The translations under genes were made by a program, and so were the position numbers. Below are positions 1 through 64,000 of a stretch of 64,000 bases of DNA, piece by piece. The DNA lies in NCBI GenBank assembly GCA_028716845.1, contig JAQUPF010000013.1, positions 890 to 64,889 of the forward strand. Direction: 5' to 3'. The stretch comes from a bacterium. Lineage in GTDB: Bacteria; Auribacterota; Tritonobacteria; UBA1439. Positions within the stretch are counted from its first letter, which is position 1. Each line of letters opens with the position of its first letter. The notes below the pieces were generated by a model. That model searched no databases and had not been told where the DNA came from. It saw only the letters and a program-made list of their open reading frames with translations.

Positions 1-318
1 GCAGACGCCGCACCCGACGCAGCGGAGCGGGTCCACCTCGACGCCGCTGATGGCCCCGAAGGCGCACACCTCCTCCCACGAGCCCCCCCGCGCCGGCCCC
101 GACGAGAGGATCCTGGCGAGCGGCGGGCCGCCGACCTCCCGCCGCTCCGTCACGCTCCCCCTGAAGAGGACGTGCAGGTTGGGGGCGTCCGCGTCCGCGT
201 CGACGAGGACCAGCCGCCGGCCGGCGCGCGCGGCGAGGGACGCGAGGGATGCCGCGACGGTCGTCTTTCCCGTCCCCCCCTTGCCGCTCACGATCGCGAT
301 CTGTCGTGGCGCGTTCAT
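1..318 (-). CDS. MinD-superfamily P-loop ATPase with inserted 4Fe-4S ferredoxin domain (COG1149-like); partial, C-terminus runs off window
   Basis: Minus-strand ATG at 316-318 followed by MNAPRQIAIVSGKGGTGKTT (Walker A) and VLVDADADAPNLH. Paralogous to the three downstream ATPases. 4-nt ATGA overlap with the next gene. Confidence 0.75.
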   Translation of the reverse strand, partial: MNAPRQIAIVSGKGGTGKTTVAASLASLAARAGRRLVLVDADADAPNLHVLFRGSVTERREVGGPPLARILSSGPARGGSWEEVCAFGAISGVEVDPLRCVGCGVC

Positions 319-1151
319 CGCGCGTCCGCTCCGATCCGCTCCCGCAGCGCCGAGAAGGCGTCGGCCCATCGCGGCGAGACGTCCACGCACGGCCTGCCGC
401 CGGCCGAGGCCTCCGCGATCTCCCGCGAGAACGGCAGCTCCAGCAGCACCGGGACTCCCCGCTCGGCGCAGAGCGTCCGTATGCCCTCCGCCGGCCCCCG
501 CGCCCTGTTGATGACGACGCCGAGGCGCGCGCCGGTCAGGCGCAGGCCGTCGAGGCCGGCCCGCAGGTCCTCCAGGCCGAAGGGGCTGTCCTCCGTCACG
601 AGGAGGCAGCGGTCGCTCTCCCGCACCGCCTCGAAGACGGGGCGGGTGATCCCCGGCGGGCAGTCGATGACGGCGTGCCGGTCCCCCTTCGCCTTCCCCT
701 TCACCGCCCTGATCACGCGGACGGCCCGCCCGCTCCCGACGACGAGTTCGCCGGTGACCACCTCGATCCCCCCCCTCCCGTCGCCGGTCCAGACCGCCCC
801 CACCACGTGCTCCTCCGCGGCGAGGGAGTGCGGCGGCGCCACCATGAAGCACCCGCCGCATCCCGTGCAGAGCTCCTTGAAGACGAGCAGGGATCCGTTC
901 GCGACGGCGAGGGCGTGGTACGGGCAGAACCGGGCGGCCGGCAGCAGGTCGGCGCGCAGCCAGTCCTTCGCCTTCGGGACGGTGATCGCCACCCGCTCCC
1001 GCTTGCGCCGGGTCGCCCGGAGATAGATGTGACCGTTCGGCTCCTCGACGTCGCAGTCGAGGAACCGGCAGTTCCCCATCGTGATGGCGAGGCTCGTGGC
1101 GACGAGCGTCTTGCCGGCGCCGCCCTTCACGCCCGCGACCGCAATGATCAT
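315..1151 (-). CDS. MinD-superfamily P-loop ATPase with inserted 4Fe-4S ferredoxin domain
   Basis: ORF 278 aa. MIIAVAGVKGGAGKT Walker A, LDCDVEEPN motif, CTGCGGC ferredoxin-type Cys cluster, deviant Walker B CPPG. Confidence 0.85.
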   Translation of the reverse strand: MIIAVAGVKGGAGKTLVATSLAITMGNCRFLDCDVEEPNGHIYLRATRRKRERVAITVPKAKDWLRADLLPAARFCPYHALAVANGSLLVFKELCTGCGGCFMVAPPHSLAAEEHVVGAVWTGDGRGGIEVVTGELVVGSGRAVRVIRAVKGKAKGDRHAVIDCPPGITRPVFEAVRESDRCLLVTEDSPFGLEDLRAGLDGLRLTGARLGVVINRARGPAEGIRTLCAERGVPVLLELPFSREIAEASAGGRPCVDVSPRWADAFSALRERIGADAR

Positions 1152-1155
1152 GCCG

Positions 1156-1527
1156 TTAGGGATTCTGGAGGCCGAAATGCTCCCGCACCGACGGCCCGCT
1201 CAGGAGCGTGAGCTTCCCCTCCCGGAGTTTCTCAAGGGCGCCGCGGACCGTCCCCGCCGCATTGCCGTACACCTTCACGCCGGAGGCCTGGAGCACCCTG
1301 CTCGCGTTCGGACCCATGAAGCCGGTGACGACCGCCTCCACGCCCCTGTCCACGACGGACTGGGCGGCCTGGATGCCCGCCCCGCCGCCTGCCTCGCGGC
1401 CGGGGTTCGCCTGCGCCTCGCACGAGAGCGAGTCCGTGTCGATGAAGAGAAAGTACTGGCAGCGTCCGAACCTCGGGTCGACCATCGCGTCGAGGTCCTG
1501 GCCCTGCGCCGTGACGACGATCTTCAT
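1156..1527 (-). CDS. Dinitrogenase FeMo-cofactor-binding domain protein (NifX/NafY/NifB-C-terminal-like, PF02579-type)
   Basis: 123 aa. MKIVVTAQGQDLDAMVDPRFGRCQYFLFID is the typical N-terminus of FeMo-co carrier domain proteins. Confidence 0.8.
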   Translation of the reverse strand: MKIVVTAQGQDLDAMVDPRFGRCQYFLFIDTDSLSCEAQANPGREAGGGAGIQAAQSVVDRGVEAVVTGFMGPNASRVLQASGVKVYGNAAGTVRGALEKLREGKLTLLSGPSVREHFGLQNP

Positions 1528-1614
1528 GCAATCGCCTCCTCCGTGTGCCGTCGCCGCGCCCTTCCCGCGATCACCGGCCCGCGCGGCGGACGGGCCGGCT
1601 GCTCCCGAACCGCC

Positions 1615-1842
1615 TCAGCCCCTGCGCATCGGCGACCCGCACGAGGGGCACTTCAGGGAATAGCAGGGGACGCCCGCGGTGTGGGGCGCCGTCGCGCCGC
1701 ACGCGGGGCAGACACACTTCCCGCCGGGGCCCGCGCCCGGGATGTTCCCGCCCATGCGCCCCCGTCCGCCGCCCCCGCCGCCTCCTCCCCGGCCCGTGCC
1801 GGGGCCCTGTCCCCTCGGACCCGTTCCATCTCCTCGCGGCAT
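1615..1842 (-). CDS. DUF5320-like small protein (MPRGDGTGP N-terminus, Gly-rich linker, CxCxxC...CxxC C-terminus)
   Basis: ATG at 1840-1842 preceded by a GGAGGTG RBS. 75 aa in frame with the long spurious ORF 1615..3585. Sequence MPRGDGTGPRGQGPGTGRGGGGGGGG...KCVCPACG...CYSLKCPSCG. Confidence 0.7.
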   Translation of the reverse strand: MPRGDGTGPRGQGPGTGRGGGGGGGGRGRMGGNIPGAGPGGKCVCPACGATAPHTAGVPCYSLKCPSCGSPMRRG

Positions 1843-1901
1843 CTCGCTCACCTCCTTCTTCAGATCGGCTGAAAATCCCGACTCCCGCCCCTTCCATGGA
1901 A

Positions 1902-1917
1902 GGCAGATACCATGCCA
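1902..1917 (-). promoter_or_regulatory. Candidate sigma-54 (-24/-12) promoter TGGCATGGTATCTGCC, about 50 nt upstream of the DUF5320 start
   Basis: The minus-strand sequence matches TGGCACG-N4-TTGCW with GG and GC at correct spacing. A sigma-54 enhancer-binding protein is encoded immediately upstream. Confidence 0.45.
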
Positions 1918-2063
1918 TCGCCGGCCCCTCGGCGGTGAATTTATTATTCCATGCCGCGGAGCGGAATGCGATTCATTTCCGGCGGCATCCACTTTCCCCG
2001 GCTTCAGCCGGAGGAGCGTATCCGCACCATCCCTCAGCCGGCCGGTGGTGCGGGAATGCACCG

Positions 2064-3434
2064 CTATCCTCCCTTCCGCCTCCCGTCCCTCCCGGGCAGC
2101 GCGATCCCGAGCGCGTGGATCTTCCGGTAGAGGGTCGTCTTGTGCATGCCGAGCTCCCGGGCCGTGGCGAGCCGGTTCCACCCGTTCCGCTCGAGCGCGT
2201 CCAGTATGAACGAGGCCTCCAGGTCCCTGAGCGAGCGGGCGGGCGCCCGCGCCGGGCGGGCGCCGCGCCGCGCGGCGGCGAGCCCCTCCGGGAGGTGGGC
2301 CGGCGTGATGACCTCCCCGCCGCACAGGACGAACGCCCGCTCGATGATGTTCTCCAGTTCCCGCACGTTCCCGGGGAACGGGTGCGCCAGGAGGAGGGCG
2401 AGCGTCTCGGGCGCGATGCGCGACACGTTCCGCCCCTGCAGCCGGTTGAACCTTTCGATGAAATGCTCCGCGAGGAGCGGGATGTCCTCCGGCCGGTCGC
2501 GGAGCGGCGGGATGACGATGCTGATCACGTTGACCCGGTAGTAGAGGTCCTCGCGGAACCGGCCCTCCCTGACGAGGTCCGCGAGGCGCCGGTTCGTCGC
2601 CGCGATGACGCGGACGTCGGCGCGCGCCGGCCGGACGGAGCCGAGCGGCTCGTACACCTTCTCCTGGAGGACCCGGAGGAGGCGGGACTGGAGGGCGGGG
2701 GAGACGTCGCCGATCTCGTCCAGGAAGATCGTTCCCCCCTCGGCCGCCGCGAAGCGGCCCGGCTTGTCCCGCCGCGCGTCGGTGAACGCCCCCGCCTTGT
2801 AGCCGAAGAGCTCGGACTCGAGGAGGGTGTCGGGGAGGGCGCCGCAGTTCACCGCCACGAGCGGCTTCCCCTTCCGGGGGCTCAGGTGGTGGATGGCCCT
2901 CGCGAACAGCTCCTTCCCCGTCCCGCTCTCCCCCTCGAGGAGGACGGTGGCGCCGCTCCGCGCGATGTCGGGGAGGATCCCCATGATCCGCTGCATCTCC
3001 CTGTTCCCGCTCACGATGTCGAACAGCGTCCGGCGCTTCAGGATCTCCTTCCGGAGCTCCTCGACGACGCTCACGTCGCGGAACGTCTCCACCCCGCCGG
3101 CGATCCGGCCGCGCGCGTCCCTGAGGACCGCCGTCGATATGCTCACGGGGACGCGCCGGCCGCCCGCGTCGATGATGTAGATCGGCCGGGAGACGACCTT
3201 CCGCCCGGTCTCCATCGTGTGCCGGAGGGCGCAGCCGCCCTCGCAGATGCTCGCGCGGAAGACCTCGCTGCAGCGCCGCCCGACCGCCTCGCCGCGCGGC
3301 ACGCCGGTGATCTCCTCCGCCGCCCGGTTGAAGAAGGTGATCCGCCAGTTCCTGTCCACGGTGAAGACGCCGTCGGCGATGCTGTCCAGGATCACCTCGT
3401 TCGGACCGGCCTTCCGTCCGCTCATGGCGCCCAC
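2064..3434 (-). CDS. Sigma-54-dependent transcriptional activator (PAS sensor, AAA+ sigma-54 interaction domain, Fis-type HTH)
   Basis: 456 aa. GESGTGKELFARAIH Walker A, GAFTDA (GAFTGA motif), ESELFGY, C-terminal HTH LGMHKTTLYRKI, N-terminal PAS-like region. Confidence 0.9.
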   Translation of the reverse strand: MGAMSGRKAGPNEVILDSIADGVFTVDRNWRITFFNRAAEEITGVPRGEAVGRRCSEVFRASICEGGCALRHTMETGRKVVSRPIYIIDAGGRRVPVSISTAVLRDARGRIAGGVETFRDVSVVEELRKEILKRRTLFDIVSGNREMQRIMGILPDIARSGATVLLEGESGTGKELFARAIHHLSPRKGKPLVAVNCGALPDTLLESELFGYKAGAFTDARRDKPGRFAAAEGGTIFLDEIGDVSPALQSRLLRVLQEKVYEPLGSVRPARADVRVIAATNRRLADLVREGRFREDLYYRVNVISIVIPPLRDRPEDIPLLAEHFIERFNRLQGRNVSRIAPETLALLLAHPFPGNVRELENIIERAFVLCGGEVITPAHLPEGLAAARRGARPARAPARSLRDLEASFILDALERNGWNRLATARELGMHKTTLYRKIHALGIALPGRDGRRKGG

Positions 3435-4312
3435 CCCGCCTCCGCCCGCAGCCGCTCCCAGGCCCCGCGCACCGCCGCGGCCGCCGCCGATCCGGCGGCC
3501 CGGATGACCGGCTCCCCGCGCGCGAGGGATTCGACGACCGCCCGGTCGTACGGGATCCGGCCGAGGAGGGCGATCGCCCCCTCACGGCAGTACGCCCCGA
3601 TCCGCCCGCTCATCTCCTCGTTGATGTCGAACTTGTTCACGCAGACCGCCGTCCGGATGCCGAAGCGCGCCGCGAGGCCGGCGACGCGCTCGAGGTCGTG
3701 GAGCCCCGACAGCGTCGGCTCCGTCACCGCCACGACGAGGTCGGCGCCGACGATGCTCGAGATGACGGGACAGCCGATCCCCGGCGGGCCATCGATGAGC
3801 ACCGCGCGGAGCCCCCGCTCTTCCGCGAGGCGCACCGCCTCCCGCCGGACCGTGGTGACGAGCTTGCCCGAGTTCTCCTCGGCGATCCCGAGCCGCGCGT
3901 GCGCCATGGGGCCGCACGCCGTCTCCGAGACGTACCATTCCCCGCAGCGCTGCTCCCGCATCTCGATCGCCCCTGCCTCGCACACCCGCGCGCAGAGGCC
4001 GCACCCCTCGCAGGCGAACGCGTCGTAGGCGGGGAGGCCGTTCCGCATCTCGAGTGCCGAGAACCGGCAGCGCTCGGCGCAGCGCCCGCAGCCCGTGCAG
4101 CGCTCCCGGTCGATGACCGGCTTGCGGCCCGACCGGAACTCCTCCGTCCTGAGACGCGTCGGCGCCATGAGGAGGTGGAGGTCGGCGGCGTCCACGTCGC
4201 AGTCGGCGAGGACGCACGGCCTCCCGAGGAGCGCGAAGGAGGCGGTGAGCGTGGTCTTGCCCGTGCCGCCCTTGCCGCTCACGATCGCGATCTGCGTCAC
4301 GCGCGTCTTCAT
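3422..4312 (-). CDS. MinD-superfamily P-loop ATPase with inserted 4Fe-4S ferredoxin domain
   Basis: True start MKTRVTQIAIVSGKGGTGKTT (ATG 4310-4312) inside the longer annotated ORF. CTGCGRC and CEGCGLC ferredoxin motifs. ATGA overlap with the upstream paralog. Confidence 0.85.
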   Translation of the reverse strand: MKTRVTQIAIVSGKGGTGKTTLTASFALLGRPCVLADCDVDAADLHLLMAPTRLRTEEFRSGRKPVIDRERCTGCGRCAERCRFSALEMRNGLPAYDAFACEGCGLCARVCEAGAIEMREQRCGEWYVSETACGPMAHARLGIAEENSGKLVTTVRREAVRLAEERGLRAVLIDGPPGIGCPVISSIVGADLVVAVTEPTLSGLHDLERVAGLAARFGIRTAVCVNKFDINEEMSGRIGAYCREGAIALLGRIPYDRAVVESLARGEPVIRAAGSAAAAAVRGAWERLRAEAGWAP

Positions 4313-5166
4313 CCGGCCCGCCCCCCCCACACGGCCGCCTGCAGGTCCAGGAAGAGGCGCGCGTACGCCTCCCCGGCGCGGAAGGCGGGGATGCCGCGCG
4401 CGTAGTTCGTCGCGATGCGGCGGTCGTGCGGGATCTCGAGGAGGACCGGGATCCCCGCCGCCGCGCAGTAGTCGCGGACCGCGCCGCCGCCGATGTCGGC
4501 CTGGTTGATGACCACCCCCATTGGAACGTCGAGGGCGCGCACCATCTCCACCGCGAGGGCGAGGTCGTTGAGGCCGAACGGCGTCGGCTCGGTGACGAGC
4601 AGGCAGAAGTCGGTCTTCCGCACCGCCTGCACCACCGGGCAGGAGGTCCCCGGCGGGCAGTCGATGATCGTGTCCCCGTCCGGGCGGATCAGTTCCTTCA
4701 CCGCCCGGATGAGCGGCGGCGACATCGCCTCGCCCACCCGGAGCGTCCCGTCGGCGAAAAGGATGCCGTCCGCGGGCCCCCACTCCACGACGCCCGTGAC
4801 GCGCCCCGTCTCGGAGAGGGCGCCCGCCGGGCAGAGGAGCGTGCAGGCCCCGCAGCCGTGGCAGAGCTCCGGAAAGACGAACACCTGCCGCGATTTCCTG
4901 TTCACCATGATCGCGTGGTACGCGCACACCTCGGCGCAGAGGCCGCAGCCGGTGCACTTCGACTCGTCCGCGACGGGGACGGGGACGCGCACCTCCCGGC
5001 GTCCCTCGATCTCGGGCTTCAGGAAGATCCGCGCGTTCGGCTCCTCGACGTCGCAGTCGAGGAAGCGGACGGCGCCCGCGCCGGCGGCGCGGCGGGCGAG
5101 CGCGAGGCTCACCGCCACCGTCGTCTTGCCGGTGCCGCCCTTCCCGCTCGCGACCGAGAGGATCAT
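4309..5166 (-). CDS. MinD-superfamily P-loop ATPase with inserted 4Fe-4S ferredoxin domain
   Basis: True start MILSVASGKGGTGKTT. LDCDVEEPN, CTGCGLC and CHGCGAC motifs. Fourth paralog in the cluster. Confidence 0.85.
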   Translation of the reverse strand: MILSVASGKGGTGKTTVAVSLALARRAAGAGAVRFLDCDVEEPNARIFLKPEIEGRREVRVPVPVADESKCTGCGLCAEVCAYHAIMVNRKSRQVFVFPELCHGCGACTLLCPAGALSETGRVTGVVEWGPADGILFADGTLRVGEAMSPPLIRAVKELIRPDGDTIIDCPPGTSCPVVQAVRKTDFCLLVTEPTPFGLNDLALAVEMVRALDVPMGVVINQADIGGGAVRDYCAAAGIPVLLEIPHDRRIATNYARGIPAFRAGEAYARLFLDLQAAVWGGRAG

Positions 5167-5170
5167 CGTC

Positions 5171-6478
5171 TCACCGCCCCCCGCGCCCCCGGCGCGCGAG
5201 CATCGCGTCGAGGACGATCTCGTTGATGGCATCCATCTCCTCGCTGCTCACCCTGCCGAGGTGCGCGAGCGTCTCCTCGAGCGTCCGCCCCAGCAGGCCG
5301 CCCTCCGGCACGGCGATGCCGCCGCGCGCGGCGAGGATGCCGTGCTCCACCGCGAGGCCCGCGCCGTGGCCGAGCTTGAGCGCGCAGGCGGGCCGCGCCC
5401 CGTCGCAGAGAACGCAGGAGAGCGCGGCGAGCATGGCGTTCGCCGCCGCCGTGATCTCCGCCCGCCCCCCGCCGAGGAGGCATGCGATCCCCGCGGCGGC
5501 GCCGGTGGAGGCGGCGAGGACGCCGCCGCACAGCGCCGACCGCCTCCCGATCGACTCCTTGATGCGCACGTTGAGGAGGTGGCTGAGCGCCGTCGCCCGC
5601 CGGACGGCCCTCCCGTCCGCGATCCCCTCCGCCCGCGCCGCGACGACCACCGGCACGGTGGCGGCGATCCCGCAGTTGCCGCTCCCCCCGCTGCTCATGA
5701 CGGGGAGGGGGACGCCCGCCATCCGCGCCTCGACCGCGGCGGCGGTGAGGGCCGCCGCCTCGAGCGACGCCGTCCGCGGGAGGCAGTCGAGCATCCGCCG
5801 GCCGAGGGAGAGCGGGAGCCGCTCCCGCAGGCCGCGGCGCGCGATCCGCATGTTCATCTCGATGCCGCGCCGGATGAGCGCCTCCTCGCGCGGCCCGAGC
5901 GCCGAGGCCATCTCGAGCATCCCGTCGAGCGTGAGGCGGGAGAAGTCCCGCCCGGCCCCGCCGGCCCCGCCGCCGCCCCGGCGGGCCGCCGGGAGCGGCT
6001 CGCCGTTCACCCTCACGGAGGCGATGTTCGTGTGGAAGCGCCGGATCACCACCTCGGCGGTCCCCCGATCCGTCTCGGCCGTCGCCTTCACGAAGAGGCC
6101 GTCCGGCCTCCTCGTGAGGCGCACCTCCACCCGCCCGTCCCGGACGAGCGCCCGCGCCCGCGCCCGGTCGCGGGCGCCCACCCGGCCGATGACCTCGAGG
6201 CCGCGGCCGGGCCTCCCCGCCGTGTAGCCGAGCGCGGCCGCGATCACGTTGCCCCGGTGCGGGGCGGCCCAGGGGACGCCGACCTCGAGGCCGTTCTTGA
6301 AGGTGTCGCGGTCGACCGCGACGCGGAGCCGCCGCAGCCTCCCGCCGAGCGCCTCGCGGGCGCGGGCGGACGCGAGCGCCACCGCGATCGGCTCCGTGCA
6401 GCCGAGGGCGGGGGCGAGCTCCAGCCGCAGGATGTCGCCGATCCGTCCAGCCGCCGGCGCGCGCCTCATCGACTCCAT
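5171..6478 (-). CDS. L-cysteine desulfidase-like protein (UPF0597/YhaM/CdsB, serine-dehydratase-alpha-like fold)
   Basis: About 435 aa from MESMRRAP. The ALGCTEPIAVALA motif is characteristic of the YhaM family. N-terminal extension of the annotated ORF rejected. Confidence 0.7.
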   Translation of the reverse strand: MESMRRAPAAGRIGDILRLELAPALGCTEPIAVALASARAREALGGRLRRLRVAVDRDTFKNGLEVGVPWAAPHRGNVIAAALGYTAGRPGRGLEVIGRVGARDRARARALVRDGRVEVRLTRRPDGLFVKATAETDRGTAEVVIRRFHTNIASVRVNGEPLPAARRGGGGAGGAGRDFSRLTLDGMLEMASALGPREEALIRRGIEMNMRIARRGLRERLPLSLGRRMLDCLPRTASLEAAALTAAAVEARMAGVPLPVMSSGGSGNCGIAATVPVVVAARAEGIADGRAVRRATALSHLLNVRIKESIGRRSALCGGVLAASTGAAAGIACLLGGGRAEITAAANAMLAALSCVLCDGARPACALKLGHGAGLAVEHGILAARGGIAVPEGGLLGRTLEETLAHLGRVSSEEMDAINEIVLDAMLARRGRGGR

Positions 6479-6780
6479 GGCGGCCCTCCCCGCATCGTGT
6501 AGACGCCGCCCTCGATGTGGATCGCGCAGCCGTCCACGATCGCCCGGGCGACCTTCCGCCGCGCCTCCGAGAGGATGCGGCCGAAGGTCTGCCGGGAGAC
6601 GCCCATGAGCGGCGCCGCCTCCTCCTGCCCCTTCCCCTCGGCGTCCGCGAGGCGGAGCGCCTCCATCTCGTCCATGGTGAGGTGGATCTCCGTCAGGTCG
6701 GTCATCGGTATCCCCCGCGGCTTGAAGAAGTACGCGCCGGGGACGCCGTTCACGAACCGGCATTTCTTGGGTCTGGGCAT
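6466..6780 (-). CDS. DUF134/UPF0251 family putative DNA-binding regulator
   Basis: 104 aa. MPRPKKCRFV N-terminus and LTMDEMEALRLADAEG...QEEAA..MGVSRQTFGRIL sigma-70-region-4-like HTH. Confidence 0.85.
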   Translation of the reverse strand: MPRPKKCRFVNGVPGAYFFKPRGIPMTDLTEIHLTMDEMEALRLADAEGKGQEEAAPLMGVSRQTFGRILSEARRKVARAIVDGCAIHIEGGVYTMRGGPPWSR

Positions 6781-6794
6781 CGCTTCCCTCTATT

Positions 6795-6810
6795 ATGAGC
6801 ATACGCTCAT
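6795..6810. promoter_or_regulatory. Perfect 6-4-6 palindrome ATGAGCATACGCTCAT just upstream of the DUF134 RBS
   Basis: Seen directly. Lies 15-30 nt upstream of the DUF134 start codon, at the edge of a 370-bp AT-richer intergenic region. Confidence 0.4.
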
Positions 6811-6988
6811 TACATCGGGATGTCAAAAGGAAAATGCAATGAAACAATTCACCACGGATTGGCGCCGATCATTACGGATCCGCGCGGATCCGAATTCCAC
6901 CTACGAGGTGGCCTTGGAAGGGGCTGAATATACTGCAACAAAGAGTGCCTAGGCGATCATTATAATGTAGGCAGTGGACAAAAGCAGT

Positions 6989-7029
6989 ATGGGGTCAGAC
7001 CTTCACTATTAACCAAGGCAGGAGCGCCC
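6989..7029. repeat. Copy 1 of a near-identical 41-nt element ATGGGGTCAGAYCTTCACTATTAACYAAGGC... (second copy at 20147-20188)
   Basis: 38/41 identity between the two loci 13 kb apart. Both copies are followed about 60-70 nt later by a GATACGGRNTGCGAACGRCG motif. Confidence 0.7.
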
Positions 7030-7152
7030 AAGCGCCGAATCGCACGAGTGCTCCGACCGCTCATCGCCCAATCGCCGATTAAACCGCGAGATACGGAATG
7101 CGAACGACGAACTGCGTTTACAGGATCCGCGTTCATCCGCGGCTGGACCTCG

Positions 7153-7440
7153 CTACGGCCGCCTCTTCGCGATGGCGGCGACGCCCGCGGCGGCGGCGAA
7201 CGTCAGGAGCGTCCCCAGGGCGCCGGCGGCCGCGGTGGCGAGCCCCTCCCGCCCGACGCCGGGCATGGCGTAATCGGGGACGGGCGCGGCGAGCGCCGGC
7301 TCCCCCTCGCCCCTGTGGAGGAATCCCTTGTCCTCCGCGACCCGCTCGAGGCCGTCCGGGCGCGGCGAGGCGAACGGCGAGAGGAAGACCGCAAGCACCA
7401 TCGAAACGGCGAGACCGGCGAGAACCGTCCGTCTGTCCAT
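7153..7440 (-). CDS. cbiN: PDGLE-domain small membrane protein (CbiN-like ECF transporter accessory component)
   Basis: 95 aa from MDRRTVLAGLAVSMVLAVF. PDGLE motif and two terminal TM segments. Immediately downstream of cbiM. Confidence 0.65.
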   Translation of the reverse strand: MDRRTVLAGLAVSMVLAVFLSPFASPRPDGLERVAEDKGFLHRGEGEPALAAPVPDYAMPGVGREGLATAAAGALGTLLTFAAAAGVAAIAKRRP

Positions 7441-7442
7441 GT

Positions 7443-8081
7443 TCAGCCCCTCCCCCCCTCGTAGATGAGATCCGGCCGCACCGCGAGGACGAAGGAGAGG
7501 ACGAGGCAGGTGATGACGGCCTCCCCGACGCCGATGAGCGCGTGGACGGCGAGCATGGCGGGGAGCACGACCCGGAGAGGGGAGGTGCCCGACAGGGCGA
7601 GCTGCAGCGCGCAGGCCGCGCTCGCGAGGACCACGGAGCACCACGCCGCGACGGCCGCCGCCGTCAGGATCCGCCCCCGCTCGCGGGACGATCCCCGCGC
7701 CGCCGCGTAGATGAAGTAGGCGAGCGCCGCCCCGATGAACGCCATGTTCACCACGTTCGCCCCGAGGGCGGTGAGGCCGCCGTCCTGGAACACGAGGCAC
7801 TGCACGATGAGGACGACGGCGATCACCGCGACCGCGCACGCCGGCCCGAGGAGCACCGCCGCGAGCGCCCCGCCGATCAGGTGGCCCGAGGTGCCGCCGG
7901 CGACGGGGAAGTTCAGCATCTGCGCCGCGAAGATGAAGGCGGCCATCACCCCCATGAGCGGCACCGCCCTGTCCTTGAGGGCGCGGCCCGCCGCGCCGAG
8001 CGCCCACCAGAGGCCCCCTGCACCCGCGATCCAGAGCGGGCCCCAGACCCGCGCCGCGAGAAAACCGTCAGGTATGTGCAT
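7443..8081 (-). CDS. cbiM: CbiM/NikM substrate-capture component of a cobalt/nickel ECF transporter
   Basis: 212 aa. Canonical MHIPDGFL N-terminus. Polytopic. GGAGGAG RBS. Confidence 0.85.
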   Translation of the reverse strand: MHIPDGFLAARVWGPLWIAGAGGLWWALGAAGRALKDRAVPLMGVMAAFIFAAQMLNFPVAGGTSGHLIGGALAAVLLGPACAVAVIAVVLIVQCLVFQDGGLTALGANVVNMAFIGAALAYFIYAAARGSSRERGRILTAAAVAAWCSVVLASAACALQLALSGTSPLRVVLPAMLAVHALIGVGEAVITCLVLSFVLAVRPDLIYEGGRG

Positions 8082-8131
8082 CGCTCCTCCCCCCTTGCCT
8101 GAATGACCGCAATGTCCCTCTCTCAAACGAT

Positions 8132-8152
8132 GTACGACGTACGATGTACGCC
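8132..8152. repeat. Heptamer tandem repeat GTACGAN x3 between the outer-membrane protein gene and cbiM
   Basis: GTACGACGTACGATGTACGCC. A related GTACGAT GTACGAA GTACGAT GGACGAA array overlaps the tatD start at 57734-57761. Confidence 0.6.
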
Positions 8153-8203
8153 CCACGAGCTGCCCCGCCGGCGATGGACGATGTAGGCACGACGATGTGC
8201 GAG

Positions 8204-9106
8204 TCAGAACTCCATCGTCAGCACCAGCCCGGCCCACGGGACGATGTTCTCGAAGAGGCGCGCCCCGTCCTCGTCCTCCATCCGGGTGAGGCTCTTCGTG
8301 AAGTGGAGGAGGCCCGTCACGACGAAGTGGTGGTTCAGCGGGACGCTCAGGTCGAGCCCCCAGTCGATATGGGTGAGCGTCGTCCGGTCGATGTACTTGT
8401 GTGAGTTCATCCCGAGCGCCATGGAGGGGGTGAAGACGGCGAGCTTCTCGCCGCCCCACCGGAGCGGCACGTTGTGCGAGATGCCCCACTCGAGGTAGGA
8501 GCCCCTCCCCTTGTCGTAATCGTAGTTCCAGAGGAACCGGGGGTTGAGCGGCAGGTCGGCGCAGACCTCGACGCCGAGCTCGCCCGTGTCCCGCCACTCC
8601 TCCTCCTCGGGGTAGCGGATGTACGTCCAGCTCGGGGCCACGGAGAGCACCTTCCAGCCGAGGGGGAGATAGATGGTGAAATCACGCTCGACCGTGCTCG
8701 GCCCGGGGACCGCCCCGGTCGTGTCGATCTGGAAATACTCGAACCCCACGCCGGCGCTGAACGGCCCGAACTCCCGCGCGTACTCGGCGGAGTACACCTG
8801 CTGGATCTGGAGGCCGCGGCGGGCGCCGTTGGCCCCCTCGTCCAGCCAGTCGCTCAGGAAGGCGCTCTGGACGTTGAACTTGATGGGGGAGATCTCGCCC
8901 GCGCGGTCGAGGACCCTGTTCATCGCCGCGAGCGGCGGGACGCGGTTCTGGAGGAAGAGCTCCTCCGGCTCCTCCGCGATCTCCTCCATCTCGCGTTCGA
9001 TGAGGGGCGCCCTCGGCTCGGCGTCGGTGACGAGCTGTCCCCGCCCGGCCCCGGGCAGCGCCGCGATGCATAGAATGAGGAGCCCCGCCGCGTGTCGTCC
9101 GGTCAT
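8204..9106 (-). CDS. Outer-membrane beta-barrel (porin-like) protein with signal peptide
   Basis: About 300 aa from MTGRHAAGLLILCIAALPGAG. C-terminal ...LVLTMEF ending in Phe (OMP signature), alternating amphipathic strands. CAGGAGG RBS. The annotated ORF extends spuriously upstream. Confidence 0.65.
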   Translation of the reverse strand: MTGRHAAGLLILCIAALPGAGRGQLVTDAEPRAPLIEREMEEIAEEPEELFLQNRVPPLAAMNRVLDRAGEISPIKFNVQSAFLSDWLDEGANGARRGLQIQQVYSAEYAREFGPFSAGVGFEYFQIDTTGAVPGPSTVERDFTIYLPLGWKVLSVAPSWTYIRYPEEEEWRDTGELGVEVCADLPLNPRFLWNYDYDKGRGSYLEWGISHNVPLRWGGEKLAVFTPSMALGMNSHKYIDRTTLTHIDWGLDLSVPLNHHFVVTGLLHFTKSLTRMEDEDGARLFENIVPWAGLVLTMEF

Positions 9107-9198
9107 CGCCCCCTCCTGGAGTAGCACGATTTTCAGAATGGTAGCACTTCTCCGGCCGGGCGCAAGAAAAAATGATATTTTTCGCGCCGCCCCCGGCG

Positions 9199-10230
9199 TC
9201 AGAATCCCGCCGCGAGGGCGATGAAGCCGACGAGGAGGGCCGCGGCGACCTTCGCCGCCTTCACCCAGACGAAATCCCGCACGCTCGCCGACAGGAGCGG
9301 CAGCATCCCGTGGCCGTCCTGCGAGATGGAGCTCGCCAGGAGCACCGAGAACGGGACGAGGCCGCGCGCGTACATGAGGACGAAGACGAGGTGCGGCCCC
9401 GACTCGGGGATGAAGCCGAGGAGGACGGCGACCGGCAGGACCCAGGCGGTGCGTGCCCCGATGAACGCCTCGAGGTCCCACCGCTCCGAGAGGAAGTGGA
9501 TGGCGAGCATCGTCCCGAGGACCCAGAGGAAGATCCGCCAGAGGTGCTCCTTCGCGAGGTGCTCCCAGAGGTGTTCCTCGAGGTAGTGGTCCGGGACCGT
9601 GACGGCGATGAAGGCGGCCGCGACCAGGAGGAGGATGAGCGTCGTCGTGACCCAGGCCGCCTCCCCGTGCCCGCCGCCTGCGAGCGCGCTCGAGAGGAAG
9701 ATGGCGATGATGAGGAAGATGCAGAAGCGGGCGAGCGACGGCCGCCGGAGGTTGCGCGCCGCGTCGGCGACCGAGAGCCGGCAGCAGTGCTCCTCGTGGA
9801 AGGCGAGACGGTCGCAGCCGTCGCAGGGGACGAGCCCCGCCGCCCCCGCCGCCCGGTCGCTCAGCCACCCCCAGGCGGCGCCGAGGACGAACAGGATGCC
9901 GAAGAGGGCGAGGGCCCTGCCGGGGAAGAGGGCGAGCATGACGAACGCCTCGTCCCCCGAGGTGGCGAGCATGCAGGCGACGAGCGCCCCGAACGAGAGC
10001 ATCCGGTGGATGTAGAGCGAGGTGACGGCGAACGCCCCGAGGCAGCCGGGGGTCGCCCCGAGGAGCGCGGCCCCGACGTACTGGCGCGTCCCCCCGCGCC
10101 TGAGGATCGCCCCGAGCCGGCCCCGGCTGAGGACGTTCGCGTAGTCCACGATCGTCATCATCGCGAAGACGAAGGCGGAGACGAGGATCGCGTGCCGGAC
10201 GAGCTCCCCGATGGTGGCCTCGTGGTGCAT
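9199..10230 (-). CDS. Polytopic membrane protein with Cys/His-rich cytoplasmic motifs (CDGCD, HEEHCC, EEHLWEHLAKEHLW), putative metal-ion permease
   Basis: About 343 aa from MHHEATIGELV. Multiple hydrophobic segments. Family not confidently recognised. Confidence 0.6.
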   Translation of the reverse strand: MHHEATIGELVRHAILVSAFVFAMMTIVDYANVLSRGRLGAILRRGGTRQYVGAALLGATPGCLGAFAVTSLYIHRMLSFGALVACMLATSGDEAFVMLALFPGRALALFGILFVLGAAWGWLSDRAAGAAGLVPCDGCDRLAFHEEHCCRLSVADAARNLRRPSLARFCIFLIIAIFLSSALAGGGHGEAAWVTTTLILLLVAAAFIAVTVPDHYLEEHLWEHLAKEHLWRIFLWVLGTMLAIHFLSERWDLEAFIGARTAWVLPVAVLLGFIPESGPHLVFVLMYARGLVPFSVLLASSISQDGHGMLPLLSASVRDFVWVKAAKVAAALLVGFIALAAGF

Positions 10231-10238
10231 GGCGGCCC

Positions 10239-11120
10239 TCAGGCGGACGCCGCGGCGGGGGGCGGCGCGGAGGTGACGAGGAACGAGCCGACCGCCACGC
10301 CGAGTTCCCGCGCGATCACGGGGCACTTCGCGCGGAGGAGGAAGAAGATCCGCTTGCCGCCGACGCCGCTCAGCGACTCGTAGTTCCCCTGCCCCTTCGC
10401 GATGACGATGTCCGCGCGCCGGAACGCCGCGCGGAAATCGTCCGCGCACTCCTCGAGGATGACCCCCGGCGCGGCGTGGCCGGTCGAGACGACCCGGGCG
10501 ACCTCGTCCATCCGCACGCGCTCGGCGTCGCGGAGGGTGACGTCGTTGATGATGGGGCCGCCGCGCACGGCGAAGGTCCGCTCGAGGGCGGGGTGGAGCG
10601 CGCCGATCGTCTCGAGGAGCAGCTTGTCGAAGACAATCTCGCCGGCGTTGTCGCCGACGTAGAGGAGGCGCCTGGACGAGGCGAGCGCCGCCTCGAGCGC
10701 CGCGCTCTCGTCGACCTGGAACCCCTTCTCGAGGACGGAGCGGAGGGAGTCCATCAGGTCGAACTTCACCCCGATGCCGAAATCCACGATGTTGGCGGCC
10801 ACCGCCAGGCGGAGCGCCGTGCCGAGGGGGGAGGGGGATTTCGCGACCGTCTCCTTCGCCCAGCCCCAGCACTCGAGCGCCGTCCCGTCGCTCCGCTCCT
10901 TCGCCTGGAGGTACGGGTCGGCGCAGCCGGTGACCTTCTCCACCGCCGCGTACACCATGCTCGCGATGAGCGGCGGGGTCATCCCGAGGTCGATCCGCGA
11001 GAGGATCCGGTGGACGCGCCTGAGGACCCGGGCGTGCACGTCGTCGTCGTTGCTGACGAGCCGCGAGACGTCAAGCGCCTGCCGGATGAAGCAGGCCTGG
11101 CACTCGAGGGAGCTCCTCAT
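10239..11120 (-). CDS. DUF89 (ARMT1-like damage-control phosphatase) family protein
   Basis: 293 aa. N-terminal MRSSLECQACFIRQ is the characteristic DUF89 CxxC..RQ start. Confidence 0.7.
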   Translation of the reverse strand: MRSSLECQACFIRQALDVSRLVSNDDDVHARVLRRVHRILSRIDLGMTPPLIASMVYAAVEKVTGCADPYLQAKERSDGTALECWGWAKETVAKSPSPLGTALRLAVAANIVDFGIGVKFDLMDSLRSVLEKGFQVDESAALEAALASSRRLLYVGDNAGEIVFDKLLLETIGALHPALERTFAVRGGPIINDVTLRDAERVRMDEVARVVSTGHAAPGVILEECADDFRAAFRRADIVIAKGQGNYESLSGVGGKRIFFLLRAKCPVIARELGVAVGSFLVTSAPPPAAASA

Positions 11121-11440
11121 CGGGGGGCGCGCCCCCCGCGGAGCCGTGCCCGAACCGACTCGACCTTCCCCGCCGCCGTCAGGGGGGCGTCGCGCCGGTC
11201 GTCGATCCTGATGCTCGTGACGACGCGCGGGGCCCCCGCCGCGACGACCGCGCGGTGGAGGTCGAGCGCCGCCTCGAGGAGGCGCTCGACGCTCCCCGCC
11301 TCGACGATCGTCCCCATGGCGGTGAGCTCCCAGCGGAGGTCGTCCCTCCCCTCGAGCGCCGCCACCGCGCGCGCGACGTAGTCGCCGACCGACGCCGTCG
11401 CCGTCCCGATCGGGACGACGCTGATCTCCATGATCGGCAT
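11117..11440 (-). CDS. MTH1187/YkoF-family (DUF77) small ligand-binding protein
   Basis: 107 aa from MPIMEISVVPIGTATASVGDYVA. GGAGGAGG RBS. The annotated ORF has a spurious Arg/Ser-rich N-terminal extension. Confidence 0.7.
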   Translation of the reverse strand: MPIMEISVVPIGTATASVGDYVARAVAALEGRDDLRWELTAMGTIVEAGSVERLLEAALDLHRAVVAAGAPRVVTSIRIDDRRDAPLTAAGKVESVRARLRGGRAPR

Positions 11441-11462
11441 GGCCGCCTCCTCCCGCGTTCCT

Positions 11463-11834
11463 TCAGGGCGCCGCCGGCGCCCCCGCGAGCTCCGCCTCCT
11501 CCTGCTGGAGGTGGGCGAGCTCGGCGTCGATCGCCGCGATCTCCTCGGGGGTCGTGTTCTCCTCCGCGGCCGCCCGCCGCTCCTCGAGGACCCGGATCCT
11601 GTCCCGGACGAGGACGAGGCGCCCCGTGAGCGCCGTCCCCGGCTCCGGCGTGGGCGTGGGCGGCGGCCGCTCCGCCGTCTCCTGCGCGTGCGCGCGCCGG
11701 TCCGGGATGCCTCGCTGCTCCATCGCGTCCTCGATCTCCTCCCGGATGCGGAAGTCATCGTCGGCGTCCCGCGCGGGGGCGCGGACCGGCGCGGCGGCGC
11801 AGGCGAGCGCCGCGATGAGCGCGAGCGTCTTCAT
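11463..11834 (-). CDS. Small secreted coiled-coil hypothetical protein
   Basis: 123 aa from MKTLALIAALACAAAPVRA (signal peptide). Acidic, helical. Confidence 0.5.
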   Translation of the reverse strand: MKTLALIAALACAAAPVRAPARDADDDFRIREEIEDAMEQRGIPDRRAHAQETAERPPPTPTPEPGTALTGRLVLVRDRIRVLEERRAAAEENTTPEEIAAIDAELAHLQQEEAELAGAPAAP

Positions 11835-11969
11835 GTCGGCCCCCTTCCCCTCCCGCCCGCGGCCGCGCCCGGGAAGCGGTGTTGAGCGCGCGGGCGGCTG
11901 ACGGTAGAATGTGATGATTGCAGAACGGCCTTCGGCTGTCAACCGCGCACGCCGGCCCGATGCGGCAAT

Positions 11970-12012
11970 CGACCGCGGATCCAAACGGTGACCCGCGGAT
12001 CAACGCGGATCG
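11970..12012. repeat. Dispersed intergenic repeat (CACGGAT/ATCCGYG 10-bp-phased family), degenerate copy
   Basis: GACCGCGGATCCAAACGGTGACCCGCGGATCAACGCGGATCGG. Confidence 0.6.
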
Positions 12013-12165
12013 GGCTCCGGTTCAGAGCTGCAGTAGGATCCGCGGTGAGCGTTTCATTATCTATAGCATGTATGACTTACAACCGGCTCCAGGCCAGTGT
12101 CGATCCGTCATGATCCGTACATATCCGTGGCTGGTCGTGCATGATCGCCGGGGGGGCGCGACGGC

Positions 12166-14541
12166 ATGATCGCCTTCGCCGCCGTCCCGCTCCTCCTCCT
12201 CGTCCCAGGCGTCCTCCTCGTCCGGGCCGCGGCCCGGGGCACGCCGCCCGCGCGCGCCCCCCTCAGGCGCGCCTGGCTCCAGGCGGTCGTCGCGAGCATG
12301 GCCGTCTCCTCCTGGGCGGGCCTCCTGCTCCTCGAGTGCGGCGCCTTCGGCCTCGGCGCGCTCTCGCTCGCGCTCGCGGCCTTCTCGATCGCCCTCCTCC
12401 TCGTCTTCCGGCCGCCCCTCCGCGGCCGGCGCGGGGGAGGGGAGCGGGCCGGCGGCGCGCTGCCGCTCGCGCTCGTCGCGGCCGCCTTCCTCCTCGCCTG
12501 CGCGGCGGGCGGCGTCTCCGAGCACGTCTTCGGCGGCTGGGATTCCGGCGAATACGTCGGCATGGGCGCCCTCTTCGCCGACCGGGGGCGCATCGTCTAC
12601 CGCGACGAGTTCTTCGCCTCCGTCCCCGAGGATTCCCGCGACCTCTTCACGCAGGAGGGGCGCCGCTACATGGGCTTCAACCTCCTCAGCCTGCCCGGCG
12701 CGGTCGTGAGCCCGAAGTTCATGCACGTCTACCCGATGTGGCTCGCCCTCGCCTCGAGGATCGCCGGCCCCCGCGCGGCCCTCGCGGCGAACATCCTCTT
12801 CTCGCTCCTCTCGATCGCCCTCTGCTGGCGGATCGCCCTCCGGCTCTACGGCCGCGCCGCCGCCGCCGTGTCCGCCGCCGTCATGGCCTTGAGCCCGCTC
12901 CTCCTCTGGTTCGGCCGCATGCAGTGCGCCGAGCCGCTCGCCGCCCTCTTCTTCCTCGGCTGCGTCTACTTCTGGGTCCTCTGGCGGCAGGGGGGCGGCC
13001 CCTCGCGCGCCGGCCTCTCCGCCGCCTGCGCCGGGATGATGTTCCTCGTGAAATTCGACGCCCTCATCGTCCTCCCCGCCCTCCTCCTCGCCCTCGCCCT
13101 CGCCGGGCGGATCCGGGGCGTCCGCGTCTTCGCCCTCGCGCTCGCCGCCGCCCTCGTCCATCTGGCCGTCCACCTCGCCTGGTGGGACCGGCCGTACCTG
13201 AAGGCGGTCTCCGACAACCTCCCGGGCGGGCCGTGGGCGTTCGCCGCCGCCGGAGCGCTCCTCGCGCTCGCCCTCATCGCCGGCCGGCGCGTCAGGGCGG
13301 CCTGTCTCGCCCTCGGCGTCCTGCCCCGGCTCGCCGTCGCCCTCTTCCTCCTCGCCGCCTTCGTCTTCCTCCTCTACGTCCGGCCGGCGGTGAGCGCCTC
13401 GCCGGAGGCGGAGAACCTCCCCGGCCTCGCCATGATCGCCGGCGACGGTATCCTCTGGTGGGCCCTCGCGGGCGCCCTCGTCGCCTGGCTCCGCGGCCTC
13501 CGCGACGACGAGCTCCCCCTCTGGCTCGCCGGCCTCGCCGCCGGCGCCTTCTTCTCCCTCACGCTCGCCGGCGAGCGCCACCTCTACCCCTGGTCCGCCC
13601 GCCGCTTCCTCCCGGTCGTCGTCCCCGCCGCCGCCGTCTTCGCCGGCCTCTTCACCGCCTCGCTCCGCCGCCTGCTCCCGCGGCCGTGGGCGCTCCTCCC
13701 CGGCGCCGGCCTCGCCCTCCTCCTCGCCCTGCCGCTCGCCCGCTTCCCGTACCTCGCCGCCGCCCGCGACTACCCCGGCGCCCTCGCCTTCGTCGGCCGC
13801 CTCGGCGAGGCGACCCGGCCGTACGACGTCCTCGTCTGCGAGCAGGTGCGGCTCGCCGTCCCGCTCGACTTCCTCTGCCGCCGGAACGTCCTCCTCTTCA
13901 AGGAGGACGGGCAGACTCCGGAGGCGTGCGCGCGCGTCGAGGCGCTCGTCGCCCGCTGGCTCGACGAGGGGCGGCGCGTCGCCTACGTCACCTCGGGCCC
14001 CGCGATCCACGGCGCCCGGATCGGCTTCGCGCGGGCGGGGACGGTCCCCCTCCGCTCCTCCGCCGTCCCGCTCGTCCGCCGCGGGATGCCCGCCGGCCCC
14101 GCGCCGTTCTCCATGGACGGAGCCGTCCTCGAGGCGGTGCCGCTCGAGCGGTGGGAGCCGCCGGCCGGCGATCTCGTCTTCGAGATCGGCTTCAACTCGT
14201 TCGGCCTCGGGGAGGGCTTCGGCGGCCCCCGCCGCTTCGGCCGCCGGGGGGTGGGCCGCTGGACAGCCCCGGAGGCATCGCTTATAATCCCGTGGTTCGA
14301 GGACGGCGCGGGGCGGATCGAATTCGCACTCTCGACCGGCTCGCCGTCGGGCGGTCCCGTCCCCGTCGAGGTCGCCGTCGAGGGGGAGACGGTCGGCCGG
14401 TTCGAGGCGGCGGGGCTCCTCCGGGACTACGCGGTCGCCGTCCCGCCGGGAACGGGCGCCGGCATGCGGCGCGTCCGCCTCCGGATCAACGCCCCCCGGG
14501 GCGTTTTCCTGGACAAGGTGAGGATCGCCCGCCTGCCCTGA
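12166..14541 (+). CDS. GT-C-fold integral membrane glycosyltransferase-like protein (PMT/ArnT/family-39-like), paralog A
   Basis: 791 aa. About 11-13 TM helices in the N-terminal two-thirds, large C-terminal soluble domain. Paralogous to 15643..18177; both N-termini read VPLLLLVPGVLLVRAA. Confidence 0.65.
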   Translation: MIAFAAVPLLLLVPGVLLVRAAARGTPPARAPLRRAWLQAVVASMAVSSWAGLLLLECGAFGLGALSLALAAFSIALLLVFRPPLRGRRGGGERAGGALPLALVAAAFLLACAAGGVSEHVFGGWDSGEYVGMGALFADRGRIVYRDEFFASVPEDSRDLFTQEGRRYMGFNLLSLPGAVVSPKFMHVYPMWLALASRIAGPRAALAANILFSLLSIALCWRIALRLYGRAAAAVSAAVMALSPLLLWFGRMQCAEPLAALFFLGCVYFWVLWRQGGGPSRAGLSAACAGMMFLVKFDALIVLPALLLALALAGRIRGVRVFALALAAALVHLAVHLAWWDRPYLKAVSDNLPGGPWAFAAAGALLALALIAGRRVRAACLALGVLPRLAVALFLLAAFVFLLYVRPAVSASPEAENLPGLAMIAGDGILWWALAGALVAWLRGLRDDELPLWLAGLAAGAFFSLTLAGERHLYPWSARRFLPVVVPAAAVFAGLFTASLRRLLPRPWALLPGAGLALLLALPLARFPYLAAARDYPGALAFVGRLGEATRPYDVLVCEQVRLAVPLDFLCRRNVLLFKEDGQTPEACARVEALVARWLDEGRRVAYVTSGPAIHGARIGFARAGTVPLRSSAVPLVRRGMPAGPAPFSMDGAVLEAVPLERWEPPAGDLVFEIGFNSFGLGEGFGGPRRFGRRGVGRWTAPEASLIIPWFEDGAGRIEFALSTGSPSGGPVPVEVAVEGETVGRFEAAGLLRDYAVAVPPGTGAGMRRVRLRINAPRGVFLDKVRIARLP

Positions 14542-14566
14542 GCGCGGCCGGCGGCGGCAGAAACGC

Positions 14567-15658
14567 ATGAAAGGCGCGGGGCTCCCTGCGGTACACCAGG
14601 TCGTGGCGGGATTCGCCGACGGCGACGCCATCAGCGACCTCGCCCTCGCGCTCCAGGCGGTCTTCCGCCGCTGGGGGCACGAGTCGGAGATCTTCTGCCC
14701 GCGCCGCCACATCGACCCGAAGATGCGCGGCCGGGCGCTCGACCTCCACGAGCACCGCGCGCGGAGCGCCCCCCGCAACATCCTCTACTTCCACTTCTCC
14801 ATCGGCTCCGAGACGGTCGAGTACTTCCGGCGCGCCCCCGACCGGAAGGTCCTCGTCTACCACAACATCACGCCGGGCCGCTGGTTCCGCTCCATCTACG
14901 ACGAGCGCGAGGCCCAGCTCGTCCACGGGCGCGAGGACCTCGCCACGCTCGCGGGCGTCGCCGGCCTCGTCCTCGCCGACTCCGCCTTCAACGCCGGCGA
15001 GCTCGCGGAGGCGGGCTTCCGCGACGTGAAGGTCATGCCGCTCATCCTCGACCCCGGCCGCCTCGCGAAGCCGCCGGACGCCGGGATCCTCCGCGGCTTC
15101 CGGGACGGCGTGCCGAACATCCTCTTCGTCGGCCGGGTGGTCCCGAACAAGCGGTTCGAGGACCTCATCCGCGCCTTCTACGCCTACCGGCGCTTCACCG
15201 GGAAGCCCGCCCGCCTCCTCCTCGTCGGCTCCGCGACGGGCCTCGAGCGCTACCTCGCCTTCCTCCGCCACCTCGTCCGCGAGCTCTCCCTCGACGACGT
15301 CGTCTTCGCCCGCCACGTCCGGCTCGACGCCCTCACGGCCTTCTACCGCGCGGCCGACCTGTTCCTCTGCATGAGCGAGCACGAGGGGTTCTGCATCCCG
15401 CTGCTGGAGGCGATGCACTTCGGCGTCCCGATCCTCGCCTACCGCGCGGCCGCCGTCGCCGAGACGCTCGGCGGGGGCGGCGTCCTCTTCGACGAGAAGG
15501 ATTTCCCCGCCGTCGCCGAGATGATGGACCTCCTCCTCCGCGACGGCCCGCTCCGCGCCGCCGTCGTCGCCCGGCAGCGCGCGCGGCTCGCCGACTTCGA
15601 GCCCGCCCGGCTCGAGGAGCGGCTGAAAGGGTACCTCGCCCCATGGCTCACGCCCTGA
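14567..15658 (+). CDS. Glycosyltransferase family 4 (GT-B, group 1)
   Basis: 363 aa. EX7E motif SEHEGFCIPLLEAMHFGVPILA. Confidence 0.85.
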   Translation: MKGAGLPAVHQVVAGFADGDAISDLALALQAVFRRWGHESEIFCPRRHIDPKMRGRALDLHEHRARSAPRNILYFHFSIGSETVEYFRRAPDRKVLVYHNITPGRWFRSIYDEREAQLVHGREDLATLAGVAGLVLADSAFNAGELAEAGFRDVKVMPLILDPGRLAKPPDAGILRGFRDGVPNILFVGRVVPNKRFEDLIRAFYAYRRFTGKPARLLLVGSATGLERYLAFLRHLVRELSLDDVVFARHVRLDALTAFYRAADLFLCMSEHEGFCIPLLEAMHFGVPILAYRAAAVAETLGGGGVLFDEKDFPAVAEMMDLLLRDGPLRAAVVARQRARLADFEPARLEERLKGYLAPWLTP

Positions 15659-18177
15659 GGATCGCCGCCCTCCCGCTCCTCTGCCTCCTCCCGGGCCTCC
15701 TCCTCGTCCGGGCCCTGGACTCCCGCGGCCGGATGCCGGCCGGCCTCGGCGCCGCCGGGCGCCTCGCCGTCGCCGTCCTCGCGAGCGTGGCGGCGACCTC
15801 CTGGATCGGCCTGCTCCTCGCCCAGTGCGCCCTCTTCTCGCTCGGCGCGGTCGCCGCCGTTCTCCTCGCCGCCTGCCTTGCGCTCCTCCCCGCCGCCCGC
15901 CGCCCGCCGCCGCGGCCGGCCGCCCCGCTGTCGCGCGCCGCGGCCCTCGCCGCCGCCATCCTCCTCGCCGCCGCGGCCCTCCTCTTCTCGCCGCCGTACG
16001 AGTACGTCCTCGGCAACTGGGACCCGGGGACCTATGTGAACACGGGCGTCCGGCTCGCCCGCGAGGGGCGCATCAACTACCGCGACCCGGTCCTCGCCGA
16101 GATCCCGGCGGACGCGCGGCCGCTCTTCTACTACACCCATCTCATTCCCCAGCGCTACGAGGGCGGCGTCGCCGTCGCCGACGGCGACCGGGCGGTCGTC
16201 TCGCCCCACTTCTACCATCTCTTTACCGTCTGGATCGCCCTCATGGCCGCGATCGGCGGCGTCGGCCTCGCGCTCCGCGCGAACCTCCTCTTCGGCCTCC
16301 TCTCACTCGTCGCCGTCTACGCCGCCTGCCGGGAGGTCTGCGGCAGGCGCGCCGCCCTCGCCGCCGCCGTCTTCCTCGGCGCGAGCGCCGCCCAGATCTG
16401 GGCCGTCCGCTTCCCGACCGCCGAAATCCCCGCGCAGTTCTTCCTCCTCGCGGGCCTCGCCTGCCTCCTCCGCCACGAGGGGGAGGAGCACCCGCTCTGG
16501 GCCGCCCTCGCGGGCGTCTCGTTCGCCTGCGCGCTCCTGGCCGTCTTCACCGCCGTCACCGTCCTCCCGCTCCTCCTCCTCGTCCTCTTCTGGCGCAACT
16601 GGGAGCGGTGGCGGCGCGCCGACCGCTGGCTCGCCGTCCCCCTCGCCGCCGGCGTCGTCCACCTCGCCCTCCAGAACGCCACCGTCAGCCGGCACTATTT
16701 CGAGCGCCAGGTCGAGGTCCTCCGTTCCAACGGCATCACCCCCCTCCTCCTCGCCGCCGGCGCGGCCCTCTTCCTCGCGGCGCTCGTCGCGGCGCGGCTC
16801 TTCGGCAGGGGGCTGCGGGGACGCATCCGCTCCCTCGCCGCGCGTCCCGCCGCCCGCGCGGCCGCCTGCGCCGCCATCGCCGCCCTCTTCGCGTACGCCT
16901 ACTGGATCAGGCCGGCGGTCGCCGCCGGGCCGGACGCCCGGAACCTCCGCGAGCTCGGCTGGTTCGTGTACCCGGTCGCCCTCGGCCGCCTCTACGTCCC
17001 GCTCGGCCTCCTCCTCGCCCTCGCCGGAGCGGTCGGCGTGATCGCCCGGCCGTTGGACGAGCGGCGCGCGACGTTCCTCCTCATCGCCCTCGCCTCCGCC
17101 GCCGCCATCCTCCACCGGAAGATGGTCTTCCCCTCCTACTTCTGGGCGGTCCGGCGCGCGGTCCCGATCGTCCTCCCGTCGCTCTTCATCCTCATGTCGT
17201 GCGCCCTCGCGTCGCTCGCCGTCCCCCGCCGCGCGCGCTCCGCCGTCGCGGCGGGCCTTGCCCTCCTCATGCTCGGCTGCATGCTCGGCCGGTACGCCCC
17301 GCCGGTCATGCGGCCCGACTACGAAGGCACGACCGCCTTCATCGCCGCCCTCGCCGCGCGCCTCGACCCGGACGGCCTCCACATCGTCGAGGGGAGCGGG
17401 ATGGCCTCGCCGCTCGACAACATCCACGGCCTCGACGTCCTCCAGCTCTCCGGCCAGACGCCGGAGAAATGCCGCGGCGTCGAGCGCGTCGTCGGGGATC
17501 TCCTCGACCGCGGCCGGCGCGTCTACTACGTCTCGCGCGGCGGGCGGCCGCTCTCCGCCGTCCTCGACTTCGCCCCCCTCTTCGAGCTGCCGCTCTCGAC
17601 GGACTCCCTCGAGCACAGCGTCGGCCGGTACCCGTCGCGCCGCGTCCCCGTCCGCGTCACCGCGCGCGTCTTCCGCGTCGGGCGGCTCGATGCCGAGCCG
17701 GCGGACGCGGGCGGGGAGGGGACGATCGACATCGGGGAGGACGCCTTCGGCCTCCTCCGCGGCTTCCACCGGCCCGCGATGCGCTGGGAGCGGGAGGGAG
17801 GCCGGCGCGTCCGCCGCTGGGCGCGCTGGACCGCCCCCGACGCCGAGCTCCTCATCCCGTCCTTCGGCGGCCGGCGGGACCTCGCCGTGACGATCCGGGC
17901 CGCCGCCGGCAGGAACCGCCCCGGCCTCCCCGTCCCCGTCCGCGTCTCGGTCAATGGCCGGGAGGCGGCCCTCCTCCGGGTCGCCGGGGGGATGGCCGAC
18001 CACGAATTCACCGTCCCGGCCGCCTCGCTCGCCCCCGGCGCGCCGCGGGCGGCGCTCCGGATCGAGACCCCCGCCTGGAGCCCGCCCGGGGGGGAGCATC
18101 CGGAGGGCCTCGGCGTCTTCGTCGAGCGGCTCCTCGTCGCGCCGAAGGATGGGACGCCCGCCCCTCCGGGGATGTGA
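15643..18177 (+). CDS. GT-C-fold integral membrane glycosyltransferase-like protein, paralog B
   Basis: 844 aa. Same architecture and conserved blocks as paralog A (NWDPGTYV vs GWDSGEYV, RINYRDP vs RIVYRDE). Confidence 0.65.
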   Translation: MAHALRIAALPLLCLLPGLLLVRALDSRGRMPAGLGAAGRLAVAVLASVAATSWIGLLLAQCALFSLGAVAAVLLAACLALLPAARRPPPRPAAPLSRAAALAAAILLAAAALLFSPPYEYVLGNWDPGTYVNTGVRLAREGRINYRDPVLAEIPADARPLFYYTHLIPQRYEGGVAVADGDRAVVSPHFYHLFTVWIALMAAIGGVGLALRANLLFGLLSLVAVYAACREVCGRRAALAAAVFLGASAAQIWAVRFPTAEIPAQFFLLAGLACLLRHEGEEHPLWAALAGVSFACALLAVFTAVTVLPLLLLVLFWRNWERWRRADRWLAVPLAAGVVHLALQNATVSRHYFERQVEVLRSNGITPLLLAAGAALFLAALVAARLFGRGLRGRIRSLAARPAARAAACAAIAALFAYAYWIRPAVAAGPDARNLRELGWFVYPVALGRLYVPLGLLLALAGAVGVIARPLDERRATFLLIALASAAAILHRKMVFPSYFWAVRRAVPIVLPSLFILMSCALASLAVPRRARSAVAAGLALLMLGCMLGRYAPPVMRPDYEGTTAFIAALAARLDPDGLHIVEGSGMASPLDNIHGLDVLQLSGQTPEKCRGVERVVGDLLDRGRRVYYVSRGGRPLSAVLDFAPLFELPLSTDSLEHSVGRYPSRRVPVRVTARVFRVGRLDAEPADAGGEGTIDIGEDAFGLLRGFHRPAMRWEREGGRRVRRWARWTAPDAELLIPSFGGRRDLAVTIRAAAGRNRPGLPVPVRVSVNGREAALLRVAGGMADHEFTVPAASLAPGAPRAALRIETPAWSPPGGEHPEGLGVFVERLLVAPKDGTPAPPGM

Positions 18178-18209
18178 TACCATTGTCTTCCGGAAACGGA
18201 GGAGAACCC

Positions 18210-19184
18210 ATGAACCGCATCGGAAGGATCGCGGCGATCGCCGCCTGCGCTGCCCTCGCCCTCTCCGGCGCCTGCGCGCGCCGGACGGTGGCCGTCGAGT
18301 ACCGGCTCGAGAAGGGGGAGGAGCTCCGCTACTCGATGAAGACGAGGGGCGACGGCGTCACAAGGATGCCGGCGCTCACGGAGCGGCAGCAGGCGACCGA
18401 GGTGCCGTCGAAGATCGAGATGGACCTCGTCTGGCGGATGAAGGTCACCGACAGGGACGCCCGCGGCGTCGCCACGATCGAGGCCCTCTTCGAGACGTTC
18501 GCCCTCGAGATGGAGAGCGGCGGCATGCGGATCCGCGTCGAGGCCGACGAGTCGGGCGCCCGGCTCGTCCAGGGCGAGACCGTCATGCAGGACGCCCCGG
18601 GCCTCGAGGAACTGAAGGACGCCTTCCGGAACCCGTCGGTCGTGACGATGGACAAGCGCGGCCGCATCCTCTCCATCGACGCCCCCGGCGGGGCGGGGGC
18701 GCTCATGCCCCACACCGACCTGAACGCCTTCCTGAAGGAGAGCCAGTTCGTCATCCCGGAGGGGCCGATCGCCATCGGCCGTTCCTGGCGCGAGTCGCGC
18801 GACCTCCCGGTGGGCGAGGCGCTGAGGCTCCCCGAGGGGAAGGAGATCCGCCTCGACACGCGCTACACGCTCGCGGGGGTCGTCACGCGGGCCGGGCGGG
18901 AGTGGGCCGAGATCGCCGTCGACGGGAAGGCGGAGGCGAAGGCGCTCGAGGCGGAGCTCCCGCAGGCGGGCCGGATGAAGATCGTCTTCGACCGGCTCCT
19001 CCAGGCGGTCTCGGGGACGGTCTACTTCGACCTCGAGCGGGGCTGCGTCGCCGAGGCGGCGATGGAGACGAAGAGCGAGCAGGAGGTCACGCGGATCGTG
19101 CGGCGGCCCGGGAGCGACGAGGAGGTCCGCCTCCCGACCGTCGCCCGGATGACGATGGCCTCCGAGATCAAACTCCTCGAGTGA
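18210..19184 (+). CDS. Secreted/lipoprotein-like hypothetical protein
   Basis: 324 aa from MNRIGRIAAIAACAALALSGAC. GGAGGAG RBS. Confidence 0.6.
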   Translation: MNRIGRIAAIAACAALALSGACARRTVAVEYRLEKGEELRYSMKTRGDGVTRMPALTERQQATEVPSKIEMDLVWRMKVTDRDARGVATIEALFETFALEMESGGMRIRVEADESGARLVQGETVMQDAPGLEELKDAFRNPSVVTMDKRGRILSIDAPGGAGALMPHTDLNAFLKESQFVIPEGPIAIGRSWRESRDLPVGEALRLPEGKEIRLDTRYTLAGVVTRAGREWAEIAVDGKAEAKALEAELPQAGRMKIVFDRLLQAVSGTVYFDLERGCVAEAAMETKSEQEVTRIVRRPGSDEEVRLPTVARMTMASEIKLLE

Positions 19185-20143
19185 TGGAAGCCCTCACCGA
19201 CCTCACGCTGCCCGTCAGGGGGGAGTTCGACGGCGTCGAGCGGCTCGTCCACTCCGCCTTCTCCTCGGCCGCCGAGGCGCTCGGCGACCTCGAGCGCCGC
19301 GCCCTCCGGCACGGCGGGAAGCGGATCCGGCCGGCGGTGACGCTGCTCGCCGGGGCCGCGGCGGGCCCGCTCGGCGACGGCAACGTCCGGCTCGCCGCCG
19401 CCGCCGAGCTCATCCACACGGCGACGCTCGCCCACGACGACGTCATCGACGGCGCCGCCCTCCGACGGGGCCGCGCGACGCTCAACGCCTCCTGGGGCGA
19501 CCACGTCGCCGTCCTCTTCGGCGACTACCTCCTCGCCCGGGCGTTCGAGATCCTCTGCGGCGTCGGGGACGACGAGGTCCTCCCCGCCGTCGTCGGGATG
19601 ACGCGCCGCGTGTGCGAGGGGGAGATCCGGCAGACCCGCCGCCGCTTCGACATCTCCATGACGGAGGGGGAGTACCTCGAGATCGTTTCGATGAAGACCG
19701 CCTCCCTCTTCTCGACCTGCTGCGCCCTGAGCGCGGCCCTCGCCGGCGCCTCCGCCGCCGCGGCGGCGTCGGCCGGGCGCTTCGGCGAGCGCTTCGGCGT
19801 CGCCTTCCAGATCGCGGACGACTGCCTCGACGTCAACGGCGCCGAGACGGGCAAGGACCGGTACAAGGACATCGAGGCGGGCAACGTCACCCTCCCCATT
19901 ATCAAGGCCCTCGCGCTCCTCGACGGCGCCGACCGCGAGGCGTTCGCCGTCGCCTTCCGCGGCTCCGACGTCAGGCGCTGCCGCGCCGCGATCCTCGCGA
20001 GCGGGGCGCTCGCCGAGTGCGCGACGGACGCCGCCCGGATCATGGACGAGGCGCTCGCCGAGCTCTCCGCCCTCCCCGATTCCGCCGCCCGACGGTCGCT
20101 CGCGGAGATCGCCTCGATCGTCCTCCGCTCCACGGCCCCCTGA
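19184..20143 (+). CDS. Polyprenyl diphosphate synthase (trans-isoprenyl diphosphate synthase family)
   Basis: Both aspartate-rich motifs are present: AHDDVID and ADDCLD. TGATG overlap with the upstream gene. Confidence 0.85.
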   Translation: MEALTDLTLPVRGEFDGVERLVHSAFSSAAEALGDLERRALRHGGKRIRPAVTLLAGAAAGPLGDGNVRLAAAAELIHTATLAHDDVIDGAALRRGRATLNASWGDHVAVLFGDYLLARAFEILCGVGDDEVLPAVVGMTRRVCEGEIRQTRRRFDISMTEGEYLEIVSMKTASLFSTCCALSAALAGASAAAAASAGRFGERFGVAFQIADDCLDVNGAETGKDRYKDIEAGNVTLPIIKALALLDGADREAFAVAFRGSDVRRCRAAILASGALAECATDAARIMDEALAELSALPDSAARRSLAEIASIVLRSTAP

Positions 20144-20146
20144 CGC

Positions 20147-20188
20147 ATGGGGTCAGATCTTCACTATTAACTAAGGCCGGACCGCCCC
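20147..20188. repeat. Copy 2 of the 41-nt ATGGGGTCAGAYCTTCACTATTAACYAAGGC element
   Basis: Starts 4 nt after the polyprenyl synthase stop. See copy 1 at 6989. Confidence 0.7.
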
Positions 20189-20378
20189 ATCGTTTCCCGC
20201 CGACCGGGCAGCAAGATACGGGCTGCGAACGGCGCCCTACCGCTCTGTAATCCGCATCGCCGCGTGGTCACGTCTCCATTCCCACTCGCTACTCGGCACT
20301 CGCCACTCCCCTGCATTTCCCCCTTTACACGGACAGGCCGGCCGTGTATAATAGTTCAGACAATTGGATCTGCACTAC

Positions 20379-20455
20379 TGCGGGGTGGAGCAGCCAGGAA
20401 GCTCGTCAGGCTCATAACCTGAAGGTCGCAGGTTCAAATCCTGCCCCCGCTACCA
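20379..20455 (+). tRNA. tRNA-Met (anticodon CAU), initiator-like
   Basis: 77 nt ending in CCA. Near-identical in backbone to E. coli tRNA-fMet (GCGGGGTGGAGCAGCC...CTCATAA...GGTTCAAATCC...CCCCCGC). 1:72 mismatch and A11:U24. The anticodon stem has two, not three, G:C pairs. Coordinates +/-2. Confidence 0.85.
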
Positions 20456-20459
20456 ATAT

Positions 20460-20492
20460 GGCCTTGGGCTCCAGCCCAAGGCCATTCATTTT
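20460..20492 (+). terminator. Hairpin GGCCTTGGG-CTCCAG-CCCAAGGCC followed by a T-rich tract, directly after the tRNA
   Basis: 9-bp GC-rich stem followed by ATTCATTTTC. Confidence 0.5.
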
Positions 20493-20493
20493 C

Positions 20494-20778
20494 ATGACGC
20501 CTGGCGCTTACTATGTCTATGTCCTTTGGTCTGAATCCAGCGCGCGATTCTACATCGGTGTCACGGACAATGTTGTCCACCGTGTGGCCCAGCACAATGA
20601 AGGATTGTCGAAATGGACCCGTGACAGGGGTCCTTGGGAATTGGTATGGCAGCGGTTCTTCCCGACCCTTTCAGCGGCACGGCGTTTCGAGAATCTCCTG
20701 AAGCGGCAGAAGGGAGGAAATGCATTCTTTGAATATACCGCGTTGAACAAGCGCAAGTTCAGGTTGGCAGGCTCATAA
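20494..20778 (+). CDS. Small GIY-YIG nuclease family protein (COG2827-like, about 94 aa)
   Basis: YYVYVLWSESSARFYIGVTDNVVHRVAQHNEG...WELVW...FENLLKRQK matches the GIY-YIG / URI-domain mini-endonuclease family. The stop codon TAA lies inside the duplicated CTCATAA anticodon-loop sequence. Confidence 0.75.
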   Translation: MTPGAYYVYVLWSESSARFYIGVTDNVVHRVAQHNEGLSKWTRDRGPWELVWQRFFPTLSAARRFENLLKRQKGGNAFFEYTALNKRKFRLAGS

Positions 20779-20828
20779 TCCCGCTGAGCGGGATCGCAGG
20801 TTCAAATCCTGCCCCCGCTACCAATATG

Positions 20829-20863
20829 AAAGGCCGGAACACCCGTTCCGGCCTTTATTTTCA
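20829..20863 (+). terminator. Rho-independent terminator AAAGGCCGGAAC-ACC-CGTTCCGGCCTTT followed by ATTTTC
   Basis: 12-bp stem plus U-tract immediately after the partial tRNA copy. Confidence 0.6.
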
Positions 20864-20992
20864 GGCATTTCCCTTATATTGACACATTCACCCTCTTTTC
20901 CTGAAACACCCCGAACATCCTGAAAAACCCCAACCTCTACTATTTGCTACGAATATACGGTCACGCGCGCGAGGAGAGATGTCATCGGTCGG

Positions 20993-21265
20993 TCAAAACC
21001 AGCCACGGAGGGAACGGATTATCCAGCCACTTTGAAAGAGGGGTAAGCCCTGTAGAATCCCCGCCCAGAAAGGGCGGGTACTACAAATGGCATGGTGGAA
21101 ATCTTCGCGGCCGGGCTGGAAATAGTGCCTGAGGACGATCTCCGTGGTCTTGTGGCCGGTGACCTTCTGGACGAGCTCCGTGGGGACGTCGGCCGTTGCT
21201 GACGAGACTCGGAAAATGGCTGATACGATCTCGAAGGGGATACCACCTTTCACCCTCAGCTGCAA
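20993..21265 (-). pseudogene. Truncated tyrosine recombinase (phage-type integrase) C-terminal fragment
   Basis: The minus-strand translation ...SATADVPTELVQKVTGHKTTEIVLRHYFQ matches the integrase box II region (G-VP-E-VQ-LLGH---TT--Y-H). No upstream catalytic-domain ORF. Lower-GC surroundings. Confidence 0.5.
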
Positions 21266-21603
21266 CTCTTGTTCTTTTTAAGCGGTAGGGAAAAGTCGGG
21301 ATTGTCCTGCAATATTATCTCTTTACAATTCCGGAATATCGGCTTTACAATACCACAGAGAGCAGGAGTTCACTTCCCAACGCTAGGTCGCCGGCGCTGG
21401 CGTGACGCGGAGGGGGCGTCCTCCATGAACGAGAGCGGGCGCTCTGTGTTGATGCGGTCGAGGGCCGACCCCGAGCACAGCAGGCCAAGGGCCCGCTACC
21501 CGGTCATTCCATTTTCCCCTGTAGTCATCTCGTCTTTCTCCGCAAGTTGCACTGATTCCACCACCATCCTCATTGAGTACCATGCCGCGCATTTGGAGGC
21601 GTC

Positions 21604-24600
21604 ATGAAAACCATCATTGCGGCTGTCTTACTCCTTGCGTGCCTGCTCGGCCCTCCGCACGGCATAACTTACGCGCAGCCGACCGCCACGCCGACGCCGG
21701 TGGAGCGGGTGGTCGAATTCGGCGGCCGGTCGATAGGGATGATTTCGACGTCCGACGGCCGCTACCTTTACGTGAGCGACAAGAAAAACGCCCGCGTGTC
21801 GCGCTTCACCCTAGCGACTCTCTATCGCGTTGACATCACGGTCCCCGGTTCACCCGGCAGGCTCGCCCTGAGCCCCGACGAGAAAAAACTCTACATCGCA
21901 CAGAGCGAGGCCTCGTCCCTCGCCGTGCTGGACACGCTGACACATGAACTCAAGTACTGGGACCTTGATGGCAATGTCCCGAAGGATGTCGAGGTGACGG
22001 ATAACCGGGTGTACATCGCGGCAAACACCAACCCCTTCGCCGCGCTCGTGATACTCGATGCTTCGGACGGGTCGGTAATCACCGTGTATGGAGAAACGGA
22101 CTGGCCCTACGGGACAGCGCTCTTGGAGCTTGATCGGGTTCAATCTAAGCTATACGCAGCGAACATGGGAATAGGTCCCGCCACGCTTAGCCGGTGGGAC
22201 GTATCTTCAGACACGCCAATACGCGAGACATACAGCCGTGATCTGGGGTCGAATGGACAAAACCTGACGCTAAGCCCCGACAGCATCCATCTCCTTTTCA
22301 TAACTGCGGGCAGCAGCAGTGTTCTCAATCTCCTTGCCTTATCAGAACAATTCGCCGAGCACGAAGGGCAATTCGACATAGGAACATATCCCCGCGACAT
22401 GGTCTTGAGTCCTGACGCCTTGACCGCATTCGGCATATCTGGAAGTTCGTCCGACAAGGAAATGAAGATCTTTGATACGACAAACAGGGAGAGGATAGGG
22501 ACCGTGATGCCGTCTTACGCTCATTATGAAGAGCGGCCCCAGAAACTTTGCATGAGCGGTGACGGAGCGTATCTCGCGCTGTATGCTGAGCGGGACAATT
22601 CAGACGGCAATCTCTATATCTTTACCTTCAGCCCCCCTGCCCCTACACCATCGCCGACCCCGACATGGCCGCCTGGTGAGCCCACCCCTACACCAACTGT
22701 GACGCCTGCCTCGACGCCAACTGTCACGCCGACCCCGACGCCGATTGAACAGGTCGTACCATTGGGTGGCCGGTCGATCGGGATGATCTCCACGTCCGAC
22801 GGGCGTTTCCTCTATGTGAGCGACAAGAACAATGATCGCGTGTCGCGCTTCGAATTTGAGACCCTGGATCGCGTTGACATCACTATTGAAGGCGCACCTG
22901 CCGGAGTAGCGCTGAGCCCCGATGAAAGGAAACTCTACATCGCACAAAGCGAGGCCTCGTCCCTCGCCGTGCTTGACACGTTGACGCATGAAATAGAGTA
23001 CTGGGACCTTGAAGGCAACGTCCCGAAGAACATCGAAGCGTCCGATGACCGGGTGTACATCGCGGCAAACACCAGTCATGACGCCGCGCTCGTGATACTG
23101 GATGCTTCGGACGGGTCGGTAATCACCGTGCATCAAACGGATTGGGACAGCAACACCGGACTCATCGAGCTAGACCGCGACCGCGCGACATTATATGCGG
23201 GAGTTATTGGCTCGAGCCCAAGCGCGCTCAGCCGGTGGAACATGTCAACCGATACTCCCAGTCGCGAGACATATAGCCGTAATCTGGGATCGAATGGGCA
23301 GAACCTGACGCTCAGCCCCGACGGCCTTCACCTCCTCTTCATGGTCGGGGGTGGTAATAGCGGCTATATAGTGTTCTATCTCAAAGCCCGATCCGACGGG
23401 TTTCTGTCCCGCGACGGTGCCTTTGATATCGGGATATATCCCCGCGACATGGTGTTCAGTCCCGACGGCTTGATCGCATTCGGCATAAGTGGAAGTTCAT
23501 CGGACAGGAGCATAAAGATATGTGATGCGACAACCCAGGTGATATTGGGAACACTGATGCCCTCCTATATGCATTCATATGAGGAACAGAGAATACTCTG
23601 TATGAGCGGCGATGGATCGTATCTTGTGCTATATGCAGAGCGTTTGGACTCCGATGACGACGGCCACTTATACTTTTTCTCATATCCCATTCCACTGCCG
23701 ACGCCCACGCCGGCCCCTTGCACCGAACCTCTCAGGCTTGCCGATGTGGAAAACATGGTAATTCCGGTAACTCGATCAGAACATCAAGAAGGATTTTACT
23801 ATGTCTTGGCATGCGCCGAGGACGTGGAGGGAAGGCAGTACGGGTTCATCCATGACAACCTCAACGACTTCGCGGACGGGGATGACTGGCCCCTGCAGCC
23901 CGTTGCGGTGTACGTCGGTGCGGATAATGACGATATACGGGTGGAGGAGGGTGACGTCATCGAGGTGACGTACGACAGCGGCTCCTTCATGCGAATCTAC
24001 TTCCCCGGTCTTGTTGGGGAAGAGGACAAGATCTTTTATGTGGGCGCGGACGGATCGACATACTGGGACCGGAAGTTGTGCAACGTCGCCTATGCCGCCC
24101 CGACCCCGACCCCGACGCCGACGCCCACGTTCACACCCACGCAGACACCGACAGCAACGCCGACAGAGACACCCACCTTCACGCCAACACCGACCGACAC
24201 CCCAACCCCGACGCCGACCGACACGCCCACGCCGACGCCGACCGACACGCCCACGCCGACGCCGACCGACACGCCCACGCCGACCAGCACTCCGACGCCC
24301 ACGCCGACCAATACGCCGACACCGACTCCGGGCTTTGCAGAGGGTGTTGAAATCGATCTGAACGGAGCGTCATTCGGGGAGGGGGACCCGATCCTGCTGC
24401 GGGCAAAGGTGACGATCCCAATATGGACGCGGTTCGATGCCTATTTGCTCGCCGACACGCCGATGGGGATCTTCACCCTTCTGCTCGATGGGCGCACCGT
24501 GGGCGGGATCCATCCGATCGCGAGGAATGTCCCGAGGATCGACGCCCCATTCGAGGCGACGGTGCTGAACATGCTGCCGTGCCCGGCGGGAATGGGCGGG

Positions 24601-24729
24601 ACGACCTGGTTCTACCTCGTTATCGTGGAGGCGGGCAGGATGCCTCCCGTGAGCAAGCCCTCGGACCTGAGCCTCGAGACGGAAAACGTCATCGCCATGG
24701 CCGCGAGGATGATGACCGTCGTGCCGTAG
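21604..24729 (+). CDS. Large secreted protein (1041 aa): two tandem ~330-aa YVTN-type beta-propeller repeat modules separated by Pro-Thr linkers, plus a C-terminal domain
   Basis: Signal peptide [24 protein letters not shown]. Module 1 (aa about 30-330) and module 2 (aa about 380-690) are about 60-70% identical ([14 protein letters not shown][YF]LYVSDK...[21 protein letters not shown]). TPTPTPT linkers. Noticeably lower GC than flanking genes. Confidence 0.8.
24190..24283 (+). repeat. 24-bp tandem repeat x4 (CCGACCGACACGCCCACGCCGACG) encoding (PTDTPTPT)n inside the beta-propeller gene
   Basis: Seen directly. VNTR-like, in frame. Confidence 0.8.
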
Positions 24730-24798
24730 CACATCTCAAGAGAGATGGTTCGGAAAACCACGCGCCTCAGAAGCCGCGTTACATAACGATGATGGCAG

Positions 24799-25245
24799 AT
24801 GAATTCTCAACACGGAGTTGCGACTACGATTCTCTTTCTTCCTCTTGTTCTGTTCCCATCTTATGGATTTTCAGATCAGGCCAGAAGACATCTCAGCCCT
24901 GAGAAGGCTCTGATCGGGCATTGGATATGCACCAAGCTTGATGCGGATATAGAAGATCATGAAGTTGTTGAGGAGCTCCATTATTACTTTTCGGATAGCT
25001 TGGCAACCAGAATGGTATATTTTGGGGGGAGTGCAGCTCAAGAGAGAGAGGCGCCAAACATCGTTACCGTCGGAGGGAATTATCGGATTAGCGGAAAAGG
25101 AGACGATTGGCTCAAGTTAAAGATAAGAAGGCTGGGCATAAAAGAAATTATCTTTTCGCAGGATAGGAACACTTTCCAGATGAAGTCAGTGGGGACAGAT
25201 TTCGGAGAAGAATTTCAGTTTGTTGATAATGGACATGATCCATGA
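24799..25245 (+). CDS. Hypothetical secreted protein in AT-rich (about 40% GC) segment
   Basis: 148 aa, N-terminal signal-like MNSQHGVATTILFLPLVLFPSYGFS. Strong compositional outlier relative to the rest of the window. Confidence 0.5.
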   Translation: MNSQHGVATTILFLPLVLFPSYGFSDQARRHLSPEKALIGHWICTKLDADIEDHEVVEELHYYFSDSLATRMVYFGGSAAQEREAPNIVTVGGNYRISGKGDDWLKLKIRRLGIKEIIFSQDRNTFQMKSVGTDFGEEFQFVDNGHDP

Positions 25246-25439
25246 TGATAAGTTTCCCTTCCCTGACTAGAAAGACATCGTGGCCATCGAGTTAGCTGGC
25301 GGCCAACAATATAGATGCGGATTTCCTCGGGGAATCACTCCCTAGCTACTACTCACGCTACCTTTCTGGCCAATCAGACTCAGTGTCTAAGGTGGTCACT
25401 GAATCTCATCGCAATGTTTTAAATCCAGTCCACGACAGC

Positions 25440-25484
25440 CCGTGATGATCCGTGCAAATCCGTGGTGGATTGGTTCTTCTTCCT
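25440..25484. repeat. Dispersed intergenic repeat, canonical copy CCGTGATGATCCGTGCAAATCCGTGGTGGATTGGTTCTTCTTCC
   Basis: 10-bp-phased CCGYG units ending in GGATTGGTTCTTC. Confidence 0.8.
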
Positions 25485-25556
25485 TCAGCTTTGGGCCGTA
25501 TTTGCTCGACAGCCGCGCCCCCCTGGGCTATAACGGGCGCGGTCGGGGATGGATAG

Positions 25557-27026
25557 ATGATTCCGGTCGTGGTCTTCGTCTGCGGCGGGGCGGTGATGGC
25601 GCTCGAGCTCGCCGGCTCGCGCGTCCTCGCCCCGTACGCGGGGACGTCGCTCGCCGCGTGGACCGGCCTCATCGGGGTGATCCTCGCGAGCCTGAGCGTC
25701 GGCTACTGGCGCGGGGGGAGGATCGCCGACCGGCGGCCGTCGCCGGGGACGCTGGCGTTCGTCGTCTTCGCGGCGGGCGTCTGCGTCGGCCTCACCGCCT
25801 GGCTCAGGGACGCCGTCCTCGCGTGGCTCCAGCCGCGGCTGGCCGACCCCGGCGCGCTCTCCGTGTGCGCCTCGCTCCTCCTCCTCGCGCCGGCGAACCT
25901 CTTCCTCGGCATGGTCACGCCGTGCGCCGTCCGCCTCGGGACGCGCGACGTGGCGCGGGCGGGGACGACCGCCGGGCGGGTGTACGCCCTCTCGTCCGCG
26001 GGGAGCATCGCGGGGACGTTTCTGACCGGCTTCGTCCTCCTGCCGCGCCTCGGGACGGCCGCCGTCCTCCTCGCGATCGCCGCGGCGCTCACGGCCTGCT
26101 CGATCGCGGTCTCCGCGTCGCGCTGGGGGTGGGGGAGGGCCGCCGCCGTCTGCGCGCTCGCGGCGTGCGCGCGCCTCCTCCCGTTCGGCCTGCCGGACGA
26201 CCTCCTCGCGGACGTGGACACCGCGTACAACCGGGTCTGGATCCGCCGGGGCGTCGACGGGGGGACGGGGCGGTCGATCCTCATCCTCTCGACCGACCCG
26301 TGGGGCGAGCAGTCGGCCGTCTTCCTCGACGGGGACGACCTCGTCTTCGAGTGCATGCGGTTCTTCCGGCTCGCCGCCCACTTCTCGCCGGGCTTCACCC
26401 GCACGCTCATGATCGGCGGGGCGGGGTACGCGTACGCGGGCGACTACCTCCGCCGGTTCCCGGATGCGACGCTCGACGTCGTCGAGATCGACCCGGGGCT
26501 CACGCGACTCTCGCGGCGCTACTTCGGCCTCGAGGACGACCCGCGGCTCGTCATCAGGCACGAGGACGGCCGGACGTTCCTCAACCGGACGGCCGAGCGG
26601 TACGACGTCATCATCCTCGACGCCTTCAGGGACGGCGTGAGCCCGCCGCACCACCTCGTGACGGCGGAGGCGGCCCGGCGGATGCGCGAGGTCCTCGCCG
26701 ACGGCGGCGTCGTCATCGCGAACGTCATCGGCGCGATCGACGGGCGGGACGGGCGGTTCACGAGGGCGCTGCTCGCGACGATGCGGGAGGTCTTCCCCGC
26801 CGTGGACCTTTTCCCCGTGGACGATCCGACCGACCCGCGGGAGGTGCAGAACATCATCCTCATCGCACGGAAGTCCGAAGCGCCCGGCCCGGACGTGAGC
26901 CGCGACCCGGAGCTCGCCGGCTACCTCGCGCACCGCTGGACGGAGCCGGTCGCCGCGGACCTCCCGGTCCTCACCGACGACCGGGCTCCGGTCGAGTACT
27001 ACCTCTCGGGCGTGCGGCCGGAGTGA
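25557..27026 (+). CDS. Spermidine-synthase-like polyamine aminopropyltransferase fused to an N-terminal polytopic membrane domain
   Basis: 489 aa. MIGGAGYAYAGDYL...LDVVEIDPG...YDVIILDAF are the class-I SAM-fold spermidine synthase motifs. About 7 TM helices N-terminal. Confidence 0.75.
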   Translation: MIPVVVFVCGGAVMALELAGSRVLAPYAGTSLAAWTGLIGVILASLSVGYWRGGRIADRRPSPGTLAFVVFAAGVCVGLTAWLRDAVLAWLQPRLADPGALSVCASLLLLAPANLFLGMVTPCAVRLGTRDVARAGTTAGRVYALSSAGSIAGTFLTGFVLLPRLGTAAVLLAIAAALTACSIAVSASRWGWGRAAAVCALAACARLLPFGLPDDLLADVDTAYNRVWIRRGVDGGTGRSILILSTDPWGEQSAVFLDGDDLVFECMRFFRLAAHFSPGFTRTLMIGGAGYAYAGDYLRRFPDATLDVVEIDPGLTRLSRRYFGLEDDPRLVIRHEDGRTFLNRTAERYDVIILDAFRDGVSPPHHLVTAEAARRMREVLADGGVVIANVIGAIDGRDGRFTRALLATMREVFPAVDLFPVDDPTDPREVQNIILIARKSEAPGPDVSRDPELAGYLAHRWTEPVAADLPVLTDDRAPVEYYLSGVRPE

Positions 27027-27088
27027 CACCCCTTCGGCCGGCGGGCGCGGCGGGCGAAAGTTATAATTGTAAAGGGTTGACCCCGAAT

Positions 27089-27550
27089 CTAAAGGGTCGA
27101 GAGCAGGAGGACGAGGGCGGCGGCGAGGAGGCCCAGAAGGAGGGAGGCGAGGACGGCCGTCCGCCGGCGTCTCCGGCGCCGCGCCTCCGCGACGAGGCGG
27201 ATGACATCCACGTCGTGGATGCCGCTCCTCACCGCCCGCTCGACGGCGAGCGCCTGCGCGGCCATCCAGCGCCGGCAGGCGGTGCGCCTCGCCCCGGATG
27301 ACCGGCCGATGGCCAGGGCCCGCCGTTCGACGAGCTCGTACGCGAGGCAGTACCGCCCCCCATCGAGGCCGAGGTAGATCGTCTGCGGGCAGAGGGGGAT
27401 GTAGCGGCTCCCCGGCCGCCCGTAGAGCCGGGCGGCGACGCCGCTCCCGGTCGTCCGGCAGGCGAAGCCGCACGCGGAGAGGTAGCGCGCCGCGCGGGCG
27501 TAGCCGGCCGTCGCGGGCGCCGCCGGCTCGAACAGGTACTCGAGGAACAT
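27089..27550 (-). CDS. Hypothetical protein with C-terminal transmembrane anchor
   Basis: 153 aa ORF filling the gap downstream of the CPBP protease gene. Same strand, 10-nt spacing. No recognisable family. Confidence 0.4.
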   Translation of the reverse strand: MFLEYLFEPAAPATAGYARAARYLSACGFACRTTGSGVAARLYGRPGSRYIPLCPQTIYLGLDGGRYCLAYELVERRALAIGRSSGARRTACRRWMAAQALAVERAVRSGIHDVDVIRLVAEARRRRRRRTAVLASLLLGLLAAALVLLLSTL

Positions 27551-27560
27551 CTCCCCCCTT

Positions 27561-28790
27561 TCAGCCCGCGCCGAACCGGTCGCTCCAGACCCCCCACAGG
27601 TTGTGGCTGAGGTGGAGGACCATCGGCGGCCAGAGCGAACCGCTCCAGAGGCGCAGGAGGCCGAGCGCCAGGCCGAGGATCGTCAGGTGCGCGAACGAAC
27701 CGAGGTTCATGTGGAGACTGCCGAACATGAGCGCGGCGCCCGCCACCGCCCCCGCGGGCCCCGTGTACCGCTGAAGCCGCGGCTGGATGACGCCGCGGAA
27801 GGCGAGTTCCTCGAAGACGGCCGGGAAGACCGCGCCGAAGAGGAGGGCGAGGGCGAGGCCGTGGGCGTACGGCCGCCAGGGGCCGAGGGCGTCGTCGCCG
27901 CCCGCGCGCATGGACGTGTCGAGGAAGCGGACGAGGAACGAGATGAGCCGGTACGTGGCGAGGCCCCCGGCGAAGGAGAGGAGGCACCAGAACGGCGTCG
28001 AGGGCCGCAGGAGGAGCGCGGGCCGGAGGATCTCCCGCTGGCCCGCGGCGAGGGCGCAGGCGGCGATCGCCACGATCGCCGTGCTGACCATCTCCGCGGC
28101 GGCGGCGTTCGGGACGGCGAGCGCGACGGCGATGATCCCGCCGGCGACGGCGACGTAGAAGACGATGATCGCCCGGAGGTTGCGCCACTCCGCGCGCCAG
28201 CCGGCGGCCGGGCCGTGCGGGACGTGGGCGCGGACGAGCTCCCCCGCGATCTGCCGCGCCTGGAGCCCCGCCTTCGCGGCGGCGACGAGGACCGCGACGA
28301 ACAGGATCTTGAAGAGCCACCCCTGCAGGATGGTCTCCGGCGCGAGGACGGCGTCGAGGACGCTGACCGTCACCCACAGGAGGAGCGCGATGATCGGCGG
28401 GACGATGGCGGACCGCCTCGTCCAGAGGCCCAGGCCCGCGAAGGCGACGGCGAGGGCGGCGTTGCAGGCGAGCCGGAACCGGGTGGCGAAGACGGCTGCC
28501 CGGAGGAGCTCGTCGCCCCTGAGCGTCGTACCGTCCTCGAGGAGGTACCGCTCCGCCGGGACGATCCCGGCCGCGCGGATCGACGCCATCTGCGACCCGT
28601 AGACTGCCAGGCCGGAGACGATCGTGAGGGCGCCGGCGGCGACGAGCCAGCGGGAGGCGCTCCGCGCCCGCCGGGCGGCCCGCTCGAGCTGGAGCCGCTT
28701 GCCCACCCGCGTGGCGGCGATCTCGCCGTCCGCGAGGAACCGGGGTGCGTCATGCGTCATCGCGCCGCGCCCCCCCCAGGCATCAGGCAC
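27561..28790 (-). CDS. CPBP-family (CAAX/Abi-type) intramembrane metalloprotease
   Basis: 409 aa. EELAFRG motif, FGSLHMNLG and HLSHNLW His motifs. Multiple TM helices. Confidence 0.75.
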   Translation of the reverse strand: MPDAWGGRGAMTHDAPRFLADGEIAATRVGKRLQLERAARRARSASRWLVAAGALTIVSGLAVYGSQMASIRAAGIVPAERYLLEDGTTLRGDELLRAAVFATRFRLACNAALAVAFAGLGLWTRRSAIVPPIIALLLWVTVSVLDAVLAPETILQGWLFKILFVAVLVAAAKAGLQARQIAGELVRAHVPHGPAAGWRAEWRNLRAIIVFYVAVAGGIIAVALAVPNAAAAEMVSTAIVAIAACALAAGQREILRPALLLRPSTPFWCLLSFAGGLATYRLISFLVRFLDTSMRAGGDDALGPWRPYAHGLALALLFGAVFPAVFEELAFRGVIQPRLQRYTGPAGAVAGAALMFGSLHMNLGSFAHLTILGLALGLLRLWSGSLWPPMVLHLSHNLWGVWSDRFGAG

Positions 28791-29091
28791 GGGCGGCGTG
28801 ATCCGGCTGAAGATCCACGTAGGTGACGCCCCGCCGCGGCTCGGCCATCATCCCCTCCACCGCCGATCGCCACGCCTGATAGTGGGGGGTCTCCCGGTGC
28901 CGGGCGTGATCCTCCGGCGCCCGGTAGATCTCGATGAGGGTGATGCGTGACGGGTCGTCGGCCTGCTGGAGCATGTCGAAACGGAGGACGCCCGGTTCGC
29001 GCCTGCTGGCGCGCACGTTCTCGATCGTCGCCGCCTTGAACGGCTCGATGCTGTCCGGCTTCACCCGGATGAACACCTGCAGGATGTGCAT
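28783..29091 (-). CDS. Antibiotic-biosynthesis-monooxygenase (ABM) domain protein
   Basis: About 102 aa from MHILQVFIRVKPDSIEPF. GGAGGGG RBS. Ferredoxin-like ABM fold pattern. Confidence 0.65.
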   Translation of the reverse strand: MHILQVFIRVKPDSIEPFKAATIENVRASRREPGVLRFDMLQQADDPSRITLIEIYRAPEDHARHRETPHYQAWRSAVEGMMAEPRRGVTYVDLQPDHAARA

Positions 29092-29245
29092 GGCCCCTCC
29101 TTCCCGGAGCGGCCCCGCCGCCCCGCGGCCGAATCGTACCACAGACAGCGCCTGATGAAAAATATTCTCAAATAAGGGGCCCGCGGACCCGCCTTTCTGG
29201 TATAATAATTATGAAGGCAGGGCGGAGGGGCGGTGTGAAGGCATC

Positions 29246-30013
29246 ATGAACAGGGTCCTTGTCGCGGCACTCGTTCTCGGCCTCGCCGCCTGCGTGGCCA
29301 TCTTCCTGCTCGTCCGCCTGTCCTACATGCGGGCGGAGCAGGATCTCGCCGCGGCGCTCGATCGGGTGACCGCCCCCCCCGTTCCCGGCATCGAGCCCGT
29401 CGCCGGGGGGCCGCCGGACGAGCCGGCCGGTCCGCCGCCCGTGCCGACGGCGGCCGGGGACGGCATCAGCGTCGAGCGGGCCATCAGGACCGTGCACCGC
29501 TTCCTCGACCGCTGGAAACAGGCCTGCGAGCGGATGGAGCGGGAGGGGGAGGAGGTGGTCGGCCCGCAGCCGCTCACGGCGCAGATGGACGCGATGTCCG
29601 CGTTCCTCATGAACCCGTTCTTCCATGGCCACGTCCTCCGGGAGGGGCCGCACCCGGACGAGACGCGGGCGGTCGAGGAGTTCCTCTCCCTGGACTACTT
29701 CCGCGAGAGGGGGACCCGGCCGCGGGAATACCAGATCTTCCTCCCTCACTACCCGCGGTACCGGATTCTCCGCGCCGACCCCCCTTACGCCGATGTGCTT
29801 GCCTCGACAAGGGAAATGGTCGTAAAGAACGAGTTCATGCCCCCCCGCCACGACCGGCTCACGTTCAGGCTCGTCGAGGAGGGGGGGGGGGTGCGGATCC
29901 TCCCGTCGAGGACCACGGAGTTCTCCTCCGGCCAGAAGGCCGTGAGCCCCGACTGGGAGGCGGAATGGCGGGTGGACCCCGACGCGTTCCCGGAGGGGCC
30001 TGCCGTCGATTGA
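29246..30013 (+). CDS. Hypothetical protein with N-terminal TM helix
   Basis: 255 aa ORF, MNRVLVAALVLGLAACVAIFLLV. No family recognised. Confidence 0.5.
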   Translation: MNRVLVAALVLGLAACVAIFLLVRLSYMRAEQDLAAALDRVTAPPVPGIEPVAGGPPDEPAGPPPVPTAAGDGISVERAIRTVHRFLDRWKQACERMEREGEEVVGPQPLTAQMDAMSAFLMNPFFHGHVLREGPHPDETRAVEEFLSLDYFRERGTRPREYQIFLPHYPRYRILRADPPYADVLASTREMVVKNEFMPPRHDRLTFRLVEEGGGVRILPSRTTEFSSGQKAVSPDWEAEWRVDPDAFPEGPAVD

Positions 30014-30027
30014 CCGCCGCGCGCCCC

Positions 30028-30056
30028 TTGACTCAATCCGTTCTCGTCCTGATAAT
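30028..30056 (+). promoter_or_regulatory. Sigma-70-like promoter TTGACT-N17-GATAAT, with a second TTGACA-N17-TATAAG about 50 nt downstream
   Basis: Seen directly in the AT-richer spacer upstream of the PLD/LTD gene. Followed by a GC-rich leader of roughly 230-270 nt before the ATG at 30335. Confidence 0.45.
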
Positions 30057-30334
30057 AATTATTTTCTTCGTAGTTCATTGACATCATGCTGTAGCGGTGC
30101 TATAAGGATAATGGCGGCAGTACCAGAGCGCAGAGCCCGCTCGCGGGGCGGAGACATCCGCGCCGCCGATTGCATCTTCCGATCGGCGCTCCTGACCGGG
30201 CGCCCGATGCCGCGCGAGGTGTCAGTAGTGGTTGCCGAAGGCGGTCCCCGTTCCCCGCGGGGGCGGCGGCCACGGCATCCGGATTTGTCCGTGCGTCGCG
30301 TCGGCGTGTCGTAATAGAGGAGCGCCTGAAGATA

Positions 30335-33139
30335 ATGCGATCGATCTCATTCCGGCGGGTGGCAGGCAGGCACGGTTCCCGTGGCGTCCTCCGCGTAATC
30401 CTTTCGCTCGCCATAACCCTCTGCGTCACCCAGGGGTTCGCGCAGTCGTTCCAGACCTACTTCAATGACGCCGGGAACTCCACGAAAGGCGACACCCCCG
30501 ACGAGTACCTCATCCGGGACGAGCTCGTCAGCCGCATCAACAGCGCCTCATCGACGATCGACCTCTGCATCTACAACATCAACGACAACGCGGTCCGCGA
30601 CGCGCTCATCGCATGGAACAACAACACGACGCAGAACGTGCGCATCGTGACGAACATGCAGCAGGGCGACACCAACTGGACCAGCCACATGCTGCCCATG
30701 ATCGACGACGGGATCGCGGTCAGGAGCGACACGAGCGCAACGCTCAGCCACAACAAGTTCGCCATATTCGACTCGACGACCGTCTGGACCGGCTCCTGGA
30801 ATCACACGGACAACGCGAGCTACTCCCAGTGGAACAACGCCATCGCCATGCAGAACGCGGACCTCGTCTCCGGCTACCAGACGGAGTTCGACCAGATGTT
30901 CGCCGGCTCCTTCCACACCGCGAAGACGAGGGTCGAGGGGGCCTTCGCCCTCGGCGGCGGCGCGACGAACGACTTCTACCGGATGAGCCCGCAGCGACCC
31001 GGCGGGAAGAGCGTCCAGCAATACATCGTGGACGAGATCGACGCCACGGTGTCCGGCGACGCCATCTATTTCGCGATCTTCGACTTCACGGACAGCGGGG
31101 TGTGCGACGCGCTGAAGAGCGCCCACGACCGGGGGGTGCGGATCAGGGGAATCATGGACGGCGGGAGCGCGAAGGGCTCGTACAACAAGTACGCGGAGCT
31201 CCTCGCGTACGGCGTCGATGTCTTCATCCTGCTCGGCGACCTGGAGAACCCCTACAACCCCTATATCCACCACAAGTACATGATCGTCAATCCCGGCGGC
31301 ACGGACCCGGTCGTCATCACCGGATCGGCGAACTGGTCGAACGCGGCCATCGTGAGCAGCTCGGGGAACGACGACAACACGGTCATCATCCACGACGCCG
31401 CCGTCGCCCAGGCGTACCTCGAGAACTGGATGTACATGGGAGGCATCACGCCGGGGGACGTGGTCGTCAACGAGATCGCCTGGATGGGGACGGCGGCATA
31501 CGACACGGACGAGTGGATCGAGCTCCACAACACGACCGCCGGCGACATCGACATCGGCCACTGGTCGATCTACGGCGCCAGCACCGAGGAGATCCTGAAC
31601 TTCGCCGACGCGGACGGGAGCACGACGACGACGATCCCCGCGGGCGGCTTCCTCGTCTACGGGAAGCGGCAGGGCGTCTTCAGCAGCGGCGCGTCCGTCC
31701 AGATATGGGACGACCGCATGGACATGAACGACGGCGGCCTCTACCGGCAGATCATTCTCTACTCCGCCACAAACGGGTCCGGCGTCGTCGTGGACAGGGC
31801 GAACGACGGCGGGCCGTGGTTCGCGGGGGACGCCGGCGGCGCGATCACCATGGAGCGGATCAACCCGGGCGACCCGGGGGTGTATGAGTTCAACTGGGGA
31901 GATTTCGACGACACGCCGTTCGCGAAGGACGCCGGCAACAACGACGTGTACGGAAGCCCGGGAGCGGTCAACAGCATCAGGGCCGCCTCCACCCCCACCC
32001 CCACGCCGACGCCGACCATCACGCCGACGATCACGCCGACGCCCATCCCGTCGCTCGTGAACGAGAACTTCGACGGGACGTGGCCCGCCGACGGCTGGAC
32101 GGCAGAGTCCATCCCTCAGTCGACGACGTACAAAGTGAGCTCGCCGTACAGCGTCCAGATCAACGCGAACGGCGACTACCTCATCACCCCGCTGCTTGCC
32201 GACCCCGACTACATGAAGTTCTGGTACTACGGAACGAGCGGGAGCATGAACGTTGAGTACTCCGACTCGATCGACGGAACCTGGAGCCATGTCACGGGGA
32301 GCCCGTTCGCGGGTACGGCCTCGTGGCAGCAGAAGAACATCGACCTCTCCGCCCACTCCGACATCTACATCCGCTTCACGAGGGTGCCCTCGCTGGGCAA
32401 CCACTACATCGACGACGTCTTCGTCGCCAGGAGGATCACCGATCCGACACCGACGCCGACCATCACCCCGACGCCGACGCCGACCGTCCCCACGCCGACG
32501 CCGACCGTGACGCCGACCATCACCCGCACCCCGGTCCCGACGTACACGCCGACGCCGACGCCGACCTTCACGCCGACGCCCACGCCCACGCCCACGCCCA
32601 CGCCGATCCCCTCGATCCTGAACGAGAACTTCGACGGTGGGACGTGGCCGCCCAGCGGCTGGACGATGGTGTCCGTCGACCAGAACGGGAGCTTCTACAG
32701 GAGCCAGCCGTACAGCGCCCTCATCAACGCGAACGGCGACTCCATGATCACGCCGCTCCTCACCCTGCCCGACTACATGACCTTCTGGTACCGGGGGACG
32801 AGCGGACAGCTCAATGTGGAGTACGGCCCGGGCACGGGCGGCCCCTGGACGCACGTCACGGGGAGCCCGTTCACGCACACCAGTTCCGCGTGGCAGCAGA
32901 AATCCGTTGATCTCTCGGCCCACACGAACATCTACATCCGCTTCACGAGGGTGCCGTCGCTCGGCAATCACAACATCGACAACGTTTTCGTCGCCAAGAG
33001 GTTCGAGGAACCGACGGACGGGGACGTCTACAAGTTGAATTACCAGCCATCGCTGGTCTCGCCGCCGGACCAGTTCATGCCCGATTACGCCGAGGAATAT
33101 GGCTTCCGGGGCGAGTACTACTACGGCTGGCTCCCCTGA
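30335..33139 (+). CDS. Large secreted protein: tandem phospholipase-D-like (HKD) domains + lamin-tail domain + two PT-linked jelly-roll/MAM-like repeat domains
   Basis: Signal peptide MRSISFRR...VTQGFAQS. HKD motifs SHNKFAIFD and HHKYMIVN with GSANWS. LTD block VVNEIAWMGTA..DEWIELHN. Two about 65%-identical C-terminal modules (NENFDG.WP..GWT...ITPLL..YM.FWY.GTSG..NVEY...W.HVTGSPF...WQQK..DLSAH..IYIRFTRVPSLGNH) separated by long TPTPT linkers. Confidence 0.75.
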   Translation: MRSISFRRVAGRHGSRGVLRVILSLAITLCVTQGFAQSFQTYFNDAGNSTKGDTPDEYLIRDELVSRINSASSTIDLCIYNINDNAVRDALIAWNNNTTQNVRIVTNMQQGDTNWTSHMLPMIDDGIAVRSDTSATLSHNKFAIFDSTTVWTGSWNHTDNASYSQWNNAIAMQNADLVSGYQTEFDQMFAGSFHTAKTRVEGAFALGGGATNDFYRMSPQRPGGKSVQQYIVDEIDATVSGDAIYFAIFDFTDSGVCDALKSAHDRGVRIRGIMDGGSAKGSYNKYAELLAYGVDVFILLGDLENPYNPYIHHKYMIVNPGGTDPVVITGSANWSNAAIVSSSGNDDNTVIIHDAAVAQAYLENWMYMGGITPGDVVVNEIAWMGTAAYDTDEWIELHNTTAGDIDIGHWSIYGASTEEILNFADADGSTTTTIPAGGFLVYGKRQGVFSSGASVQIWDDRMDMNDGGLYRQIILYSATNGSGVVVDRANDGGPWFAGDAGGAITMERINPGDPGVYEFNWGDFDDTPFAKDAGNNDVYGSPGAVNSIRAASTPTPTPTPTITPTITPTPIPSLVNENFDGTWPADGWTAESIPQSTTYKVSSPYSVQINANGDYLITPLLADPDYMKFWYYGTSGSMNVEYSDSIDGTWSHVTGSPFAGTASWQQKNIDLSAHSDIYIRFTRVPSLGNHYIDDVFVARRITDPTPTPTITPTPTPTVPTPTPTVTPTITRTPVPTYTPTPTPTFTPTPTPTPTPTPIPSILNENFDGGTWPPSGWTMVSVDQNGSFYRSQPYSALINANGDSMITPLLTLPDYMTFWYRGTSGQLNVEYGPGTGGPWTHVTGSPFTHTSSAWQQKSVDLSAHTNIYIRFTRVPSLGNHNIDNVFVAKRFEEPTDGDVYKLNYQPSLVSPPDQFMPDYAEEYGFRGEYYYGWLP

Positions 33140-33165
33140 CGGCGCCCCCCGCCGATTTGAAGAAA

Positions 33166-33210
33166 TAATCCACCACGGATTGACACGGATCACTGCGGAT
33201 CATCACGGAT
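33166..33210. repeat. Dispersed intergenic repeat, inverted-orientation copy (CACGGAT x4 at 10-bp spacing)
   Basis: AATCCACCACGGATTGACACGGATCACTGCGGATCATCACGGATCGCC. Confidence 0.75.
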
Positions 33211-33340
33211 CGCCACTGATCGGAATACACTCCTGTCGCATCAGATGGAGGATGTGAAGGATGATGGGGTGATCACCGCGGCACGGTGGCTGCCTCCATG
33301 CGTGCAACCTTCAACTTTGACCTTTCAACTGTGGTGTCAT

Positions 33341-33380
33341 CCGTGATGATCCGTGTCAATCCGCGGTGGATTCTTTCATT
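33341..33380. repeat. Dispersed intergenic repeat, forward copy
   Basis: CCGTGATGATCCGTGTCAATCCGCGGTGGATTCTTTCATT. Confidence 0.8.
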
Positions 33381-33449
33381 ATGGGCCGGGCCGTTTCCGC
33401 TTGTCGGTCGGCGGGGGTTGTACTATATTGTGGAAGGACGTTCCGGCGT

Positions 33450-33525
33450 GCCGAGGTAGCTCAGTCGGTAGAGCACTGCACTGAAAATGCAGGTGTCGTC
33501 GGTTCAATTCCGACCCTCGGCACCA
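33450..33525 (+). tRNA. tRNA-Phe (anticodon GAA)
   Basis: 76 nt: GCCGAGGTAGCTCAGTCGGTAGAGCACTGCACTGAAAATGCAGGTGTCGTCGGTTCAATTCCGACCCTCGGCACCA. Cloverleaf with 7/4/5/5-bp stems and encoded CCA. Confidence 0.9.
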
Positions 33526-33751
33526 TAACTACAGTTGAAAGTGTAAAGTTCAAAGCGGGACGGCGGCCGCGTCGGAACGTTCAAACACCGGGGCGGGGTG
33601 CCGAACAGACTCCCCGCTGACGATCCCCCCATAGCCGCCGCCGTTGAAGCGCCCCCTCCCATGATGCTAGAATACCCCACATGATCGCCGTACTTCGGCT
33701 GCCATCTGTTGTTTTCTTTCAACTTTCAACTTTCAACCTTGGGCTGTAGTT

Positions 33752-36700
33752 ATGTTCACGTGGATGCTCAGGCACACGATCGGCACGAAGAACGACCGCG
33801 ACGTCAGGCGGCTCCTGCCTGTCGTCCGCAGGATCAACGAGATCGAGCGGGAGTACCAGTCCCTCACGGATGAGGGGCTGCGGGAGAAGACCGCCGAGTT
33901 CAGGCGGCGGCTCGCCGCCGGCGAGACGCCGGACGGCATCATGCCGGAGGCGTTCGCGGCCGTGAAGAACGCCTGCCGGCGGCTGCTCGGGCGGCGGTGG
34001 GACGTCTGCGGCATCGAGGTCGAGTGGGACATGGTGCCGTTCGACGTCCAGCTCATGGGCGCCGTCGTCCTCCATCAGGGGAAGATCGCCGAGATGGCGA
34101 CCGGCGAGGGGAAGACGCTCGTCGCCACCATGCCGCTCTATCTGAACGCCCTCCCCGGCCGGAACGTCCACCTCGTCACCGTGAACGACTACCTCGCCCG
34201 CCGCGACTCGCAGTGGATGGGCCCCGTCTACGAGATGCTCGGCCTCACCGTCGGCTGCATCCAGCACGACATGCCGCACGACGAGCGGCGGGCCGCCTAC
34301 GCCCGCGACATCACCTACGGAACGAACAGCGAGTTCGGCTTCGACTACCTCCGCGACAACGGGATGGCGATGAGCGTCGAGGAGCAGGTGCAGCGCGGCC
34401 ACGCCTACGCGATCGTGGACGAGGTGGACTCGATCCTCATCGACGAGGCGCGCACCCCCCTCATCATCTCGGGGCCGGTCATGGTCTCCATCCAGCAGTA
34501 CGACCGGCTCCGGCCGCGGGCGGACGAGCTCGTGCGCAAGCAGACGTTCCTCTGCAACCGGCTCATCACCGAGGCGAAGGAGATGCTCGGGAACGAGGAG
34601 ACGCGCTACGAGGCCGGCAGGAAGATCTACCTCGTCAGCCGCGGCGCCCCGAAGAACAAGCAGCTCCTCAGGCTCATGGAGGACCCGCAGGTGCGGCGGC
34701 TCGTGGACCGGGTGGACCTCGACCTCCGGGCCGACATGAAGAAGGAGGACAAGTTCCGGCTCCTCGAGGAGCTCTACTTCGAGATCGACGAGAAGGGCCA
34801 CGACATCGACATCAAGGAGCGGGGGCACGCGGTGCTCGACCCGAGCGGCCTCCACTCCTTCGTCATGCCCGACATCATCACCGGCTTCCAGGAAATCGAC
34901 GAGGACCCGTCCCTCGGCCCCGAGGAGCGGGAGCGGCGCAAGCAGGCGCTCCAGCAGCGGCAGATCGAGACCGGGGAGAAGCTCCACTCCCTCACGCAGC
35001 TCATCCGCGCCTACGCACTCTACGAAAAGGACGTGGAGTACGTCGTCCAGGAGAACAGGGTCATCATCGTGGACGAGTTCACCGGGCGGCTCATGCCGGG
35101 GAGGCGCTGGAGCGACGGCCTCCACCAGGCGGTGGAGGCGAAGGAGGGGGTGCGGGTCGAGGGGGAGACGCAGACCTTCGCCACCATCACCATCCAGAAC
35201 TACTTCCGCCTCTATGAGAAGCTCGCCGGCATGACCGGCACGGCCGAGACCGAGGCCCCGGAGTTCCACCAGATCTACAAGCTCGACGTGGTCGTCATCC
35301 CCACGAACGAGCCGGTGCGGCGGCGGGACGCGAACGACGTGATCTACAAGACCCGCCGCGAGAAGTACAACGCCGTGGTGGACGAGATCGCGGGGCTCCA
35401 CGCGGCGGGGCGCCCGGTGCTCGTCGGGACGGTCAGCGTCGAGCAGTCGGAGGTCCTCAGCCGCCTCCTCCAGCGCCGCGGCATCCCGCACCACGTCCTG
35501 AACGCCCGCTCCCACCAGCGGGAGGCCGAGATCATCGCCGGCGCCGGGCGGAAGGGGGCGGTGACGATCGCCACGAACATGGCCGGCCGGGGGACGGACA
35601 TCAAGCTCGGCCCGGGCGTCGTCAGCCCCGACTGCATCCTCAAGGGCGGGCGCATGTGCTGCATCATCTGCGCGATGGAGCGGCAGTGCCGGCGCGCCGC
35701 CGCGCCGCCCTGCGGGAAGGCGCGGCGGATGGCGGAGTGCGAGAAGGCCCCCCCCTGCGGCCTCCGGATCATCGGCACGGAGCGGCACGAGGCCCGGCGG
35801 ATCGACCGCCAGCTCCGCGGCCGCAGCGCCCGCCAGGGAGACCCCGGCTCCTCGCGCTTCTACCTCTCGCTCGAGGACGACCTCATGCGGCTGTTCGGCT
35901 CGGAGCGGATCGCCCGCGTGATGGAGCGGATCGGCATGAAGGAGGGGGAGGAGCTCGTCCACCCGCTCCTGACGAGGTCGATCGAGACCGCGCAGAAGCG
36001 GGTCGAGCAGCGGAACTTCGCCATCCGGAAGCACACGCTCGAGTACGACAACGTGATGAACAAGCAGCGGGAGGTGATCTACTCCTTCCGCAACGAGATC
36101 CTCACGACCGCCGACCCGGCGGCGATGGTCATGGACCTCGTCCGGGAGGTCGTGGCGTCGAAGGTCCCGCTCTACATCCCCCCGGAGGCGCACCGCGACG
36201 AGTGGGACACAGCCGGCCTCGTCCAGTGGCTCAACCTCTCCTTCCCGGTCTTTCAGAAACCGGAGGACATCGAGCGGGACGGCCGGGGGGCGGAGGAGGT
36301 CGCGGCGGCGGTCCTCGATCGGGTGGGCGAGGCCTTCGAGCGGAAGCGGCGCTTCGAGGACGAGGCCGCGCGCGGGGCGGCGGGGGCGCCCGAGATGGGG
36401 GAGGCCGCCATGCAGCGCCTCGGCCGGCTCCTCATGCTGAGCGTGGTGGACCGCCTCTGGAAGGAACACCTCTACAACATGGACGCCCTCCGGGAGGGGA
36501 TCTTCCTCCGCGCCTACGGCCAGAAGGACCCGCTCATCGAGTACAAGAAGGAAGGGTTCGACATGTTCTCCGAGATGATGGCGGCCGCGAAGGACGAGAT
36601 CGCGACCGGCATCTTCCGCATCACCTTCTCGCCCCAGGCGCTGCGCCGGATGACGGCGGCGCCGAAGGAGCGGGAGTACGTCCACCGCGAGGTGAGCGCC

Positions 36701-36895
36701 TTCCGCATGGCGGCGGAGGAGGGGGAGCCGGCGCTCGCCGGCGTCGCGGCGCGGCCGGGGGCCGCCGCCGACGGGGGCGAGGCCGCGGAGCCCGCCCGGA
36801 AGCCGTTCAGGCGGGCGGACCGGAAGGTCGGCCCCAACGAGCCCTGCCCCTGCGGGAGCGGCAGGAAGTTCAAGAAGTGCTGCGGCGCGGCGTGA
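33752..36895 (+). CDS. secA: Preprotein translocase ATPase SecA
   Basis: 1047 aa. Walker A GEGKT, DEAD-like motors, [38 protein letters not shown]-terminal zinc finger [14 protein letters not shown]. Carries an atypical 8-Cys insertion at nt about 35620-35762. Confidence 0.95.
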
Positions 36896-36930
36896 AGCGC
36901 CCGCCGCCCCCGCGGACCCGGACCGTTCAG

Positions 36931-38415
36931 ATGCAGCCGTTCCTTCTCGCGATCCTGTCCGGCCTGCTCCTCGCCGTCTCGTTCCCCGAGACGGAGTGGC
37001 ATTTCCTCGCCTGGATCGCCCTCGTCCCGTTCCTCTTCGCCGTCGAGGGGAGGGACTGGAGGGAGACGCTCCGGATCGGGGCCGCCGCCGGGGTCGCCTT
37101 CTGGTGGAGCCTCTTCTACTGGCTCAACAACGTCACCGTCGCGGGCTTCCTCGTCCTCACCCTCTACCTCGCCCTCTACTTCCCGGCGTTCGGCGTACTC
37201 ATGAACCTGCTCTCGCGCCGGCCGCGCGTCCCGGCGTGGCTCGCGGCGCCGATCGTCTGGACCGCCCTCGAGTACGGCCGGACGTACGCCTTCACGGGCC
37301 TGCCGTGGGGCCTCGCCGGCGTGACGCAGTACCGCGTCGTCCCGCTCATCCAGATCGCCGCCGTCACCGGCGTCTACGGCGTCTCCTTCCTCGTCCTCCT
37401 CGTCAACGCCGCCATCTACGAGTGCGCCCGCCGCCGCCGCCCCGCCCCCGCCGCGGCCGCGGCGGTCGCGGTCGGGGCCTGCCTCGCCTGGGGCGGCTGG
37501 TGGCTCGCCGGCGAATTCCGGGAGGGGCGGGGGCCGCGGGTGGCGATCGTCCAGGGGAACGTGCCGCAGGAGGAGAAGTTCGGCGAGGGGTTCCGGGACG
37601 AGATCGTCGAGCGGTTCCGCGGCCTCACGCTCGGCCTCCGGGATGCGGCCCCGGACCTCATCGTCTGGCCGGAGACCTCGATCCCCGGCTACTACTGGTA
37701 CGACCCGGTCCTCCGGGGGGCCGTCGCCGCCCTCCAGATGGAGACCCGGACGCCGCTCCTGTTCGGCAGCACCCACATGACGGACATCGAGCGGCCGAAG
37801 TTCTTCAACAGCGCCTTCCTCGTGGGGCCGAACGCCGAGACGGTGGGGAGGTACGACAAGATCCACCTCGTCCTCTTCGGCGAGATCATCCCCTGCAAGC
37901 GCCTCCTCCCGTTCCTCATGCGCTTCGTGCCGTTCGAGGAGGATTTCACGCCGGGGGACTCCTTCACCGTCTTCCCGTTCGGAAAGGGCGACTTCTCCGC
38001 CCTCATCTGCTTCGAGGACATCATGCCCGACCTCGCCCGCGGCTTCGTCCGCCGCGGGGCCCGATTCCTCGTCAACGTCACGAACGACGCCTGGTTCGGC
38101 AGGACGAGCCAGCCGTACCAGCACGTCGCCCACGCCGTCTTCCGGTCGGTGGAGAACTGCGTGAGCATGGTGCGGGCCACGAACACGGGCGTCTCCTGCT
38201 TCATCGACCCGCACGGCCGCATCACCCGCGTCCTCACCGACGGCGCCGGGCGGGCGCTCTTCGTCGCCGGCACCGCGACGGCGGAGGTCCCGCTCACGCG
38301 CGTGAGCACCTTCTACACCCGGCACGGCAACGTCTTCGCCGCCGCCTGCGCCGCGGCGGCCGCGGCGCTCGTCTCCCTCGCCCTCGTCCCGGGCGGGCGG
38401 CGTTCGAGACTGTAG
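36931..38415 (+). CDS. lnt: Apolipoprotein N-acyltransferase
   Basis: 494 aa from MQPFLLAILSGLL. N-terminal TM domain plus CN-hydrolase domain (E..K..C triad context: IVWPETS, ALICFE). Confidence 0.85.
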   Translation: MQPFLLAILSGLLLAVSFPETEWHFLAWIALVPFLFAVEGRDWRETLRIGAAAGVAFWWSLFYWLNNVTVAGFLVLTLYLALYFPAFGVLMNLLSRRPRVPAWLAAPIVWTALEYGRTYAFTGLPWGLAGVTQYRVVPLIQIAAVTGVYGVSFLVLLVNAAIYECARRRRPAPAAAAAVAVGACLAWGGWWLAGEFREGRGPRVAIVQGNVPQEEKFGEGFRDEIVERFRGLTLGLRDAAPDLIVWPETSIPGYYWYDPVLRGAVAALQMETRTPLLFGSTHMTDIERPKFFNSAFLVGPNAETVGRYDKIHLVLFGEIIPCKRLLPFLMRFVPFEEDFTPGDSFTVFPFGKGDFSALICFEDIMPDLARGFVRRGARFLVNVTNDAWFGRTSQPYQHVAHAVFRSVENCVSMVRATNTGVSCFIDPHGRITRVLTDGAGRALFVAGTATAEVPLTRVSTFYTRHGNVFAAACAAAAAALVSLALVPGGRRSRL

Positions 38416-38435
38416 GATGATTCGGATACGATGCA

Positions 38436-38471
38436 CCAATCCACCGCGGATCGACACGGATCATCACGGAT
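38436..38471. repeat. Dispersed intergenic repeat, inverted copy
   Basis: ACCAATCCACCGCGGATCGACACGGATCATCACGGATG. A second forward degenerate copy at about 38526-38578. Confidence 0.75.
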
Positions 38472-38650
38472 GAAACTGCAGTCAAAAGTTCAAAGTTGAA
38501 AGGGAAAGAGATTCAGCTGCAATGGAATCCGTCGAACGCCGTCAATAATCCGTGGAAATCCGTGGTGCGCGGTTCATTGTTTCGCGGCGGATCCGGCGAG
38601 AAGCGAAATACGGGATACGAACGACGGATCGGACAAGAAGGGGGAGCGGC

Positions 38651-39749
38651 ATGATCGACGAACTCGCGGAGCGGCACGTGAAGCTCATGGAGGGCCTGCG
38701 GAAGCTCGGCGACTACCTTTGACGTCGAGGCGAAGCGGCGCGAGATCGCGGCCCTCGAGGAGGAGCTCGGCCGGCCCGGCTTCTGGGACGACCAGGCCCG
38801 GGCCCGTGCCGTCACCGAGTCGCTCAGCCGCCTGAAGGAGGCGGTCGGGGAGTGGGAGGGGCTGCGGGGCGAGGTCGATGACCTCGGCCTCCTGCTCGAG
38901 GTGGCGCGGGGCGAGGGGGCGGAGGCCGCCGCCGGCCTCGCGGCGGACTTCGACCGCGTCGAGCGCGCCTTCGACGCCCTCGAGGTGCGGGCGCTCCTCG
39001 GCGGCGAGCACGACCGCTCGAACGCCATCATGATGATCCACGCGGGGGCGGGCGGGACGGAGTCGTGCGACTGGGTGGCGATGCTCCTCCGGATGTACCG
39101 CCGCTGGGCGGAGGGGAGGGGGTACGAGACCGAGATCCTCGACGCGACGGCGGGGGAGGAGGCGGGCTTACGGAGCGTGACGCTCGCCGTCAAGGGGCCG
39201 TTCGCCTACGGCTACCTCAAGGCGGAGCGCGGCGTCCACCGGCTCGTCCGCATCTCCCCGTTCGACGCGAACAAGCGCCGGCACACGACCTTCGCCTCGG
39301 CGGACGTCGTCCCGGAGATCGGCGAGGAGGAGGTCTCGATCAGGGACGAGGACCTCAGGATCGACACCTTCCGCGCCGGCGGGCGCGGCGGCCAGCACGT
39401 CAACGTGACCGATTCCGCCGTCCGCATCACCCACGTGCCGACGGGGATCGTCGCCCAGTGCCAGAACGAGCGGTCGCAGCACCAGAACAAGGAGACGGCG
39501 ATGCGGATCCTCCTCGCGCGCCTGGCGGAGCACGAGCGGCGGCTCCGGGAGGAGGAGATGCAGCGGGAGCGTGGCGAGAAGAAGGAGATCGCCTGGGGGA
39601 GCCAGATCCGCTCCTACGTCTTCCAGCCGTACACGATGGTGAAGGACCACCGGACGAAGCACGAGATCGGGAACGTCGAGGGGGTGATGGACGGCGGGAT
39701 CCAGCCGTTCATCGAGGCGTACCTGAAGACGGCGAAGGGCCGCCCCTGA
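38651..39749 (+). CDS. prfB: Peptide chain release factor 2 with programmed +1 ribosomal frameshift
   Basis: Frame 0: MIDELAERHVKLMEGLRKLGDYL then TGA at 38720-38722 within the canonical CTT TGA C shifty site. The +1 frame continues DVEAKRREIAALEEELGRPGFWDD... through GGQHVNVTDSAVRITHVPTGIV (GGQ motif) to 39749. Confidence 0.9.
38717..38723 (+). other. prfB +1 frameshift site CTTTGAC
   Basis: Seen directly. Conserved autoregulatory recoding signal of bacterial prfB. Confidence 0.85.
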
Positions 39750-39808
39750 CCCCATGAACCGCGAGCCGCGGATTATCGGCGGATTTCCACGGATTCCTCG
39801 ACGGTGAT

Positions 39809-39850
39809 ATCCGTGATGATCCGTGTCGATCCGTGGTGGATTGGTTCCTC
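39809..39850. repeat. Dispersed intergenic repeat, forward copy
   Basis: ATCCGTGATGATCCGTGTCGATCCGTGGTGGATTGGTTCCTC. Confidence 0.8.
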
Positions 39851-39932
39851 GCGCGGCGGCGGAAATGACTGTGGCGGGCCGCGCCGGATGGGATAGAATG
39901 GTCCGCGCCTTTCGGCCGGAAGGGGGTGGAGG

Positions 39933-40331
39933 ATGAGGAAATTCGTTTTCGCGCTGCTCGCGGCGTGGCTCGCCGTCGTCGTCTGTTCCGATGCCGTCGC
40001 GGCCTACATCGACGACGTGAGCCGGAAGCTCGATCGCGGCCTCTCCAACGTCCTCGGCTGCTGGCTCGAAATGCCGTACCAGACCTGGGCCGCCGCGAGC
40101 GAGCGGGGGGTCATCGCCGGGGGGGCGTCGGGGCTCGGCCGTGGAATCGTCATGCTGCCGGCGCGGCTCCTCTCGGGCGCCGCCGACATCGTGACCTTCC
40201 CCGTCCCGTGCCCGGGGACGGGCTGGGACGGGATGATCCGGCCCGAGTATAACCCGTGGGTCGAGGTGCCCGAGGAACCGATCGCGGTCGGGCCGGCGGA
40301 TGCCGCTCTCGAGGCCGCGGCGGGGGAGTGA
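39933..40331 (+). CDS. Small secreted protein, resembles the exosortase-associated TIGR04073-type family
   Basis: 132 aa. Signal peptide MRKFVFALLAAWLAVVVCSDA. RKLDRGLSNVLGCWLEMPYQ block. The family assignment itself is tentative. Confidence 0.55.
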   Translation: MRKFVFALLAAWLAVVVCSDAVAAYIDDVSRKLDRGLSNVLGCWLEMPYQTWAAASERGVIAGGASGLGRGIVMLPARLLSGAADIVTFPVPCPGTGWDGMIRPEYNPWVEVPEEPIAVGPADAALEAAAGE

Positions 40332-40362
40332 CCGCGCGGCCGTCCGGCGGGGAGGGAACCTG

Positions 40363-41838
40363 ATGGAGAGCGACGCGCTGTACGAGCAGCGCCTCGAGAA
40401 GCTGCGGCGCCTCCGCGCGGCGGGGGAGCCGGTGTACGAGCGCGCCTTCCCCGATCGCGAACCGGTGCAGGAGGCGATCGAGGGGTTCGCCGAGGGGAGG
40501 CGGATGCGGCTCGCGGGCCGCATCCACTCGATCAGGGGCCACGGCGGGAGCGCCTTTGCCGATCTCCGGGACGCGACCGGCAGGATCCAGATCTACCTCC
40601 GGCGGAACCTCCTCCCGGAGGGCGTCTTCGACCGCGTCCGGGACCTCGACATCGGCGACATCGTCGGCGTCGAGGGGACGCTCTTCGTGACGAAGACGGG
40701 GGAGAAGACGCTCGAGGTCCGCGGCCTCGCCGTCCTCTCGAAGGCGCTCCGGGAGCCGCCGCTCGGCAAGAGCAAGGACGACCGGCACTGGTACGCCCTC
40801 GCCGACACGGAGACGCGCTACCGGCGGCGCTACCTCGATCTCATGGCGAACGAGGACGCCCGGCGGGTATTCCTCGTCAGGAGCCGCGTCATCCGCGGCA
40901 TCCGCGCCTTCCTGGACGCCCGGGGGTTCGCGGAGGTCGAGACGCCGATCATGCAGCCCGTGCCGGGCGGCGCGGCGGCGCGGCCGTTCGTCACCCGCCA
41001 TCGGGCCCTCCACGCCGACCTGTACCTCCGCGTCGCGCCGGAGCTCTACCTGAAGCGGCTCCTCGTCGGCGGGTTCGAGAAGGTCTACGAGATCGGGCGG
41101 AACTTCAGGAACGAGGGGATTTCGACGCGGCACAACCCCGAGTTCACGATGCTCGAGCTTTACGAGGCGTACGCGGACTACGGCGGGATCATGCGGCTCC
41201 TGGAGGAGATGGTCTCCTCCATCGCCCGCGATGTCCTCGGCGGCGACAGCATCACCTTCCGGGGGAAGGAAATATGCCTCTCGCCGCCGTGGGCCCGCCT
41301 CCCGCTGCTCCAGGCGATCCGCGACCGAACGGGGGAGGACCTCTCGCCGGAGCGCGGCGAGGCGGAGGCCCTCGCCGCCGCAGGGCGGCTCGGCCTCGAG
41401 ATCGAGGAGCCGCGGACGTACGCGAAGATCGTGGACGAGGCGCTGAAGGGCAGGGTGGTCCCGGCGCTCCTGGATCCGGTCTTCCTCACGGAGTACCCGG
41501 TCGCCCTCTCGCCGCTCGCCCGCCGGTCGCCGGGGCAGCCGCTCCTCGCGGAGCGCTTCCAGGCGTTCGCCGGCGGCCTCGAGATCGCGAACGCATTCTC
41601 CGAGCTGTGCGACCCGCTCGACCAGCGGGAGCGGTTCGAGGCCCAGATCGCCGCACGCCGTCTCGGCGACGAGGAGGCCCACCGGATGGACGACGATTTC
41701 ATCGCCGCCCTCGAGTACGGGATGCCGCCGGCGGGCGGCCTCGGCGTCGGCGTCGACCGCCTCGTCATGCTCCTCTCCGGCGCCGATTCGATCAGGGATG
41801 TCATCCTCTTCCCGCAGCTGAAGCCGGAGCACCGGTAG
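40363..41838 (+). CDS. lysS: Lysyl-tRNA synthetase (class II)
   Basis: 491 aa from MESDALYEQRLEKL. Class II motifs (FRNEG, GGLGVGVDRLVM). Confidence 0.95.
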   Translation: MESDALYEQRLEKLRRLRAAGEPVYERAFPDREPVQEAIEGFAEGRRMRLAGRIHSIRGHGGSAFADLRDATGRIQIYLRRNLLPEGVFDRVRDLDIGDIVGVEGTLFVTKTGEKTLEVRGLAVLSKALREPPLGKSKDDRHWYALADTETRYRRRYLDLMANEDARRVFLVRSRVIRGIRAFLDARGFAEVETPIMQPVPGGAAARPFVTRHRALHADLYLRVAPELYLKRLLVGGFEKVYEIGRNFRNEGISTRHNPEFTMLELYEAYADYGGIMRLLEEMVSSIARDVLGGDSITFRGKEICLSPPWARLPLLQAIRDRTGEDLSPERGEAEALAAAGRLGLEIEEPRTYAKIVDEALKGRVVPALLDPVFLTEYPVALSPLARRSPGQPLLAERFQAFAGGLEIANAFSELCDPLDQRERFEAQIAARRLGDEEAHRMDDDFIAALEYGMPPAGGLGVGVDRLVMLLSGADSIRDVILFPQLKPEHR

Positions 41839-41850
41839 GCGGGGGCCAGC

Positions 41851-43089
41851 ATGCCGCGGATGCCGTTCGAGCTGTTCGTGAGCCTGCGCTACCTCAAGGC
41901 GAAGCGCCGGCACCGGTTTATCTCCTTCATCACGGTGGTCTCCGTCGCCGGGGTGGCCCTCGGCGTGATGGCCCTCATCGTGGTCCTCGCGGTCATGAGC
42001 GGCTTCGAGCGCGAGATGAAGGAGAAGGTGATCGGCGTCCACTGCGAGCTCACCATCGGCTCCCGCGGCCTCATGCACGACTACCGGGAGGTCGTCCGCA
42101 GGGCCGAGGAGCTCCCCCACGCGACGGCCGCGACGCCGTTCATCATCGGCCAGGTCATCATCCGGGGGGGGAGGGGCGCCCGCGGCGTGGTCCTCCGCGG
42201 CATCGATCCGGCCGGCGAGGCCCGGGCGGGCGCGCTCGCGCGGCACCTCGCGCACGGCGATCTCCTCGATGCGGGACCGGGGATCGTCATCGGTGAGGAG
42301 TTCGCCCGGGACATGGGGTTCGGCGTCGGCGACCTCGTGCGGATCGTCTCGCCCGTCGAGGCGGACACGCCGGCGGGCCCCATGCCGGTGGTCCTCGAGC
42401 GGGTCGTCGCCGGCATCTTCGACTCCGGCATGTACGAGTACGACTCCTCGCTCGTCTACGTCGACCTCGACACCGCCCGTCGGCTCTTCCGGTTCCCCGA
42501 CGCCGTCCACGGCGTGAGCGTCCGCCTGGAGGACCTCGACCTGACCGGGACGGCGGCGGCCGCTGCCCGGGAGGCCTTCCCGTTCCCGTACGCCGTCTCC
42601 ACCTGGATGGAGAAGAACCCGAGCCTCTTCGCCGCGGTCCAGATGGAGAAGAAGATCATGTTCTTCATCGTCGCGCTCATCGTGCTCGTGGCGGCGCTCA
42701 ACATCGCGAGCACGCTCATCATGGTGGTGATGGAGAAGACGAAGGACATCGGGATCCTCAAGGCGATCGGGGTGAAGCCCCGGAGCATCATGGGCATCTT
42801 CACCGTCGAGGGGGCCATCATCGGCGTCACCGGCGCCGCCATCGGGTCGGTCGCCGGCGTCCTCTTCGCCGAGTTCATCAACCCGATCGCCGACACCATC
42901 GGCTGGGTGACCGGCTTCCAGCTCTTTCGGAGCGACGTCTACTACCTCGACAGGATTCCCGTGGACCTCTCGCGGGCGCGGATCGCGATCACCGCCGCCA
43001 TGGCGATCGCCCTGAGCGTCGTCGCGGCCCTCTACCCCGCGGGGAAGGCGTCCCGGCTCGACCCGGTGGAGGCGCTCCGCTATGAATGA
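41851..43089 (+). CDS. lolC: Lipoprotein-releasing system permease (LolC/LolE, FtsX-like)
   Basis: 412 aa. MPFELFVSLRYLKAKRRHRFISFITVVSVAGVALGV N-terminus typical of LolC/E. Confidence 0.85.
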   Translation: MPRMPFELFVSLRYLKAKRRHRFISFITVVSVAGVALGVMALIVVLAVMSGFEREMKEKVIGVHCELTIGSRGLMHDYREVVRRAEELPHATAATPFIIGQVIIRGGRGARGVVLRGIDPAGEARAGALARHLAHGDLLDAGPGIVIGEEFARDMGFGVGDLVRIVSPVEADTPAGPMPVVLERVVAGIFDSGMYEYDSSLVYVDLDTARRLFRFPDAVHGVSVRLEDLDLTGTAAAAAREAFPFPYAVSTWMEKNPSLFAAVQMEKKIMFFIVALIVLVAALNIASTLIMVVMEKTKDIGILKAIGVKPRSIMGIFTVEGAIIGVTGAAIGSVAGVLFAEFINPIADTIGWVTGFQLFRSDVYYLDRIPVDLSRARIAITAAMAIALSVVAALYPAGKASRLDPVEALRYE

Positions 43090-43777
43090 GCGGGCGGCGC
43101 CGCTCGTGGAGCTCCGGGACGTCCACAAGTCCTACGTGAGCGGGGCGCGGCCGCTCCACGTCCTGAAGGGGATCAACCTCGCCGTCGAGCGCGGCGAGAT
43201 CCTCTCGATCGTGGGGCCGTCGGGCGCCGGCAAGAGCACGCTCCTCCACGTCATGGGCGCCCTCGACCGGCCGGACGCCGGGAGCGTGCGCCTCGAGGGG
43301 GAGGACCTCTTCGCCCTCGGCGAGAACGCCCGGGCGCGGATCCGGAACCGATCGATCGGCTTCGTCTTCCAGTTCTACCACCTCCTGCCGGAGTTCACGG
43401 CGCTCGAGAACGTCCTCATGCCGGCGATGGTGTACGGCGCCGGCCCGTTCCGCGACCGGGGGGAGGCCGCGGCGCGGGCGGCGGAGCTCCTCTCGATGGT
43501 CGGCATCGAGGGGAGGATGGCGCACAAGCCGTCGGAGCTCTCCGGGGGGGAGCAGCAGCGCGTGGCCGTCGCGCGGGCGCTCGTGAACGGCCCCCGCCTC
43601 GTCCTCGCCGACGAGCCGAGCGGCAACCTCGACACGGGCGCGAGCGCGGAGCTCCTCGCCCTCATCCTCGACCTGAACGCCCGCTCGGGGCAGACCTTCG
43701 TCATCGTCACGCACGAGGAGGAGATCGCCCGGCGCGCCCACCGGCGGGTCCGGATCCGGGACGGCGCGCTCGAGTGA
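43082..43777 (+). CDS. lolD: Lipoprotein-releasing system ATP-binding protein
   Basis: 231 aa. GPSGAGKSTLL Walker A, LSGGEQQRVAVARAL signature, DEPSGNLD Walker B. Confidence 0.9.
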   Translation: MNERAAPLVELRDVHKSYVSGARPLHVLKGINLAVERGEILSIVGPSGAGKSTLLHVMGALDRPDAGSVRLEGEDLFALGENARARIRNRSIGFVFQFYHLLPEFTALENVLMPAMVYGAGPFRDRGEAAARAAELLSMVGIEGRMAHKPSELSGGEQQRVAVARALVNGPRLVLADEPSGNLDTGASAELLALILDLNARSGQTFVIVTHEEEIARRAHRRVRIRDGALE

Positions 43778-43860
43778 GGCCCCGCGATCCGGGGCGGACA
43801 ATGAAACCCGAGCCGCGGATCTCCACTGATCATCGACTGATATCCACGGATGGTCGTGAA

Positions 43861-43918
43861 GATGATCCGTGCGGATCCGTGATGATCCGTGTCAATCCGC
43901 GGCGGATTGGTTCTTCTT
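43861..43918. repeat. Dispersed intergenic repeat, forward copy with 4-5 phased units
   Basis: GATGATCCGTGCGGATCCGTGATGATCCGTGTCAATCCGCGGCGGATTGGTTCTTCTTT. Confidence 0.8.
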
Positions 43919-43990
43919 TATGACGTGCGGGTGCGCAATCTGTTGACGGGGCGGGGGATATAGGGTATCGTGCGGGGCATCGGGGGGCGC

Positions 43991-44845
43991 ATGAAAATCT
44001 ACGTCAACGGGAAATATTGTTCAAAGGCGAACGCGAAGGTCTCCGTCTACGACCACGGCCTCCTCTACGGGGACGGCGTCTTCGAGGGGATCCGCGCGTA
44101 CGCCGGCAGGGTGTTCAAGCTCCGCGAGCACATCAACCGCCTCTACGAGAGCGCCAAGGCGATCATGCTGCGGATCCCGCTCTCGAAGAAGGACCTCATG
44201 GACGCCGTCACGGAGACGGTGCGCGTCAACCGGCTGAAGGACGCCTACATCAGGCTCATCGTCACGCGCGGCCTCGGCACGCTCGGCCTCAACCCGTTCA
44301 ACTGCCGTGAGCCGCAGGTCATCATCATCGCCGACAAGATCGTCCTCTACCCGAGGACGTTCTACGAGAACGGGCTGAGCGTCATCACCGTGCCGACGCA
44401 GCGGAACCTCGCCGAGGCGGTGAACCCGCGGATCAAGTCGCTCAACTACCTCAACAACATCCTCGCCAAGATCGAGGCGATCAACTCCGGCTGCCACGAG
44501 GCGATCATGCTCAATTCGTTCGGCTACGTGGCGGAGTGCACCGGCGACAACATCTTCATCCTCAAGGACGGCGTCATCAAGACCCCACCGCTCTTCATGG
44601 GGGTGCTCGAGGGGATCACCCGCGACGAGATCATCTCGCTCGCCGCCAACTTCGGCATCGAGGTCATGGAGACGGTCTTCACCCGGCACGACATCTTCAA
44701 CGCCGACGAGTGCTTCCTCACGGGCACGGCCGCCGAGATCATCCCCGTCGTGAAGGTGGACGGCCGCACGATCGGAAGCGGCAGGCCGGGGCGGATCACC
44801 CGGAAGCTCATGGCCGCCTTCCACGAGCTCGTCCGCCGCGGCTGA
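43991..44845 (+). CDS. ilvE: Branched-chain amino acid aminotransferase (class IV PLP fold)
   Basis: 284 aa from MKIYVNGKY. YDHGLLYGDGVFEGIRAY and EC..TGTAAE blocks. Confidence 0.9.
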   Translation: MKIYVNGKYCSKANAKVSVYDHGLLYGDGVFEGIRAYAGRVFKLREHINRLYESAKAIMLRIPLSKKDLMDAVTETVRVNRLKDAYIRLIVTRGLGTLGLNPFNCREPQVIIIADKIVLYPRTFYENGLSVITVPTQRNLAEAVNPRIKSLNYLNNILAKIEAINSGCHEAIMLNSFGYVAECTGDNIFILKDGVIKTPPLFMGVLEGITRDEIISLAANFGIEVMETVFTRHDIFNADECFLTGTAAEIIPVVKVDGRTIGSGRPGRITRKLMAAFHELVRRG

Positions 44846-44867
44846 CCGCCGCCCCCGCGCGGGCACG

Positions 44868-44930
44868 AAGAACAAAGCCACCACGGATCGGCGCGGACCA
44901 GCACGGATCCACACGGATCCGAACGCAGAT
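44868..44930. repeat. Dispersed intergenic repeat, inverted copy (CACGGAT x4)
   Basis: CCACCACGGATCGGCGCGGACCAGCACGGATCCACACGGATCCGAACGC. Further fragments at 44995-45015 and 45133-45179 in the same 430-bp spacer. Confidence 0.7.
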
Positions 44931-45274
44931 TGAAACGCCCCCCACTTTCCCCACTCCCTCCAAGCAGTGAACATCCGAAATACACCACGGCATTCCACGG
45001 CAGATTGGTTCTTGATCGTTCGGTTTCAGGTTGTCAACTTCCAGCTGTAGTTGTATCCGCGCATATCCGCGTTGATCCGAGGCACAACAATACCTCCGAG
45101 GTTTCTCAGTTCATCAGCGGCGGGAACGTCGGGAATCCGCGTTTATCCGTGGTGTTCCGTGAATATCCGCGGCTCGCGGTACATTGAAAAGGGGGGGTCT
45201 GGATTCGGGTCGGCGGTATGGTATAATTGGCCGGTTTTGAGGCGCCCGGACGACTCCCCCCGGGCGGAGGCGAC

Positions 45275-45802
45275 ATGACCTGCGAAATGTGCAAGAAGGC
45301 CGAGGCGACCGTGCGCTACACGGAGGTCGTCGAGAAGAAGGTCGTGAAGATGAACCTCTGCGAGGAGTGCGCGAAGAAGAAGGGGGTGAGCATCCAGGCC
45401 CCGTTCACGATCGCGGACCTCCTCTCGGGGCTCGCCGACCTCGGCTCCCGGGCCCGGGAGGACGCCGGGAAGGTCTGCGACGGCTGCGGCCTCTCCTTCC
45501 TCGATTTCAGGAAGAGCGGCCGGCTCGGCTGCGACCGCTGCTACACGACGTTCCTGAACGGCCTCCACGGCGTCCTCGAGGCGATCCACAAGAGCGTGAC
45601 GCACGCGGGGAAGGTGCCGTCACGGGCCCGGGGCGAGGTGGACCGCCTCCGTCTCCTCGGGGAGCTGGACGCGGAGATGTGCGCGGCCGTGAAGAACGAG
45701 GAGTTCGAAAAGGCGGCGGCGCTCAGGGACAGGATCCAGGCGCTGAAGCGGGAGGCGCGCGCCAGAAGCCGGAAGGAGCGCGCGCGGGGGGCGAAGGCGT
45801 AA
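45275..45802 (+). CDS. mcsA: McsA-like protein arginine kinase activator (zinc-finger + UVR motif)
   Basis: About 175 aa from [13 protein letters not shown]. Paired CxxC motifs (CEMC, CEEC, CDGC, CDRC) and C-terminal UVR-like [23 protein letters not shown] box at 45223-45228. Confidence 0.75.
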
Positions 45803-45819
45803 CGGCCGGGGGAACGCGC

Positions 45820-46920
45820 ATGGGCATCGAGGTCCTGCTCAACCGGGAGGCGGAGTGGCTCATGGGATCGGGTCCCGATTCCGGCGTCGTCGTGTCGAGC
45901 CGCGTGCGCCTCGCGCGGAACCTGCGCGGCATCCCGTTCCCGGGGCGGGCGGAGCGGGACGCCCGGGTCAGGGTCAGGGAGATGGCGGAGGAGGCGTTCG
46001 AGGGATCCGCCCTCATGCAGGGCGCCATCGCGGTGCGGCTGGACGAGGTCGGCGAGATCGACCGGCAGTTCCTCGTCGAGCGCCACCTGATCAGCCGCGA
46101 GCACGCCCGGGGCGACGAGGGGAGCGCGCTCGCCGTCGGCGAGAAGGAGATCATGAGCGTCATGATCAACGAGGAGGACCACCTCCGCCTCCAGGCCCTC
46201 CGATCGGGCTTCCAGCTCGGCGAGGCCTACCGCGAGGTGGACGCCCTCGACGACGACCTGGAGCGGGCGATGGAGTACGCCTTCCTCCCCACGGTCGGCT
46301 ACCTCACCTCCTGCCCCACGAACACGGGGACGGGGATGCGGGCCTCGGTCATGCTCCATCTCCCCGGCCTCGTCCTCGCCAACCAGATCGGCCAGGTCAT
46401 CCAGGCGATCGCCAAGCTGGGGCTCGCGGTGCGGGGCCTCTACGGCGAGGGGACGGAGGTCTCGGGGAACCTGTTCCAGATCTCCAACCAGGGCACCCTC
46501 GGCAAGGCGGAACGCGACATCATCGAGGAGATCGAGGGGGTCATCAACCAGATCGCGGAGCACGAGAAGAAGGCCCGGCAGGCGCTCTACCGGAAGAACT
46601 TCAGGGCGCTCGAGGACAGGGTCTGCAGGGCGTACGGCCTCATCACGAGCGCGCGGATCATCACCTCCAAGGAGACGATCGACCTCCTCTCCGCGCTCAA
46701 GCTCGGCCTCGATTTCGGCCTCGTCGAGATCGATCGGGGGACGATCAACGACCTGTTCATCGTCACGCAGCCGGCGCACCTCCAGAAGCTCGCCGGGAGG
46801 GAGCTGAAGCCCGAGGAGCGCGACGCCATGCGCGCGGACATCATCCGGCGGCGGCTCAAGGAGCGGGGGCAGCCGAAGGCGCCGGGCGGGGGGGCGCCGC
46901 CCCCCGGCGCGGCGGCCTGA
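45820..46920 (+). CDS. mcsB: Protein arginine kinase McsB (ATP:guanido phosphotransferase family)
   Basis: 366 aa from [20 protein letters not shown] phosphagen-kinase active-site block. Confidence 0.9.
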
Positions 46921-46934
46921 GAGGGGATCCGGCC

Positions 46935-49400
<2,466 letters not shown>

Positions 49401-49423
49401 CCGTCGCGCGCCGCGCACCACCC

Positions 49424-50800
49424 ATGATGAGCGCGAAGGCAAAATCCGTTTTCGTCTGCGCCGCCTGCGGGCACGAGTCGGCGAAGTGGGCCGGCAGATG
49501 CCCCGGCTGCGGCGGCTGGAACACGCTCGAGGAGACCGCCCCCCCGCGGCGGGGTCGGGCGCCGGCGGGGGGCCCGCGCGAGCCGGCGCGGTCGCTCGGC
49601 GGGGCGCCGGCGGCGGCGTGCGCGCGCGCGCGGACCGGCATCGGGGAGTTCGACGGCCTCCTGGGGGGCGGGATCGTCCCCGGGTCGCTCATCCTCCTCG
49701 GCGGGGAGCCGGGGATCGGGAAGTCGACGCTCATGCTCCAGGTGGCGGCGCGGCTCGCCGCCGCCGGGGGCCGCGTCCTCTACGTGAGCGCGGAGGAGTC
49801 GGTCGAGCAGACGCGCCTCCGCGCGGCCCGGATCGGGGCGGACGCGACGACGCTCTACCTGCTCTGCGAAACCGACCTCGACGCCGTCCTCGACGAGGCC
49901 GGGCGGCTCGAGGCGTCGGTGCTCGTCGTCGACTCGATCCAGACGGTGTACAGTCCAGAGGTCCCGTCGGGGCCGGGCAGCGTCAACCAGGTGCGGGAGT
50001 GCGCCGCCCGGCTCATGCGGACCGCGAAGGCCGGGCGGGTGAGCGTCTTCGTGGTGGGGCACGTGACGAAATCGGGCGACATCGCCGGCCCCCGGATGCT
50101 CGAGCACATGGTGGACACGGTGCTCTACTTCGAGGGGGACCGCCACCAGTCGTACCGCGTTCTCAGAACGCAGAAGAACCGCTTCGGCTCGACCGAGGAG
50201 GTGGGGATCTTCGCCATGGGGCCGGAGGGGCTGGCGGAGGTCGGGGATCCCTCGCGGCTCTTCCTCGGGGAGCGGCGGCCGGGGAGCCCCGGCAGCGCGG
50301 TGACGCCCGCGATGGAGGGGACGCGCCCCATCCTCGTGGAGATCCAGGCGCTCGTGGGGGCGCGCTGCTACGGCGTCCCCCAGCGGCGCGGCGTCGGCGT
50401 GGACTACAACCGGCTCTGCATGCTCCTGGCGGTCCTCGAGCGGCGGGCGGGCGTCAACCTGCGCGACCGGGACGTGTTCGTGAGCGTGGCGGGCGGTCTG
50501 ACGGTCGAGGAGCCGGCGGCAGATCTCGCCGTCGCCCTCGCCCTCGCATCGAGCCTCTCGGGCCGGGCGGTGGACGCGGCGGCCGTCGCGGTCGGGGAGG
50601 TCGGCCTCGGCGGCGAGCTCCGCGGCTGCCGGGACGTGGAGCGGCGCCTCCGGGAGGCGGGGAAGCTCGGCTTCCGGCGCGCCGTCCTGCCCGCCTCGCG
50701 GTCCGCGGCCTCGGGCGGGGAAGGGCGGTTCGGCCTCGCCCTCGTCCCGTGCGCCACGGTTCGCGAGGCGATCGAGCGGGCGATCGGCTCGGACGGATGA
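49424..50800 (+). CDS. radA: DNA repair protein RadA/Sms
   Basis: 458 aa. N-terminal C4 zinc finger CAACGHESAKWAGRCPGCGGWNT, GEPGIGKST Walker A, KNRFG motif, C-terminal Lon-like domain. Confidence 0.95.
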   Translation: MMSAKAKSVFVCAACGHESAKWAGRCPGCGGWNTLEETAPPRRGRAPAGGPREPARSLGGAPAAACARARTGIGEFDGLLGGGIVPGSLILLGGEPGIGKSTLMLQVAARLAAAGGRVLYVSAEESVEQTRLRAARIGADATTLYLLCETDLDAVLDEAGRLEASVLVVDSIQTVYSPEVPSGPGSVNQVRECAARLMRTAKAGRVSVFVVGHVTKSGDIAGPRMLEHMVDTVLYFEGDRHQSYRVLRTQKNRFGSTEEVGIFAMGPEGLAEVGDPSRLFLGERRPGSPGSAVTPAMEGTRPILVEIQALVGARCYGVPQRRGVGVDYNRLCMLLAVLERRAGVNLRDRDVFVSVAGGLTVEEPAADLAVALALASSLSGRAVDAAAVAVGEVGLGGELRGCRDVERRLREAGKLGFRRAVLPASRSAASGGEGRFGLALVPCATVREAIERAIGSDG

Positions 50801-51492
50801 GGACGGCGGCGATCGTCGTGGCGGCCGGCGCCGGCCGCCGGCTCGGGGGGGTCTGCAAGGCCCTCCTCGATCTCGGGGGCCGGCCGCTCCTCTGCCGTTC
50901 GCTCGAGGCGCTCCAGGCGTCGCCGCTCGTGGACGGGATATGCGTGGCGGTCCCGCCCGGGCAGCTCGGCCGCTTCAGCGGCGAGTTCGCCTCGCGATGG
51001 CCGTGCACGAAGGTGTTCGCCTGGGTCGAGGGGGGGGAGCGACGGCGGGATTCCGTCCGGTCGGCGCTCGAGGCGGTGCCGGGAGAGGCGGCGCTCATCG
51101 CCGTCCACGACGCGGCGCGGCCGTTCCTCGACGAGGCGCTCCTCGCGCGGGTCGTCGCCGCCGCGGCGGCGACGGGGGCGGCGGTCCCCGGGATCGGCCT
51201 CACGGACACGATCAAGGAGATCGACGGCGGGGGCGTCGTCGTGCGGACCCTCCCGCGCGACCGACTCCGGGCGGTCCAGACGCCGCAGGTCTTCGCGGCG
51301 CGGCTGCTCCGGCGCGCCTACCGGGAGGCGGGGGCGGACGACGCGACCGACGACGCCGCGCTCGTCGAGCGGCTCGGCCTGCCGGTCGCGCTCGTCGAGG
51401 GGAGCCCGGAGAACATCAAGATCACCGCGCCGGAGGACATCGACCGCGCCCGGCGCATCCTCGCGGCGCGCGGGGGATCGGGGGACGCATGA
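50797..51492 (+). CDS. ispD: 2-C-methyl-D-erythritol 4-phosphate cytidylyltransferase
   Basis: 231 aa. IVVAAGAGRRLG motif. ATGA overlap with radA. Confidence 0.9.
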   Translation: MRTAAIVVAAGAGRRLGGVCKALLDLGGRPLLCRSLEALQASPLVDGICVAVPPGQLGRFSGEFASRWPCTKVFAWVEGGERRRDSVRSALEAVPGEAALIAVHDAARPFLDEALLARVVAAAAATGAAVPGIGLTDTIKEIDGGGVVVRTLPRDRLRAVQTPQVFAARLLRRAYREAGADDATDDAALVERLGLPVALVEGSPENIKITAPEDIDRARRILAARGGSGDA

Positions 51493-52001
51493 GGGTCGGC
51501 ATCGGGTTCGACGCGCACCGCTTCGCCCGCGGGCGGCGGCTCGTCCTCGGCGGCGTCGAGATCCCCCACCCGGTGGGGCTCGCGGGGCACTCGGACGCCG
51601 ACGTCCTGCTCCACGCGATCTGCGACGCGATCCTCGGCGCCCTCGCCCTCGGGGACATCGGCGCGCACTTCCCCGACCGCGACCCGGCCTTGCGGGGGAT
51701 CTCGAGCGCGGAGCTCCTCCGGCGGACGGCCCGCCTGGCGAGGGACCGGGGCTGGCGGGTCGCGAACGTGGACGCGACGGTCATCCTCGAGGAGCCGAAG
51801 ATCGGGCCGCACGTCCCGGCGATGCGGGCGGCGATCGCGCGGGCGCTCGGCTGCGGGGAGGAGGCGGTGGGCGTGAAGGCGACGACGACCGAGGGGATGG
51901 GGTTCTGCGGGCGGGGCGAGGGGATCGCCGCGGCGGCGGTGGCGGCGCTCGCGGAGGCCCCGTCCGCCGATTCGCCCGGTCCCGAAAGGCGCGGCGCATG
52001 A
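51489..52001 (+). CDS. ispF: 2-C-methyl-D-erythritol 2,4-cyclodiphosphate synthase
   Basis: 170 aa. GIGFDAHRF and HSDADVLLHAI motifs. ATGA overlap with ispD. Confidence 0.95.
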   Translation: MRVGIGFDAHRFARGRRLVLGGVEIPHPVGLAGHSDADVLLHAICDAILGALALGDIGAHFPDRDPALRGISSAELLRRTARLARDRGWRVANVDATVILEEPKIGPHVPAMRAAIARALGCGEEAVGVKATTTEGMGFCGRGEGIAAAAVAALAEAPSADSPGPERRGA

Positions 52002-53488
52002 TCATGGAGGCGACGGTCAGGGTCTACAACACGGCGACGAGGCGCCTGGAGGAGTTCAGGCCGCTCCGTCCCCCCGACGTGGGGATGTACGTCTGCGGCC
52101 CGACCGTGTACGACGACTGCCACCTCGGGCACGCGCGGGCGATGGTGGCGTTCGACGTCGTGGCGCGATGGCTCGCCCACCGCGGCTACCGGGTGCGGTA
52201 CGTGCGGAACATCACCGACATCGACGACAAGATCATCCGCCGCGCCGCCGAGACGGGCGTCGCGCCCGCCGAGCTCGCCGCCCGCGCCGCCGAGTCGTTC
52301 CACGAGGACATGCGGTCCCTCGCCCTCCTCGAGCCATCGGAGGAGCCGAGGGCGACGGCGCACGTCGACGAGATGGTCGCCCTCGTCGCGACGCTCCTCG
52401 ATCGGGGGTTCGCCTACCGCGCCGGGGGGGACGTCTTCTTCGACGTGGCGCGCCTCGACGGCTACGGCTCGCTCTCGGGGAGGCACCCGGAGGACCTGCT
52501 CGCGGGGGCGCGGGTGGAGATCAACGAGCGGAAGCGGAACCCGCTCGACTTCGCCCTCTGGAAGGCGGCGAAGGAGGGGGAGCCGCGGTGGCCCAGCCCG
52601 TGGGGGCCGGGGCGGCCGGGATGGCACATCGAGTGCTCCGCGATGTCCGCGAAGTACCTCGGGGAGACGTTCGACATCCACGGCGGCGGCCAGGACCTCA
52701 TCTTCCCGCACCACGAGAACGAGATCGCCCAGTCGGCGGCGGCGACGGGCCGCCCCCCCGCCCGCTACTGGCTCCACAACGCCCACGTGACCGTGGACGG
52801 CACGAAGATGTCGAAGTCGCTCGGGAACGTCCGCACGCTGAAGGAAATCTTCGCGCGCCACGACCCGCGGGCGGTGCGCTTCCTCCTCGTCTCGAAGCAC
52901 TACCGGAGCCCCATGGATTTCTCGGAGCGCTCCCTCCTCGACGCGGCCGCGGCGCTCACGCGGCTCGACGAGTGCCTCGCGCGCGCGGCGGCGGCGCTCG
53001 GCGGGCTCCCGGCGCCGGCCGCGTCCTGCCCCCCCGACTTCGATGCCGCCATGGACGACGATTTCAACACCACCGGCGCCCTCGGCGTCCTGTTCGGCCT
53101 CGCCCACGCCCTCAACGCCGAGGTGGACGCGGGGGGGGACGGGCGGCGCGCGGGGGAGCTCGCCGCGGGGATCCTGCGGTGCTGCGGCGTCCTCGGCATC
53201 GAGACCGTCGCGCGGCGCGGGCGGGAGGTGGCGGCCGCGCCGGCGGGCGGCGGCGGGACGGCGACCGCGCCGGAGGAGGCGGTCCGGCGGTTCATCGCGC
53301 GGGAGGCGGTCACGGACGGGGAGGCGGAGGAGATCGCGCGGCTCCGGGACGCCCTCCGGAAGGACGGGCGGTTCGACCTCGCCGACCGGATCAGGGCGAG
53401 GCTGCTGGAGTTCGGGTACGAGATCCGCGACCGGAAGGGCGGGGGCAGCACGGTCTACCGGGGGGGGGCCGGCGCCGCCGGCCGCTGA
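51998..53488 (+). CDS. cysS: Cysteinyl-tRNA synthetase
   Basis: 496 aa. HLGHA (HIGH) and KMSKS motifs. Confidence 0.95.
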   Translation: MIMEATVRVYNTATRRLEEFRPLRPPDVGMYVCGPTVYDDCHLGHARAMVAFDVVARWLAHRGYRVRYVRNITDIDDKIIRRAAETGVAPAELAARAAESFHEDMRSLALLEPSEEPRATAHVDEMVALVATLLDRGFAYRAGGDVFFDVARLDGYGSLSGRHPEDLLAGARVEINERKRNPLDFALWKAAKEGEPRWPSPWGPGRPGWHIECSAMSAKYLGETFDIHGGGQDLIFPHHENEIAQSAAATGRPPARYWLHNAHVTVDGTKMSKSLGNVRTLKEIFARHDPRAVRFLLVSKHYRSPMDFSERSLLDAAAALTRLDECLARAAAALGGLPAPAASCPPDFDAAMDDDFNTTGALGVLFGLAHALNAEVDAGGDGRRAGELAAGILRCCGVLGIETVARRGREVAAAPAGGGGTATAPEEAVRRFIAREAVTDGEAEEIARLRDALRKDGRFDLADRIRARLLEFGYEIRDRKGGGSTVYRGGAGAAGR

Positions 53489-53522
53489 CCGCCCCGCCCG
53501 CGTCGCGCACAGGGAGGATCGC

Positions 53523-54182
53523 ATGAGAGGGATCTTCATCACGATCGAGGGGCCGGAGGGGTGCGGCAAGACGACGCAGTCGAACATGCTCGTCGAGCAC
53601 CTCCGGGGGAAGGGGCACGAGGTGGTCCTCACGCGCGAGCCGGGCGGCACGAGGATCGGCGAGCGGATACGGGCGCTCGTCCTCGACGCGGAGTACAGGG
53701 AGATGACGCCGCGGGCGGAGCTCCTCCTCATGGCGGCGAGCCGCGCCCAGCACGTCCTGGAGAAGATCAAGCCCGCGGTCGACGCGGGGAGGGTCGTCGT
53801 CTGCTCCCGGTTCACCGACGCCACGATCGCCTACCAGGGGCGCGGGCGGGGGTTCGACATCGACCTCATCAACGAGACGAACAGGATCGCCACCGGGAAG
53901 GTGTGGCCCGGCCTCACCCTCGTCATCGACATCGACGTGCGGACGGGCCTCCGGCGCGCCTTCGGCGTCGAGAAGGCGGAGGCGAAGAGCGGGGAGGGGG
54001 ACCGCCTCGAGAAGGAGGACATCGGCTTCCACGAGCGCGTCCGGCAGGGGTACCTGGACCTCGCCCGGACCTTCCCGGAGCGGATCAAGGTGATCGACGG
54101 GAGCGGCTCCATCGAGGAGGTGAGCGCCGCCATCCGGGAGGTCGTGGACACAGTCCTCGCCCGGCTGTCCGGCGGCCGGTAG
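53523..54182 (+). CDS. tmk: Thymidylate kinase
   Basis: 219 aa. FITIEGPEGCGKTTQ P-loop. Confidence 0.9.
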   Translation: MRGIFITIEGPEGCGKTTQSNMLVEHLRGKGHEVVLTREPGGTRIGERIRALVLDAEYREMTPRAELLLMAASRAQHVLEKIKPAVDAGRVVVCSRFTDATIAYQGRGRGFDIDLINETNRIATGKVWPGLTLVIDIDVRTGLRRAFGVEKAEAKSGEGDRLEKEDIGFHERVRQGYLDLARTFPERIKVIDGSGSIEEVSAAIREVVDTVLARLSGGR

Positions 54183-54195
54183 GGAGGGGGGCGAC

Positions 54196-55359
54196 GTGGC
54201 GCTGAAGGCGGTCAGGGGACAGGAGCGGGCGATCCGGATGCTGGCGTCGGACGCGGCGGCCGGGCGGCTCGCCCGCGCCTACCTGTTCCACGGCCCCGAG
54301 GGGGTCGGGAAGGAGCTCGCGGCGGCCAACTTCGCCCGCCTCCTCAACTGTCGCTCCCCGGAGGGAGGGGACGCCTGCGATTACTGCGGGGACTGCCTCC
54401 TCGCCGCGAAGGGGCTCCACCCGGATTTGCACTGGCTCATGCCGATGGGGAGGCGGCGGGTGATCTACATCGGCGACGCGACCTCGCCGAAGCCGGGTAC
54501 CGTCCGGCACCTCCAGCACGCCGTCTCGCTCACGCCGTTCAGGGGGAGGTGGAAGGTCGGCATCCTCTGCGACGCCCACTGCGTGGAGGCGCCCGCCGGG
54601 AGCGCGCTGCTCAAGACGCTCGAGGATCCGCCGGACCGGACGATCCTCATCCTCGTGACGGCGCGGCCGGACGCCCTCATGCCGACCATCGTCTCCCGGT
54701 GCCGGGCGGTGCGCTTCGAGGCGATGGAGGAGGGGGCACTCGCCGGCATCCTGCGGCGCGAGCACCACCTCGGCGAGGATGACGCGCGCGCGCTGAGCAG
54801 GATCACGGAGGGGCGGTACGGGGAGGCGCGGCGGGGGATCCAGATCGGGCGGCTCGAGGACGCCCGGGCGCTCATCGGCCATGTGTCCGGCGGCGGCGGC
54901 TACTGGGACGCGGTCGCCCCCGCGCTCGAGCTGATCGTCGACGCCGTCGAGCGGAGCACGGCCCACGCGGCCGGCGGCCTCCGGGAGAAGGGAATCAGAA
55001 TTTCGGACCGCCCGTCGGGCTCGGAGGAGGAGGACAGGGCGGCGAGGGAGCGGCTGGATGCGATCGTCGTCGGCGAGGAGCGGCGGCGGCAGGAGGAGAT
55101 CCTGCGGGACCTCCTCCTCTGGTGCAGGGACCTCATCGTCCGGCGGCGCGGGGGGGCCGGCGCCCCGCTCCTGAGCGCCGCGCCGGCGGCGGCGGTCGAC
55201 GCCGCCGCGGCCGGGGCCGACGAGGAAAGGATCGAGGGCGCCGCGCGCTCCATCGAGGGGGCGCTCGCGATGCTCGACTGGGGGGCGGATTTCCACGCCG
55301 TCGCGGAGAGCCTGCTCGTCCGCATGACCGGCGGGGAGCGGACGGGCCGGAGGAGATGA
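54196..55359 (+). CDS. holB: DNA polymerase III delta-prime subunit (HolB-like clamp loader AAA+)
   Basis: 387 aa, probable GTG start. RAYLFHGPEGVGKELAAANFARLLNC, zinc-module C..C..DC, SRCRAVRF sensor. Confidence 0.8.
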   Translation: MALKAVRGQERAIRMLASDAAAGRLARAYLFHGPEGVGKELAAANFARLLNCRSPEGGDACDYCGDCLLAAKGLHPDLHWLMPMGRRRVIYIGDATSPKPGTVRHLQHAVSLTPFRGRWKVGILCDAHCVEAPAGSALLKTLEDPPDRTILILVTARPDALMPTIVSRCRAVRFEAMEEGALAGILRREHHLGEDDARALSRITEGRYGEARRGIQIGRLEDARALIGHVSGGGGYWDAVAPALELIVDAVERSTAHAAGGLREKGIRISDRPSGSEEEDRAARERLDAIVVGEERRRQEEILRDLLLWCRDLIVRRRGGAGAPLLSAAPAAAVDAAAAGADEERIEGAARSIEGALAMLDWGADFHAVAESLLVRMTGGERTGRRR

Positions 55360-56174
55360 TGTACAGGGTCGTCGAGGTGCGGATGCGCGAGCGCGGACGG
55401 ATGCGCTACTTCAGCTGCGGGGAGGAGACCTACCCGGTCGGGGACCGCGTCATCGTGGAGGCCGAGCGGGGCGAGGACTACGGGATGGTGATGTCGGAGC
55501 CGGAGACGGTGCACGAGAACGAGGTGGACCGGCCCTTCCGGAGGATCCTCAGGCGGATCGCGCCGCACGACGAGCGCCGGATCGCCGAGAACAGCCGGGA
55601 CGCGCACGCGGCGATGGAGGTCTGCGGCGCGCGCATCGCCGAGCGGAAGCTCCCGATGAAGCTCGTGGACGCGGAGTATTCCTTCGACCGCTCGAAGATC
55701 ATCTTCTACTTCACCGCCGACGGCCGGGTTGATTTCCGCGAGCTCGTCAAGGACCTCGCCTCCCGCTTCCGGTCCCGGATCGAGCTCCGGCAGATCGGCG
55801 TCCGCGACGAGGCGCGGATGCTCGGCGGGATCGGCTGCTGCGGGCGGCAGCTCTGCTGCGCGACGTTCCTGAAGGATTTCGAGGCGGTGAACATCCGGAT
55901 GGCGAAGGAGCAGCGCCTGCCGCTCAACCCGTCCAAGATCTCGGGACTCTGCGGGCGCCTCCTCTGCTGCCTCCGCTACGAGTACGAGACCTACCGGGAG
56001 CTCCAGCGGACGATGCCGCGGGAGGGGACGATGGTCGCCACGCCCTCCGGCGAGGGGCGCGTGACCGATGTCTGCCTCCTCCGGCAGTCGGTGACGGTCG
56101 AGCTCGAGAACGGCCGCGTCGTCCGCGTGGAGGCGAAGGACGTCACGCGGCCGCGGGGGAGGAGGGGGGAATGA
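55356..56174 (+). CDS. ricT: PSP1 C-terminal domain protein (RicT/YaaT homolog)
   Basis: 272 aa. GIGCCGRQLCCATFLKDFEAVNIRMAKEQ..GLCGRLLCCLRYE is the PSP1 Cys-rich signature. Typical holB-yaaT synteny. Confidence 0.8.
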   Translation: MMYRVVEVRMRERGRMRYFSCGEETYPVGDRVIVEAERGEDYGMVMSEPETVHENEVDRPFRRILRRIAPHDERRIAENSRDAHAAMEVCGARIAERKLPMKLVDAEYSFDRSKIIFYFTADGRVDFRELVKDLASRFRSRIELRQIGVRDEARMLGGIGCCGRQLCCATFLKDFEAVNIRMAKEQRLPLNPSKISGLCGRLLCCLRYEYETYRELQRTMPREGTMVATPSGEGRVTDVCLLRQSVTVELENGRVVRVEAKDVTRPRGRRGE

Positions 56175-57703
56175 GCAAGGCCTTCTACCTCACCACCGCG
56201 ATCGACTACGTGAACGCCCTGCCGCACGTGGGGACCGCCTACGAGAAGATCGGGGCGGACGCCCTCGCCCGCTTCAAGCGGATCGCCGGGGCGGAGACGT
56301 TCTTCCTCATGGGCGTGGACGAGCACAGCGCCAACGTCGATCGCCAGGCGCGCGCCCAGGGGATGCCGCCGCTCGCCTACTGCGACATGATGAGCGAGCG
56401 GTTCCGGGAGGTCTGGGGCGCCCTCGGCATCTCGTTCGACCGCTTCATCCGGACGACCGAGGAGGCCCACGTCGCCGCCGTGCAGGAGGTCTTCCGCAGG
56501 ATCCACGACGGCGGCGACATCTACCGGGGGTCCTACCGGGGGTGGTACTGCCTTTCCTGCGAGGCGTTCCTCAAGGACGCCGACCTCGTCGGGGGGAACT
56601 GCCCGTCGCACGGGAGGAGACCGGAGTGGATCGAGGAGGAGAACTACTTCTTCGCCCTCTCCCGCTACGGGGAGCCGCTCCGGCGGCACATCGAGGAGAA
56701 CCCCGGGTTCATCCGCCCGGAGATCAGGCGGAACGAGATCCTGCGATTCCTCGACGAGGGCCTCTCCGACATCAGCGTCTCGCGCGCCGGGGCGGGGTGG
56801 GGGATCCGCTGCCCGTTCGACGAGTCCCAGGCGGTCTACGTCTGGTTCGACGCCCTCATCAACTACCTTTCGGGGGCGGGGTTCCCCGGCGACCCCGCCG
56901 CCCTGGAGCGGCGCTGGCCGGCGGACGTCCACATCATCGGGAAGGACATCACCCGCTTCCACTGCCTCATCTGGCCGGCGATGCTCATGGCCGCCCGCCT
57001 TCCCCTCCCCCGCGCCGTCTGGGGGCACGGCTTCGTCCACCTCGGGGGGGAGAAGATGAGCAAGACGAGCGGGACCGCCGTCGACCCGGTGGAGATCGCC
57101 CGGCGGTACGGCGCCGATTCCCTGCGCTACTTCCTCCTCCGCGAGGTCCCGTTCGACCGGGACGGCGAGTTCACGATGGAAAAGTTCCGCCGGCGCTACG
57201 CGGCCGACCTCGCCAACGATCTCGGGAACCTCTGCCAGCGGACGCTCGTCCTCGTCCGGAACCACCTCGGCGGCGTCCTCCCAGCGCCCGGGGGGGAGGC
57301 GGCGGACGCGGACGGCGCCCTCCGGGGCGCGCTCGCCGCCGCGGCTGAAGCCTCCGCCCGCGACATGGAGGGGATGCGGTTCAGCGCCGCGCTCGAGCGG
57401 ATCTGGGCGGCGGTGGGGAGCTGCAACCGCTACGTGGACGAGGCGGCCCCCTGGAGGCTGCGGAAGGATCGCGCGCGCGCCGGGCGGCTCGCCGCGGTCA
57501 TGTACCACCTCTGCGAATCGCTCCGGATACTCTCGATCCTCATCCACCCGTTCATGCCGGCGACCGCGTCGGCGGTCCGGGCGCAGCTCGGCCTCCCGGC
57601 CGCCTTCCCCCCGGGGTGCCTCGCGGAGGCGGCGGAGTTCGGCCTCCTGCCGGACGGCGCCCCGATCGGGGAGGTGAAGCCGCTCTTTCCGAAGACGGAC
57701 TGA
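56171..57703 (+). CDS. metG: Methionyl-tRNA synthetase
   Basis: 510 aa. HVGTAYE (HIGH-type), C..C..C..H zinc knuckle, KMSKT. Confidence 0.95.
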   Translation: MSKAFYLTTAIDYVNALPHVGTAYEKIGADALARFKRIAGAETFFLMGVDEHSANVDRQARAQGMPPLAYCDMMSERFREVWGALGISFDRFIRTTEEAHVAAVQEVFRRIHDGGDIYRGSYRGWYCLSCEAFLKDADLVGGNCPSHGRRPEWIEEENYFFALSRYGEPLRRHIEENPGFIRPEIRRNEILRFLDEGLSDISVSRAGAGWGIRCPFDESQAVYVWFDALINYLSGAGFPGDPAALERRWPADVHIIGKDITRFHCLIWPAMLMAARLPLPRAVWGHGFVHLGGEKMSKTSGTAVDPVEIARRYGADSLRYFLLREVPFDRDGEFTMEKFRRRYAADLANDLGNLCQRTLVLVRNHLGGVLPAPGGEAADADGALRGALAAAAEASARDMEGMRFSAALERIWAAVGSCNRYVDEAAPWRLRKDRARAGRLAAVMYHLCESLRILSILIHPFMPATASAVRAQLGLPAAFPPGCLAEAAEFGLLPDGAPIGEVKPLFPKTD

Positions 57704-57752
57704 ACCCGCGTTTCGTGCCGCGCGCCGCCCGATGTACGATGTACGAAGTACG

Positions 57753-58583
57753 ATGGACGAACTGACCGACACGCACGCCCACCTGACCGACCCGAGGTTC
57801 GACGGCGACCTGGACGAGGTCCTCGCCCGGGCGGCCGCGGCGGGCGTCCGCGCGGTGATCGACGTCGGCGACTCCGTCGGGACATCCGCCCGCTGCGTGG
57901 GGCACGCGGCCCGGCACGACGCCGTCTTCGCCGCCGTCGGCATCCACCCGAACAACGCGGGGCGCGCGGCGGATGACGATCCCGCCCGCATCGCGGCGCT
58001 CTCAGCCTCCCCGAGGGTCGTCGCCGTCGGCGAGACGGGCCTCGATCACGTCCGGGACCGGAGCCCCCGCGCGCGGCAGGAGGCCTTCTTCAGGGCGCAG
58101 CTCCGGATCGCGGCGGAAAAGGGGCTGCCGGTGATCATGCACTGCCGGGAGGCGTACGGCGACCTCATCCGCATCCTCCGCGACGAGCGCGGGGGCGGGG
58201 CCGGCGGCGTCATCCACTGCTTCTCGGGCTCGCGGGCGGACGCCGAGGCGCTCCTCGAGCTCGGGTATTTCATTTCCGTGGGCGGGACGCTCACCTATCC
58301 CGGCAGCGGCGACCTGCGCGAGACGGCGCGGTCGCTCCCGATCGGGCGCATCCTGATCGAGACGGACTGCCCGTACCTCGCGCCGCAGGCGGCGCGGGGG
58401 AGGCGGAACGAGCCCGCGTTCATCATCTCGGTGGCCGAGGAACTGGCGCGGGTGCGGGGCGCCGCCGCGGGCGACGTCGCCGCGGCCACCACGGAGAACG
58501 CGATGCGGCTGTTCGGGTTGCCGCGGCGGCAACAGGAACCAAACCACCGCGGATGCACACGGATCATGACGGATTGCCGCTGA
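57753..58583 (+). CDS. tatD: TatD-family metal-dependent hydrolase/DNase
   Basis: THAHLTDPRFDGD..., GETGLDH, HCR/HCFSG, ETDCPYLAP motifs. The C-terminus (..LFGLPRRQQEPNHRGCTRIMTDCR) reads about 18 aa into a dispersed-repeat copy. Confidence 0.85.
   Translation: MDELTDTHAHLTDPRFDGDLDEVLARAAAAGVRAVIDVGDSVGTSARCVGHAARHDAVFAAVGIHPNNAGRAADDDPARIAALSASPRVVAVGETGLDHVRDRSPRARQEAFFRAQLRIAAEKGLPVIMHCREAYGDLIRILRDERGGGAGGVIHCFSGSRADAEALLELGYFISVGGTLTYPGSGDLRETARSLPIGRILIETDCPYLAPQAARGRRNEPAFIISVAEELARVRGAAAGDVAAATTENAMRLFGLPRRQQEPNHRGCTRIMTDCR
58534..58578. repeat. Dispersed intergenic repeat, inverted copy overlapping the tatD 3' end
   Basis: AGGAACCAAACCACCGCGGATGCACACGGATCATGACGGATTGCC. Confidence 0.75.
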
Positions 58584-58671
58584 TCAGGCAGCGGCCATGA
58601 GTTGATCGAGTCGGTGTTTCGGCAGTGACGCCCCTGCCCGACGGCATCCCTGCCCGATCAGAGGACGCGCG

Positions 58672-59559
58672 ATGAATGAGATTGCCGATCCCTCCCGGGC
58701 CGCCCCGCTCCGGGGCCGGAGCCTCTGGCGCCTCGCCTGGCGGCGGCTCCTCAGGAACAGGATGGCGGTGGCCGGCGGGATCGTCGTCGCCCTCATCGGC
58801 CTCCTCGCCCTCGGCGCCCCGCTCGTGAGCCCGTATGGCTACGACGAGACGTCCCCGGCGCAGTTCAACCCGCCCTCCCGCGCCCATCCGATGGGGACCG
58901 ACATCCACGGCCGCGACGTTCTCACGAGGGTCCTCTACGGCGCCCGGCTCTCGCTCGCCGTCGGCCTCGTCGCGACGCTCGTGAGCATCGTCATCGGCGT
59001 GACCTACGGCGCGGTCGCCGGCTACGCCGGCGGGACGGTCGACGACGTGATGATGCGGTTCGTGGACGTCATCTACTCGCTCCCCTACATGTTCTTCGTC
59101 ATCATCCTCGTCGCCGTGTTCGGCAGGAGCGTCCTCCTCCTCTTCGTCGCCCTCGGCGCCGTGCAGTGGCTGACGGTGGCCCGGATCGTCCGCGGGCAGG
59201 TGCTCGCGGTCAGGGAGAAGGAGTTCGTCCAGGCGAGCCGGGCGGTCGGCGCCGGCCACCTGCGGATCATCGGGAACCACATCCTGCCGAACGTCCTCGG
59301 CCCCGTCGTCGTCTACATGACGCTCACCGTCCCCGCCGTCATGCTCCAGGAGGCGTTCCTGAGCTTCCTCGGTCTCGGCGTCCCCCCCCCGGCGAGCTCA
59401 TGGGGGACGCTCATCGCCGACGGGGCCTCGGCGATCACCATGCTCCGGATCTACTGGTGGCTCCTCGTCTTCCCGGGCGGGGCCATGGCGCTGACCCTCT
59501 TCGCGCTCAATTTCCTGGGCGACGGCCTCCGGGACGCGATCGACCCCCGCATCAGGTAG
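58672..59559 (+). CDS. ABC transporter permease, DppC/OppC-type (orphan: no cognate SBP/ATPase/second permease in window)
   Basis: 295 aa. N-terminal NRMAVAGGIVVALIGLLALGAPLVSPY plus EAA-like loop region typical of the oligopeptide permease C subunit. Confidence 0.75.
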   Translation: MNEIADPSRAAPLRGRSLWRLAWRRLLRNRMAVAGGIVVALIGLLALGAPLVSPYGYDETSPAQFNPPSRAHPMGTDIHGRDVLTRVLYGARLSLAVGLVATLVSIVIGVTYGAVAGYAGGTVDDVMMRFVDVIYSLPYMFFVIILVAVFGRSVLLLFVALGAVQWLTVARIVRGQVLAVREKEFVQASRAVGAGHLRIIGNHILPNVLGPVVVYMTLTVPAVMLQEAFLSFLGLGVPPPASSWGTLIADGASAITMLRIYWWLLVFPGGAMALTLFALNFLGDGLRDAIDPRIR

Positions 59560-59587
59560 GGCGCGCCCCCGATCCGCCGCGGCGGAT

Positions 59588-59647
59588 ACCAGGAACCGAT
59601 CCGCCACTGATGCGCACGGATCATCACGGATCCACACGGATCGCACC
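59588..59647. repeat. Dispersed intergenic repeat, inverted copy (CACGGAT x3)
   Basis: ACCAGGAACCGATCCGCCACTGATGCGCACGGATCATCACGGATCCACACGGATCGCACC. Confidence 0.75.
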
Positions 59648-59925
59648 GCCAACGGCATGTTTTCAATGCCCCCAATACAATGATGCCTACACCCCTCATT
59701 CCCGCAATACAGCCAGCCCCGCTTTCCACCTCGTAGGTGGAATCCTCGTCCAGGGCAAGGCAATATGTTCCGCTCGGGATCGGGCGAGATGCCAAATGCG
59801 GGATACGAACGGCGGAACGGGATCCGTGATGGGGGGTGCATCGGGTCGAAGCGGGGAAAAGGGGAGCGGGAAAAGGGGAGTTGCGCGAGGCGTTCGATCA
59901 TGTTAAATTTGCATATTAAGGTGCC

Positions 59926-60774
59926 ATGAGAGACATGCGGCCGAGCTGGGAGAGGGTCTTCCTTTTCGCCCTGAGCATCATCTTCGCAATCGTCCTCTGC
60001 TTCAGCATCCCGCAGAAGATCCTCGCCCTCACCTTCTTCATCATCCCGATCATCCTCGCGGCGAGCTACTACGGCCTCGCCGGCGGCCTCGGCTGCGCCG
60101 CCCTCTGCTCGGGGCTCGCCGCCGCGGTCATGTGGATGGCGGGGGAGGAGATCGGCGAGGGGTTCCTCCTCCCGCAGATCATCCTCTTCTTCCTCGTCGG
60201 CGGCTTCGCGGGCTTCATGCAGCGGGAGCAGGACCGCGTCCACCAGGCGCTCCACCTCTCCTCGATCACCGACGAGCTCACCGGCCTCTACAACTACCAG
60301 CACTTCCGGACGCGGCTCGACGAGGAGGTGCGCCGGGCGAAGCGCTACGGCCATCCCCTCGCCCTCATCATGTGCGACATCGACCGGTTCAAGAAGTTCA
60401 ACGACACCTTCGGCCACTCGAACGGCAACTTCATTCTCAACAAGATCGCCTGCCTCATCAGGGACGCCGTCCGCGAGAGCGACATCCCGTTCCGCTACGG
60501 CGGCGACGAGTTTGCCGTCATCCTCCCCGAGACCGGCGGCGAGGCGGCGGGGGTCGCGCGGCGGCTCGAGGCCGTCATCGCGGACGACTTCTCGAGGCAG
60601 TACGCCGACGAGGGGGTGCGGCCGCGGATGAGCGTCGGCGTCGCCTTCAGGAACGCCGACGCGCCGCTGTCGGGCTCCCTCCTCATCTCCTTCGCCGACC
60701 AGGCGCTCTACAAGGCGAAGCGGTCCGGGAGCAGGGTGGAATCGTTCTCCCTCGGCGAGACGGCCCCCTCCTGA
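59926..60774 (+). CDS. Membrane-anchored diguanylate cyclase (GGDEF domain)
   Basis: 282 aa. About 4 N-terminal TM helices, then RYGGDEFAVIL active-site motif and DRFKKFND. Confidence 0.9.
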   Translation: MRDMRPSWERVFLFALSIIFAIVLCFSIPQKILALTFFIIPIILAASYYGLAGGLGCAALCSGLAAAVMWMAGEEIGEGFLLPQIILFFLVGGFAGFMQREQDRVHQALHLSSITDELTGLYNYQHFRTRLDEEVRRAKRYGHPLALIMCDIDRFKKFNDTFGHSNGNFILNKIACLIRDAVRESDIPFRYGGDEFAVILPETGGEAAGVARRLEAVIADDFSRQYADEGVRPRMSVGVAFRNADAPLSGSLLISFADQALYKAKRSGSRVESFSLGETAPS

Positions 60775-60809
60775 CGGCGGCCGGCGCGCCGCCTGCACGG
60801 GGACACGCC

Positions 60810-61427
60810 ATGCGGAGAATCATCCTCGCCTCGCGTTCCGCCTCGCGCCGCGCCCTCCTCCGCCGGATCGGTCTCCCCTTCACCACCGCCCGCCCCGCCG
60901 TTCCCGAGTCGCGCCGGGCGCGCGGCGGCTGCCGCGCGCTCGTGGTCTCGAACGCCCTCCGGAAGGCGCGGGACGTCGCCCGGCGGGTCCGGTCGGGGCT
61001 CGTCATCGGGGCCGACACCGTGGTCGTCGAGGGGGGGAGGACGATCGGCAAGCCGCGGACCGCCGCCGCCGCCGCCGCGATGCTCCGCCGGCTCGCCGGC
61101 CGCACGCAGTGGGTGTACACGGGGCTCGCCGTCGTCGACGCGGAGAGCGGAAGGGCCTCCACCGCCTGCGAGCGGACGAAGGTCGTCATGCGGCGGATGC
61201 GCCCGGCCCAGATCCGGACCTACGTGCGCCGTGCCTCGCCCCGCCTGGTGTCCGGGGGCCTCGACGTGAGCGGTCCCGGGGCGGCGTTCGTCGAGCGCAT
61301 CGAGGGGTGCTTCACGAACGTGCTCGGCCTCCCGCTCGCCCGCCTTGCGGCGCTCCTCGATGCGGCGGGCGCCGGCCCCGTCCCGCCGCCGGTCCGGCGC
61401 CGGGCGCGCCGCCCGGGACGGTCATGA
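60810..61427 (+). CDS. maf: Maf-like nucleoside triphosphate pyrophosphatase
   Basis: 205 aa. MRRIILASRSASRRALLRRIGLPF N-terminus typical of Maf. Confidence 0.8.
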   Translation: MRRIILASRSASRRALLRRIGLPFTTARPAVPESRRARGGCRALVVSNALRKARDVARRVRSGLVIGADTVVVEGGRTIGKPRTAAAAAAMLRRLAGRTQWVYTGLAVVDAESGRASTACERTKVVMRRMRPAQIRTYVRRASPRLVSGGLDVSGPGAAFVERIEGCFTNVLGLPLARLAALLDAAGAGPVPPPVRRRARRPGRS

Positions 61428-64000
61428 GGGCGCCCGGGAGGAACGCCGGGACCGCGGGGGTCGTCATCGTGGAGGCCTCCGCCGGCGCCGGCAAGACGCG
61501 CGCGCTCGCGGAACGGTATATCGGCCTCCTCTCCGGCGCGGGGACTCCCCCGGCCGCCATGCGGGGCATCCTCGCCATCACCTTCACCAACGCCGCCGCC
61601 CGCTCGATGAAGGAGCGGATCCTCGGCCTTCTGAAGGAGCGGGCGCTCGGCGCGAAATCCGCCGCGGCGCGGGCCCGGGCGCGCGGGATCGTCGACTACC
61701 TCGTCGGGCACTACAGCCATTTCCAGGTCCAGACGATCGACAGCTTCGTGAAGACGCTCATCACCGGCTGCGCCGCCGAGCTTCGCCTCTCCGCCTCCTT
61801 CGAGGTGCGGGAGGACGCGGGCGCCGCCCTCGCGGCGGGTCTCGACGAGTGCATCGACGCGGCGCGGCGCGACCGGCGGCTGATGGGGCTCTTCAGGCGG
61901 TTCCTCGACCAGTTCCTCCTCCTCGAGCGGCGAAGCGGCTGGTTCGCGAAGGACGACGCGCTCGGCCTCGTCGCCTCCCTCTTCACCGTCGCGAACACGC
62001 GCGAGGGGCGGTTCTCGCCGTCCGGCGTGCGCCCCGCCGCCCCCTCCCGCCGCCGGTCGGTCATCCGGCGGATGCTCGCCGAGCTCGAGGGGGCCCTCCC
62101 CGAGGGGGCGCACGCGCGGTTCGGGGAGGCGATCCGCGCCTGCCTCGGGCGGACGGCCGCGGGGTTCGACCTCTCGGCGCTCCGGAGCGCGTACTTCACG
62201 AGAGACGAGATCCCCCTGCGGAAGGGCGCCGCCGCGGACGCCGCCGCGTCGCGCCGCTGGCGCCGGGTCCGGGAGGAGATCGCGCGGCTCGCGCTCGACG
62301 AGGCCCGGTCGCTCGCCGACTGCCCCGCGGGGATCTTCCGGGCCGTCATGGCGCGCGTCGAGGAGCGCGCGCGGCGGGACGACGTCGTCTTCCTCGACGA
62401 GCTCAACCGGCTGGCGGCCGGCATCTTCGCGGGGAGCGGGATGCCGGTGCCCGAGATCTACTACCGGCTCGCCTGCCGCTTCTCCCACTACCTCATCGAC
62501 GAATTCCAGGACACAAGCCCCCTCCAGTGGGGCAACGTGCGCGAGATGGTGCGGGAGGCGCTCTCGGTCGGCGGATCGCTCTTCTACGTGGGAGACCGGA
62601 AGCAGGCGATCTACCGGTTCAGGGGCGGCGACGTCGGCCTCTTCGAGGGCGTCGCCGCCGACCTCGGCCGGCACGCGCCGGTCCGCCGCGAGGGGCTGCC
62701 GCTGAACAGGAGGAGCCGGCGGGAGATCGTCCGGTTCAACAACGAGGTCTTCTCGTCCGCCAACGTGGAGCGTTTCCTGCGCGCGCGGGAGGCGCGCGGG
62801 AAAGAGGGGCCGGCGAGGCTCGGCGGGGAGGAGATCGCGCGGATCGCCGCGATCTTCGGCGCCGAGCCGCAGGAGACGCCGGAGGAAATGGCGGGCGGCT
62901 GCGTGCGCGTCGCGCGCGTGCCGGACGGCGACGAGCGGGATGCGCGGACGAGGGAGATGCTCGCCCGCCTCCTCCGCGAGATCGCCGGCCGGTACCGGCC
63001 GGGGGAGATCGCCGTCCTCGTCCGGGAGAACGCGGCCGTCGAGCTCGTGACCGCCTGGCTCATCGAGGACGGCCTCGAGACGGAGTCGGAAAAGACGCTC
63101 AACATCCTGAACAACCCCCGGATCAAGGAGATCCTCTCGCTCCTCGCCTTCCTCCACGCGCCGGCGGACGACCTCGCCTTCGCCTCGTTCATCACGGGCG
63201 ACCTCTTCGCCGGCGCCTCGGGGATCCCCCCCGCCGAGACGCGCGCCTTCATCCTCTCGCTCGGCGGGCGCTCCGCGCGCCGGGGCGGCCCCCTCCTCTA
63301 CCGCGCCTTCCGCGACCGCTTCCCGGCCGCCTGGGACGCCCACCTCGACGCGGCCTTCAGGAACGCCGGTTTCATGCCGCTCTACGAGCTGGTCGCCGAC
63401 ATCGCGGGGAGATTCAGGGTCTGCGAGCGGTTCGGCGGATCGACGGCGCACGTCATGCGGCTCCTGGAGCTCATACGGGAGGGGGAGGAGGAGCGGCCCG
63501 CCATCGACGAGTTTCTCCGGTCCCTCGACGCGGCGGGCCGCGACGACCTGTACGTGCGGGCGGCCGGCGCCGACGCCGTCAGGGTGATGACCGTGCACAA
63601 GGCGAAAGGGCTCCAGTTCCCCGCCGTCATCCTCCCGTATTTCGGGGTCGATCCCGGCGGGCGGGGGCCGGTGCGCCCCGCGGTCGAGGAGACCGCGGAC
63701 GGCTTCCGGCTCATCCGGCTGGACGCGCGCTACGCCCGGCTCTCCCCCGAGGTCGCCGCCGCCGCCCGGCGGGAGCGCGAGCGGCGATGGGTCGACGAGC
63801 TCGACGTCGCCTACGTCGCCTGCACGAGGGCGGCGGACGAGCTCCACCTCTTCATCCCGGCGGGGGAGGGGGACGACGGGTGCCTCATCCCGGAGGGGTG
63901 CATGGCGCGCGGCGGCCCGGGACGCGGCCGCGGCGGGGGCGCGCGCGGGGAGGGGCCGACGCCCGCCCTCGAGCCGTCGTTCGGGGACTGGCGGGCGCGG
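61424..64000 (+). CDS. UvrD/Rep/AddA-family superfamily-1 DNA helicase; 3' partial, runs off window
   Basis: No stop in frame to the window end, so it is absent from the ORF track. VVIVEASAGAGKT (motif I), IDEFQDTSPLQW (motif II), VMTVHKAKGLQFPAVIL (motif VI). ATGA overlap with maf. Confidence 0.8.
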   Translation, partial: MRAPGRNAGTAGVVIVEASAGAGKTRALAERYIGLLSGAGTPPAAMRGILAITFTNAAARSMKERILGLLKERALGAKSAAARARARGIVDYLVGHYSHFQVQTIDSFVKTLITGCAAELRLSASFEVREDAGAALAAGLDECIDAARRDRRLMGLFRRFLDQFLLLERRSGWFAKDDALGLVASLFTVANTREGRFSPSGVRPAAPSRRRSVIRRMLAELEGALPEGAHARFGEAIRACLGRTAAGFDLSALRSAYFTRDEIPLRKGAAADAAASRRWRRVREEIARLALDEARSLADCPAGIFRAVMARVEERARRDDVVFLDELNRLAAGIFAGSGMPVPEIYYRLACRFSHYLIDEFQDTSPLQWGNVREMVREALSVGGSLFYVGDRKQAIYRFRGGDVGLFEGVAADLGRHAPVRREGLPLNRRSRREIVRFNNEVFSSANVERFLRAREARGKEGPARLGGEEIARIAAIFGAEPQETPEEMAGGCVRVARVPDGDERDARTREMLARLLREIAGRYRPGEIAVLVRENAAVELVTAWLIEDGLETESEKTLNILNNPRIKEILSLLAFLHAPADDLAFASFITGDLFAGASGIPPAETRAFILSLGGRSARRGGPLLYRAFRDRFPAAWDAHLDAAFRNAGFMPLYELVADIAGRFRVCERFGGSTAHVMRLLELIREGEEERPAIDEFLRSLDAAGRDDLYVRAAGADAVRVMTVHKAKGLQFPAVILPYFGVDPGGRGPVRPAVEETADGFRLIRLDARYARLSPEVAAAARRERERRWVDELDVAYVACTRAADELHLFIPAGEGDDGCLIPEGCMARGGPGRGRGGGARGEGPTPALEPSFGDWRAR

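Follow-up and report, generated by a model that had tools for sequence, protein, structure and literature searches.

The DNA stretch analysed here (64,000 nucleotides, hereafter the window) begins with a single run of 16 genes, g1 to g16, occupying positions 1-11834. In the GC3 frame plot every gene within 1..12000 falls on the minus strand, in keeping with the co-directional arrangement of the original prediction, and all the genes described below share this orientation. An independent Logan assembly of public read-archive contigs is identical to the window between positions 5035 and 12101. Four-nucleotide overlaps are found at 5 of the 15 gene junctions; hence, the earlier description of the genes as mostly overlapping by 4 nt was an overstatement. 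Where start and stop codons do overlap, translational coupling is indicated. The host DNA has a GC content of 73%, its SecA protein is nearest to sequences of the Planctomycetes-Verrucomicrobia-Chlamydiae (PVC) group, and the host looks PVC-like.

Four genes encode P-loop ATPases with an inserted ferredoxin domain. Two of them, g7 (4309..5166; Pfam ParA/CbiA and two Fer4 stretches) and g6 (3422..4312; CbiA and two Fer4 stretches), carry an intact 2x[4Fe-4S] ferredoxin insert. The g7 product shows 64-69% identity to the first ATPase, and the g6 product 64-67% identity to the second ATPase, of gene pairs in related loci L002, L084 and L086; the two types are denoted A1 and A2, respectively. The g2 product (315..1151; CbiA/ParA/LdpA_Fe-S-bd; Walker A GVKGGAGKT) is a divergent A1-type ATPase, its top 12 matches being all of this type with identities not exceeding 40%. 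g1 (<1..318; CbiA/ParA and the start of Fer4) is cut by the window edge, leaving the N-terminal 106 aa of an A2-type, Orp3/4-like ATPase, which is matched best by ATPases that come second in the pairs of related loci. Alignments showed that the insert has lost its first CxxCxxCxxxC motif in both g1 and g2, with CVGCGVC kept in the former and one CxxCxxC motif remaining in the latter. Thus, the four ATPases originally predicted are all present, but the inserts of two are incomplete. Judging from these alignments, g7-g6 and g2-g1 each form a tandem pair made up of the two conserved types, which are Orp3/Orp4-like; the second pair is degenerate. Both types, with their ferredoxin inserts, agree with the published description of Orp3/Orp4, the ORange Protein (ORP) complex's ATPases.

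The ATPases resemble the Mrp/NBP35/ApbC proteins, including MrpORP (NF041136), in their deviant Walker A motif (KGG-x-GK[ST]) and Fe-S functional context, and Pfam ParA (NUBPL) and the NCBIfam ApbC and MrpORP models give partial matches over the P-loop. One might thus view them as generic Fe-S carriers lying next to unrelated genes by chance. However, the ApbC/MrpORP matches are confined to the N-terminal P-loop and score 37-49 bits, far below the cut-offs of 348-450; the ferredoxin domain follows the P-loop as an insert, and no Mrp-type CXXC bridging motif was found in the alignments outside this insert. Synteny contradicts a chance association: the A1 and A2 types are kept as an ordered pair beside the orange protein gene and the regulatory gene orpR in many phyla. 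We consider this explanation extremely improbable. The ATPases also belong to the MinD/ParA superfamily, with matches to MinD structures in the PDB and partial matches to the NCBIfam minD_arch and minD_bact models. A hypothesis from the literature makes them polar or septal positioning factors of a MinD-like cell division system specific to anaerobes, and it draws on the morphological defects that follow OrpR inactivation in Desulfovibrio and on the polar location of MrpORP. Against it, the MinD models score only 57-68 bits (cut-off approximately 200-213), and metal-sulfur chemistry is suggested by the redox-active ferredoxin inserts, the NifX-fold partner, the cysteine desulfidase and, in other genomes, the neighbouring IscU-like and ModC genes. 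A positioning role appears rather unlikely.

The NifX-fold partner is encoded by g3 (1156..1527; Pfam PF02579, 81.5 bits), a single-domain homologue of ORP/Orp8. Its best PDB match is the orange protein of D. gigas (2WFB; E 2.8e-20, full length), while the "probable NifB protein" 1O13 is matched only at E 9e-6; identity to the ORP of locus L084 reaches 74%. Like the D. gigas protein and the NifX-fold singletons MTH1175 and TM1290, with which it aligns over the full length (E 2.8e-20 to 7.4e-18), g3 is small (about 120 aa) and free of Cys ligands. The IPR003731/PF02579 fold, shared with NifX, NafY, NifB and IssA, binds anionic metal-sulfide species (PMC5524996). The label "nitrogenase-style" given previously to the cluster had no other source than the name that Pfam gives PF02579; among solved structures, g3 is nearest to a Mo/Cu-sulfide-binding protein. 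Unlike nitrogenase maturation systems, the cluster includes no radical-SAM NifB domain, NifEN or NifHDK. The nearby g4 gene (1615..1842) encodes a small Gly/Arg-rich protein with the pattern CxCPxCG...H...PC...CPxCG, kept in at least 26 ORP loci. The small Gly/Cys protein that had been predicted is therefore there, but its match to DUF5320 is weak (17 bits; Pfam cut-off 27) and involves only the Gly-rich N-terminus with the motif MPRGDGTGP. Its Cys/His pattern makes g4 a candidate Orp5-type small Fe-S protein.

Gene g5 (orpR; 2064..3425) specifies a sigma-54 activator with PAS, AAA+ and HTH_8 domains (Pfam). Judged against PMC8359166 and PMC4641369, the protein carries the OrpR signature at the same residue numbers (PAS Cys52, Glu54, Cys61 and Cys65) together with the GAFTDA loop; the signature is also found in 85 of 87 relatives. 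The orpR start overlaps the g6 stop codon by ATGA. On the other side of the gene, 60 nt upstream of g4, lies a candidate -24/-12 promoter for sigma-54 (TGGCATGGTATCTGCC; 1902..1917, minus strand) with correct GG-N10-GC spacing and 9 of 12 consensus positions. Of 39 related loci, 32 have an equivalent element downstream of orpR. The interval 1955..2061 (minus strand) is a candidate OrpR enhancer region: it contains two sites with the sequence GCATTCC, at 2061..2046 (GGTGCATTCCCGCACC) and 1971..1955, resembling the TTGCA-N3/4-TGCAA sites of relatives, and three of the four GCATTCC occurrences in the 64 kb fall inside the two intergenic regions of the cluster. The Desulfovibrio OrpR enhancer, GGGCGYRTTTTGCGCCC, is absent here even when 3 mismatches are allowed. 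A scan for sigma-70-like consensus sequences returned 3 sites, as compared to 0.3 expected in shuffled sequences, and placed promoters exactly at both operon heads: TTGACA-17-TATGCT (10 of 12 matches; 6798..6826, minus strand) ahead of g9 and TTGACA-17-AATCAT (11942..11914, minus strand) ahead of the upstream operon, of which g16 is the first gene. No sigma-54 promoter with correct spacing was found ahead of the g9 operon. A perfect 18-bp palindrome, CGGATCCGCGCGGATCCG (6875..6892, minus strand), lies upstream of the sigma-70-like promoter of this operon.

The first gene under this promoter, g9 (6466..6780), encodes a DUF134 HTH protein (Pfam, 86.7 bits) and heads an operon of the composition DUF134-cyuA-A1-A2-orpR; DUF134 adjoins orpR in 7-8 related loci. 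The second gene, g8 (5171..6478, with an alternative start at 6469; Pfam SDH_alpha), corresponds to the L-cysteine desulfidase anticipated in the original prediction. The protein matches the solved CyuA of Methanococcus maripaludis (9HE0, 9FSL; PMC12647591) over its full length. Conservation of the Cys/Glu dyad, all three [4Fe-4S] ligand Cys and the active-site Asn and Lys of the CyuA/YhaM/MJ1025 desulfidases indicates that g8 is catalytically intact. All database proteins except two are at most 42% identical to g8, which defines a divergent subclade. The two exceptions, P0122 and P0123 (55-58% identity), are each encoded directly upstream of an A1-A2 pair. Behind the pair in loci L084 and L086 comes an Orp5-like gene, and in L084 ORP lies next in order. 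The linkage between CyuA and ORP is based on three lineages only; more distant CyuA homologues are not in ORP context. In contrast to the known desulfidases of this family, g8 sits in an ORP operon and not beside a cysteine importer or regulator.

The remaining genes include most of the metal-import and metal-handling functions that had been noted from the sequence: g10 (7153..7440; PDGLE/CbiN-like) and g11 (7443..8081; CbiM), both identified by Pfam with NCBIfam scores below cut-off; g13 (9199..10230), an ArsP_2 permease whose 7 Cys and 14 His include those of CDGC and HEEHC motifs; g14 (10239..11120), a DUF89 phosphatase; and g15 (11117..11440), an MTH1187/YkoF-family protein, the last three supported by both Pfam and NCBIfam. 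Together, g10 and g11 make up the substrate module of a Co/Ni energy-coupling-factor (ECF) transporter lacking CbiQ and CbiO. g12 (8204..9106) encodes a secreted protein of 300 aa with a signal peptide and the C-terminus ...LTMEF, a putative outer-membrane protein; a Pfam search gave no match, and a single-sequence AlphaFold2 model has a pLDDT of 31. g16 (11463..11834) encodes a small secreted protein. The tie of these genes to the cluster, also part of the original prediction, survives for DUF89 and ArsP_2, which accompany ORP genes elsewhere in 10 and 3-4 loci, respectively, but not for CbiM, PDGLE, YkoF-like, g12 and g16, which are absent from all 80 related genome loci; linkage of g10/g11 to ORP is not supported. 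These data bear on the idea that the locus stores or detoxifies metal sulfides (thiomolybdate/Cu or thioferrate) on NifX-fold proteins, with ArsP_2 and CbiM mediating metal flux and CyuA supplying sulfide. ORP does hold [S2MoS2CuS2MoS2]3- non-covalently, IssA stores thioferrate on the same fold, ModC-like genes are found in 6 loci, ArsP_2 and DUF89 recur, and g4 has a cationic Gly/Arg-rich region. However, the cationic tail by which IssA is defined (PMC5524996) is missing from g3, CbiM/PDGLE, YkoF-like and g12 are not conserved with ORP, and the transporter genes belong to another transcription unit, which has its own promoter. Storage or detoxification thus seems improbable as the role of the locus.

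Work on the ORP system dates from 2011, with a study of the Desulfovibrio vulgaris Hildenborough cluster reportedly by Fievet. That cluster is arranged as orp3-orp4-orp5 / orpR / orp7-orp8-orp9 (DVU2103-2109), and its literature covers OrpR, sigma-54/IHF control, the Fe-S carrier MrpORP and pulled-down complexes (PMC3897727; PMC6345978; PMC8359166). The likeness of the present locus to DVU2103-2109, drawn from published descriptions, motifs and gene order, extends to the PAS sigma-54 activator (C52/C61/C65, acidic residue 54, GAFTDA), the single-domain PF02579 orange protein, the small Cys-rich protein, two P-loop ATPases that are paralogues and bear 2x[4Fe-4S] ferredoxin motifs, and a sigma-54 promoter adjoining orpR, with a sigma-70-type promoter apparently driving orpR itself. 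The homology and conserved motifs observed here, together with gene order, promoter elements and the presence of related loci in other genomes, make it very probable that the cluster core (1..6780) is an ORP-type cluster homologous to orp/orpR of D. vulgaris Hildenborough. The proposal of an undescribed system is therefore not upheld, and while its underlying observation is confirmed, the interpretation is only partly supported since the neighbourhood had already been described and named.

Five departures from the Desulfovibrio model were noted: a co-directional layout in place of two divergent operons; duplication of the ATPase pair, with the second pair degenerate; no MrpORP/Orp9 in view (best NF041136 score 48.6, cut-off 450); a PVC-like host that is not a sulfate reducer; and the embedded CyuA. 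In addition, orpR closes an operon here, and its translation is coupled to that of an ATPase gene.

Recurrence was assessed in 80 related loci anchored on OrpR, 38 of which have full flanks, with 6 kb or more to either side. Of the 80 loci, 46 contain ORP and 39 the ATPase pair. ORP together with two or more such ATPases occurs in 18 of the 38 full-flank loci. This agrees with the prediction that a NifX-fold protein belongs to a metal-sulfur module that is conserved and co-transcribed, and shows that the ATPases are not scattered. Nine of the 38 lack ORP genes, indicating that the association of the OrpR-like regulator with the module is not strict. The view initially taken of the locus was that of an orphan nitrogenase-cofactor-like pathway for assembly and trafficking of a complex Fe-S(-heterometal) cofactor, with an unknown client elsewhere; such a view interprets the function of the ORP system and does not give the locus another identity. 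PF02579-fold proteins carry anionic metal-sulfide species in NifB, NifX, NafY, IssA and ORP, MrpORP passes Fe-S clusters to Orp3/4 in vitro, CyuA is embedded in the operon, and ORP loci elsewhere often hold genes for an IscU/NifU-like scaffold (36 loci), radical-SAM proteins (17) or ModC-like proteins (6). On the other hand, no client, NifB, NifEN or NifH is found in the 64 kb. No nitrogenase, correctly foreseen, and no Mo/W enzyme is among the genes called between 12 and 64 kb, no client enzyme lies in these remaining 52 kb, and none is consistently linked to ORP across the 80 loci. Furthermore, the Desulfovibrio OrpR regulon consists of the orp operons only, and the reported phenotypes concern cell morphology rather than loss of an enzyme activity. 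Cofactor assembly is thus a possible role, albeit a doubtful one.

A likely mechanism of the ORP-type cluster is as follows; its redox regulation, the assembly of the complex and the supply of sulfide, like the eventual physiological function, are inferred. The sigma-70-type promoter at 6826..6798 would drive the tightly coupled operon for DUF134, CyuA, ATPases A1 and A2, and OrpR. Cys52, Cys61 and Cys65 of the OrpR PAS domain would hold a redox-sensitive [4Fe-4S] cluster, allowing the protein to activate the sigma-54 promoter at 1917..1902 when the redox potential is low. Expression of the small Cys-rich Fe-S protein would ensue, along with that of the orange protein and the second, degenerate A1/A2 pair. 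The orange protein presumably acts as a NifX-fold carrier holding an anionic metal-sulfide cluster non-covalently, and could join the ferredoxin-insert ATPases and the small Fe-S protein in one complex, as in Desulfovibrio. The embedded desulfidase may convert cysteine to sulfide for the Fe-S or thiometallate clusters of this complex, a sulfide supply that would come free to a sulfate reducer.

Given its relation to the ORP operons studied in Desulfovibrio, the cluster is not a new system but an informative variant of one that is known, though as yet poorly understood. What makes it informative is its occurrence in a high-GC bacterium and the presence, within the operon, of its own cysteine-to-sulfide enzyme.

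The window has a GC content of about 73% and carries long spurious ORFs throughout, as seen from base composition and ORF calling. Analysis of GC3 by reading frame showed that the true genes between positions 1 and ~12000 all lie on the minus strand, and setting their starts by ribosome-binding context and start/stop overlaps yielded 16 genes (g1 to g16). Logan contigs from public read archives, an independent assembly, are identical to the window over 5035..12101. Pfam and NCBIfam scans, from which all domain calls were made, confirmed almost all of the gene cluster that the original prediction had described at 1-11834. Present were the four ATPases of the MinD/ParA type, each with a ferredoxin insert (g1, which the window edge cuts, g2, g6 and g7), the FeMo-co-carrier protein of the PF02579 type (g3, 81.5 bits), the PAS-sigma-54 activator (g5, with PAS, sigma-54 and HTH_8 domains), the YhaM-type L-cysteine desulfidase (g8, SDH_alpha family), the DUF134 regulator (g9), the Cys/His-rich permease (g13, ArsP_2 with Cys/His motifs) and the DUF89 and YkoF-like proteins (g14 and g15, the latter of the MTH1187/YkoF family). 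Some details had to be amended. All four ATPases carry the insert, but one Fe-S motif is gone in g2 and g1. The proposed CbiM/CbiN importer is strong in its CbiM half (g11, 206 bits), whereas the PDGLE partner (g10) falls under the CbiN cut-offs; no CbiQ or CbiO partner for this gene pair (7153-8081) was found within the 64 kb. For g4, DUF5320 scores 17 bits and so stays below its cut-off of 27, and the genes, said to be mostly 4-nt-overlapping, overlap in this way at just 5 of the 15 junctions. For g12, a secreted protein and only putatively porin-like, a single-sequence AlphaFold2 model had a pLDDT of 31, too low for use.

The absence of nitrogenase from view was borne out, since the gene calls across the 64 kb include neither NifH/NifDK nor radical-SAM NifB, NifEN or Mo/W enzymes. 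The PF02579 (Nitro_FeMo-Co) domain of g3 is common to ORP, IssA and MTH1175 and is therefore not diagnostic of nitrogenase cofactor maturation. The rest of the window is occupied by housekeeping and cell-envelope genes (SecA, RF2, LysRS, CysRS, MetRS, ClpC-like, RadA, HolB and glycosyltransferases). In database comparison, SecA has about ten relatives at 76-80% identity, followed by a drop to 61% or less. The named sequences at that level come from Verrucomicrobia, Chlamydiae and Kiritimatiellae, and on this protein comparison the host reads as a PVC-like lineage. Divergent from the cluster, on the plus strand at 12166-18177, lie two large PMT_2-type glycosyltransferase genes (791 and 844 aa) on either side of a GT4 glycosyltransferase gene. 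Within 20379-25500, a tRNA-Met gene (20379-20455, plus strand) precedes a stretch of 55-60% GC, against ~73% for the genome, that encodes a Lactonase/YNCE-like beta-propeller protein of 1041 aa (21604-24729) and may be an integrated island. An rRNA operon was rejected as the cause of the low GC at 20-26 kb, as Rfam returned two tRNAs only in the window. Within 30170-33525, a protein of 989 aa with PLD-like and lamin-tail domains and atypical codon-position GC (GC1 0.53) is encoded in a region of 63-64% GC, beside a tRNA-Phe gene at 33450-33525.

The cluster had been proposed to represent an undescribed system. This did not hold: its regulator, orange protein and ATPases match those of the ORP system of Desulfovibrio vulgaris, and its small protein is a candidate counterpart. 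In strain Hildenborough, the latter consists of an orp5-orp4-orp3 operon, the sigma-54 activator gene orpR (DVU2106) and an orp7-orp8-orp9 operon. Each of the paralogous ATPases Orp3 and Orp4 carries two [4Fe-4S] ferredoxin motifs, a small [2Fe-2S] protein is the homologue of Orp5, Orp8 is the orange protein, with a non-covalent [S2MoS2CuS2MoS2] cluster, and Orp9 (MrpORP) combines an Mrp/NBP35 and a Di-Nase domain in one protein; the system is described as having a physical complex of Orp3, 4, 5, 8 and 9 and expression only at low redox potential (PMC3897727; PMC6345978; PMC8359166). OrpR senses redox through a [4Fe-4S] cluster of its PAS domain held by C52, C61 and C65, with a conserved Asp/Glu at position 54 (PMC8359166), and DVU2106 is listed as having an unusual GAFTDA variant of the sigma-54 contact loop (PMC4641369). 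The g5 product has the GAFTDA loop and, counted from the ATG at 3425 (the same start as in NCBI protein P0001), Cys52, Glu54, Cys61 and Cys65 at the same numbering. The C52-[D/E]54-C61-C65 pattern recurs in 85 of 87 relatives. The g3 product is a single-domain PF02579 protein that, among PDB entries, matches the orange protein of D. gigas best (2WFB), over its full length and with an E value of 2.8e-20. The two motifs of Orp3 and Orp4 have their counterpart in two Fer4 stretches in g7 as well as in g6. Finally, g4 belongs to a family of small proteins, represented in at least 26 related ORP loci, in which CxCPxCG...H...PC...CPxCG is conserved; it is a candidate Orp5/Dde_3197-type small Cys-rich Fe-S protein, likened to DVU2105 and Dde_3197 by description.

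The two systems also differ. The window genes occupy one strand, whereas two divergent operons flank orpR in Desulfovibrio; co-directional layouts likewise prevail among the 80 related loci recovered below. No MrpORP/Orp9 is present in the window (the best score with NF041136 was 48.6 bits against a cut-off of 450), and Orp9 could sit just beyond it, the cluster being cut at the left edge; the source contig continues for no more than 2.3 kb past the window, both sides taken together. Two orthologous types, A1 (g7 and g2) and A2 (g6 and g1), make up the set of four ATPases. In other genomes the two types invariably form an ordered tandem pair, and alignment identified g2 and g1 as a second, degenerate pair. 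Judged on domains and motifs, set beside the published descriptions of DVU2103-2109, the locus is a variant of the ORP cluster that is co-directional, has a duplicated and partly degenerate ATPase pair and an embedded CyuA-type desulfidase gene, and shows no visible MrpORP. An alternative considered from the outset was that the ATPases are generic Fe-S carriers of the Mrp/ApbC type, scattered rather than kept as a module. Examination contradicted this: ApbC and MrpORP models gave 37-49 bits against cut-offs of 348-450, the proteins have a Walker A motif and no CXXC outside the ferredoxin insert, and the two types are maintained as an ordered pair.

A candidate sigma-54 promoter, TGGCATGGTATCTGCC (1917..1902, minus strand), lies between orpR and g4 with the correct GG-N10-GC spacing, thereby preceding the orp-type operon with a -24/-12 element as in Desulfovibrio. 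An equivalent element is found 3' of orpR in 32 of 39 related loci. The sequence TAGGCAC-N6-TTGCA (6934-6951, minus strand), upstream of the DUF134 operon, is a near-miss, with a GG-N11-GC spacing one base too long. A GCATTCC site lies ~150 nt upstream of it, at 7101, and the element is possibly a second promoter dependent on OrpR, either decayed or atypical. Unlike in Desulfovibrio, the OrpR enhancer palindrome GGGCGYRTTTTGCGCCC has no match in the window, even with up to three mismatches allowed; relatives outside Desulfovibrio carry TTGCA-N3/4-TGCAA instead. In many of them these palindromes occur in pairs between orpR and the downstream sigma-54 promoter, and they probably constitute the OrpR enhancer outside Desulfovibrio. 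Examples of such pairs are seen at L035:11373-11418, L051:11368-11412, L053:7417-7462 and L074:11338-11383. The heptamer GCATTCC occurs four times in the 64 kb, three of them inside the two intergenic regions of the cluster, and sites containing it are considered candidate OrpR sites only.

A scan for sigma-70-like promoters returned three sites, against 0.3 expected in shuffles. Promoters of this type stand exactly at the head of the DUF134 operon (6826..6798, minus strand) and of the upstream transporter operon (11942..11914, minus strand). About 50 nt upstream from the -35 element of the former is a perfect 18-bp palindrome, CGGATCCGCGCGGATCCG (6875-6892, minus strand), whose binding partner might be DUF134 or OrpR. 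Together, the position of the sigma-54 promoter and the sigma-70-like promoters at operon heads suggested three likely transcription units: g16 to g10, with the transporters, DUF89 and their neighbours; g9-g8-g7-g6-g5, tightly coupled and driven by sigma-70; and g4-g3-g2-g1 and beyond, driven by sigma-54 and OrpR.

To follow the module across genomes, a scan anchored on g5 was used to collect the best 80 loci (57-67% identity; D. vulgaris is not among these 80). With two metagenomic contigs that encode close homologues of OrpR (L001 and L002) added, 82 loci, many on incomplete contigs, were compared by tblastn and ORF clustering. ORP was detected in 46 of the 82, the ATPase pair in 39, DUF89 in 10, DUF134 in 7-8 and ArsP_2 in 3-4; CyuA, CbiM, PDGLE, the YkoF-like protein, g12 and g16 (a small secreted protein) were each found in none. 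Flanks of 6 kb or more on either side were available for 38 loci; of these, 23 have ORP and 18 have ORP together with at least two ATPases. Hence the predicted conservation of the ATPase and PF02579 module was observed, and the module is conserved, not scattered. Inclusion of the adjacent metal-handling genes in the system finds some support in DUF89 and ArsP_2 and none in CbiM, PDGLE, the YkoF-like protein or g12. The DUF89 protein, a "damage-control phosphatase", sits inside the ORP operons of its ten loci, mostly from Planctomycetota and Gemmatimonadota (for example L004, L005, L033, L035, L051, L055 and L074).

Several families recurrent in these loci have no member in the window. Most frequent is a second NifX-like protein, which bears an Arg/Gly tail (58 loci), followed by canonical DUF5320 (38 loci), a scaffold of the IscU/NifU type (36 loci), a protein with an MBL fold (19 loci), a radical-SAM protein (17 loci) and an ATPase resembling ModC (6 loci). 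Example positions of such families are L074:11500-11901 (c3), L020:12833-13306 (c9) and L077:4536-5678 (c28). The cationic Arg/Gly tail of the second NifX-like protein is reminiscent of IssA (PMC5524996). OrpR has been described as seemingly restricted to delta-proteobacteria (PMC8359166). The MAG labels of the 80 loci comprise Syntrophales and Desulfobacterales as well as Planctomycetota, Gemmatimonadota, Krumholzibacteriota, Zixibacteria, KSB1, Calditrichota, NC10 and Verrucomicrobiota; in the latter eight groups, OrpR-type activators accompany ORP modules (L003-L082). Activators with the C52-[D/E]54-C61-C65 pattern, mostly with GAFTDA, thus occur with ORP modules over a wider range than stated in that study.

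The desulfidase gene g8 sets the present cluster apart from these 82 loci. Its product can be aligned from end to end with CyuA, an L-cysteine desulfidase of known structure (9HE0/9FSL), and GCTE, CGG and CDGxxxxCALKL are conserved relative to 9HE0. Judging from the residues defined for CyuA (PMC12647591), the alignment retains the Cys/Glu catalytic dyad, the three [4Fe-4S] ligand cysteines and the active-site Asn and Lys. The protein is divergent within its family, exceeding 42% identity to two database proteins only, P0122 (58%) and P0123 (55%), and the genes for both lie directly upstream of an A1-A2 pair. The order is CyuA-A1-A2-Orp5-like-NifX-like-MBL-ORP in locus L084, whose ORP is 74% identical to g3, and CyuA-A1-A2-Orp5-like in locus L086. 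More distant CyuA homologues are found in ordinary catabolic contexts, and a metagenome scan with CyuA returned two distant relatives only (28-34% identity), neither in an ORP context. A 2025 study proposed CyuA as a possible sulfur donor in anaerobes lacking cysteine desulfurase (PMC12647591). From this proposal and the juxtaposition of CyuA with A1-A2 in three lineages, we infer that in this sub-lineage the ORP machinery would receive sulfide from CyuA, a donor that a sulfate reducer could do without.

These findings bear on the function of the module. Its biochemical role is unresolved in the literature (PMC8359166), so that the metal-sulfur cofactor handling originally proposed survives as one functional hypothesis, beside cell-division and storage/detoxification ideas; what fell is the notion of a metal-sulfur system of no known kind, the cluster being an ORP variant. 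The IscU-like, radical-SAM, ModC-like and DUF89 partners in related loci and the linkage to CyuA favour metal-sulfur chemistry over the cell-division idea. A hydrophobic-moment test for a MinD-like C-terminal helix gave the reference peptide a score below those of the query tails and so favours neither reading.

The cluster opens no new category of system. It places the ORP module well outside sulfate reducers, where the module keeps its Fe-S redox regulator and its sigma-54 logic. ORP is one of few conserved "anaerobe-specific" modules for which 15 years of genetic study have revealed no biochemical function, and its hard-wiring to a cysteine desulfidase in a rare sub-lineage leads to the testable hypothesis that sulfide supply is part of the complex's job. 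A bolder reading, which we regard as rather unlikely, is that CyuA-A1-A2-Orp5-ORP, here and in two other high-GC lineages, forms a self-contained assembly line in which sulfide or cluster-bound hydrosulfide from the desulfidase would pass to the ferredoxin-insert ATPases, and an anionic metal-sulfide cluster would be built or loaded onto the orange protein. If true, the biochemical function long sought for the ORP system would come to light, and the lack of the donor in Desulfovibrio, which produce sulfide themselves, would be accounted for.

Follow-up and report, generated by a model that had tools for sequence, protein, structure and literature searches.

A Small GIY-YIG Nuclease Gene between an Initiator tRNA Gene and a Disabled tRNA Copy: An Apparently Undescribed Cassette in at Least Four Bacterial Phyla

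In bacteria, initiator tRNA genes often occur in tandem (metZWV in E. coli, for instance), and their pseudo-copies can decay. The tyrT distal repeats of E. coli, 178 bp long, contain the tRNA 3′ end and a small basic ORF, Tpr; cis-mobilisable elements are integrase-less derivatives of tDNA islands. To our knowledge, GIY-YIG nucleases act on DNA substrates only, and we know of no role for the bacterial UPF0213 members. Free-standing GIY-YIG homing endonuclease genes have been described in phage T4, including SegB in a tRNA gene cluster (PMC2330249), and VapC toxins are known to cut tRNA-fMet in the anticodon stem-loop (PMC4705866). The literature that we searched on GIY-YIG proteins with tRNA genes, initiator tRNA, pseudo-tRNA and COG2827/YhbQ/UPF0213 contains no description of the arrangement reported here, and in it no link of UPF0213 to tRNA genes is reported.

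The window, i.e., the whole stretch of 64,000 nucleotides that was analysed, harbours an intact initiator-type tRNA-Met(CAT) gene with an encoded CCA (20379–20455, plus strand), recognised by ARAGORN and by the Rfam tRNA model RF00005 (62.3 bits). About 27 nt 5′ of it lies a putative sigma-70-like promoter (TTTACA-17-TATAAT; 20324–20352, plus strand), which agrees with the consensus at 11 of 12 positions. The initial annotation had called this tRNA unusual. Its U1·U72 mismatch (the Rfam scan flags the 1:72 pair as non-canonical) and its A29:U41 pair are indeed present, but they are the norm for the lineage: position 1 is a U in 81 of 102 U72-type tRNA-fMet genes sampled from metagenomes, and A29:U41 occurs in all tRNA-fMet genes of the 80 genome loci that we examined (see below), 55 of which carry a near-identical tRNA-fMet gene. 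As had been proposed, the tRNA is followed by a terminator-like hairpin of 12 bp (20458–20485), the UCAUUUUC tail of which abuts the ATG of an ORF (hairpin plus tail, 20458–20493, plus strand). The start codon (20494) is not preceded by a Shine-Dalgarno sequence, and the order hairpin, T-run, ATG recurs in many homologous loci.

The ORF (20494–20778, plus strand; NCBI MDD5557446.1) specifies a protein of 94 amino acids, and an HMM search confirmed it as a GIY-YIG nuclease (PF01541; E 4.5e-15, 56 bits). Amongst 33 homologues, the catalytic residues Y9, Y20, G22, R30, H34 and E66 are invariant, and N67 is nearly so. The AF2 model (pLDDT 89) predicts the order beta-beta-alpha-beta-alpha, and its closest folds are UPF0213 BH0048 and SLX1 (Foldseek versus SLX1: TM 0.62–0.66, 30–41% identity). 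Sequence matches concur (1zg2, E 3e-10; 1ywl, 4e-8; SLX1, 9e-6 to 2e-3), and the fold match to the catalytic domain of I-TevI is poor (E 1.3–3.2). The protein belongs to the SLX1/UPF0213 (COG2827) branch and is not I-TevI-like. It consists of the nuclease domain and a short helical tail, devoid of the C-terminal RING/PHD-type zinc finger of SLX1 proper and, at variance with a homing endonuclease, of a DNA-binding module beyond the catalytic domain. Purifying selection acts on the ORF, with a median dN/dS of 0.26 over 102 pairs. At E ≤ 1e-10, the family profile finds about 1,200 cluster representatives; NCBIfam returned no match for the protein (nor for the integrase fragment treated below), PHROGs returned weak matches only and PADLOC weak GIY-YIG domain matches only (PDC-S14, E 1.5e-4).

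The 3′ end of the ORF runs into a second copy of the tRNA. Where the initial annotation had seen a 56-nt duplicate, there is no continuous repeat; what stands is a pair of identical blocks, 11 and 35 nt, on either side of a hairpin that is not homologous to the tRNA. The first block, segment B (CAGGCTCATAA; 20768–20778, plus strand), is a copy of tRNA positions 28–38 (20407–20417). It encodes the final Gly-Ser of the protein and its stop codon TAA (20776–20778), which equates to U36-A37-A38, so that translation does end inside the anticodon-loop copy, as had been noted. Weaker tRNA similarity 5′ of segment B extends back to 20761, and in a relative (L038) to tRNA position 9. Between the two blocks, the tRNA gene reads CCTGAAGG; the second copy has a 15-nt hairpin, H (TCCCGCTGAGCGGGA, i.e., TCCCGC-TGA-GCGGGA; 20779–20793, plus strand), in place of tRNA positions 39–46. 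The second block, segment C (20794–20828, plus strand), comprises the T-arm, the acceptor 3′ strand, ACCA and ATATG, and is 100% identical over 35 nt to 20426–20460; no such exact match appeared in 100 shuffles. Direct repeats derived from the tRNA do bracket the GIY-YIG gene, as initially described. We could dismiss a group I intron or a split tRNA: the upstream tRNA is complete, a ribozyme would not fit into 365 bp, and the 3′ strand of the anticodon stem is missing from the second copy.

An ordinary neighbour gene that ended up beside a chance or decaying tandem tRNA duplicate, with no particular meaning, is conceivable in view of how common tandem initiator tRNA genes are and how their pseudo-copies decay. 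We nevertheless regard this as highly improbable, and it is already contradicted by the comparative data: a perfect repeat of 35 nt would not be expected to arise by chance, purifying selection acts on the ORF, the fusion and the hairpin occur in at least four phyla, and H is specific to the cassette.

Segment C is followed by a second hairpin with a T-run (AAAGGCCGGAAC-ACCC-GTTCCGGCCTTT ATTTTC; 20829–20862, plus strand). The repeat had been said to extend through a second terminator: the 35-nt block does run through ACCA and ATATG up to this hairpin, but the sequences of the two hairpins differ. The downstream one is the terminator typical of the clade; its stem-loop is identical in L082, and the same type stands directly 3′ of unoccupied tRNAs in related lineages (L092, L107, L113, L146). 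Its presence after the module (segments B, H and C), and not after the intact tRNA, fits a displaced native 3′ flank. In an Rfam scan of 20000–21700, the genuine tRNA alone scores as an RNA family member; matches to MicC, AaHKsRNA41 and Acido-Lenti-1 were set aside as sub-threshold noise on the terminator hairpins. For the second segment (20760–20830), there was no tRNA match in Rfam (E up to 1) and none by ARAGORN.

In species genomes, we identified 167 relatives, of which the best 80 loci were examined. They stem from Verrucomicrobiota, Planctomycetota, Lentisphaerota, Kiritimatiellia and Acidobacteriota; a cultured carrier is Verrucomicrobium sp. BvORR034 (L018, contig NZ_BATQ01000041). In 70 of the 80, the ORF runs into an H-bearing pseudo-tRNA(fMet), with H directly 3′ of the ORF, and in 55 an intact tRNA-Met lies immediately 5′ on the same strand. 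The stop codon adjoins H in 75 of 97 ORF copies, usually as U36-A37-A38, and 57 of the 97 specify a Gly-Ser C-terminus. The combination of tRNA, mini-nuclease and disabled tRNA is thus apparently a widespread and undescribed cassette, present in at least four bacterial phyla, which makes it a new family of tRNA-linked elements and not local debris. Many of the cassette loci end at contig edges.

All 77 distinct modules share TAA-TCCCGC-N2-7-GCGGGA-(T/C)C-T-arm-acceptor-ACCA. The stem of H is invariant with one compensatory variant, its loop varies between 2 and 7 nt, and the T-arm shows three covarying pairs. An alternative acceptor-like pairing, GCGGG:CCCGC, is 97% paired and would give a minihelix; covariation was abandoned as an arbiter between H and this minihelix, since both fit and the H stem barely varies. 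Within 700 nt of a GIY core, 131 copies of H were counted, versus eight in 974 kb elsewhere. It was also considered as a REP-like repeat dispersed genome-wide and rejected as such, given its single copy in the 64-kb window and its near absence outside cassettes elsewhere.

Occupancy is patchy. Amongst 97 U72-type tRNA-fMet genes sampled, four (about 4%) are occupied, two have an ORF-less module and 91 are unoccupied; this presence/absence polymorphism (four with the ORF against 93 without) bears out the earlier suggestion of a minimal tRNA-associated element, and polymorphism at a conserved target gene is what a homing endonuclease gene would display. Three loci feature tandem arrays (L062, six to seven units; L073, five; L076, three), with periods of 330 nt and 60 nt, and solo modules lacking the ORF occur in L025, L026, L027, L029, L049, L197 and L202. 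In 40 of 58 loci, the 3′ part of the module and the neighbouring tRNA agree without a mismatch for 28 nt or more. Hybrid T-arms in L026 and L027 point to conversion. The genes flanking the cassettes are housekeeping genes (FGGY kinase, DUF72, ribosomal protein S2), and amongst the neighbours of the 80 loci we found no recurrent transposase or integrase. Relatives were absent from the viral contigs of IMG/VR and from the plasmids of PLSDB. The protein tree broadly follows the phyla and synteny is kept across Chthoniobacterales, which indicates mostly vertical descent. No sampled locus has the flanking genes of the window, and none offers an orthologous empty site for its own species; the one exception, L081, belongs to the same strain, and its contig stops immediately beyond the integrase fragment.

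This fragment, on the minus strand about 170 nt downstream of the cassette (20993–21265), is the C-terminal remnant of a tyrosine integrase gene, as the initial annotation had it. It has no direct Pfam match, but it is 54% identical (E 5e-18) to residues 340–391 of a 432-aa integrase in L038 that matches PF00589 (E 1e-15), and its closest homologues carry PF00589. Homology is limited to approximately 21071–21214, from box II to the region of the catalytic Tyr; there are in-frame stops upstream and only some 50 homologous residues are left. Members of this integrase family adjoin 5′-truncated tRNA-fMet halves in L038, L074, L159 and L174, so that tRNA-fMet is indeed an integration target. In L038 and L159, the integrase island was inserted into the tRNA of a pre-existing cassette. 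The fragment in the window does not belong to the cassette and stems from another event: it is what remains of an unrelated island that had used the same tRNA as its attachment site. An apparently recurrent breakpoint in the anticodon loop (L018, L038, L056) had been considered as a trace of nuclease cutting, and we discarded it, because integrase islands explain L038 and L159 better.

Could the cassette itself be a miniature tDNA island or the remnant of a cis-mobilisable element, the intact tRNA being attL and the second segment attR of a tyrosine integrase since lost? The anatomy mimics that of a tDNA island, with a regenerated target and a displaced fragment (Islander, PMC4383910). In many modules, the left edge of the similarity to the tRNA (TCGTCAGGCTCATAA) falls where the half-tRNAs produced by tRNA-fMet integrases begin, a terminator of the native type follows the second copy, and integrase sequences are close by, as the fragment in the window and as full or partial copies beside cassettes in L038, L074 and L159. 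However, a displaced fragment should be uninterrupted, while here one and the same hairpin always stands in for positions 39–46 and thereby removes one arm of the presumed core site; the displaced tRNA 3′ part of the initial annotation does not survive this observation. Furthermore, the content is always the same gene of 85–100 aa, fused in frame to the fragment; no integrase recurs amongst the neighbours; the tandem arrays with their two periods are unlike island accretion; and the islands of L038 and L159 sit in the tRNA of cassettes that were there before. We therefore deem a miniature island unlikely. The scenario of successive integrations and decay fares no better, given that 70 of 80 loci from several phyla share this fusion with its hairpin and that no integrase recurs, and the second segment is largely what was named at the outset as an argument against that scenario, an independent tRNA-like structural element.

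The explanation that we favour, which could well be correct although we stop short of calling it probable, is a long-lived selfish cassette that uses the tRNA promoter for its expression and persists through recombination among repeats derived from the tRNA. It would comprise a functional tRNA-fMet gene with its promoter, a minimal nuclease gene of the SLX1/UPF0213 type and a disabled tRNA-fMet copy that supplies the last codons and the stop of the ORF, the fixed GC hairpin H taking the place of the former 3′ half of the anticodon stem and the variable loop. Presumably lacking a promoter of its own, the ORF would rely on read-through from the tRNA promoter for its transcription, and tRNA processing would free it from the precursor. 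The substrate of the nuclease may be structured or branched DNA that forms at the tRNA repeats, which are heavily transcribed and rich in palindromes; the breaks would be repaired off the tRNA-derived direct repeats. Such repair could keep the repeats uniform (concerted evolution) and raise or lower the number of units; where homologous DNA comes together, it could also let the cassette be copied into tRNA-fMet genes that are unoccupied. H would deprive the second copy of tRNA function and probably keep it from serving as a site of recombination or cleavage as well.

The selfish cassette is in line with H after the ORF in most loci, the frequent upstream tRNA, the invariant catalytic residues and the low dN/dS, as well as with the identity of module and tRNA within each genome, the arrays, the solo modules and the patchy occupancy; SegB, a free-standing GIY-YIG gene in a tRNA cluster, provides a precedent (PMC2330249). 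On the other hand, the protein is without the DNA-binding domain on which the site specificity of I-TevI and Seg enzymes depends. The intact tRNA gene, its presumed target, is always beside the nuclease gene, so that the logic of homing, by which insertion destroys the site, does not apply. Descent is mostly vertical, and lasting purifying selection would be seen more readily in a useful gene than in a homing endonuclease gene that has reached fixation; phage, viral and plasmid collections yielded no relatives. Moreover, between the window and L082, module plus terminator are 84% identical, versus 56% for third positions of the ORF, a contrast that hints at a function of the non-coding part itself.

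The latter comparison is more readily accommodated by a domesticated or regulatory cassette that operates at the RNA level, which we consider possible but doubtful. Here, tRNA, mRNA and pseudo-tRNA would share one precursor, with the pseudo-tRNA and terminator as a functional 3′ element, and the cassette would persist through host benefit or addiction; the 3′ element could be a processing or stability signal for tRNA-maturation enzymes, or a tRNA-fMet mimic that binds and controls the nuclease. L082 retains the ORF and the module despite a decayed upstream tRNA. The invariant H stem with loops of 2–7 nt suits a folded strand better than a duplex binding site, the predicted RNA fold (z = −4.2) would form H, the T-arm and the terminator, and the alternative pairing, at 97%, would give a minihelix. 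The ATG lies only 6–20 nt 3′ of CCA in many relatives, and expression there must therefore be coupled to the tRNA; dN/dS and vertical inheritance across an order also agree with a domesticated cassette. Against it, the T-loop, which RNase P and the CCA-adding enzyme need for recognition, has given way to a second H in eight loci (L001, L011, L015, L024, L040, L066, L082, L202). In addition, occupancy is low, arrays and solo modules resemble the dynamics of repeats and not a tuned regulator, and the invariance of the H stem offers no proof by covariation.

A more specific version appears unlikely to us: the pseudo-tRNA as an uncleavable mimic of initiator tRNA that would restrain a GIY-YIG enzyme targeting initiator tRNA, its gene or its transcription complex. 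The pseudo-tRNA does keep the anticodon loop of the host tRNA-fMet up to A38, the T-arm and the acceptor-CCA.

The initiator tRNA gene is essential and nearly invariant, and an element that resides there has a target which all bacteria possess. Here, a fixed architecture ties this tRNA gene to a nuclease gene of the SLX1/UPF0213 family in at least four phyla. If selfish, the cassette would be among the smallest autonomous units known (approximately 330–370 bp) and represent a new, integrase-free way to parasitise a tRNA gene. If regulatory, it would offer a first functional context for UPF0213 proteins and add a tRNA-mimic RNA to bacterial biology. Were the mimic to hold, the cassette would constitute a novel module, for addiction by way of an RNA antidote or for regulation, that is linked to translation initiation; its enzyme might be the first of the GIY-YIG type to act on or through a tRNA. 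In practice, the cassettes break assemblies and yield mis-annotated ORFs and pseudo-tRNAs.

Structured RNA repeats accompanied by a nuclease gene, with a terminator between them, are shared with type III toxin-antitoxin systems of the ToxIN type, but the cassette nuclease is a GIY-YIG enzyme and not of the ToxN/AbiEii type, and the repeats of the cassette usually lie downstream of the gene, those of type III systems upstream. VapC toxins reportedly (Winther and Gerdes, 2011) cut tRNA-fMet right after position 38, precisely the point at which tRNA and pseudo-tRNA part. The tyrT repeats likewise are tandem units 3′ of a tRNA gene, each with a short ORF and ending in a copy of the tRNA 3′ end; they are co-transcribed with the tRNA, as we infer for the cassette, but feature neither a nuclease nor a hairpin replacement and are not conserved beyond enterobacteria. 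SLX1 and UPF0213/COG2827 proteins (BH0048, 1ZG2; EF2693, 1YWL; YhbQ type) are the best sequence and fold matches and have the same catalytic residues, but SLX1 has a C-terminal zinc finger and the partner SLX4, neither of which the cassette has. With tDNA islands and their integrase-less derivatives (Islander, PMC4383910), the cassette has in common a regenerated tRNA and a displaced 3′ fragment as direct repeats, with the native flank at the far end. Unlike them, its unit measures 365 bp and carries the GIY-YIG ORF only, without an integrase; the fragment is always interrupted by H, the ORF reads into it, and the content is conserved across phyla. SegB of phage T4, finally, is also a small GIY-YIG gene that lies outside introns, among tRNA genes, and is present or absent between relatives; the proposed mode of spread, for it as for the cassette, is a double-strand break followed by repair from flanking homology. 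In Seg enzymes, however, there is a DNA-binding region, and cleavage occurs at a defined site of the genome that lacks the gene, whereas the cassette protein is a bare SLX1/UPF0213 catalytic domain of 94 aa, encoded in bacterial chromosomes, fused to a pseudo-tRNA, accompanied by an intact tRNA gene and mostly inherited vertically.

The complete tRNA-Met(CAT) gene proposed in the initial annotation was recovered by ARAGORN and Rfam in concordance at 20379-20455 (+). It is an initiator-type tRNA that differs little from tRNA-fMet of E. coli, the departures being U1·U72 and A29:U41; a consensus promoter match, TTTACA-17-TATAAT, occurs at 20324-20352 (+). A 12-bp hairpin with a U-rich tail (20458-20493, +) lies directly 5′ of the start codon of a 94-aa ORF (20494-20778, +), which lacks a preceding Shine-Dalgarno sequence and which, as annotated, is of the GIY-YIG type (PF01541, E 4.5e-15). 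The last two codons and stop of this ORF (GGC TCA TAA) copy the tRNA anticodon stem and loop, CAGGCTCATAA. In this second copy, the 15-nt hairpin TCCCGC-TGA-GCGGGA, termed H, occupies the place of the tRNA's CCTGAAGG (positions 39-46), and 3′ of H, 35 nt are identical to the tRNA T-arm, acceptor 3′ strand, ACCA and five more bases, a repeat found in none of 100 shuffles. A second hairpin with a T-run, unlike the first in sequence, follows at 20829-20862 (+). The 56-nt duplicate described earlier thus stands as a tRNA-derived repeat that includes the ORF's stop codon, but not as a continuous copy: it is broken by H, and this interruption is the key feature of the arrangement.

A scan of one genome per species yielded 167 relatives, and the best 80 of the 167 loci were read; most are from Verrucomicrobiota, the others from Planctomycetota, Lentisphaerota, Kiritimatiellia and Acidobacteriota. 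H followed by T-arm, acceptor and ACCA stands directly after the ORF in 70 of these 80 loci, and in 55 of the 80 the ORF is, in addition, immediately preceded by an intact tRNA-Met(CAT) on the same strand. The stop codon adjoins H in 75 of 97 ORF copies, nearly all of 32 homologues (45-70% identity) end in Gly-Ser, and 77 distinct modules (the pseudo-tRNA with H, T-arm and acceptor-ACCA) share the plan TAA-TCCCGC-N2-7-GCGGGA-(T/C)C-T-arm-CCCCGC(A/T)-ACCA. The ORF joined to an H-bearing pseudo-tRNA is a family signature. Similarity of modules to the tRNA extends back as far as position 9, in L038, where the ORF ends in EQPGSSSGS before its stop, encoded by GGAGCAGCCCGGTAGCTCGTCAGGCTCATAA; the module thus derives from a copy of the entire tRNA-fMet in which the ORF has taken over the 5′ acceptor strand and H has taken over positions 39-46. 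ARAGORN takes some pseudo-tRNAs with H for tRNA genes, namely for a tRNA-Arg(CCT) of 85 nt (L002 3238-3322) and a tRNA-Met of 83 nt (L057 2770-2852), and public genomes are therefore likely to list H modules wrongly as tRNAs.

H hardly occurs outside these cassettes: a nuclease core lies within 700 nt of 131 copies, versus eight copies in 974 kb elsewhere, six of the eight being ORF-less modules. Its stem is acceptor-stem sequence in permuted order and its loop is variable across modules, with one compensatory stem variant, TCCGGC/GCCGGA (L029). Extra copies replace the T-loop in L001, L011, L015, L024, L040, L066, L082 and L202; in L078 the D-loop is replaced in this way, and L060 and L065 have nested copies. 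An H-like terminator hairpin with the stem CCCCGC/GCGGGG, again permuted acceptor-stem sequence, lies 5-10 nt past the CCA of the genuine tRNA in six loci (L010, L041, L044, L061, L066, L080) and is a possible source of H.

The nuclease is under purifying selection, with invariant catalytic residues and a median dN/dS of 0.26 over 102 pairs, including diverged tandem copies of one genome. The AF2 model of the 94-aa protein is confident (pLDDT 89); among solved structures, it comes closest to the UPF0213 proteins BH0048 and EF2693 and to the SLX1 nuclease domain, I-TevI matches only at E > 1, and a DNA-binding extension is absent. At E <= 1e-10, the family profile matches 1,195 cluster representatives; many have GS as their last residues or continue in frame across the module (AHNPAxAGSxVQI...). 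Judged from the peptides, tails like VEQSGSSLGS would come from an ORF fused to a tRNA-fMet that has three G:C pairs, which would point to further phyla.

The module's T-arm and acceptor vary among lineages, with compensated pairs, and match the neighbouring tRNA within one genome. The exact match is at least 28 nt long in 40 of 58 loci, often extending past CCA into the terminator; hybrid T-arms occur in L026 and L027. Tandem arrays have six to seven units of about 330 nt each in L062, five in L073 and three in L076, 60-nt modules devoid of the ORF are tandemly repeated in L027, and internal ORF deletion has left solo modules in L025, L026, L029, L049 and L202. Many cassette loci coincide with contig edges, as expected of repeats, and many are found at the very contig end (e.g., L003, L004, L006, L010, L012, L020, L024, L031, L043, L050); a single MAG contributes two such ends, L043 and L079, so that short-read assembly appears to break at cassette arrays.

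Occupancy is patchy. Among 97 complete metagenomic tRNA-fMet genes of the window type (U72, A29:U41) with at least 300 nt downstream, 91 are unoccupied, four carry the ORF cassette and two (L197, L202) only ORF-less H modules. At several unoccupied sites, a GGCCGGAAC...GTTCCGGCC terminator directly follows the tRNA, whereas in the window and its closest relative, L082, it lies 3′ of the module; hence, the cassette now separates the tRNA from its native 3′ flank, which has been shifted to the right. L197 has, within 1-360, a tandem array of three or more units of 114 nt (tRNA leader, tRNA 1-38 with altered D-arm, H, half T-stem, unrelated sequence) upstream of a normal tRNA-fMet, and no GIY-YIG ORF was detected across this 10.7-kb locus. 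In U72 initiator tRNAs (L085-L204), position 1 is U in 81 of 102, C in 19 and A in two. Opitutaceae tRNA-fMet (UGCAGGG...CCCUGCA-C-CCA; L003, L009, L015, L021, L024, L040, L048, L058) pairs U1 with A72 in Watson-Crick fashion and carries C73, which is uncommon among bacterial initiators.

The protein tree broadly tracks phyla, with few exceptions (L036, L054), and Chthoniobacterales show a single syntenic context, DUF72 - tRNA-fMet - cassette - tRNA-Asn. Relatives were absent from the viral contigs and plasmids searched. L082 (70% identity) has another genomic context and a decayed upstream tRNA, yet retains ORF, module and terminator; between it and the window, module plus terminator are 84% identical, versus 56% for ORF third positions. 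That non-coding sequence is the better conserved, that the cassette has long persisted by vertical descent and that the predicted fold has z = -4.2 argue for the main rival explanation, in which the pseudo-tRNA is a functional RNA, either a signal for processing or stability or a mimic that controls the enzyme; replacement of the T-loop in several lineages argues against it, and we consider it possible, if rather doubtful.

The initial annotation also placed a dead tyrosine integrase downstream and had integration build the locus. The 90-aa ORF at 20993-21265 (-) has no direct Pfam match; it is 54% identical (E 5e-18) to residues 340-391 of a 432-aa PF00589 integrase in L038, and in-frame stop codons upstream show it to be a dead fragment. 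Same-family integrases (L038 1486-2784, L159 2603-3175, L074 ~1204-1500, L174 ~1625-1930; all -) adjoin 5′-truncated tRNA-fMet halves starting at about CGTCA|GGCTCATAA, which implies attachment in the anticodon stem-loop; tRNA-fMet is therefore a genuine attachment site for them. Of 113 sampled tRNA-fMet matches, eight are halves of this kind. In L038 and L159, a GIY-YIG cassette comes after the tRNA half. Islands have landed in or beside cassettes, and the window fragment is the remnant of one, not the builder of the cassette, whose neighbours are housekeeping genes with no recurrent integrase or transposase among them. An integrase scar is an improbable origin of the cassette.

A perfect 14-nt inverted repeat, TTTTCATGACGCCT/AGGCGTCATGAAAA (20489-20502 and 21597-21610; chance expectation roughly 0.01), brackets the cassette and integrase remnant and spans the start codons of the GIY-YIG ORF and of a 1041-aa gene downstream. 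The latter (21604-24729) encodes a predicted secreted protein with long Pro-Thr linkers and two large internal repeats of ~350 aa, which consist of YncE-like units; the protein is 100% identical on Logan contig L081. Between remnant and gene, two overlapping promoter-like matches (21302-21351; TTGTCC/TACAAT and TTTACA/TACAAT) sit on a 12-nt direct repeat, CTTTACAAT(T/A)CC. At 15825-20250, very long Arg/Pro/Gly-rich "ORFs" (1119, 729 and 212 aa) in several frames, overlapping a real polyprenyl-synthase-like gene ending at 20143, are typical alternative-frame artefacts of G+C-rich DNA.

The conserved architecture, the type of nuclease, purifying selection, concerted repeat evolution, arrays, solo modules and patchy occupancy are observed; beside them we place a scheme that we regard as plausible, short of probable: a selfish cassette on tRNA-fMet. 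Transcription of the ORF would start at the tRNA promoter and pass a leaky hairpin, since in many relatives the ATG lies 6-20 nt past CCA and leaves no promoter room, and tRNA processing would free the mRNA. The SLX1-like enzyme may act on structured DNA at the tRNA repeats, where repair would bring conversion, amplification and scarless loss and, occasionally, copying into unoccupied tRNA genes.

Downstream of the L082 cassette, 5658-8083 looks like island content, with a PIN/RHH (VapBC-like) toxin-antitoxin pair, an AAA_14/DUF4143 ATPase and an ORF6N-domain gene. Winther and Gerdes reportedly found in 2011 that VapC toxins cut tRNA-fMet after position 38, and the module's break from the tRNA falls after position 38. 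tRNA-fMet is cleaved by VapC toxins within the anticodon stem-loop, no finer position being confirmed (PMC4705866); the pair beside the L082 cassette may be a coincidence.

Full-text searching of the literature found no description of the arrangement. Among the nearest known things are the E. coli tyrT distal repeats, as well as SLX1/UPF0213 proteins. T4 SegB, whose free-standing GIY-YIG gene lies within a tRNA cluster (PMC2330249), and tDNA islands (PMC4383910) also come close. None of them unites the four traits of the cassette: a bare SLX1-type nuclease, a pseudo-tRNA fused to its gene in frame, a fixed hairpin in place of part of that pseudo-tRNA, and a position linked to the initiator tRNA. 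That it is categorically new, a nuclease controlled by a tRNA mimic, seems to us quite unlikely; we rate it as a new variant among tRNA-linked selfish nuclease genes.

Follow-up and report, generated by a model that had tools for sequence, protein, structure and literature searches.

Phased heptamer arrays in a 64-kb bacterial window probably belong to a widespread family of small palindromic insertions

The window, by which we mean the whole 64-kb stretch of DNA analysed here, contains 18 arrays of ATCCGTG/CACGGAT heptamers phased at exactly 10 bp, which group into about 10 elements of 44-324 bp. These copies are probably gene-less, non-autonomous REPIN/MITE-like elements that belong to a widely distributed family of small palindromic insertions, relatives of which carry a GxxExxY nuclease gene elsewhere.

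That the repeat family is real, as the initial annotation proposed, is clear from its frequency. Exact ATCCGTG occurs 31 times in the window versus 9.7 +/- 2.9 times in shuffles, and heptamer pairs at 10-bp spacing (two mismatches or fewer) number 38 versus 0.8 expected, a count that no shuffle reached. Tandem Repeats Finder, as an independent check, also detects arrays of period 10 at 12102, 33171, 33334, 38447, 38547, 39804, 43864, 44882 and 59615. An array is present at every position annotated earlier, and further arrays lie at 7125, 39778, 43814 and 45055. The arrays hold 2-4 good units, or 5 with degenerate ones, slightly fewer than the 3-5 first described, and the exact spacing places every heptamer on one side of the helix. 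As also stated initially, they are not CRISPR. The elements have a GC content of 49-59% versus 72% for the window. Under a GC3-based gene model (coding fraction 0.89, non-coding 10.7%), all arrays fall in the non-coding fraction except the copy at 58534-58590, which overlaps the final ~12 codons of the tatD ORF, so the description of the family as exclusively intergenic holds for every copy but this one.

The fundamental building block is a pair of inverted arms, (CACGGAT-N3)n and then (ATCCGTG-N3)n, on either side of a spacer. Inverted pairing had been noted as occasional; it is in fact the rule, and the order is always CACGGAT arm, then ATCCGTG arm (6853/7125, 11974/12038, 33174/33339, 38445/38548, 39778/39809, 43814/43865 and 44882/45055+45135). 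Each pair is capped by two related outer ends, …GGTGGATTGGTTCTTC and …GGCTCGCGGTTCATTG (…GGTTC-TTC). The former, or a near variant, closes 9 array ends in the window, in agreement with the shared ending reported before; a second, related outer end, ATCCGCG-GCTCGCGGTTCATTG, was absent from that report. The window arms are 80-93% identical to each other with N3 and outer ends included, as in the shared arm ATCCGTG-ATG-ATCCGTG-TCR-ATCCGYG-GTGGATTGGTTCTTC, and positions 33310-33379 match 38500-38431 at 86%. The window elements are copies of one another. They are as follows:

6836..7150, no strand assigned: long element; left outer end CAATGAAACAATTCAC; left arm 6853-6889 of CACGGAT/CGCGGAT units; 235-bp interior containing the palindrome CCACCTACGAGGTGG and matching 59645-59743; right arm 7125-7141, ATCCGCG twice.
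11958..12135, no strand assigned: element with a CGCGGAT arm at 11974-12010; one ATCCGCG unit, then the end GTGAGCGTTTCATT, at 12038-12060; additional array 12103-12129 (ATCCGTC/ATCCGTA/ATCCGTG).
25438..25481, plus strand: solo right arm (GCCCGTG, ATCCGTG, ATCCGTG) with outer end GTGGATTGGTTCTTC; a promoter-like TTGCTC-N18-TATAAC, read by eye, lies ~23 nt downstream.
33160..33378, no strand assigned: composite element between the stop of a PLD-like gene (33139) and the tRNA-Phe promoter; left arm 33174-33220 (CACGGAT, four to five times); 118-bp spacer holding an TTCAACTTTGACCTTTCAAC array; right arm 33339-33365 (ATCCGTG, ATCCGTG, ATCCGCG), then GTGGATTCTTTCA.
38430..38582, no strand assigned: element in the lnt/prfB gap; outer end CACCAATCCAC; left arm 38445-38471; TCAAAAGTTCAAAGTTGAAAG in the spacer; right arm 38528-38564, then the end GTGCGCGGTTCATTG.
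39753..39850, no strand assigned: short hairpin element separating prfB from the gene after it; end CATGAACCGCGAGC; left arm 39768-39794; 14-nt loop; right arm 39809-39835 (ATCCGTG three times), then GTGGATTGGTTCCTC.
43801..43916, no strand assigned: short hairpin element between lolD and the promoter of a class-IV aminotransferase gene; end ATGAAACCCGAGC; left arm 43814-43851; 13-nt loop; right arm 43865-43901 (4 units), then GCGGATTGGTTCTTC.
44867..45190, no strand assigned: element in the gap separating the aminotransferase gene from mcsA, either composite or nested; outer end GAAGAACAAAGCCAC; left arm 44882-44918; degenerate end-like piece 44973-45013; arrays 45055-45081 and 45135-45171, then the end GCTCGCGGTACATTG.
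58534..58590, minus strand: solo arm; outer end GGAACCAAACCAC, then CGCGGAT, CACGGAT, GACGGAT…; overlaps the 3' end of the tatD ORF.
59588..59835, no strand assigned: long element 3' of an oppC-like gene; outer end GGAACCGATCCGC; arm 59605-59641 (CACTGAT, then CACGGAT three times); interior sequence common to 6894-6995 and 38578-38632; lone ATCCGTG at 59822-59828.

Comparison with syntenic relatives shows that the window elements are insertions present in this lineage. Two Aureabacteria-like MAGs, L121 and L124, share the window's gene order secA-lnt-prfB-x-lysS-lolC-lolD(-AT4-mcsA-mcsB-clpC-radA-ispD), the closest relative compared having a LysS 75% identical. Neither contains an ATCCGTG array in its syntenic region, orthologous gaps included, and the sequences found in those gaps are unrelated. 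Gaps of 183, 192 and 429 bp in the window correspond to 111, 94 and 181 bp in L121, a deficit of about the length of an element, and the promoters directly 3' of the window elements align with those of L121 and L124. The absence of arrays together with the shorter gaps indicates insertions rather than conserved operators. No target-site duplication is evident at the window copies.

The arrays are not confined to this contig. At least 120 genome stretches, spread over no fewer than 15 bacterial phyla, carry a three-unit array, far above the ~0.5 stretches that we estimate for chance, and so do 69 viral contigs. The carriers include Acidobacteriota, Verrucomicrobiota, Planctomycetota, alpha-, beta-, gamma- and delta-proteobacteria, Nitrospirota, Chloroflexota, Bacteroidota, Gemmatimonadota, Spirochaetota, Chlamydiota, Omnitrophota, Lentisphaerota and candidate phyla. 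Almost without exception the arms are inverted as in the window. Among the matches listed, 79 CACGGAT arms are followed directly by an ATCCGTG arm, 70 of them across a spacer of 3-137 bp and most commonly as 3+3 units, while arms in the reverse order are never less than 89 bp apart. Because the scan demanded exact heptamers in one arm, which inflates conservation there, we took the unbiased estimate from the partner arm, where among the matches listed identity is 92% at heptamer positions versus 57% at N3. Complementarity of N3 between arms is 55% versus 40% in shuffled pairings. The heptamer sequence is thus constrained, and the N3 spacers and arm-to-arm complementarity much less so. Since the heptamers are kept while the N3 vary, some factor presumably recognises the phased heptamers sequence-specifically, and it is to this extent that the earlier suggestion of protein-binding arrays stands.

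A candidate for that factor is encoded between the arms themselves. Among the matches listed, five of eight gene-sized spacers contain a GxxExxY (PDDEXK_3) nuclease gene of ~125 aa, so that the search for a linked transposase-like gene recommended earlier proved productive, although the gene found is not a RAYT. The arms contribute to its coding sequence: the start comes from the left arm (ATGAACACGGAT… = MNTD…), and the C-terminal tail and stop come from the right arm. Conversely, three of three GxxExxY genes picked without regard to arrays have inverted 10-bp-phased arrays of related heptamers on both sides (CACAGAG; CGCAGAT/ATCAGCG; CACAAAG/CACGAAG). With a protein query from which the tails were left out, 81 of the best 120 GxxExxY proteins start with M[ND][TA]D (MNTDxHG…) and 60 of the 120 have a C-terminal tail encoded by the arm, for example IRENPCKSVA. 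In the predicted structure, these tails have pLDDT <50 and the core is a confident PD-(D/E)XK fold, whose nearest matches, at a moderate TM of 0.36-0.49, are Cas4 and archaeal Hjc resolvases. We found no description in the literature of phased-heptamer arms paired with a GxxExxY nuclease gene, and the family is apparently undescribed.

One site, between lpdA and gcvPA, captures the GxxExxY cassette in filled (L215-L223), empty (L224 and L226) and decayed (L225) alleles among related lineages. The cassette has inverted arms on both sides, with ATGAAAG (7 bp) duplicated at both junctions, and the downstream gene retains its start and an SD-like sequence. L225 carries the same insertion as L215, with an internal deletion that leaves 331 bp of the gene and both arms, and so loss of the gene in situ is another way in which gene-less remnants can form. 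An identical GxxExxY protein, P0187, is encoded in 20 contigs and occupies the same locus in every one of them, which indicates that the cassette is stable rather than actively hopping. The 64-kb window itself has no GxxExxY gene, transposase, RAYT or integrase. Its spacers yield no GxxExxY remnant either (E >4), whereas the decayed L225 copy, our control, is recovered at E 3e-10; the result is consistent with spread in gene-less form.

From these features we can propose how the family may propagate. The phased heptamers would be recognition sites of an oligomeric protein, for which the Hjc/Cas4-like GxxExxY nuclease is the prime candidate. The enzyme might act on the duplex or the extruded-hairpin form of the arms, and its action could lead to copying into new intergenic sites by a homing or transposition-like route. 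Gene-less pairs such as those in the window would borrow the enzyme in trans, much as has been proposed for REPIN use of RAYT.

In place, each element is probably also a bidirectional terminator or RNA-end stabiliser, as suggested by its position between stop codon and promoter and by a long hairpin between A-rich and T-rich tracts. The inverted pair folds to a hairpin followed by a T-rich tail, with predicted RNA hairpins of -46 to -56 kcal/mol (z -1.9 to -4.0); the short elements 39753..39850 and 43801..43916 fold at -46.1 kcal/mol (z -2.4) and -56 kcal/mol (z -4.0), respectively. Outward-facing element ends account for at least 5 of 11 terminator-like hits in 33-46 kb. For element 43801..43916 there is a terminator-like hit at 43891-43911 and a promoter-like hit at 43943-43971.

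It is possible, though unlikely, that the copies instead stem from separate GxxExxY-cassette insertions, each of which later lost its gene by deletion in place, with no MITE/REPIN-like proliferation. L225 is just such an intermediate, and GxxExxY cassettes do enter similar short intergenic gaps. However, the window spacers lack the coding trace that the L225 control retains, and ten separate clean deletions would be unparsimonious. In addition, both of the distinct outer ends and particular N3 triplets recur among the short elements at 80-93% identity, which suggests descent from a gene-less master copy. We also think it improbable that the arrays serve the host primarily as RNA or transcription elements (bidirectional terminators, mRNA-end stabilisers, RNase III processing stems or RNA-binding-protein platforms) and are retained for that function, their spread being secondary. 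Their location and T-tailed hairpins would suit such a role, as would the T-richness beyond the last unit that recurs across phyla, and all seven solo arrays of a Mu-like phage locus (L200) are on the sense strand, each between a stop codon and the next Shine-Dalgarno. The unit ACACGGAUGA resembles the CsrA/RsmE consensus, (A/U)CANGGANG(U/A), but the window triplets CAT, TGA and CGA do not fit it. Selection on a hairpin would keep complementarity everywhere, yet the N3 match far less well than the heptamers, and termination alone would not account for the retention of a single heptamer sequence in at least 15 phyla. Relative to their neighbouring genes, solo arrays in cellular genomes favour neither strand (9 versus 7 co-directional, by crude gene calls), the same gaps in the syntenic relatives hold unrelated sequence, and the elements match no Rfam family.

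Binding of a host transcription factor or nucleoid-associated protein to the arrays as operator or architectural sites, comparable to those of MraZ, CtsR, ParR or iterons, would account for the exact 10-bp phasing, for constrained heptamers with unconstrained spacers and for the -35-like hexamer 23-27 nt downstream of the copies ending at 25481, 33378 and 43916. We judge it very improbable, and the initial annotation's binding-site proposal lacks support as a host regulatory system, because the array positions are not conserved (the orthologous promoters of L121 and L124 are conserved but lack arrays) and the helical register relative to predicted start sites varies among copies (by our count roughly -97/-87/-77, -113…-83 and -91/-81). 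Some copies lie directly 3' of stop codons and point away from promoters; shared outer ends and N3 triplets would be superfluous in a binding site, and the same arms surround a nuclease gene in unrelated phyla. Scarcely credible, finally, are attC-like recombination sites of integron-type cassettes, single or clustered, without an integrase. Imperfect palindromes do surround small ORFs that lack a promoter, the outer consensus ATCCGTG|G-Y-Y-A-A bears a faint likeness to GTTRRRY, and the L200 sites share one orientation between successive genes. Yet the window has no integrase, 3+3 phased heptamers do not resemble the R''-L''/L'-R' layout of attC sites, L200 belongs to a Mu-like early region rather than to a cassette array, and the lpdA/gcvPA cassette has inverted arms on both sides plus a 7-bp duplication rather than one attC per cassette.

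Taken together, these observations place the elements, as gene-less members of a nuclease-associated family, close to several known systems. The initial comparison with REP/BIME or MITE-like elements holds in kind, in that this is an intergenic, GC-poor copy family of hairpin doublets absent from orthologous gaps, but not for REP/BIME in the strict sense. REPs, which with REPINs and RAYT form REPtrons, are single palindromes of 20-40 bp with a GTAG or CGTC tag. The likeness lies in short multi-copy intergenic palindromes whose inverted doublets form hairpins, in a gene-end location with possible terminator or mRNA-stabilising effects, and in the presence of one small gene of nuclease type that has these repeats on both sides and is believed to mobilise gene-less copies in trans (PMC3733652). 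Here, however, the arms are ~3 heptamers at 10-bp phase without a GTAG/CGTC tag, they overlap the coding sequence of the gene, that gene is PD-(D/E)XK (PDDEXK_3/GxxExxY) whereas RAYT is an HUH tyrosine transposase, and the heptamer is common to many phyla and phages. With MITEs (Correia/NEMIS, RUP, Nezha) the elements share a size below 350 bp, relatively low GC, intergenic location, terminal inverted repeats, no coding capacity, within-genome copy families and gene-bearing relatives with the same ends. They differ in lacking a parent IS with a DDE transposase, in having internally periodic terminal repeats, and in that a target duplication is seen once, in the gene-bearing relative (7 bp, ATGAAAG) and not in window copies.

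23S rRNA intervening sequences (S23p / four-helix-bundle protein) and free-standing homing-endonuclease genes are likewise selfish small-ORF cassettes bounded by inverted repeats. Such cassettes hold a tiny ORF in a long stem, are placed precisely between or within conserved genes, and are patchily distributed with little harm to the host operon. The present family is similar in these respects, and the lpdA/gcvPA cassette leaves the downstream gene its start and SD-like sequence; the ORF family, the targets (intergenic gaps versus rRNA helices) and the periodic arms are different, and homing would be only a presumed route. MraZ boxes, CtsR heptad repeats, ParR/parC and iterons also have short units about one helical turn apart, which implies cooperative binding of several subunits on one DNA face. 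Those sites are limited to one or a few conserved positions in each replicon and have a known cognate regulator, whereas the arrays described here occur at ~10 loci per 64 kb, as inverted pairs at non-orthologous positions, and are common to many phyla.

The heptamer ATCCGTG occurs 31 times in exact form in the window, against 9.7 ± 2.9 expected from dinucleotide shuffles, and unit pairs at 10-bp spacing (up to two mismatches) number 38 against 0.8 expected, a count that no shuffle reached. The motif is thus commoner than composition predicts. Chaining units at the 10-bp period gives 17-18 arrays, mostly of two to four units each and up to five, and Tandem Repeats Finder independently called period-10 arrays at nine of these sites. 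Every array position in the initial annotation was recovered, together with four further arrays at 7125, 39778, 43814 and 45055. The arrays had been described as exclusively intergenic, and under a GC3-based gene model (51 genes plus two tRNAs, coding fraction 0.89) all but one do lie in non-coding DNA; the exception, at 58534-58590, overlaps the final tatD codons. The elements have a GC content of 49-59%, compared with about 72% for the window.

Every arm is an array of CACGGAT units that terminates in …CCACGGAT / ATCCGTGG…, and the outer-end sequence includes GGATTGGTTCTTC. Read in unit orientation, the array ends are of two types, …ATCCGYG-GTGGATTGGTTCTTC (nine ends) and …ATCCGCG-GCTCGCGGTTCATTG (about six), which have GGTTC in common. 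The window holds seven inverted pairs, in each of which the CACGGAT arm precedes the ATCCGTG arm. Identity between arms is 80-93%, outer ends and the 3-nt spacers between heptamers (N3; ATG, TCA/TCG) included, so the window copies share a common ancestral sequence from which they descended within this genome. The earlier statement that these are not CRISPR arrays is correct, since CRISPRs consist of regular identical repeats with unique spacers of similar length, and here 7-bp units with 3-bp spacers form arrays of 2-5 units arranged in inverted pairs. DnaA boxes, SeqA/GATC phasing, Chi sites, uptake sequences, restriction-site decoys and Tn7/Mu/IS21-type end repeats were set aside on sequence or context alone.

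Elements and solo arms in the window
39753-39850: short element
43801-43916: short element
33160-33378: longer or composite element
38430-38582: longer or composite element
44867-45190: longer or composite element
6836-7150: longer or composite element
11958-12135: longer or composite element
59588-59835: longer or composite element
25438-25481: solo arm
58534-58590: solo arm, overlapping the tatD 3' end

Folded as RNA, the short elements are predicted to form hairpins with energies between -46 and -56 kcal/mol (z between -1.9 and -4.0), and at least 5 of the 11 terminator-like matches within 33-46 kb are outward-facing element ends, in which a small hairpin is followed by a TTCTTCTTT-like tail. 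Promoter-like sites lie 23-27 nt after three copies, and the heptamer register relative to these sites varies among copies. A promoter formed through TTGACA, where N3 is TGA, was rejected for want of a -10 at the proper distance downstream. An Rfam search of the window (gathering thresholds; E <= 5) returned just two tRNAs and no match on the repeats.

The window contains other repeats as well. A second family consists of contiguous GTTGAAA/TTTCAAC-type heptamers with a 7-8-bp period, ending CTRYAG. An inverted pair of this family (33527-33560 and 33712-33750) surrounds the tRNA-Phe-secA spacer, as it does in L121, an Aureabacteria-like relative (75% identity), so its position is conserved. 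GTTGAAA copies are nested by CACGGAT arms in three composite elements (33305-33335, 38476-38504 and 45025-45053), and GTTGAAA-like arrays adjoin ATCCGTG arrays in two database loci, L075 and L036. Contiguous ACGATGT heptamers (x3.4) fill part of an intergenic gap at 8127-8150, and CGATGTA (x4.4) at 57730-57760 runs from the gap 5' of tatD into the opening bases of the predicted tatD ORF (57753); these may be another small repeat family. Within the long element 6836-7150, 46 bp (6989-7034) are 87% identical to 20147-20192, just 3' of a polyprenyl synthetase gene, and a 15-bp palindrome, CCACCTACGAGGTGG / CCACCTCGTAGGTGG, which contains GTAG, is common to two long elements (6897-6911 and 59738-59752). 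The last 35 bp (20426-20460) of tRNA-Met (20379-20460) are exactly repeated at 20794-20828 in the manner of an att duplication. The 20.2-25.4 kb island downstream of this tRNA has 55-61% GC against 72% and carries a 1041-aa beta-propeller/NHL-like ORF (21604-24729) with an internal duplication of about 0.9 kb (21688-22592 versus 22732-23642, 72.5%) and 24-bp tandem repeats at 24180-24284; it is probably an integrated or foreign segment.

The genes around the CACGGAT elements are housekeeping genes, including secA, lnt, prfB, lysS, lolC, lolD, a class-IV aminotransferase, mcsA, mcsB, clpC, radA, ispD, ispF, cysS, tmk, holB, metG, tatD and others. The closest non-identical LysS relatives, 66-75% identical, are labelled Candidatus Aureabacteria or Chlamydiota. 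Two relatives, L121 (a JGI metagenome, 61% GC) and L124 (GCA_026392035.1, 58% GC), have the same gene order as the window, and ATCCGTG arrays are absent from their orthologous gaps. The window gaps exceed those of the relative by about one element length: 183 bp versus 111 bp in L121 from prfB to the next gene, 192 bp versus 94 bp from lolD to the aminotransferase, and 429 bp versus 181 bp from the aminotransferase to mcsA. Directly downstream, the promoter sequences can be aligned (TTGACGGGGCGGGGGATATAGGGTATCG in the window, TTGACAGAGGAAGGGGATATTGGCTATCT in L121). The same gaps in the relatives hold other short-period repeats (GTGATTG…, TTGGGAT…, GTTGAAA…, and a CACAGAG x3 array in L121). The window elements are therefore insertions and not conserved sites.

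Three further features of these loci were seen. In L121 the gap before lysS (9040-10000) contains a 97-aa GIY-YIG nuclease gene, bordered by other repeats (GTCACCCCTGCGGAAGCAGGGGTCCAGCG and GGATTCCGGCGTTCGCCGGAATGAC), as well as the CACAGAG x3 array. The window lacks both, a further case of a small-nuclease cassette that is polymorphic at a housekeeping locus. The mcsA-mcsB-clpC-radA cluster (45275-49400) has no adjacent ctsR, in a high-GC PVC-like or Aureabacteria-like lineage, and the gap upstream of it is occupied by a composite repeat element. The prfB gene (38682-39749) lies in two frames, with a PCRF/RF-1 match from 38901 and an upstream ORF from about 38682, and looks like an ordinary case of the usual programmed +1 frameshift because a CTTTGA-type site is present in the relatives' prfB.

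Far from being confined to this contig, the arrays are found across phyla and in phages. The pattern ATCCGTG-N3-ATCCGTG-N3-ATCCGYG (20 fixed bases and one two-fold position) matched at least 120 genome stretches in at least 15 phyla, against about 0.5 expected by chance in 596 Gb by our own estimate, and 69 stretches in viral contigs. Among the matches listed, the 120 genome loci hold 240 arrays, of which 79 adjacent pairs run CACGGAT arm then ATCCGTG arm; spacers are 3-137 bp in 70 of these pairs and 231-562 bp in eight, and arms in the reverse order are never less than 89 bp apart. The commonest form has 3+3 units. Scanning metagenomes for ATCCGYGGYGGATTGGTTC, an outer end specific to the window, gave 19 matches, which we take to be chance because none carries arrays, and yielded no further contigs of the lineage. 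BLAST of the consensus element against plasmid and phage collections found no match, possibly owing to low-complexity masking. One Mu-like phage early region with GemA and an AAA_22 MuB-like ATPase (L200, IMGVR_UViG_3300009285_005437) carries seven solo three-unit arrays (2593, 4067, 5138, 6989, 8621, 8794 and 10679), all in one orientation on the sense strand, each placed after one gene's stop codon and ahead of the Shine-Dalgarno sequence of the following gene, in a pattern reminiscent of mycobacteriophage stoperator or start-associated sequences.

Constraint in these elements falls on the heptamers. When the partner arm was taken as the best reverse complement of the pattern-matched arm, all 27 positions being weighted equally, it matched at 92% of heptamer positions and 57% of N3 positions. 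Complementarity at N3 reached 55%, compared with 40% when pairings were shuffled, and full complementarity was seen in just 6 of 42 equal-armed elements. At the outer end the consensus is ATCCGTG|G-Y-Y-A-A followed by a T-rich stretch, whereas the base after the heptamer inside arrays is T. A need for hairpins is insufficient by itself: it would preserve complementarity at every position, yet would leave the sequence free to differ from phylum to phylum. What the contrast points to is sequence-specific recognition of heptamers one helical turn apart.

The initial annotation had raised an association with a transposase or RAYT gene. The window's predicted proteins include no transposase (by Pfam), Y1_Tnp/RAYT, integrase or GxxExxY protein, but elsewhere the same arms enclose a recurrent gene of a different kind. 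Clustering of ORFs near arrays gave one recurrent family, GxxExxY (TIGR04256 / PF13366 PDDEXK_3), of about 125 aa. Five of the eight gene-sized spacers contain a GxxExxY gene, and one an unrelated 194-aa ORF. Arms and gene are physically coupled: the GxxExxY reading frame begins within the left arm (ATGAACACGGAT… = MNTD…), and its C-terminus and stop overlap the right arm. The gaps that these cassettes occupy are short and separate housekeeping genes, such as ispD from ispF or an ABC ATPase gene from its permease gene. Three GxxExxY genes found independently of the array pattern are all bordered by inverted 10-bp-phased arrays of related heptamers, namely CACAGAG (L117:1143-1637), CGCAGAT/ATCAGCG (L213) and CACAAAG/CACGAAG (L214). 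A search of viral contigs found GxxExxY at only two loci.

The family is very large, with 7,971 of 8,000 scored candidates from a 5.8-billion-protein collection at E <= 1e-10. Among the best 120 proteins, 81 begin with M[ND][TA]D and 60 end in residues encoded by an arm, for example …RKKIRENPCKSVA (ATCCGTGagAATCCGTGcaaATCCGTGGC) or …ISDNQRKSVA; C-terminal tails were left out of the query profile. An AlphaFold model (mean pLDDT 84) is of low confidence only in residues 1-6 and 135-148, the arm-encoded tails, and its confident core is a predicted PD-(D/E)XK fold. Among solved structures this core comes nearest to Cas4 SSO0001 and to the archaeal Hjc Holliday-junction resolvases (E about 1e-4, TM 0.36-0.49); a sequence search of the PDB found no relative, and the family is not in PADLOC. 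The function of PDDEXK_3 is given as 'Unknown', with multiple transfers between bacterial divisions (PMC3424549).

One site exists in filled, empty and decayed states. All 20 contigs that encode exactly the GxxExxY protein P0187 have it at one locus, between lpdA and gcvPA, with no identical copy elsewhere. The site is filled in L215-L223 (GcvPA identity 100%) and empty in L224 (86%; the lpdA stop, 1-4 nt, then ATGAAAGAC…) and L226 (78%), and L225 (82%) has the same insertion at the same site with the gene internally deleted to 331 bp (E 3e-10). Such patchiness means that the cassette either inserted site-specifically more than once or was precisely lost. At filled sites the junctions run …TAAc-ATGAAAG|caaccattcagcCACAGAT…cassette…tctgcggcgaggtagttaaaa|ATGAAAGACacc and thus show the 7-bp ATGAAAG on both flanks; this duplication in L215 and L225, relative to the empty L224 and L226, may belong to a longer stretch of homology. 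The right end of the cassette gives gcvPA a GAGG and an A-rich spacer. CACGGAT and CACAGAT units adjoin in one arm of L225, from which it follows that heptamer flavours interconvert by point mutation. In L215 the left end of the cassette (2965-3030, ATGAAAGCAACCATTCAGCCACAGATT) resembles the gcvPA 5' end (ATGAAAGACACCATACCATACATT, 3433-3465) beyond the 7-bp duplication, and the first heptamer, CACAGAT, stands opposite CATACAT. This resemblance hints at a gcvPA target with a heptamer-like site, or at a longer, diverged duplication.

Taken together, these observations best support a model in which the window copies are REPIN/MITE-like gene-less palindromes within a superfamily that spans phyla and in which the members with a gene encode GxxExxY. 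We consider it improbable that the copies are instead independent cassettes that decayed in place. An hmmsearch of the six-frame window and its spacers found no GxxExxY gene or remnant (spacers: E above 4, negative scores), although the same profile does detect the decayed L225 control at E 3e-10, and the copies have both outer ends and N3 triplets in common. These features favour spread as gene-less units, unless the decay is very old. In the gene-less palindrome model, GxxExxY, rather than another factor, would read the heptamers and drive copying, gene-less copies would borrow it in trans, and the elements may terminate or stabilise transcripts in place. Counting against it are the lack of a GxxExxY gene in the window, the lack of an evident target duplication at window copies and the stability of the P0187 cassette.

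Host RNA or terminator elements make a quite unlikely primary explanation. Such a role would fit where the elements lie, their T-tailed hairpins and the solo arrays of L200 on the sense strand, but heptamers are kept and N3 much less, the elements are absent from the relatives, and solo arrays in cellular loci show no convincing strand bias relative to genes (on crude gene calls). A terminator or RNA role is compatible with the gene-less palindromes as a secondary effect. Arrays of sites for a nucleoid-associated or iteron-binding protein, which the initial annotation offered as an alternative, do not fit the absence from the syntenic L121 and L124 loci or the variable register relative to predicted promoters, and we regard host operator or nucleoid-protein sites as very improbable. 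An attC-like identity seems hardly credible, given a different architecture and no integrase in the window. Integron attC sites have an R''-L''…L'-R' structure with a GTTRRRY core and are linked to intI; the outer consensus G-Y-Y-A-A overlaps GTTRRRY, if just loosely.

The repeat feature is real, more general than could be seen from the window sequence, and tied to a very large protein family. We advance only tentatively the idea that arms plus GxxExxY make up a class of mobile element in prokaryotes that has not been recognised before, a minimal cassette with an Hjc/Cas4-like PD-(D/E)XK nuclease that homes or transposes. In each arm the ~125-aa nuclease would recognise three heptamers that lie on the same face of the helix, and the cassette would home to short intergenic gaps, even within operons, where it would re-create the start signals of the adjacent gene. 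Gene-less REPIN-like copies would descend from it, and it would pass between phyla and phages; in this genome the gene-less form would have colonised a large share of the intergenic DNA. We found no prior description of these elements or of the arm-GxxExxY pairing in the searchable full-text literature, which is poor in subscription-journal papers. For a very large family that has no assigned function, the link to inverted 3+3 phased heptamers and filled and empty sites offers a testable role as a selfish-element enzyme and, if so, a second, mechanistically different counterpart of REPIN-RAYT. The arm sequences also account for recurrent 'junk' peptide tails in protein databases (MNTDxHG…, …IRENPCKSVA). 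In MAGs, whose assemblies are broken and gene calls misled by repeats of this kind, these sequences could be automatically annotated or masked. Operon prediction in uncultivated phyla would also be affected should the elements prove to be portable bidirectional terminators.

The system closest in logic is REPIN-RAYT. A REP is defined as a 20-40-bp imperfect palindrome tagged GTAG or CGTC, with the HUH tyrosine transposase RAYT (PMC3733652). Like REPINs, the window elements are hairpin-capable inverted doublets dispersed in intergenic DNA (seven pairs here, 79 elsewhere among the matches listed), but array ends here lack a GTAG/CGTC head, and the gene between identical arms is PDDEXK_3/TIGR04256 and not Y1/HUH. 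Like MITEs, they have terminal inverted repeats and are small, non-coding, multi-copy and intergenic, but no IS parent with a DDE transposase was detected, and the sole recurrent gene between matching arms is the ~125-aa PD-(D/E)XK. The initial description as REP/BIME or MITE-like therefore holds for inverted, intergenic, hairpin-forming, multi-copy repeats and fails for the tag, the RAYT and the IS parent. In contrast to transcription-factor or iteron arrays, the arrays have no conserved orthologous position and no fixed register here. The window elements differ from GxxExxY cassettes in having no gene or recognisable remnant between the arms, but agree with cassette arms in heptamer, period, order and unit number (about three CRCRRAK-type units at a 10-bp phase).
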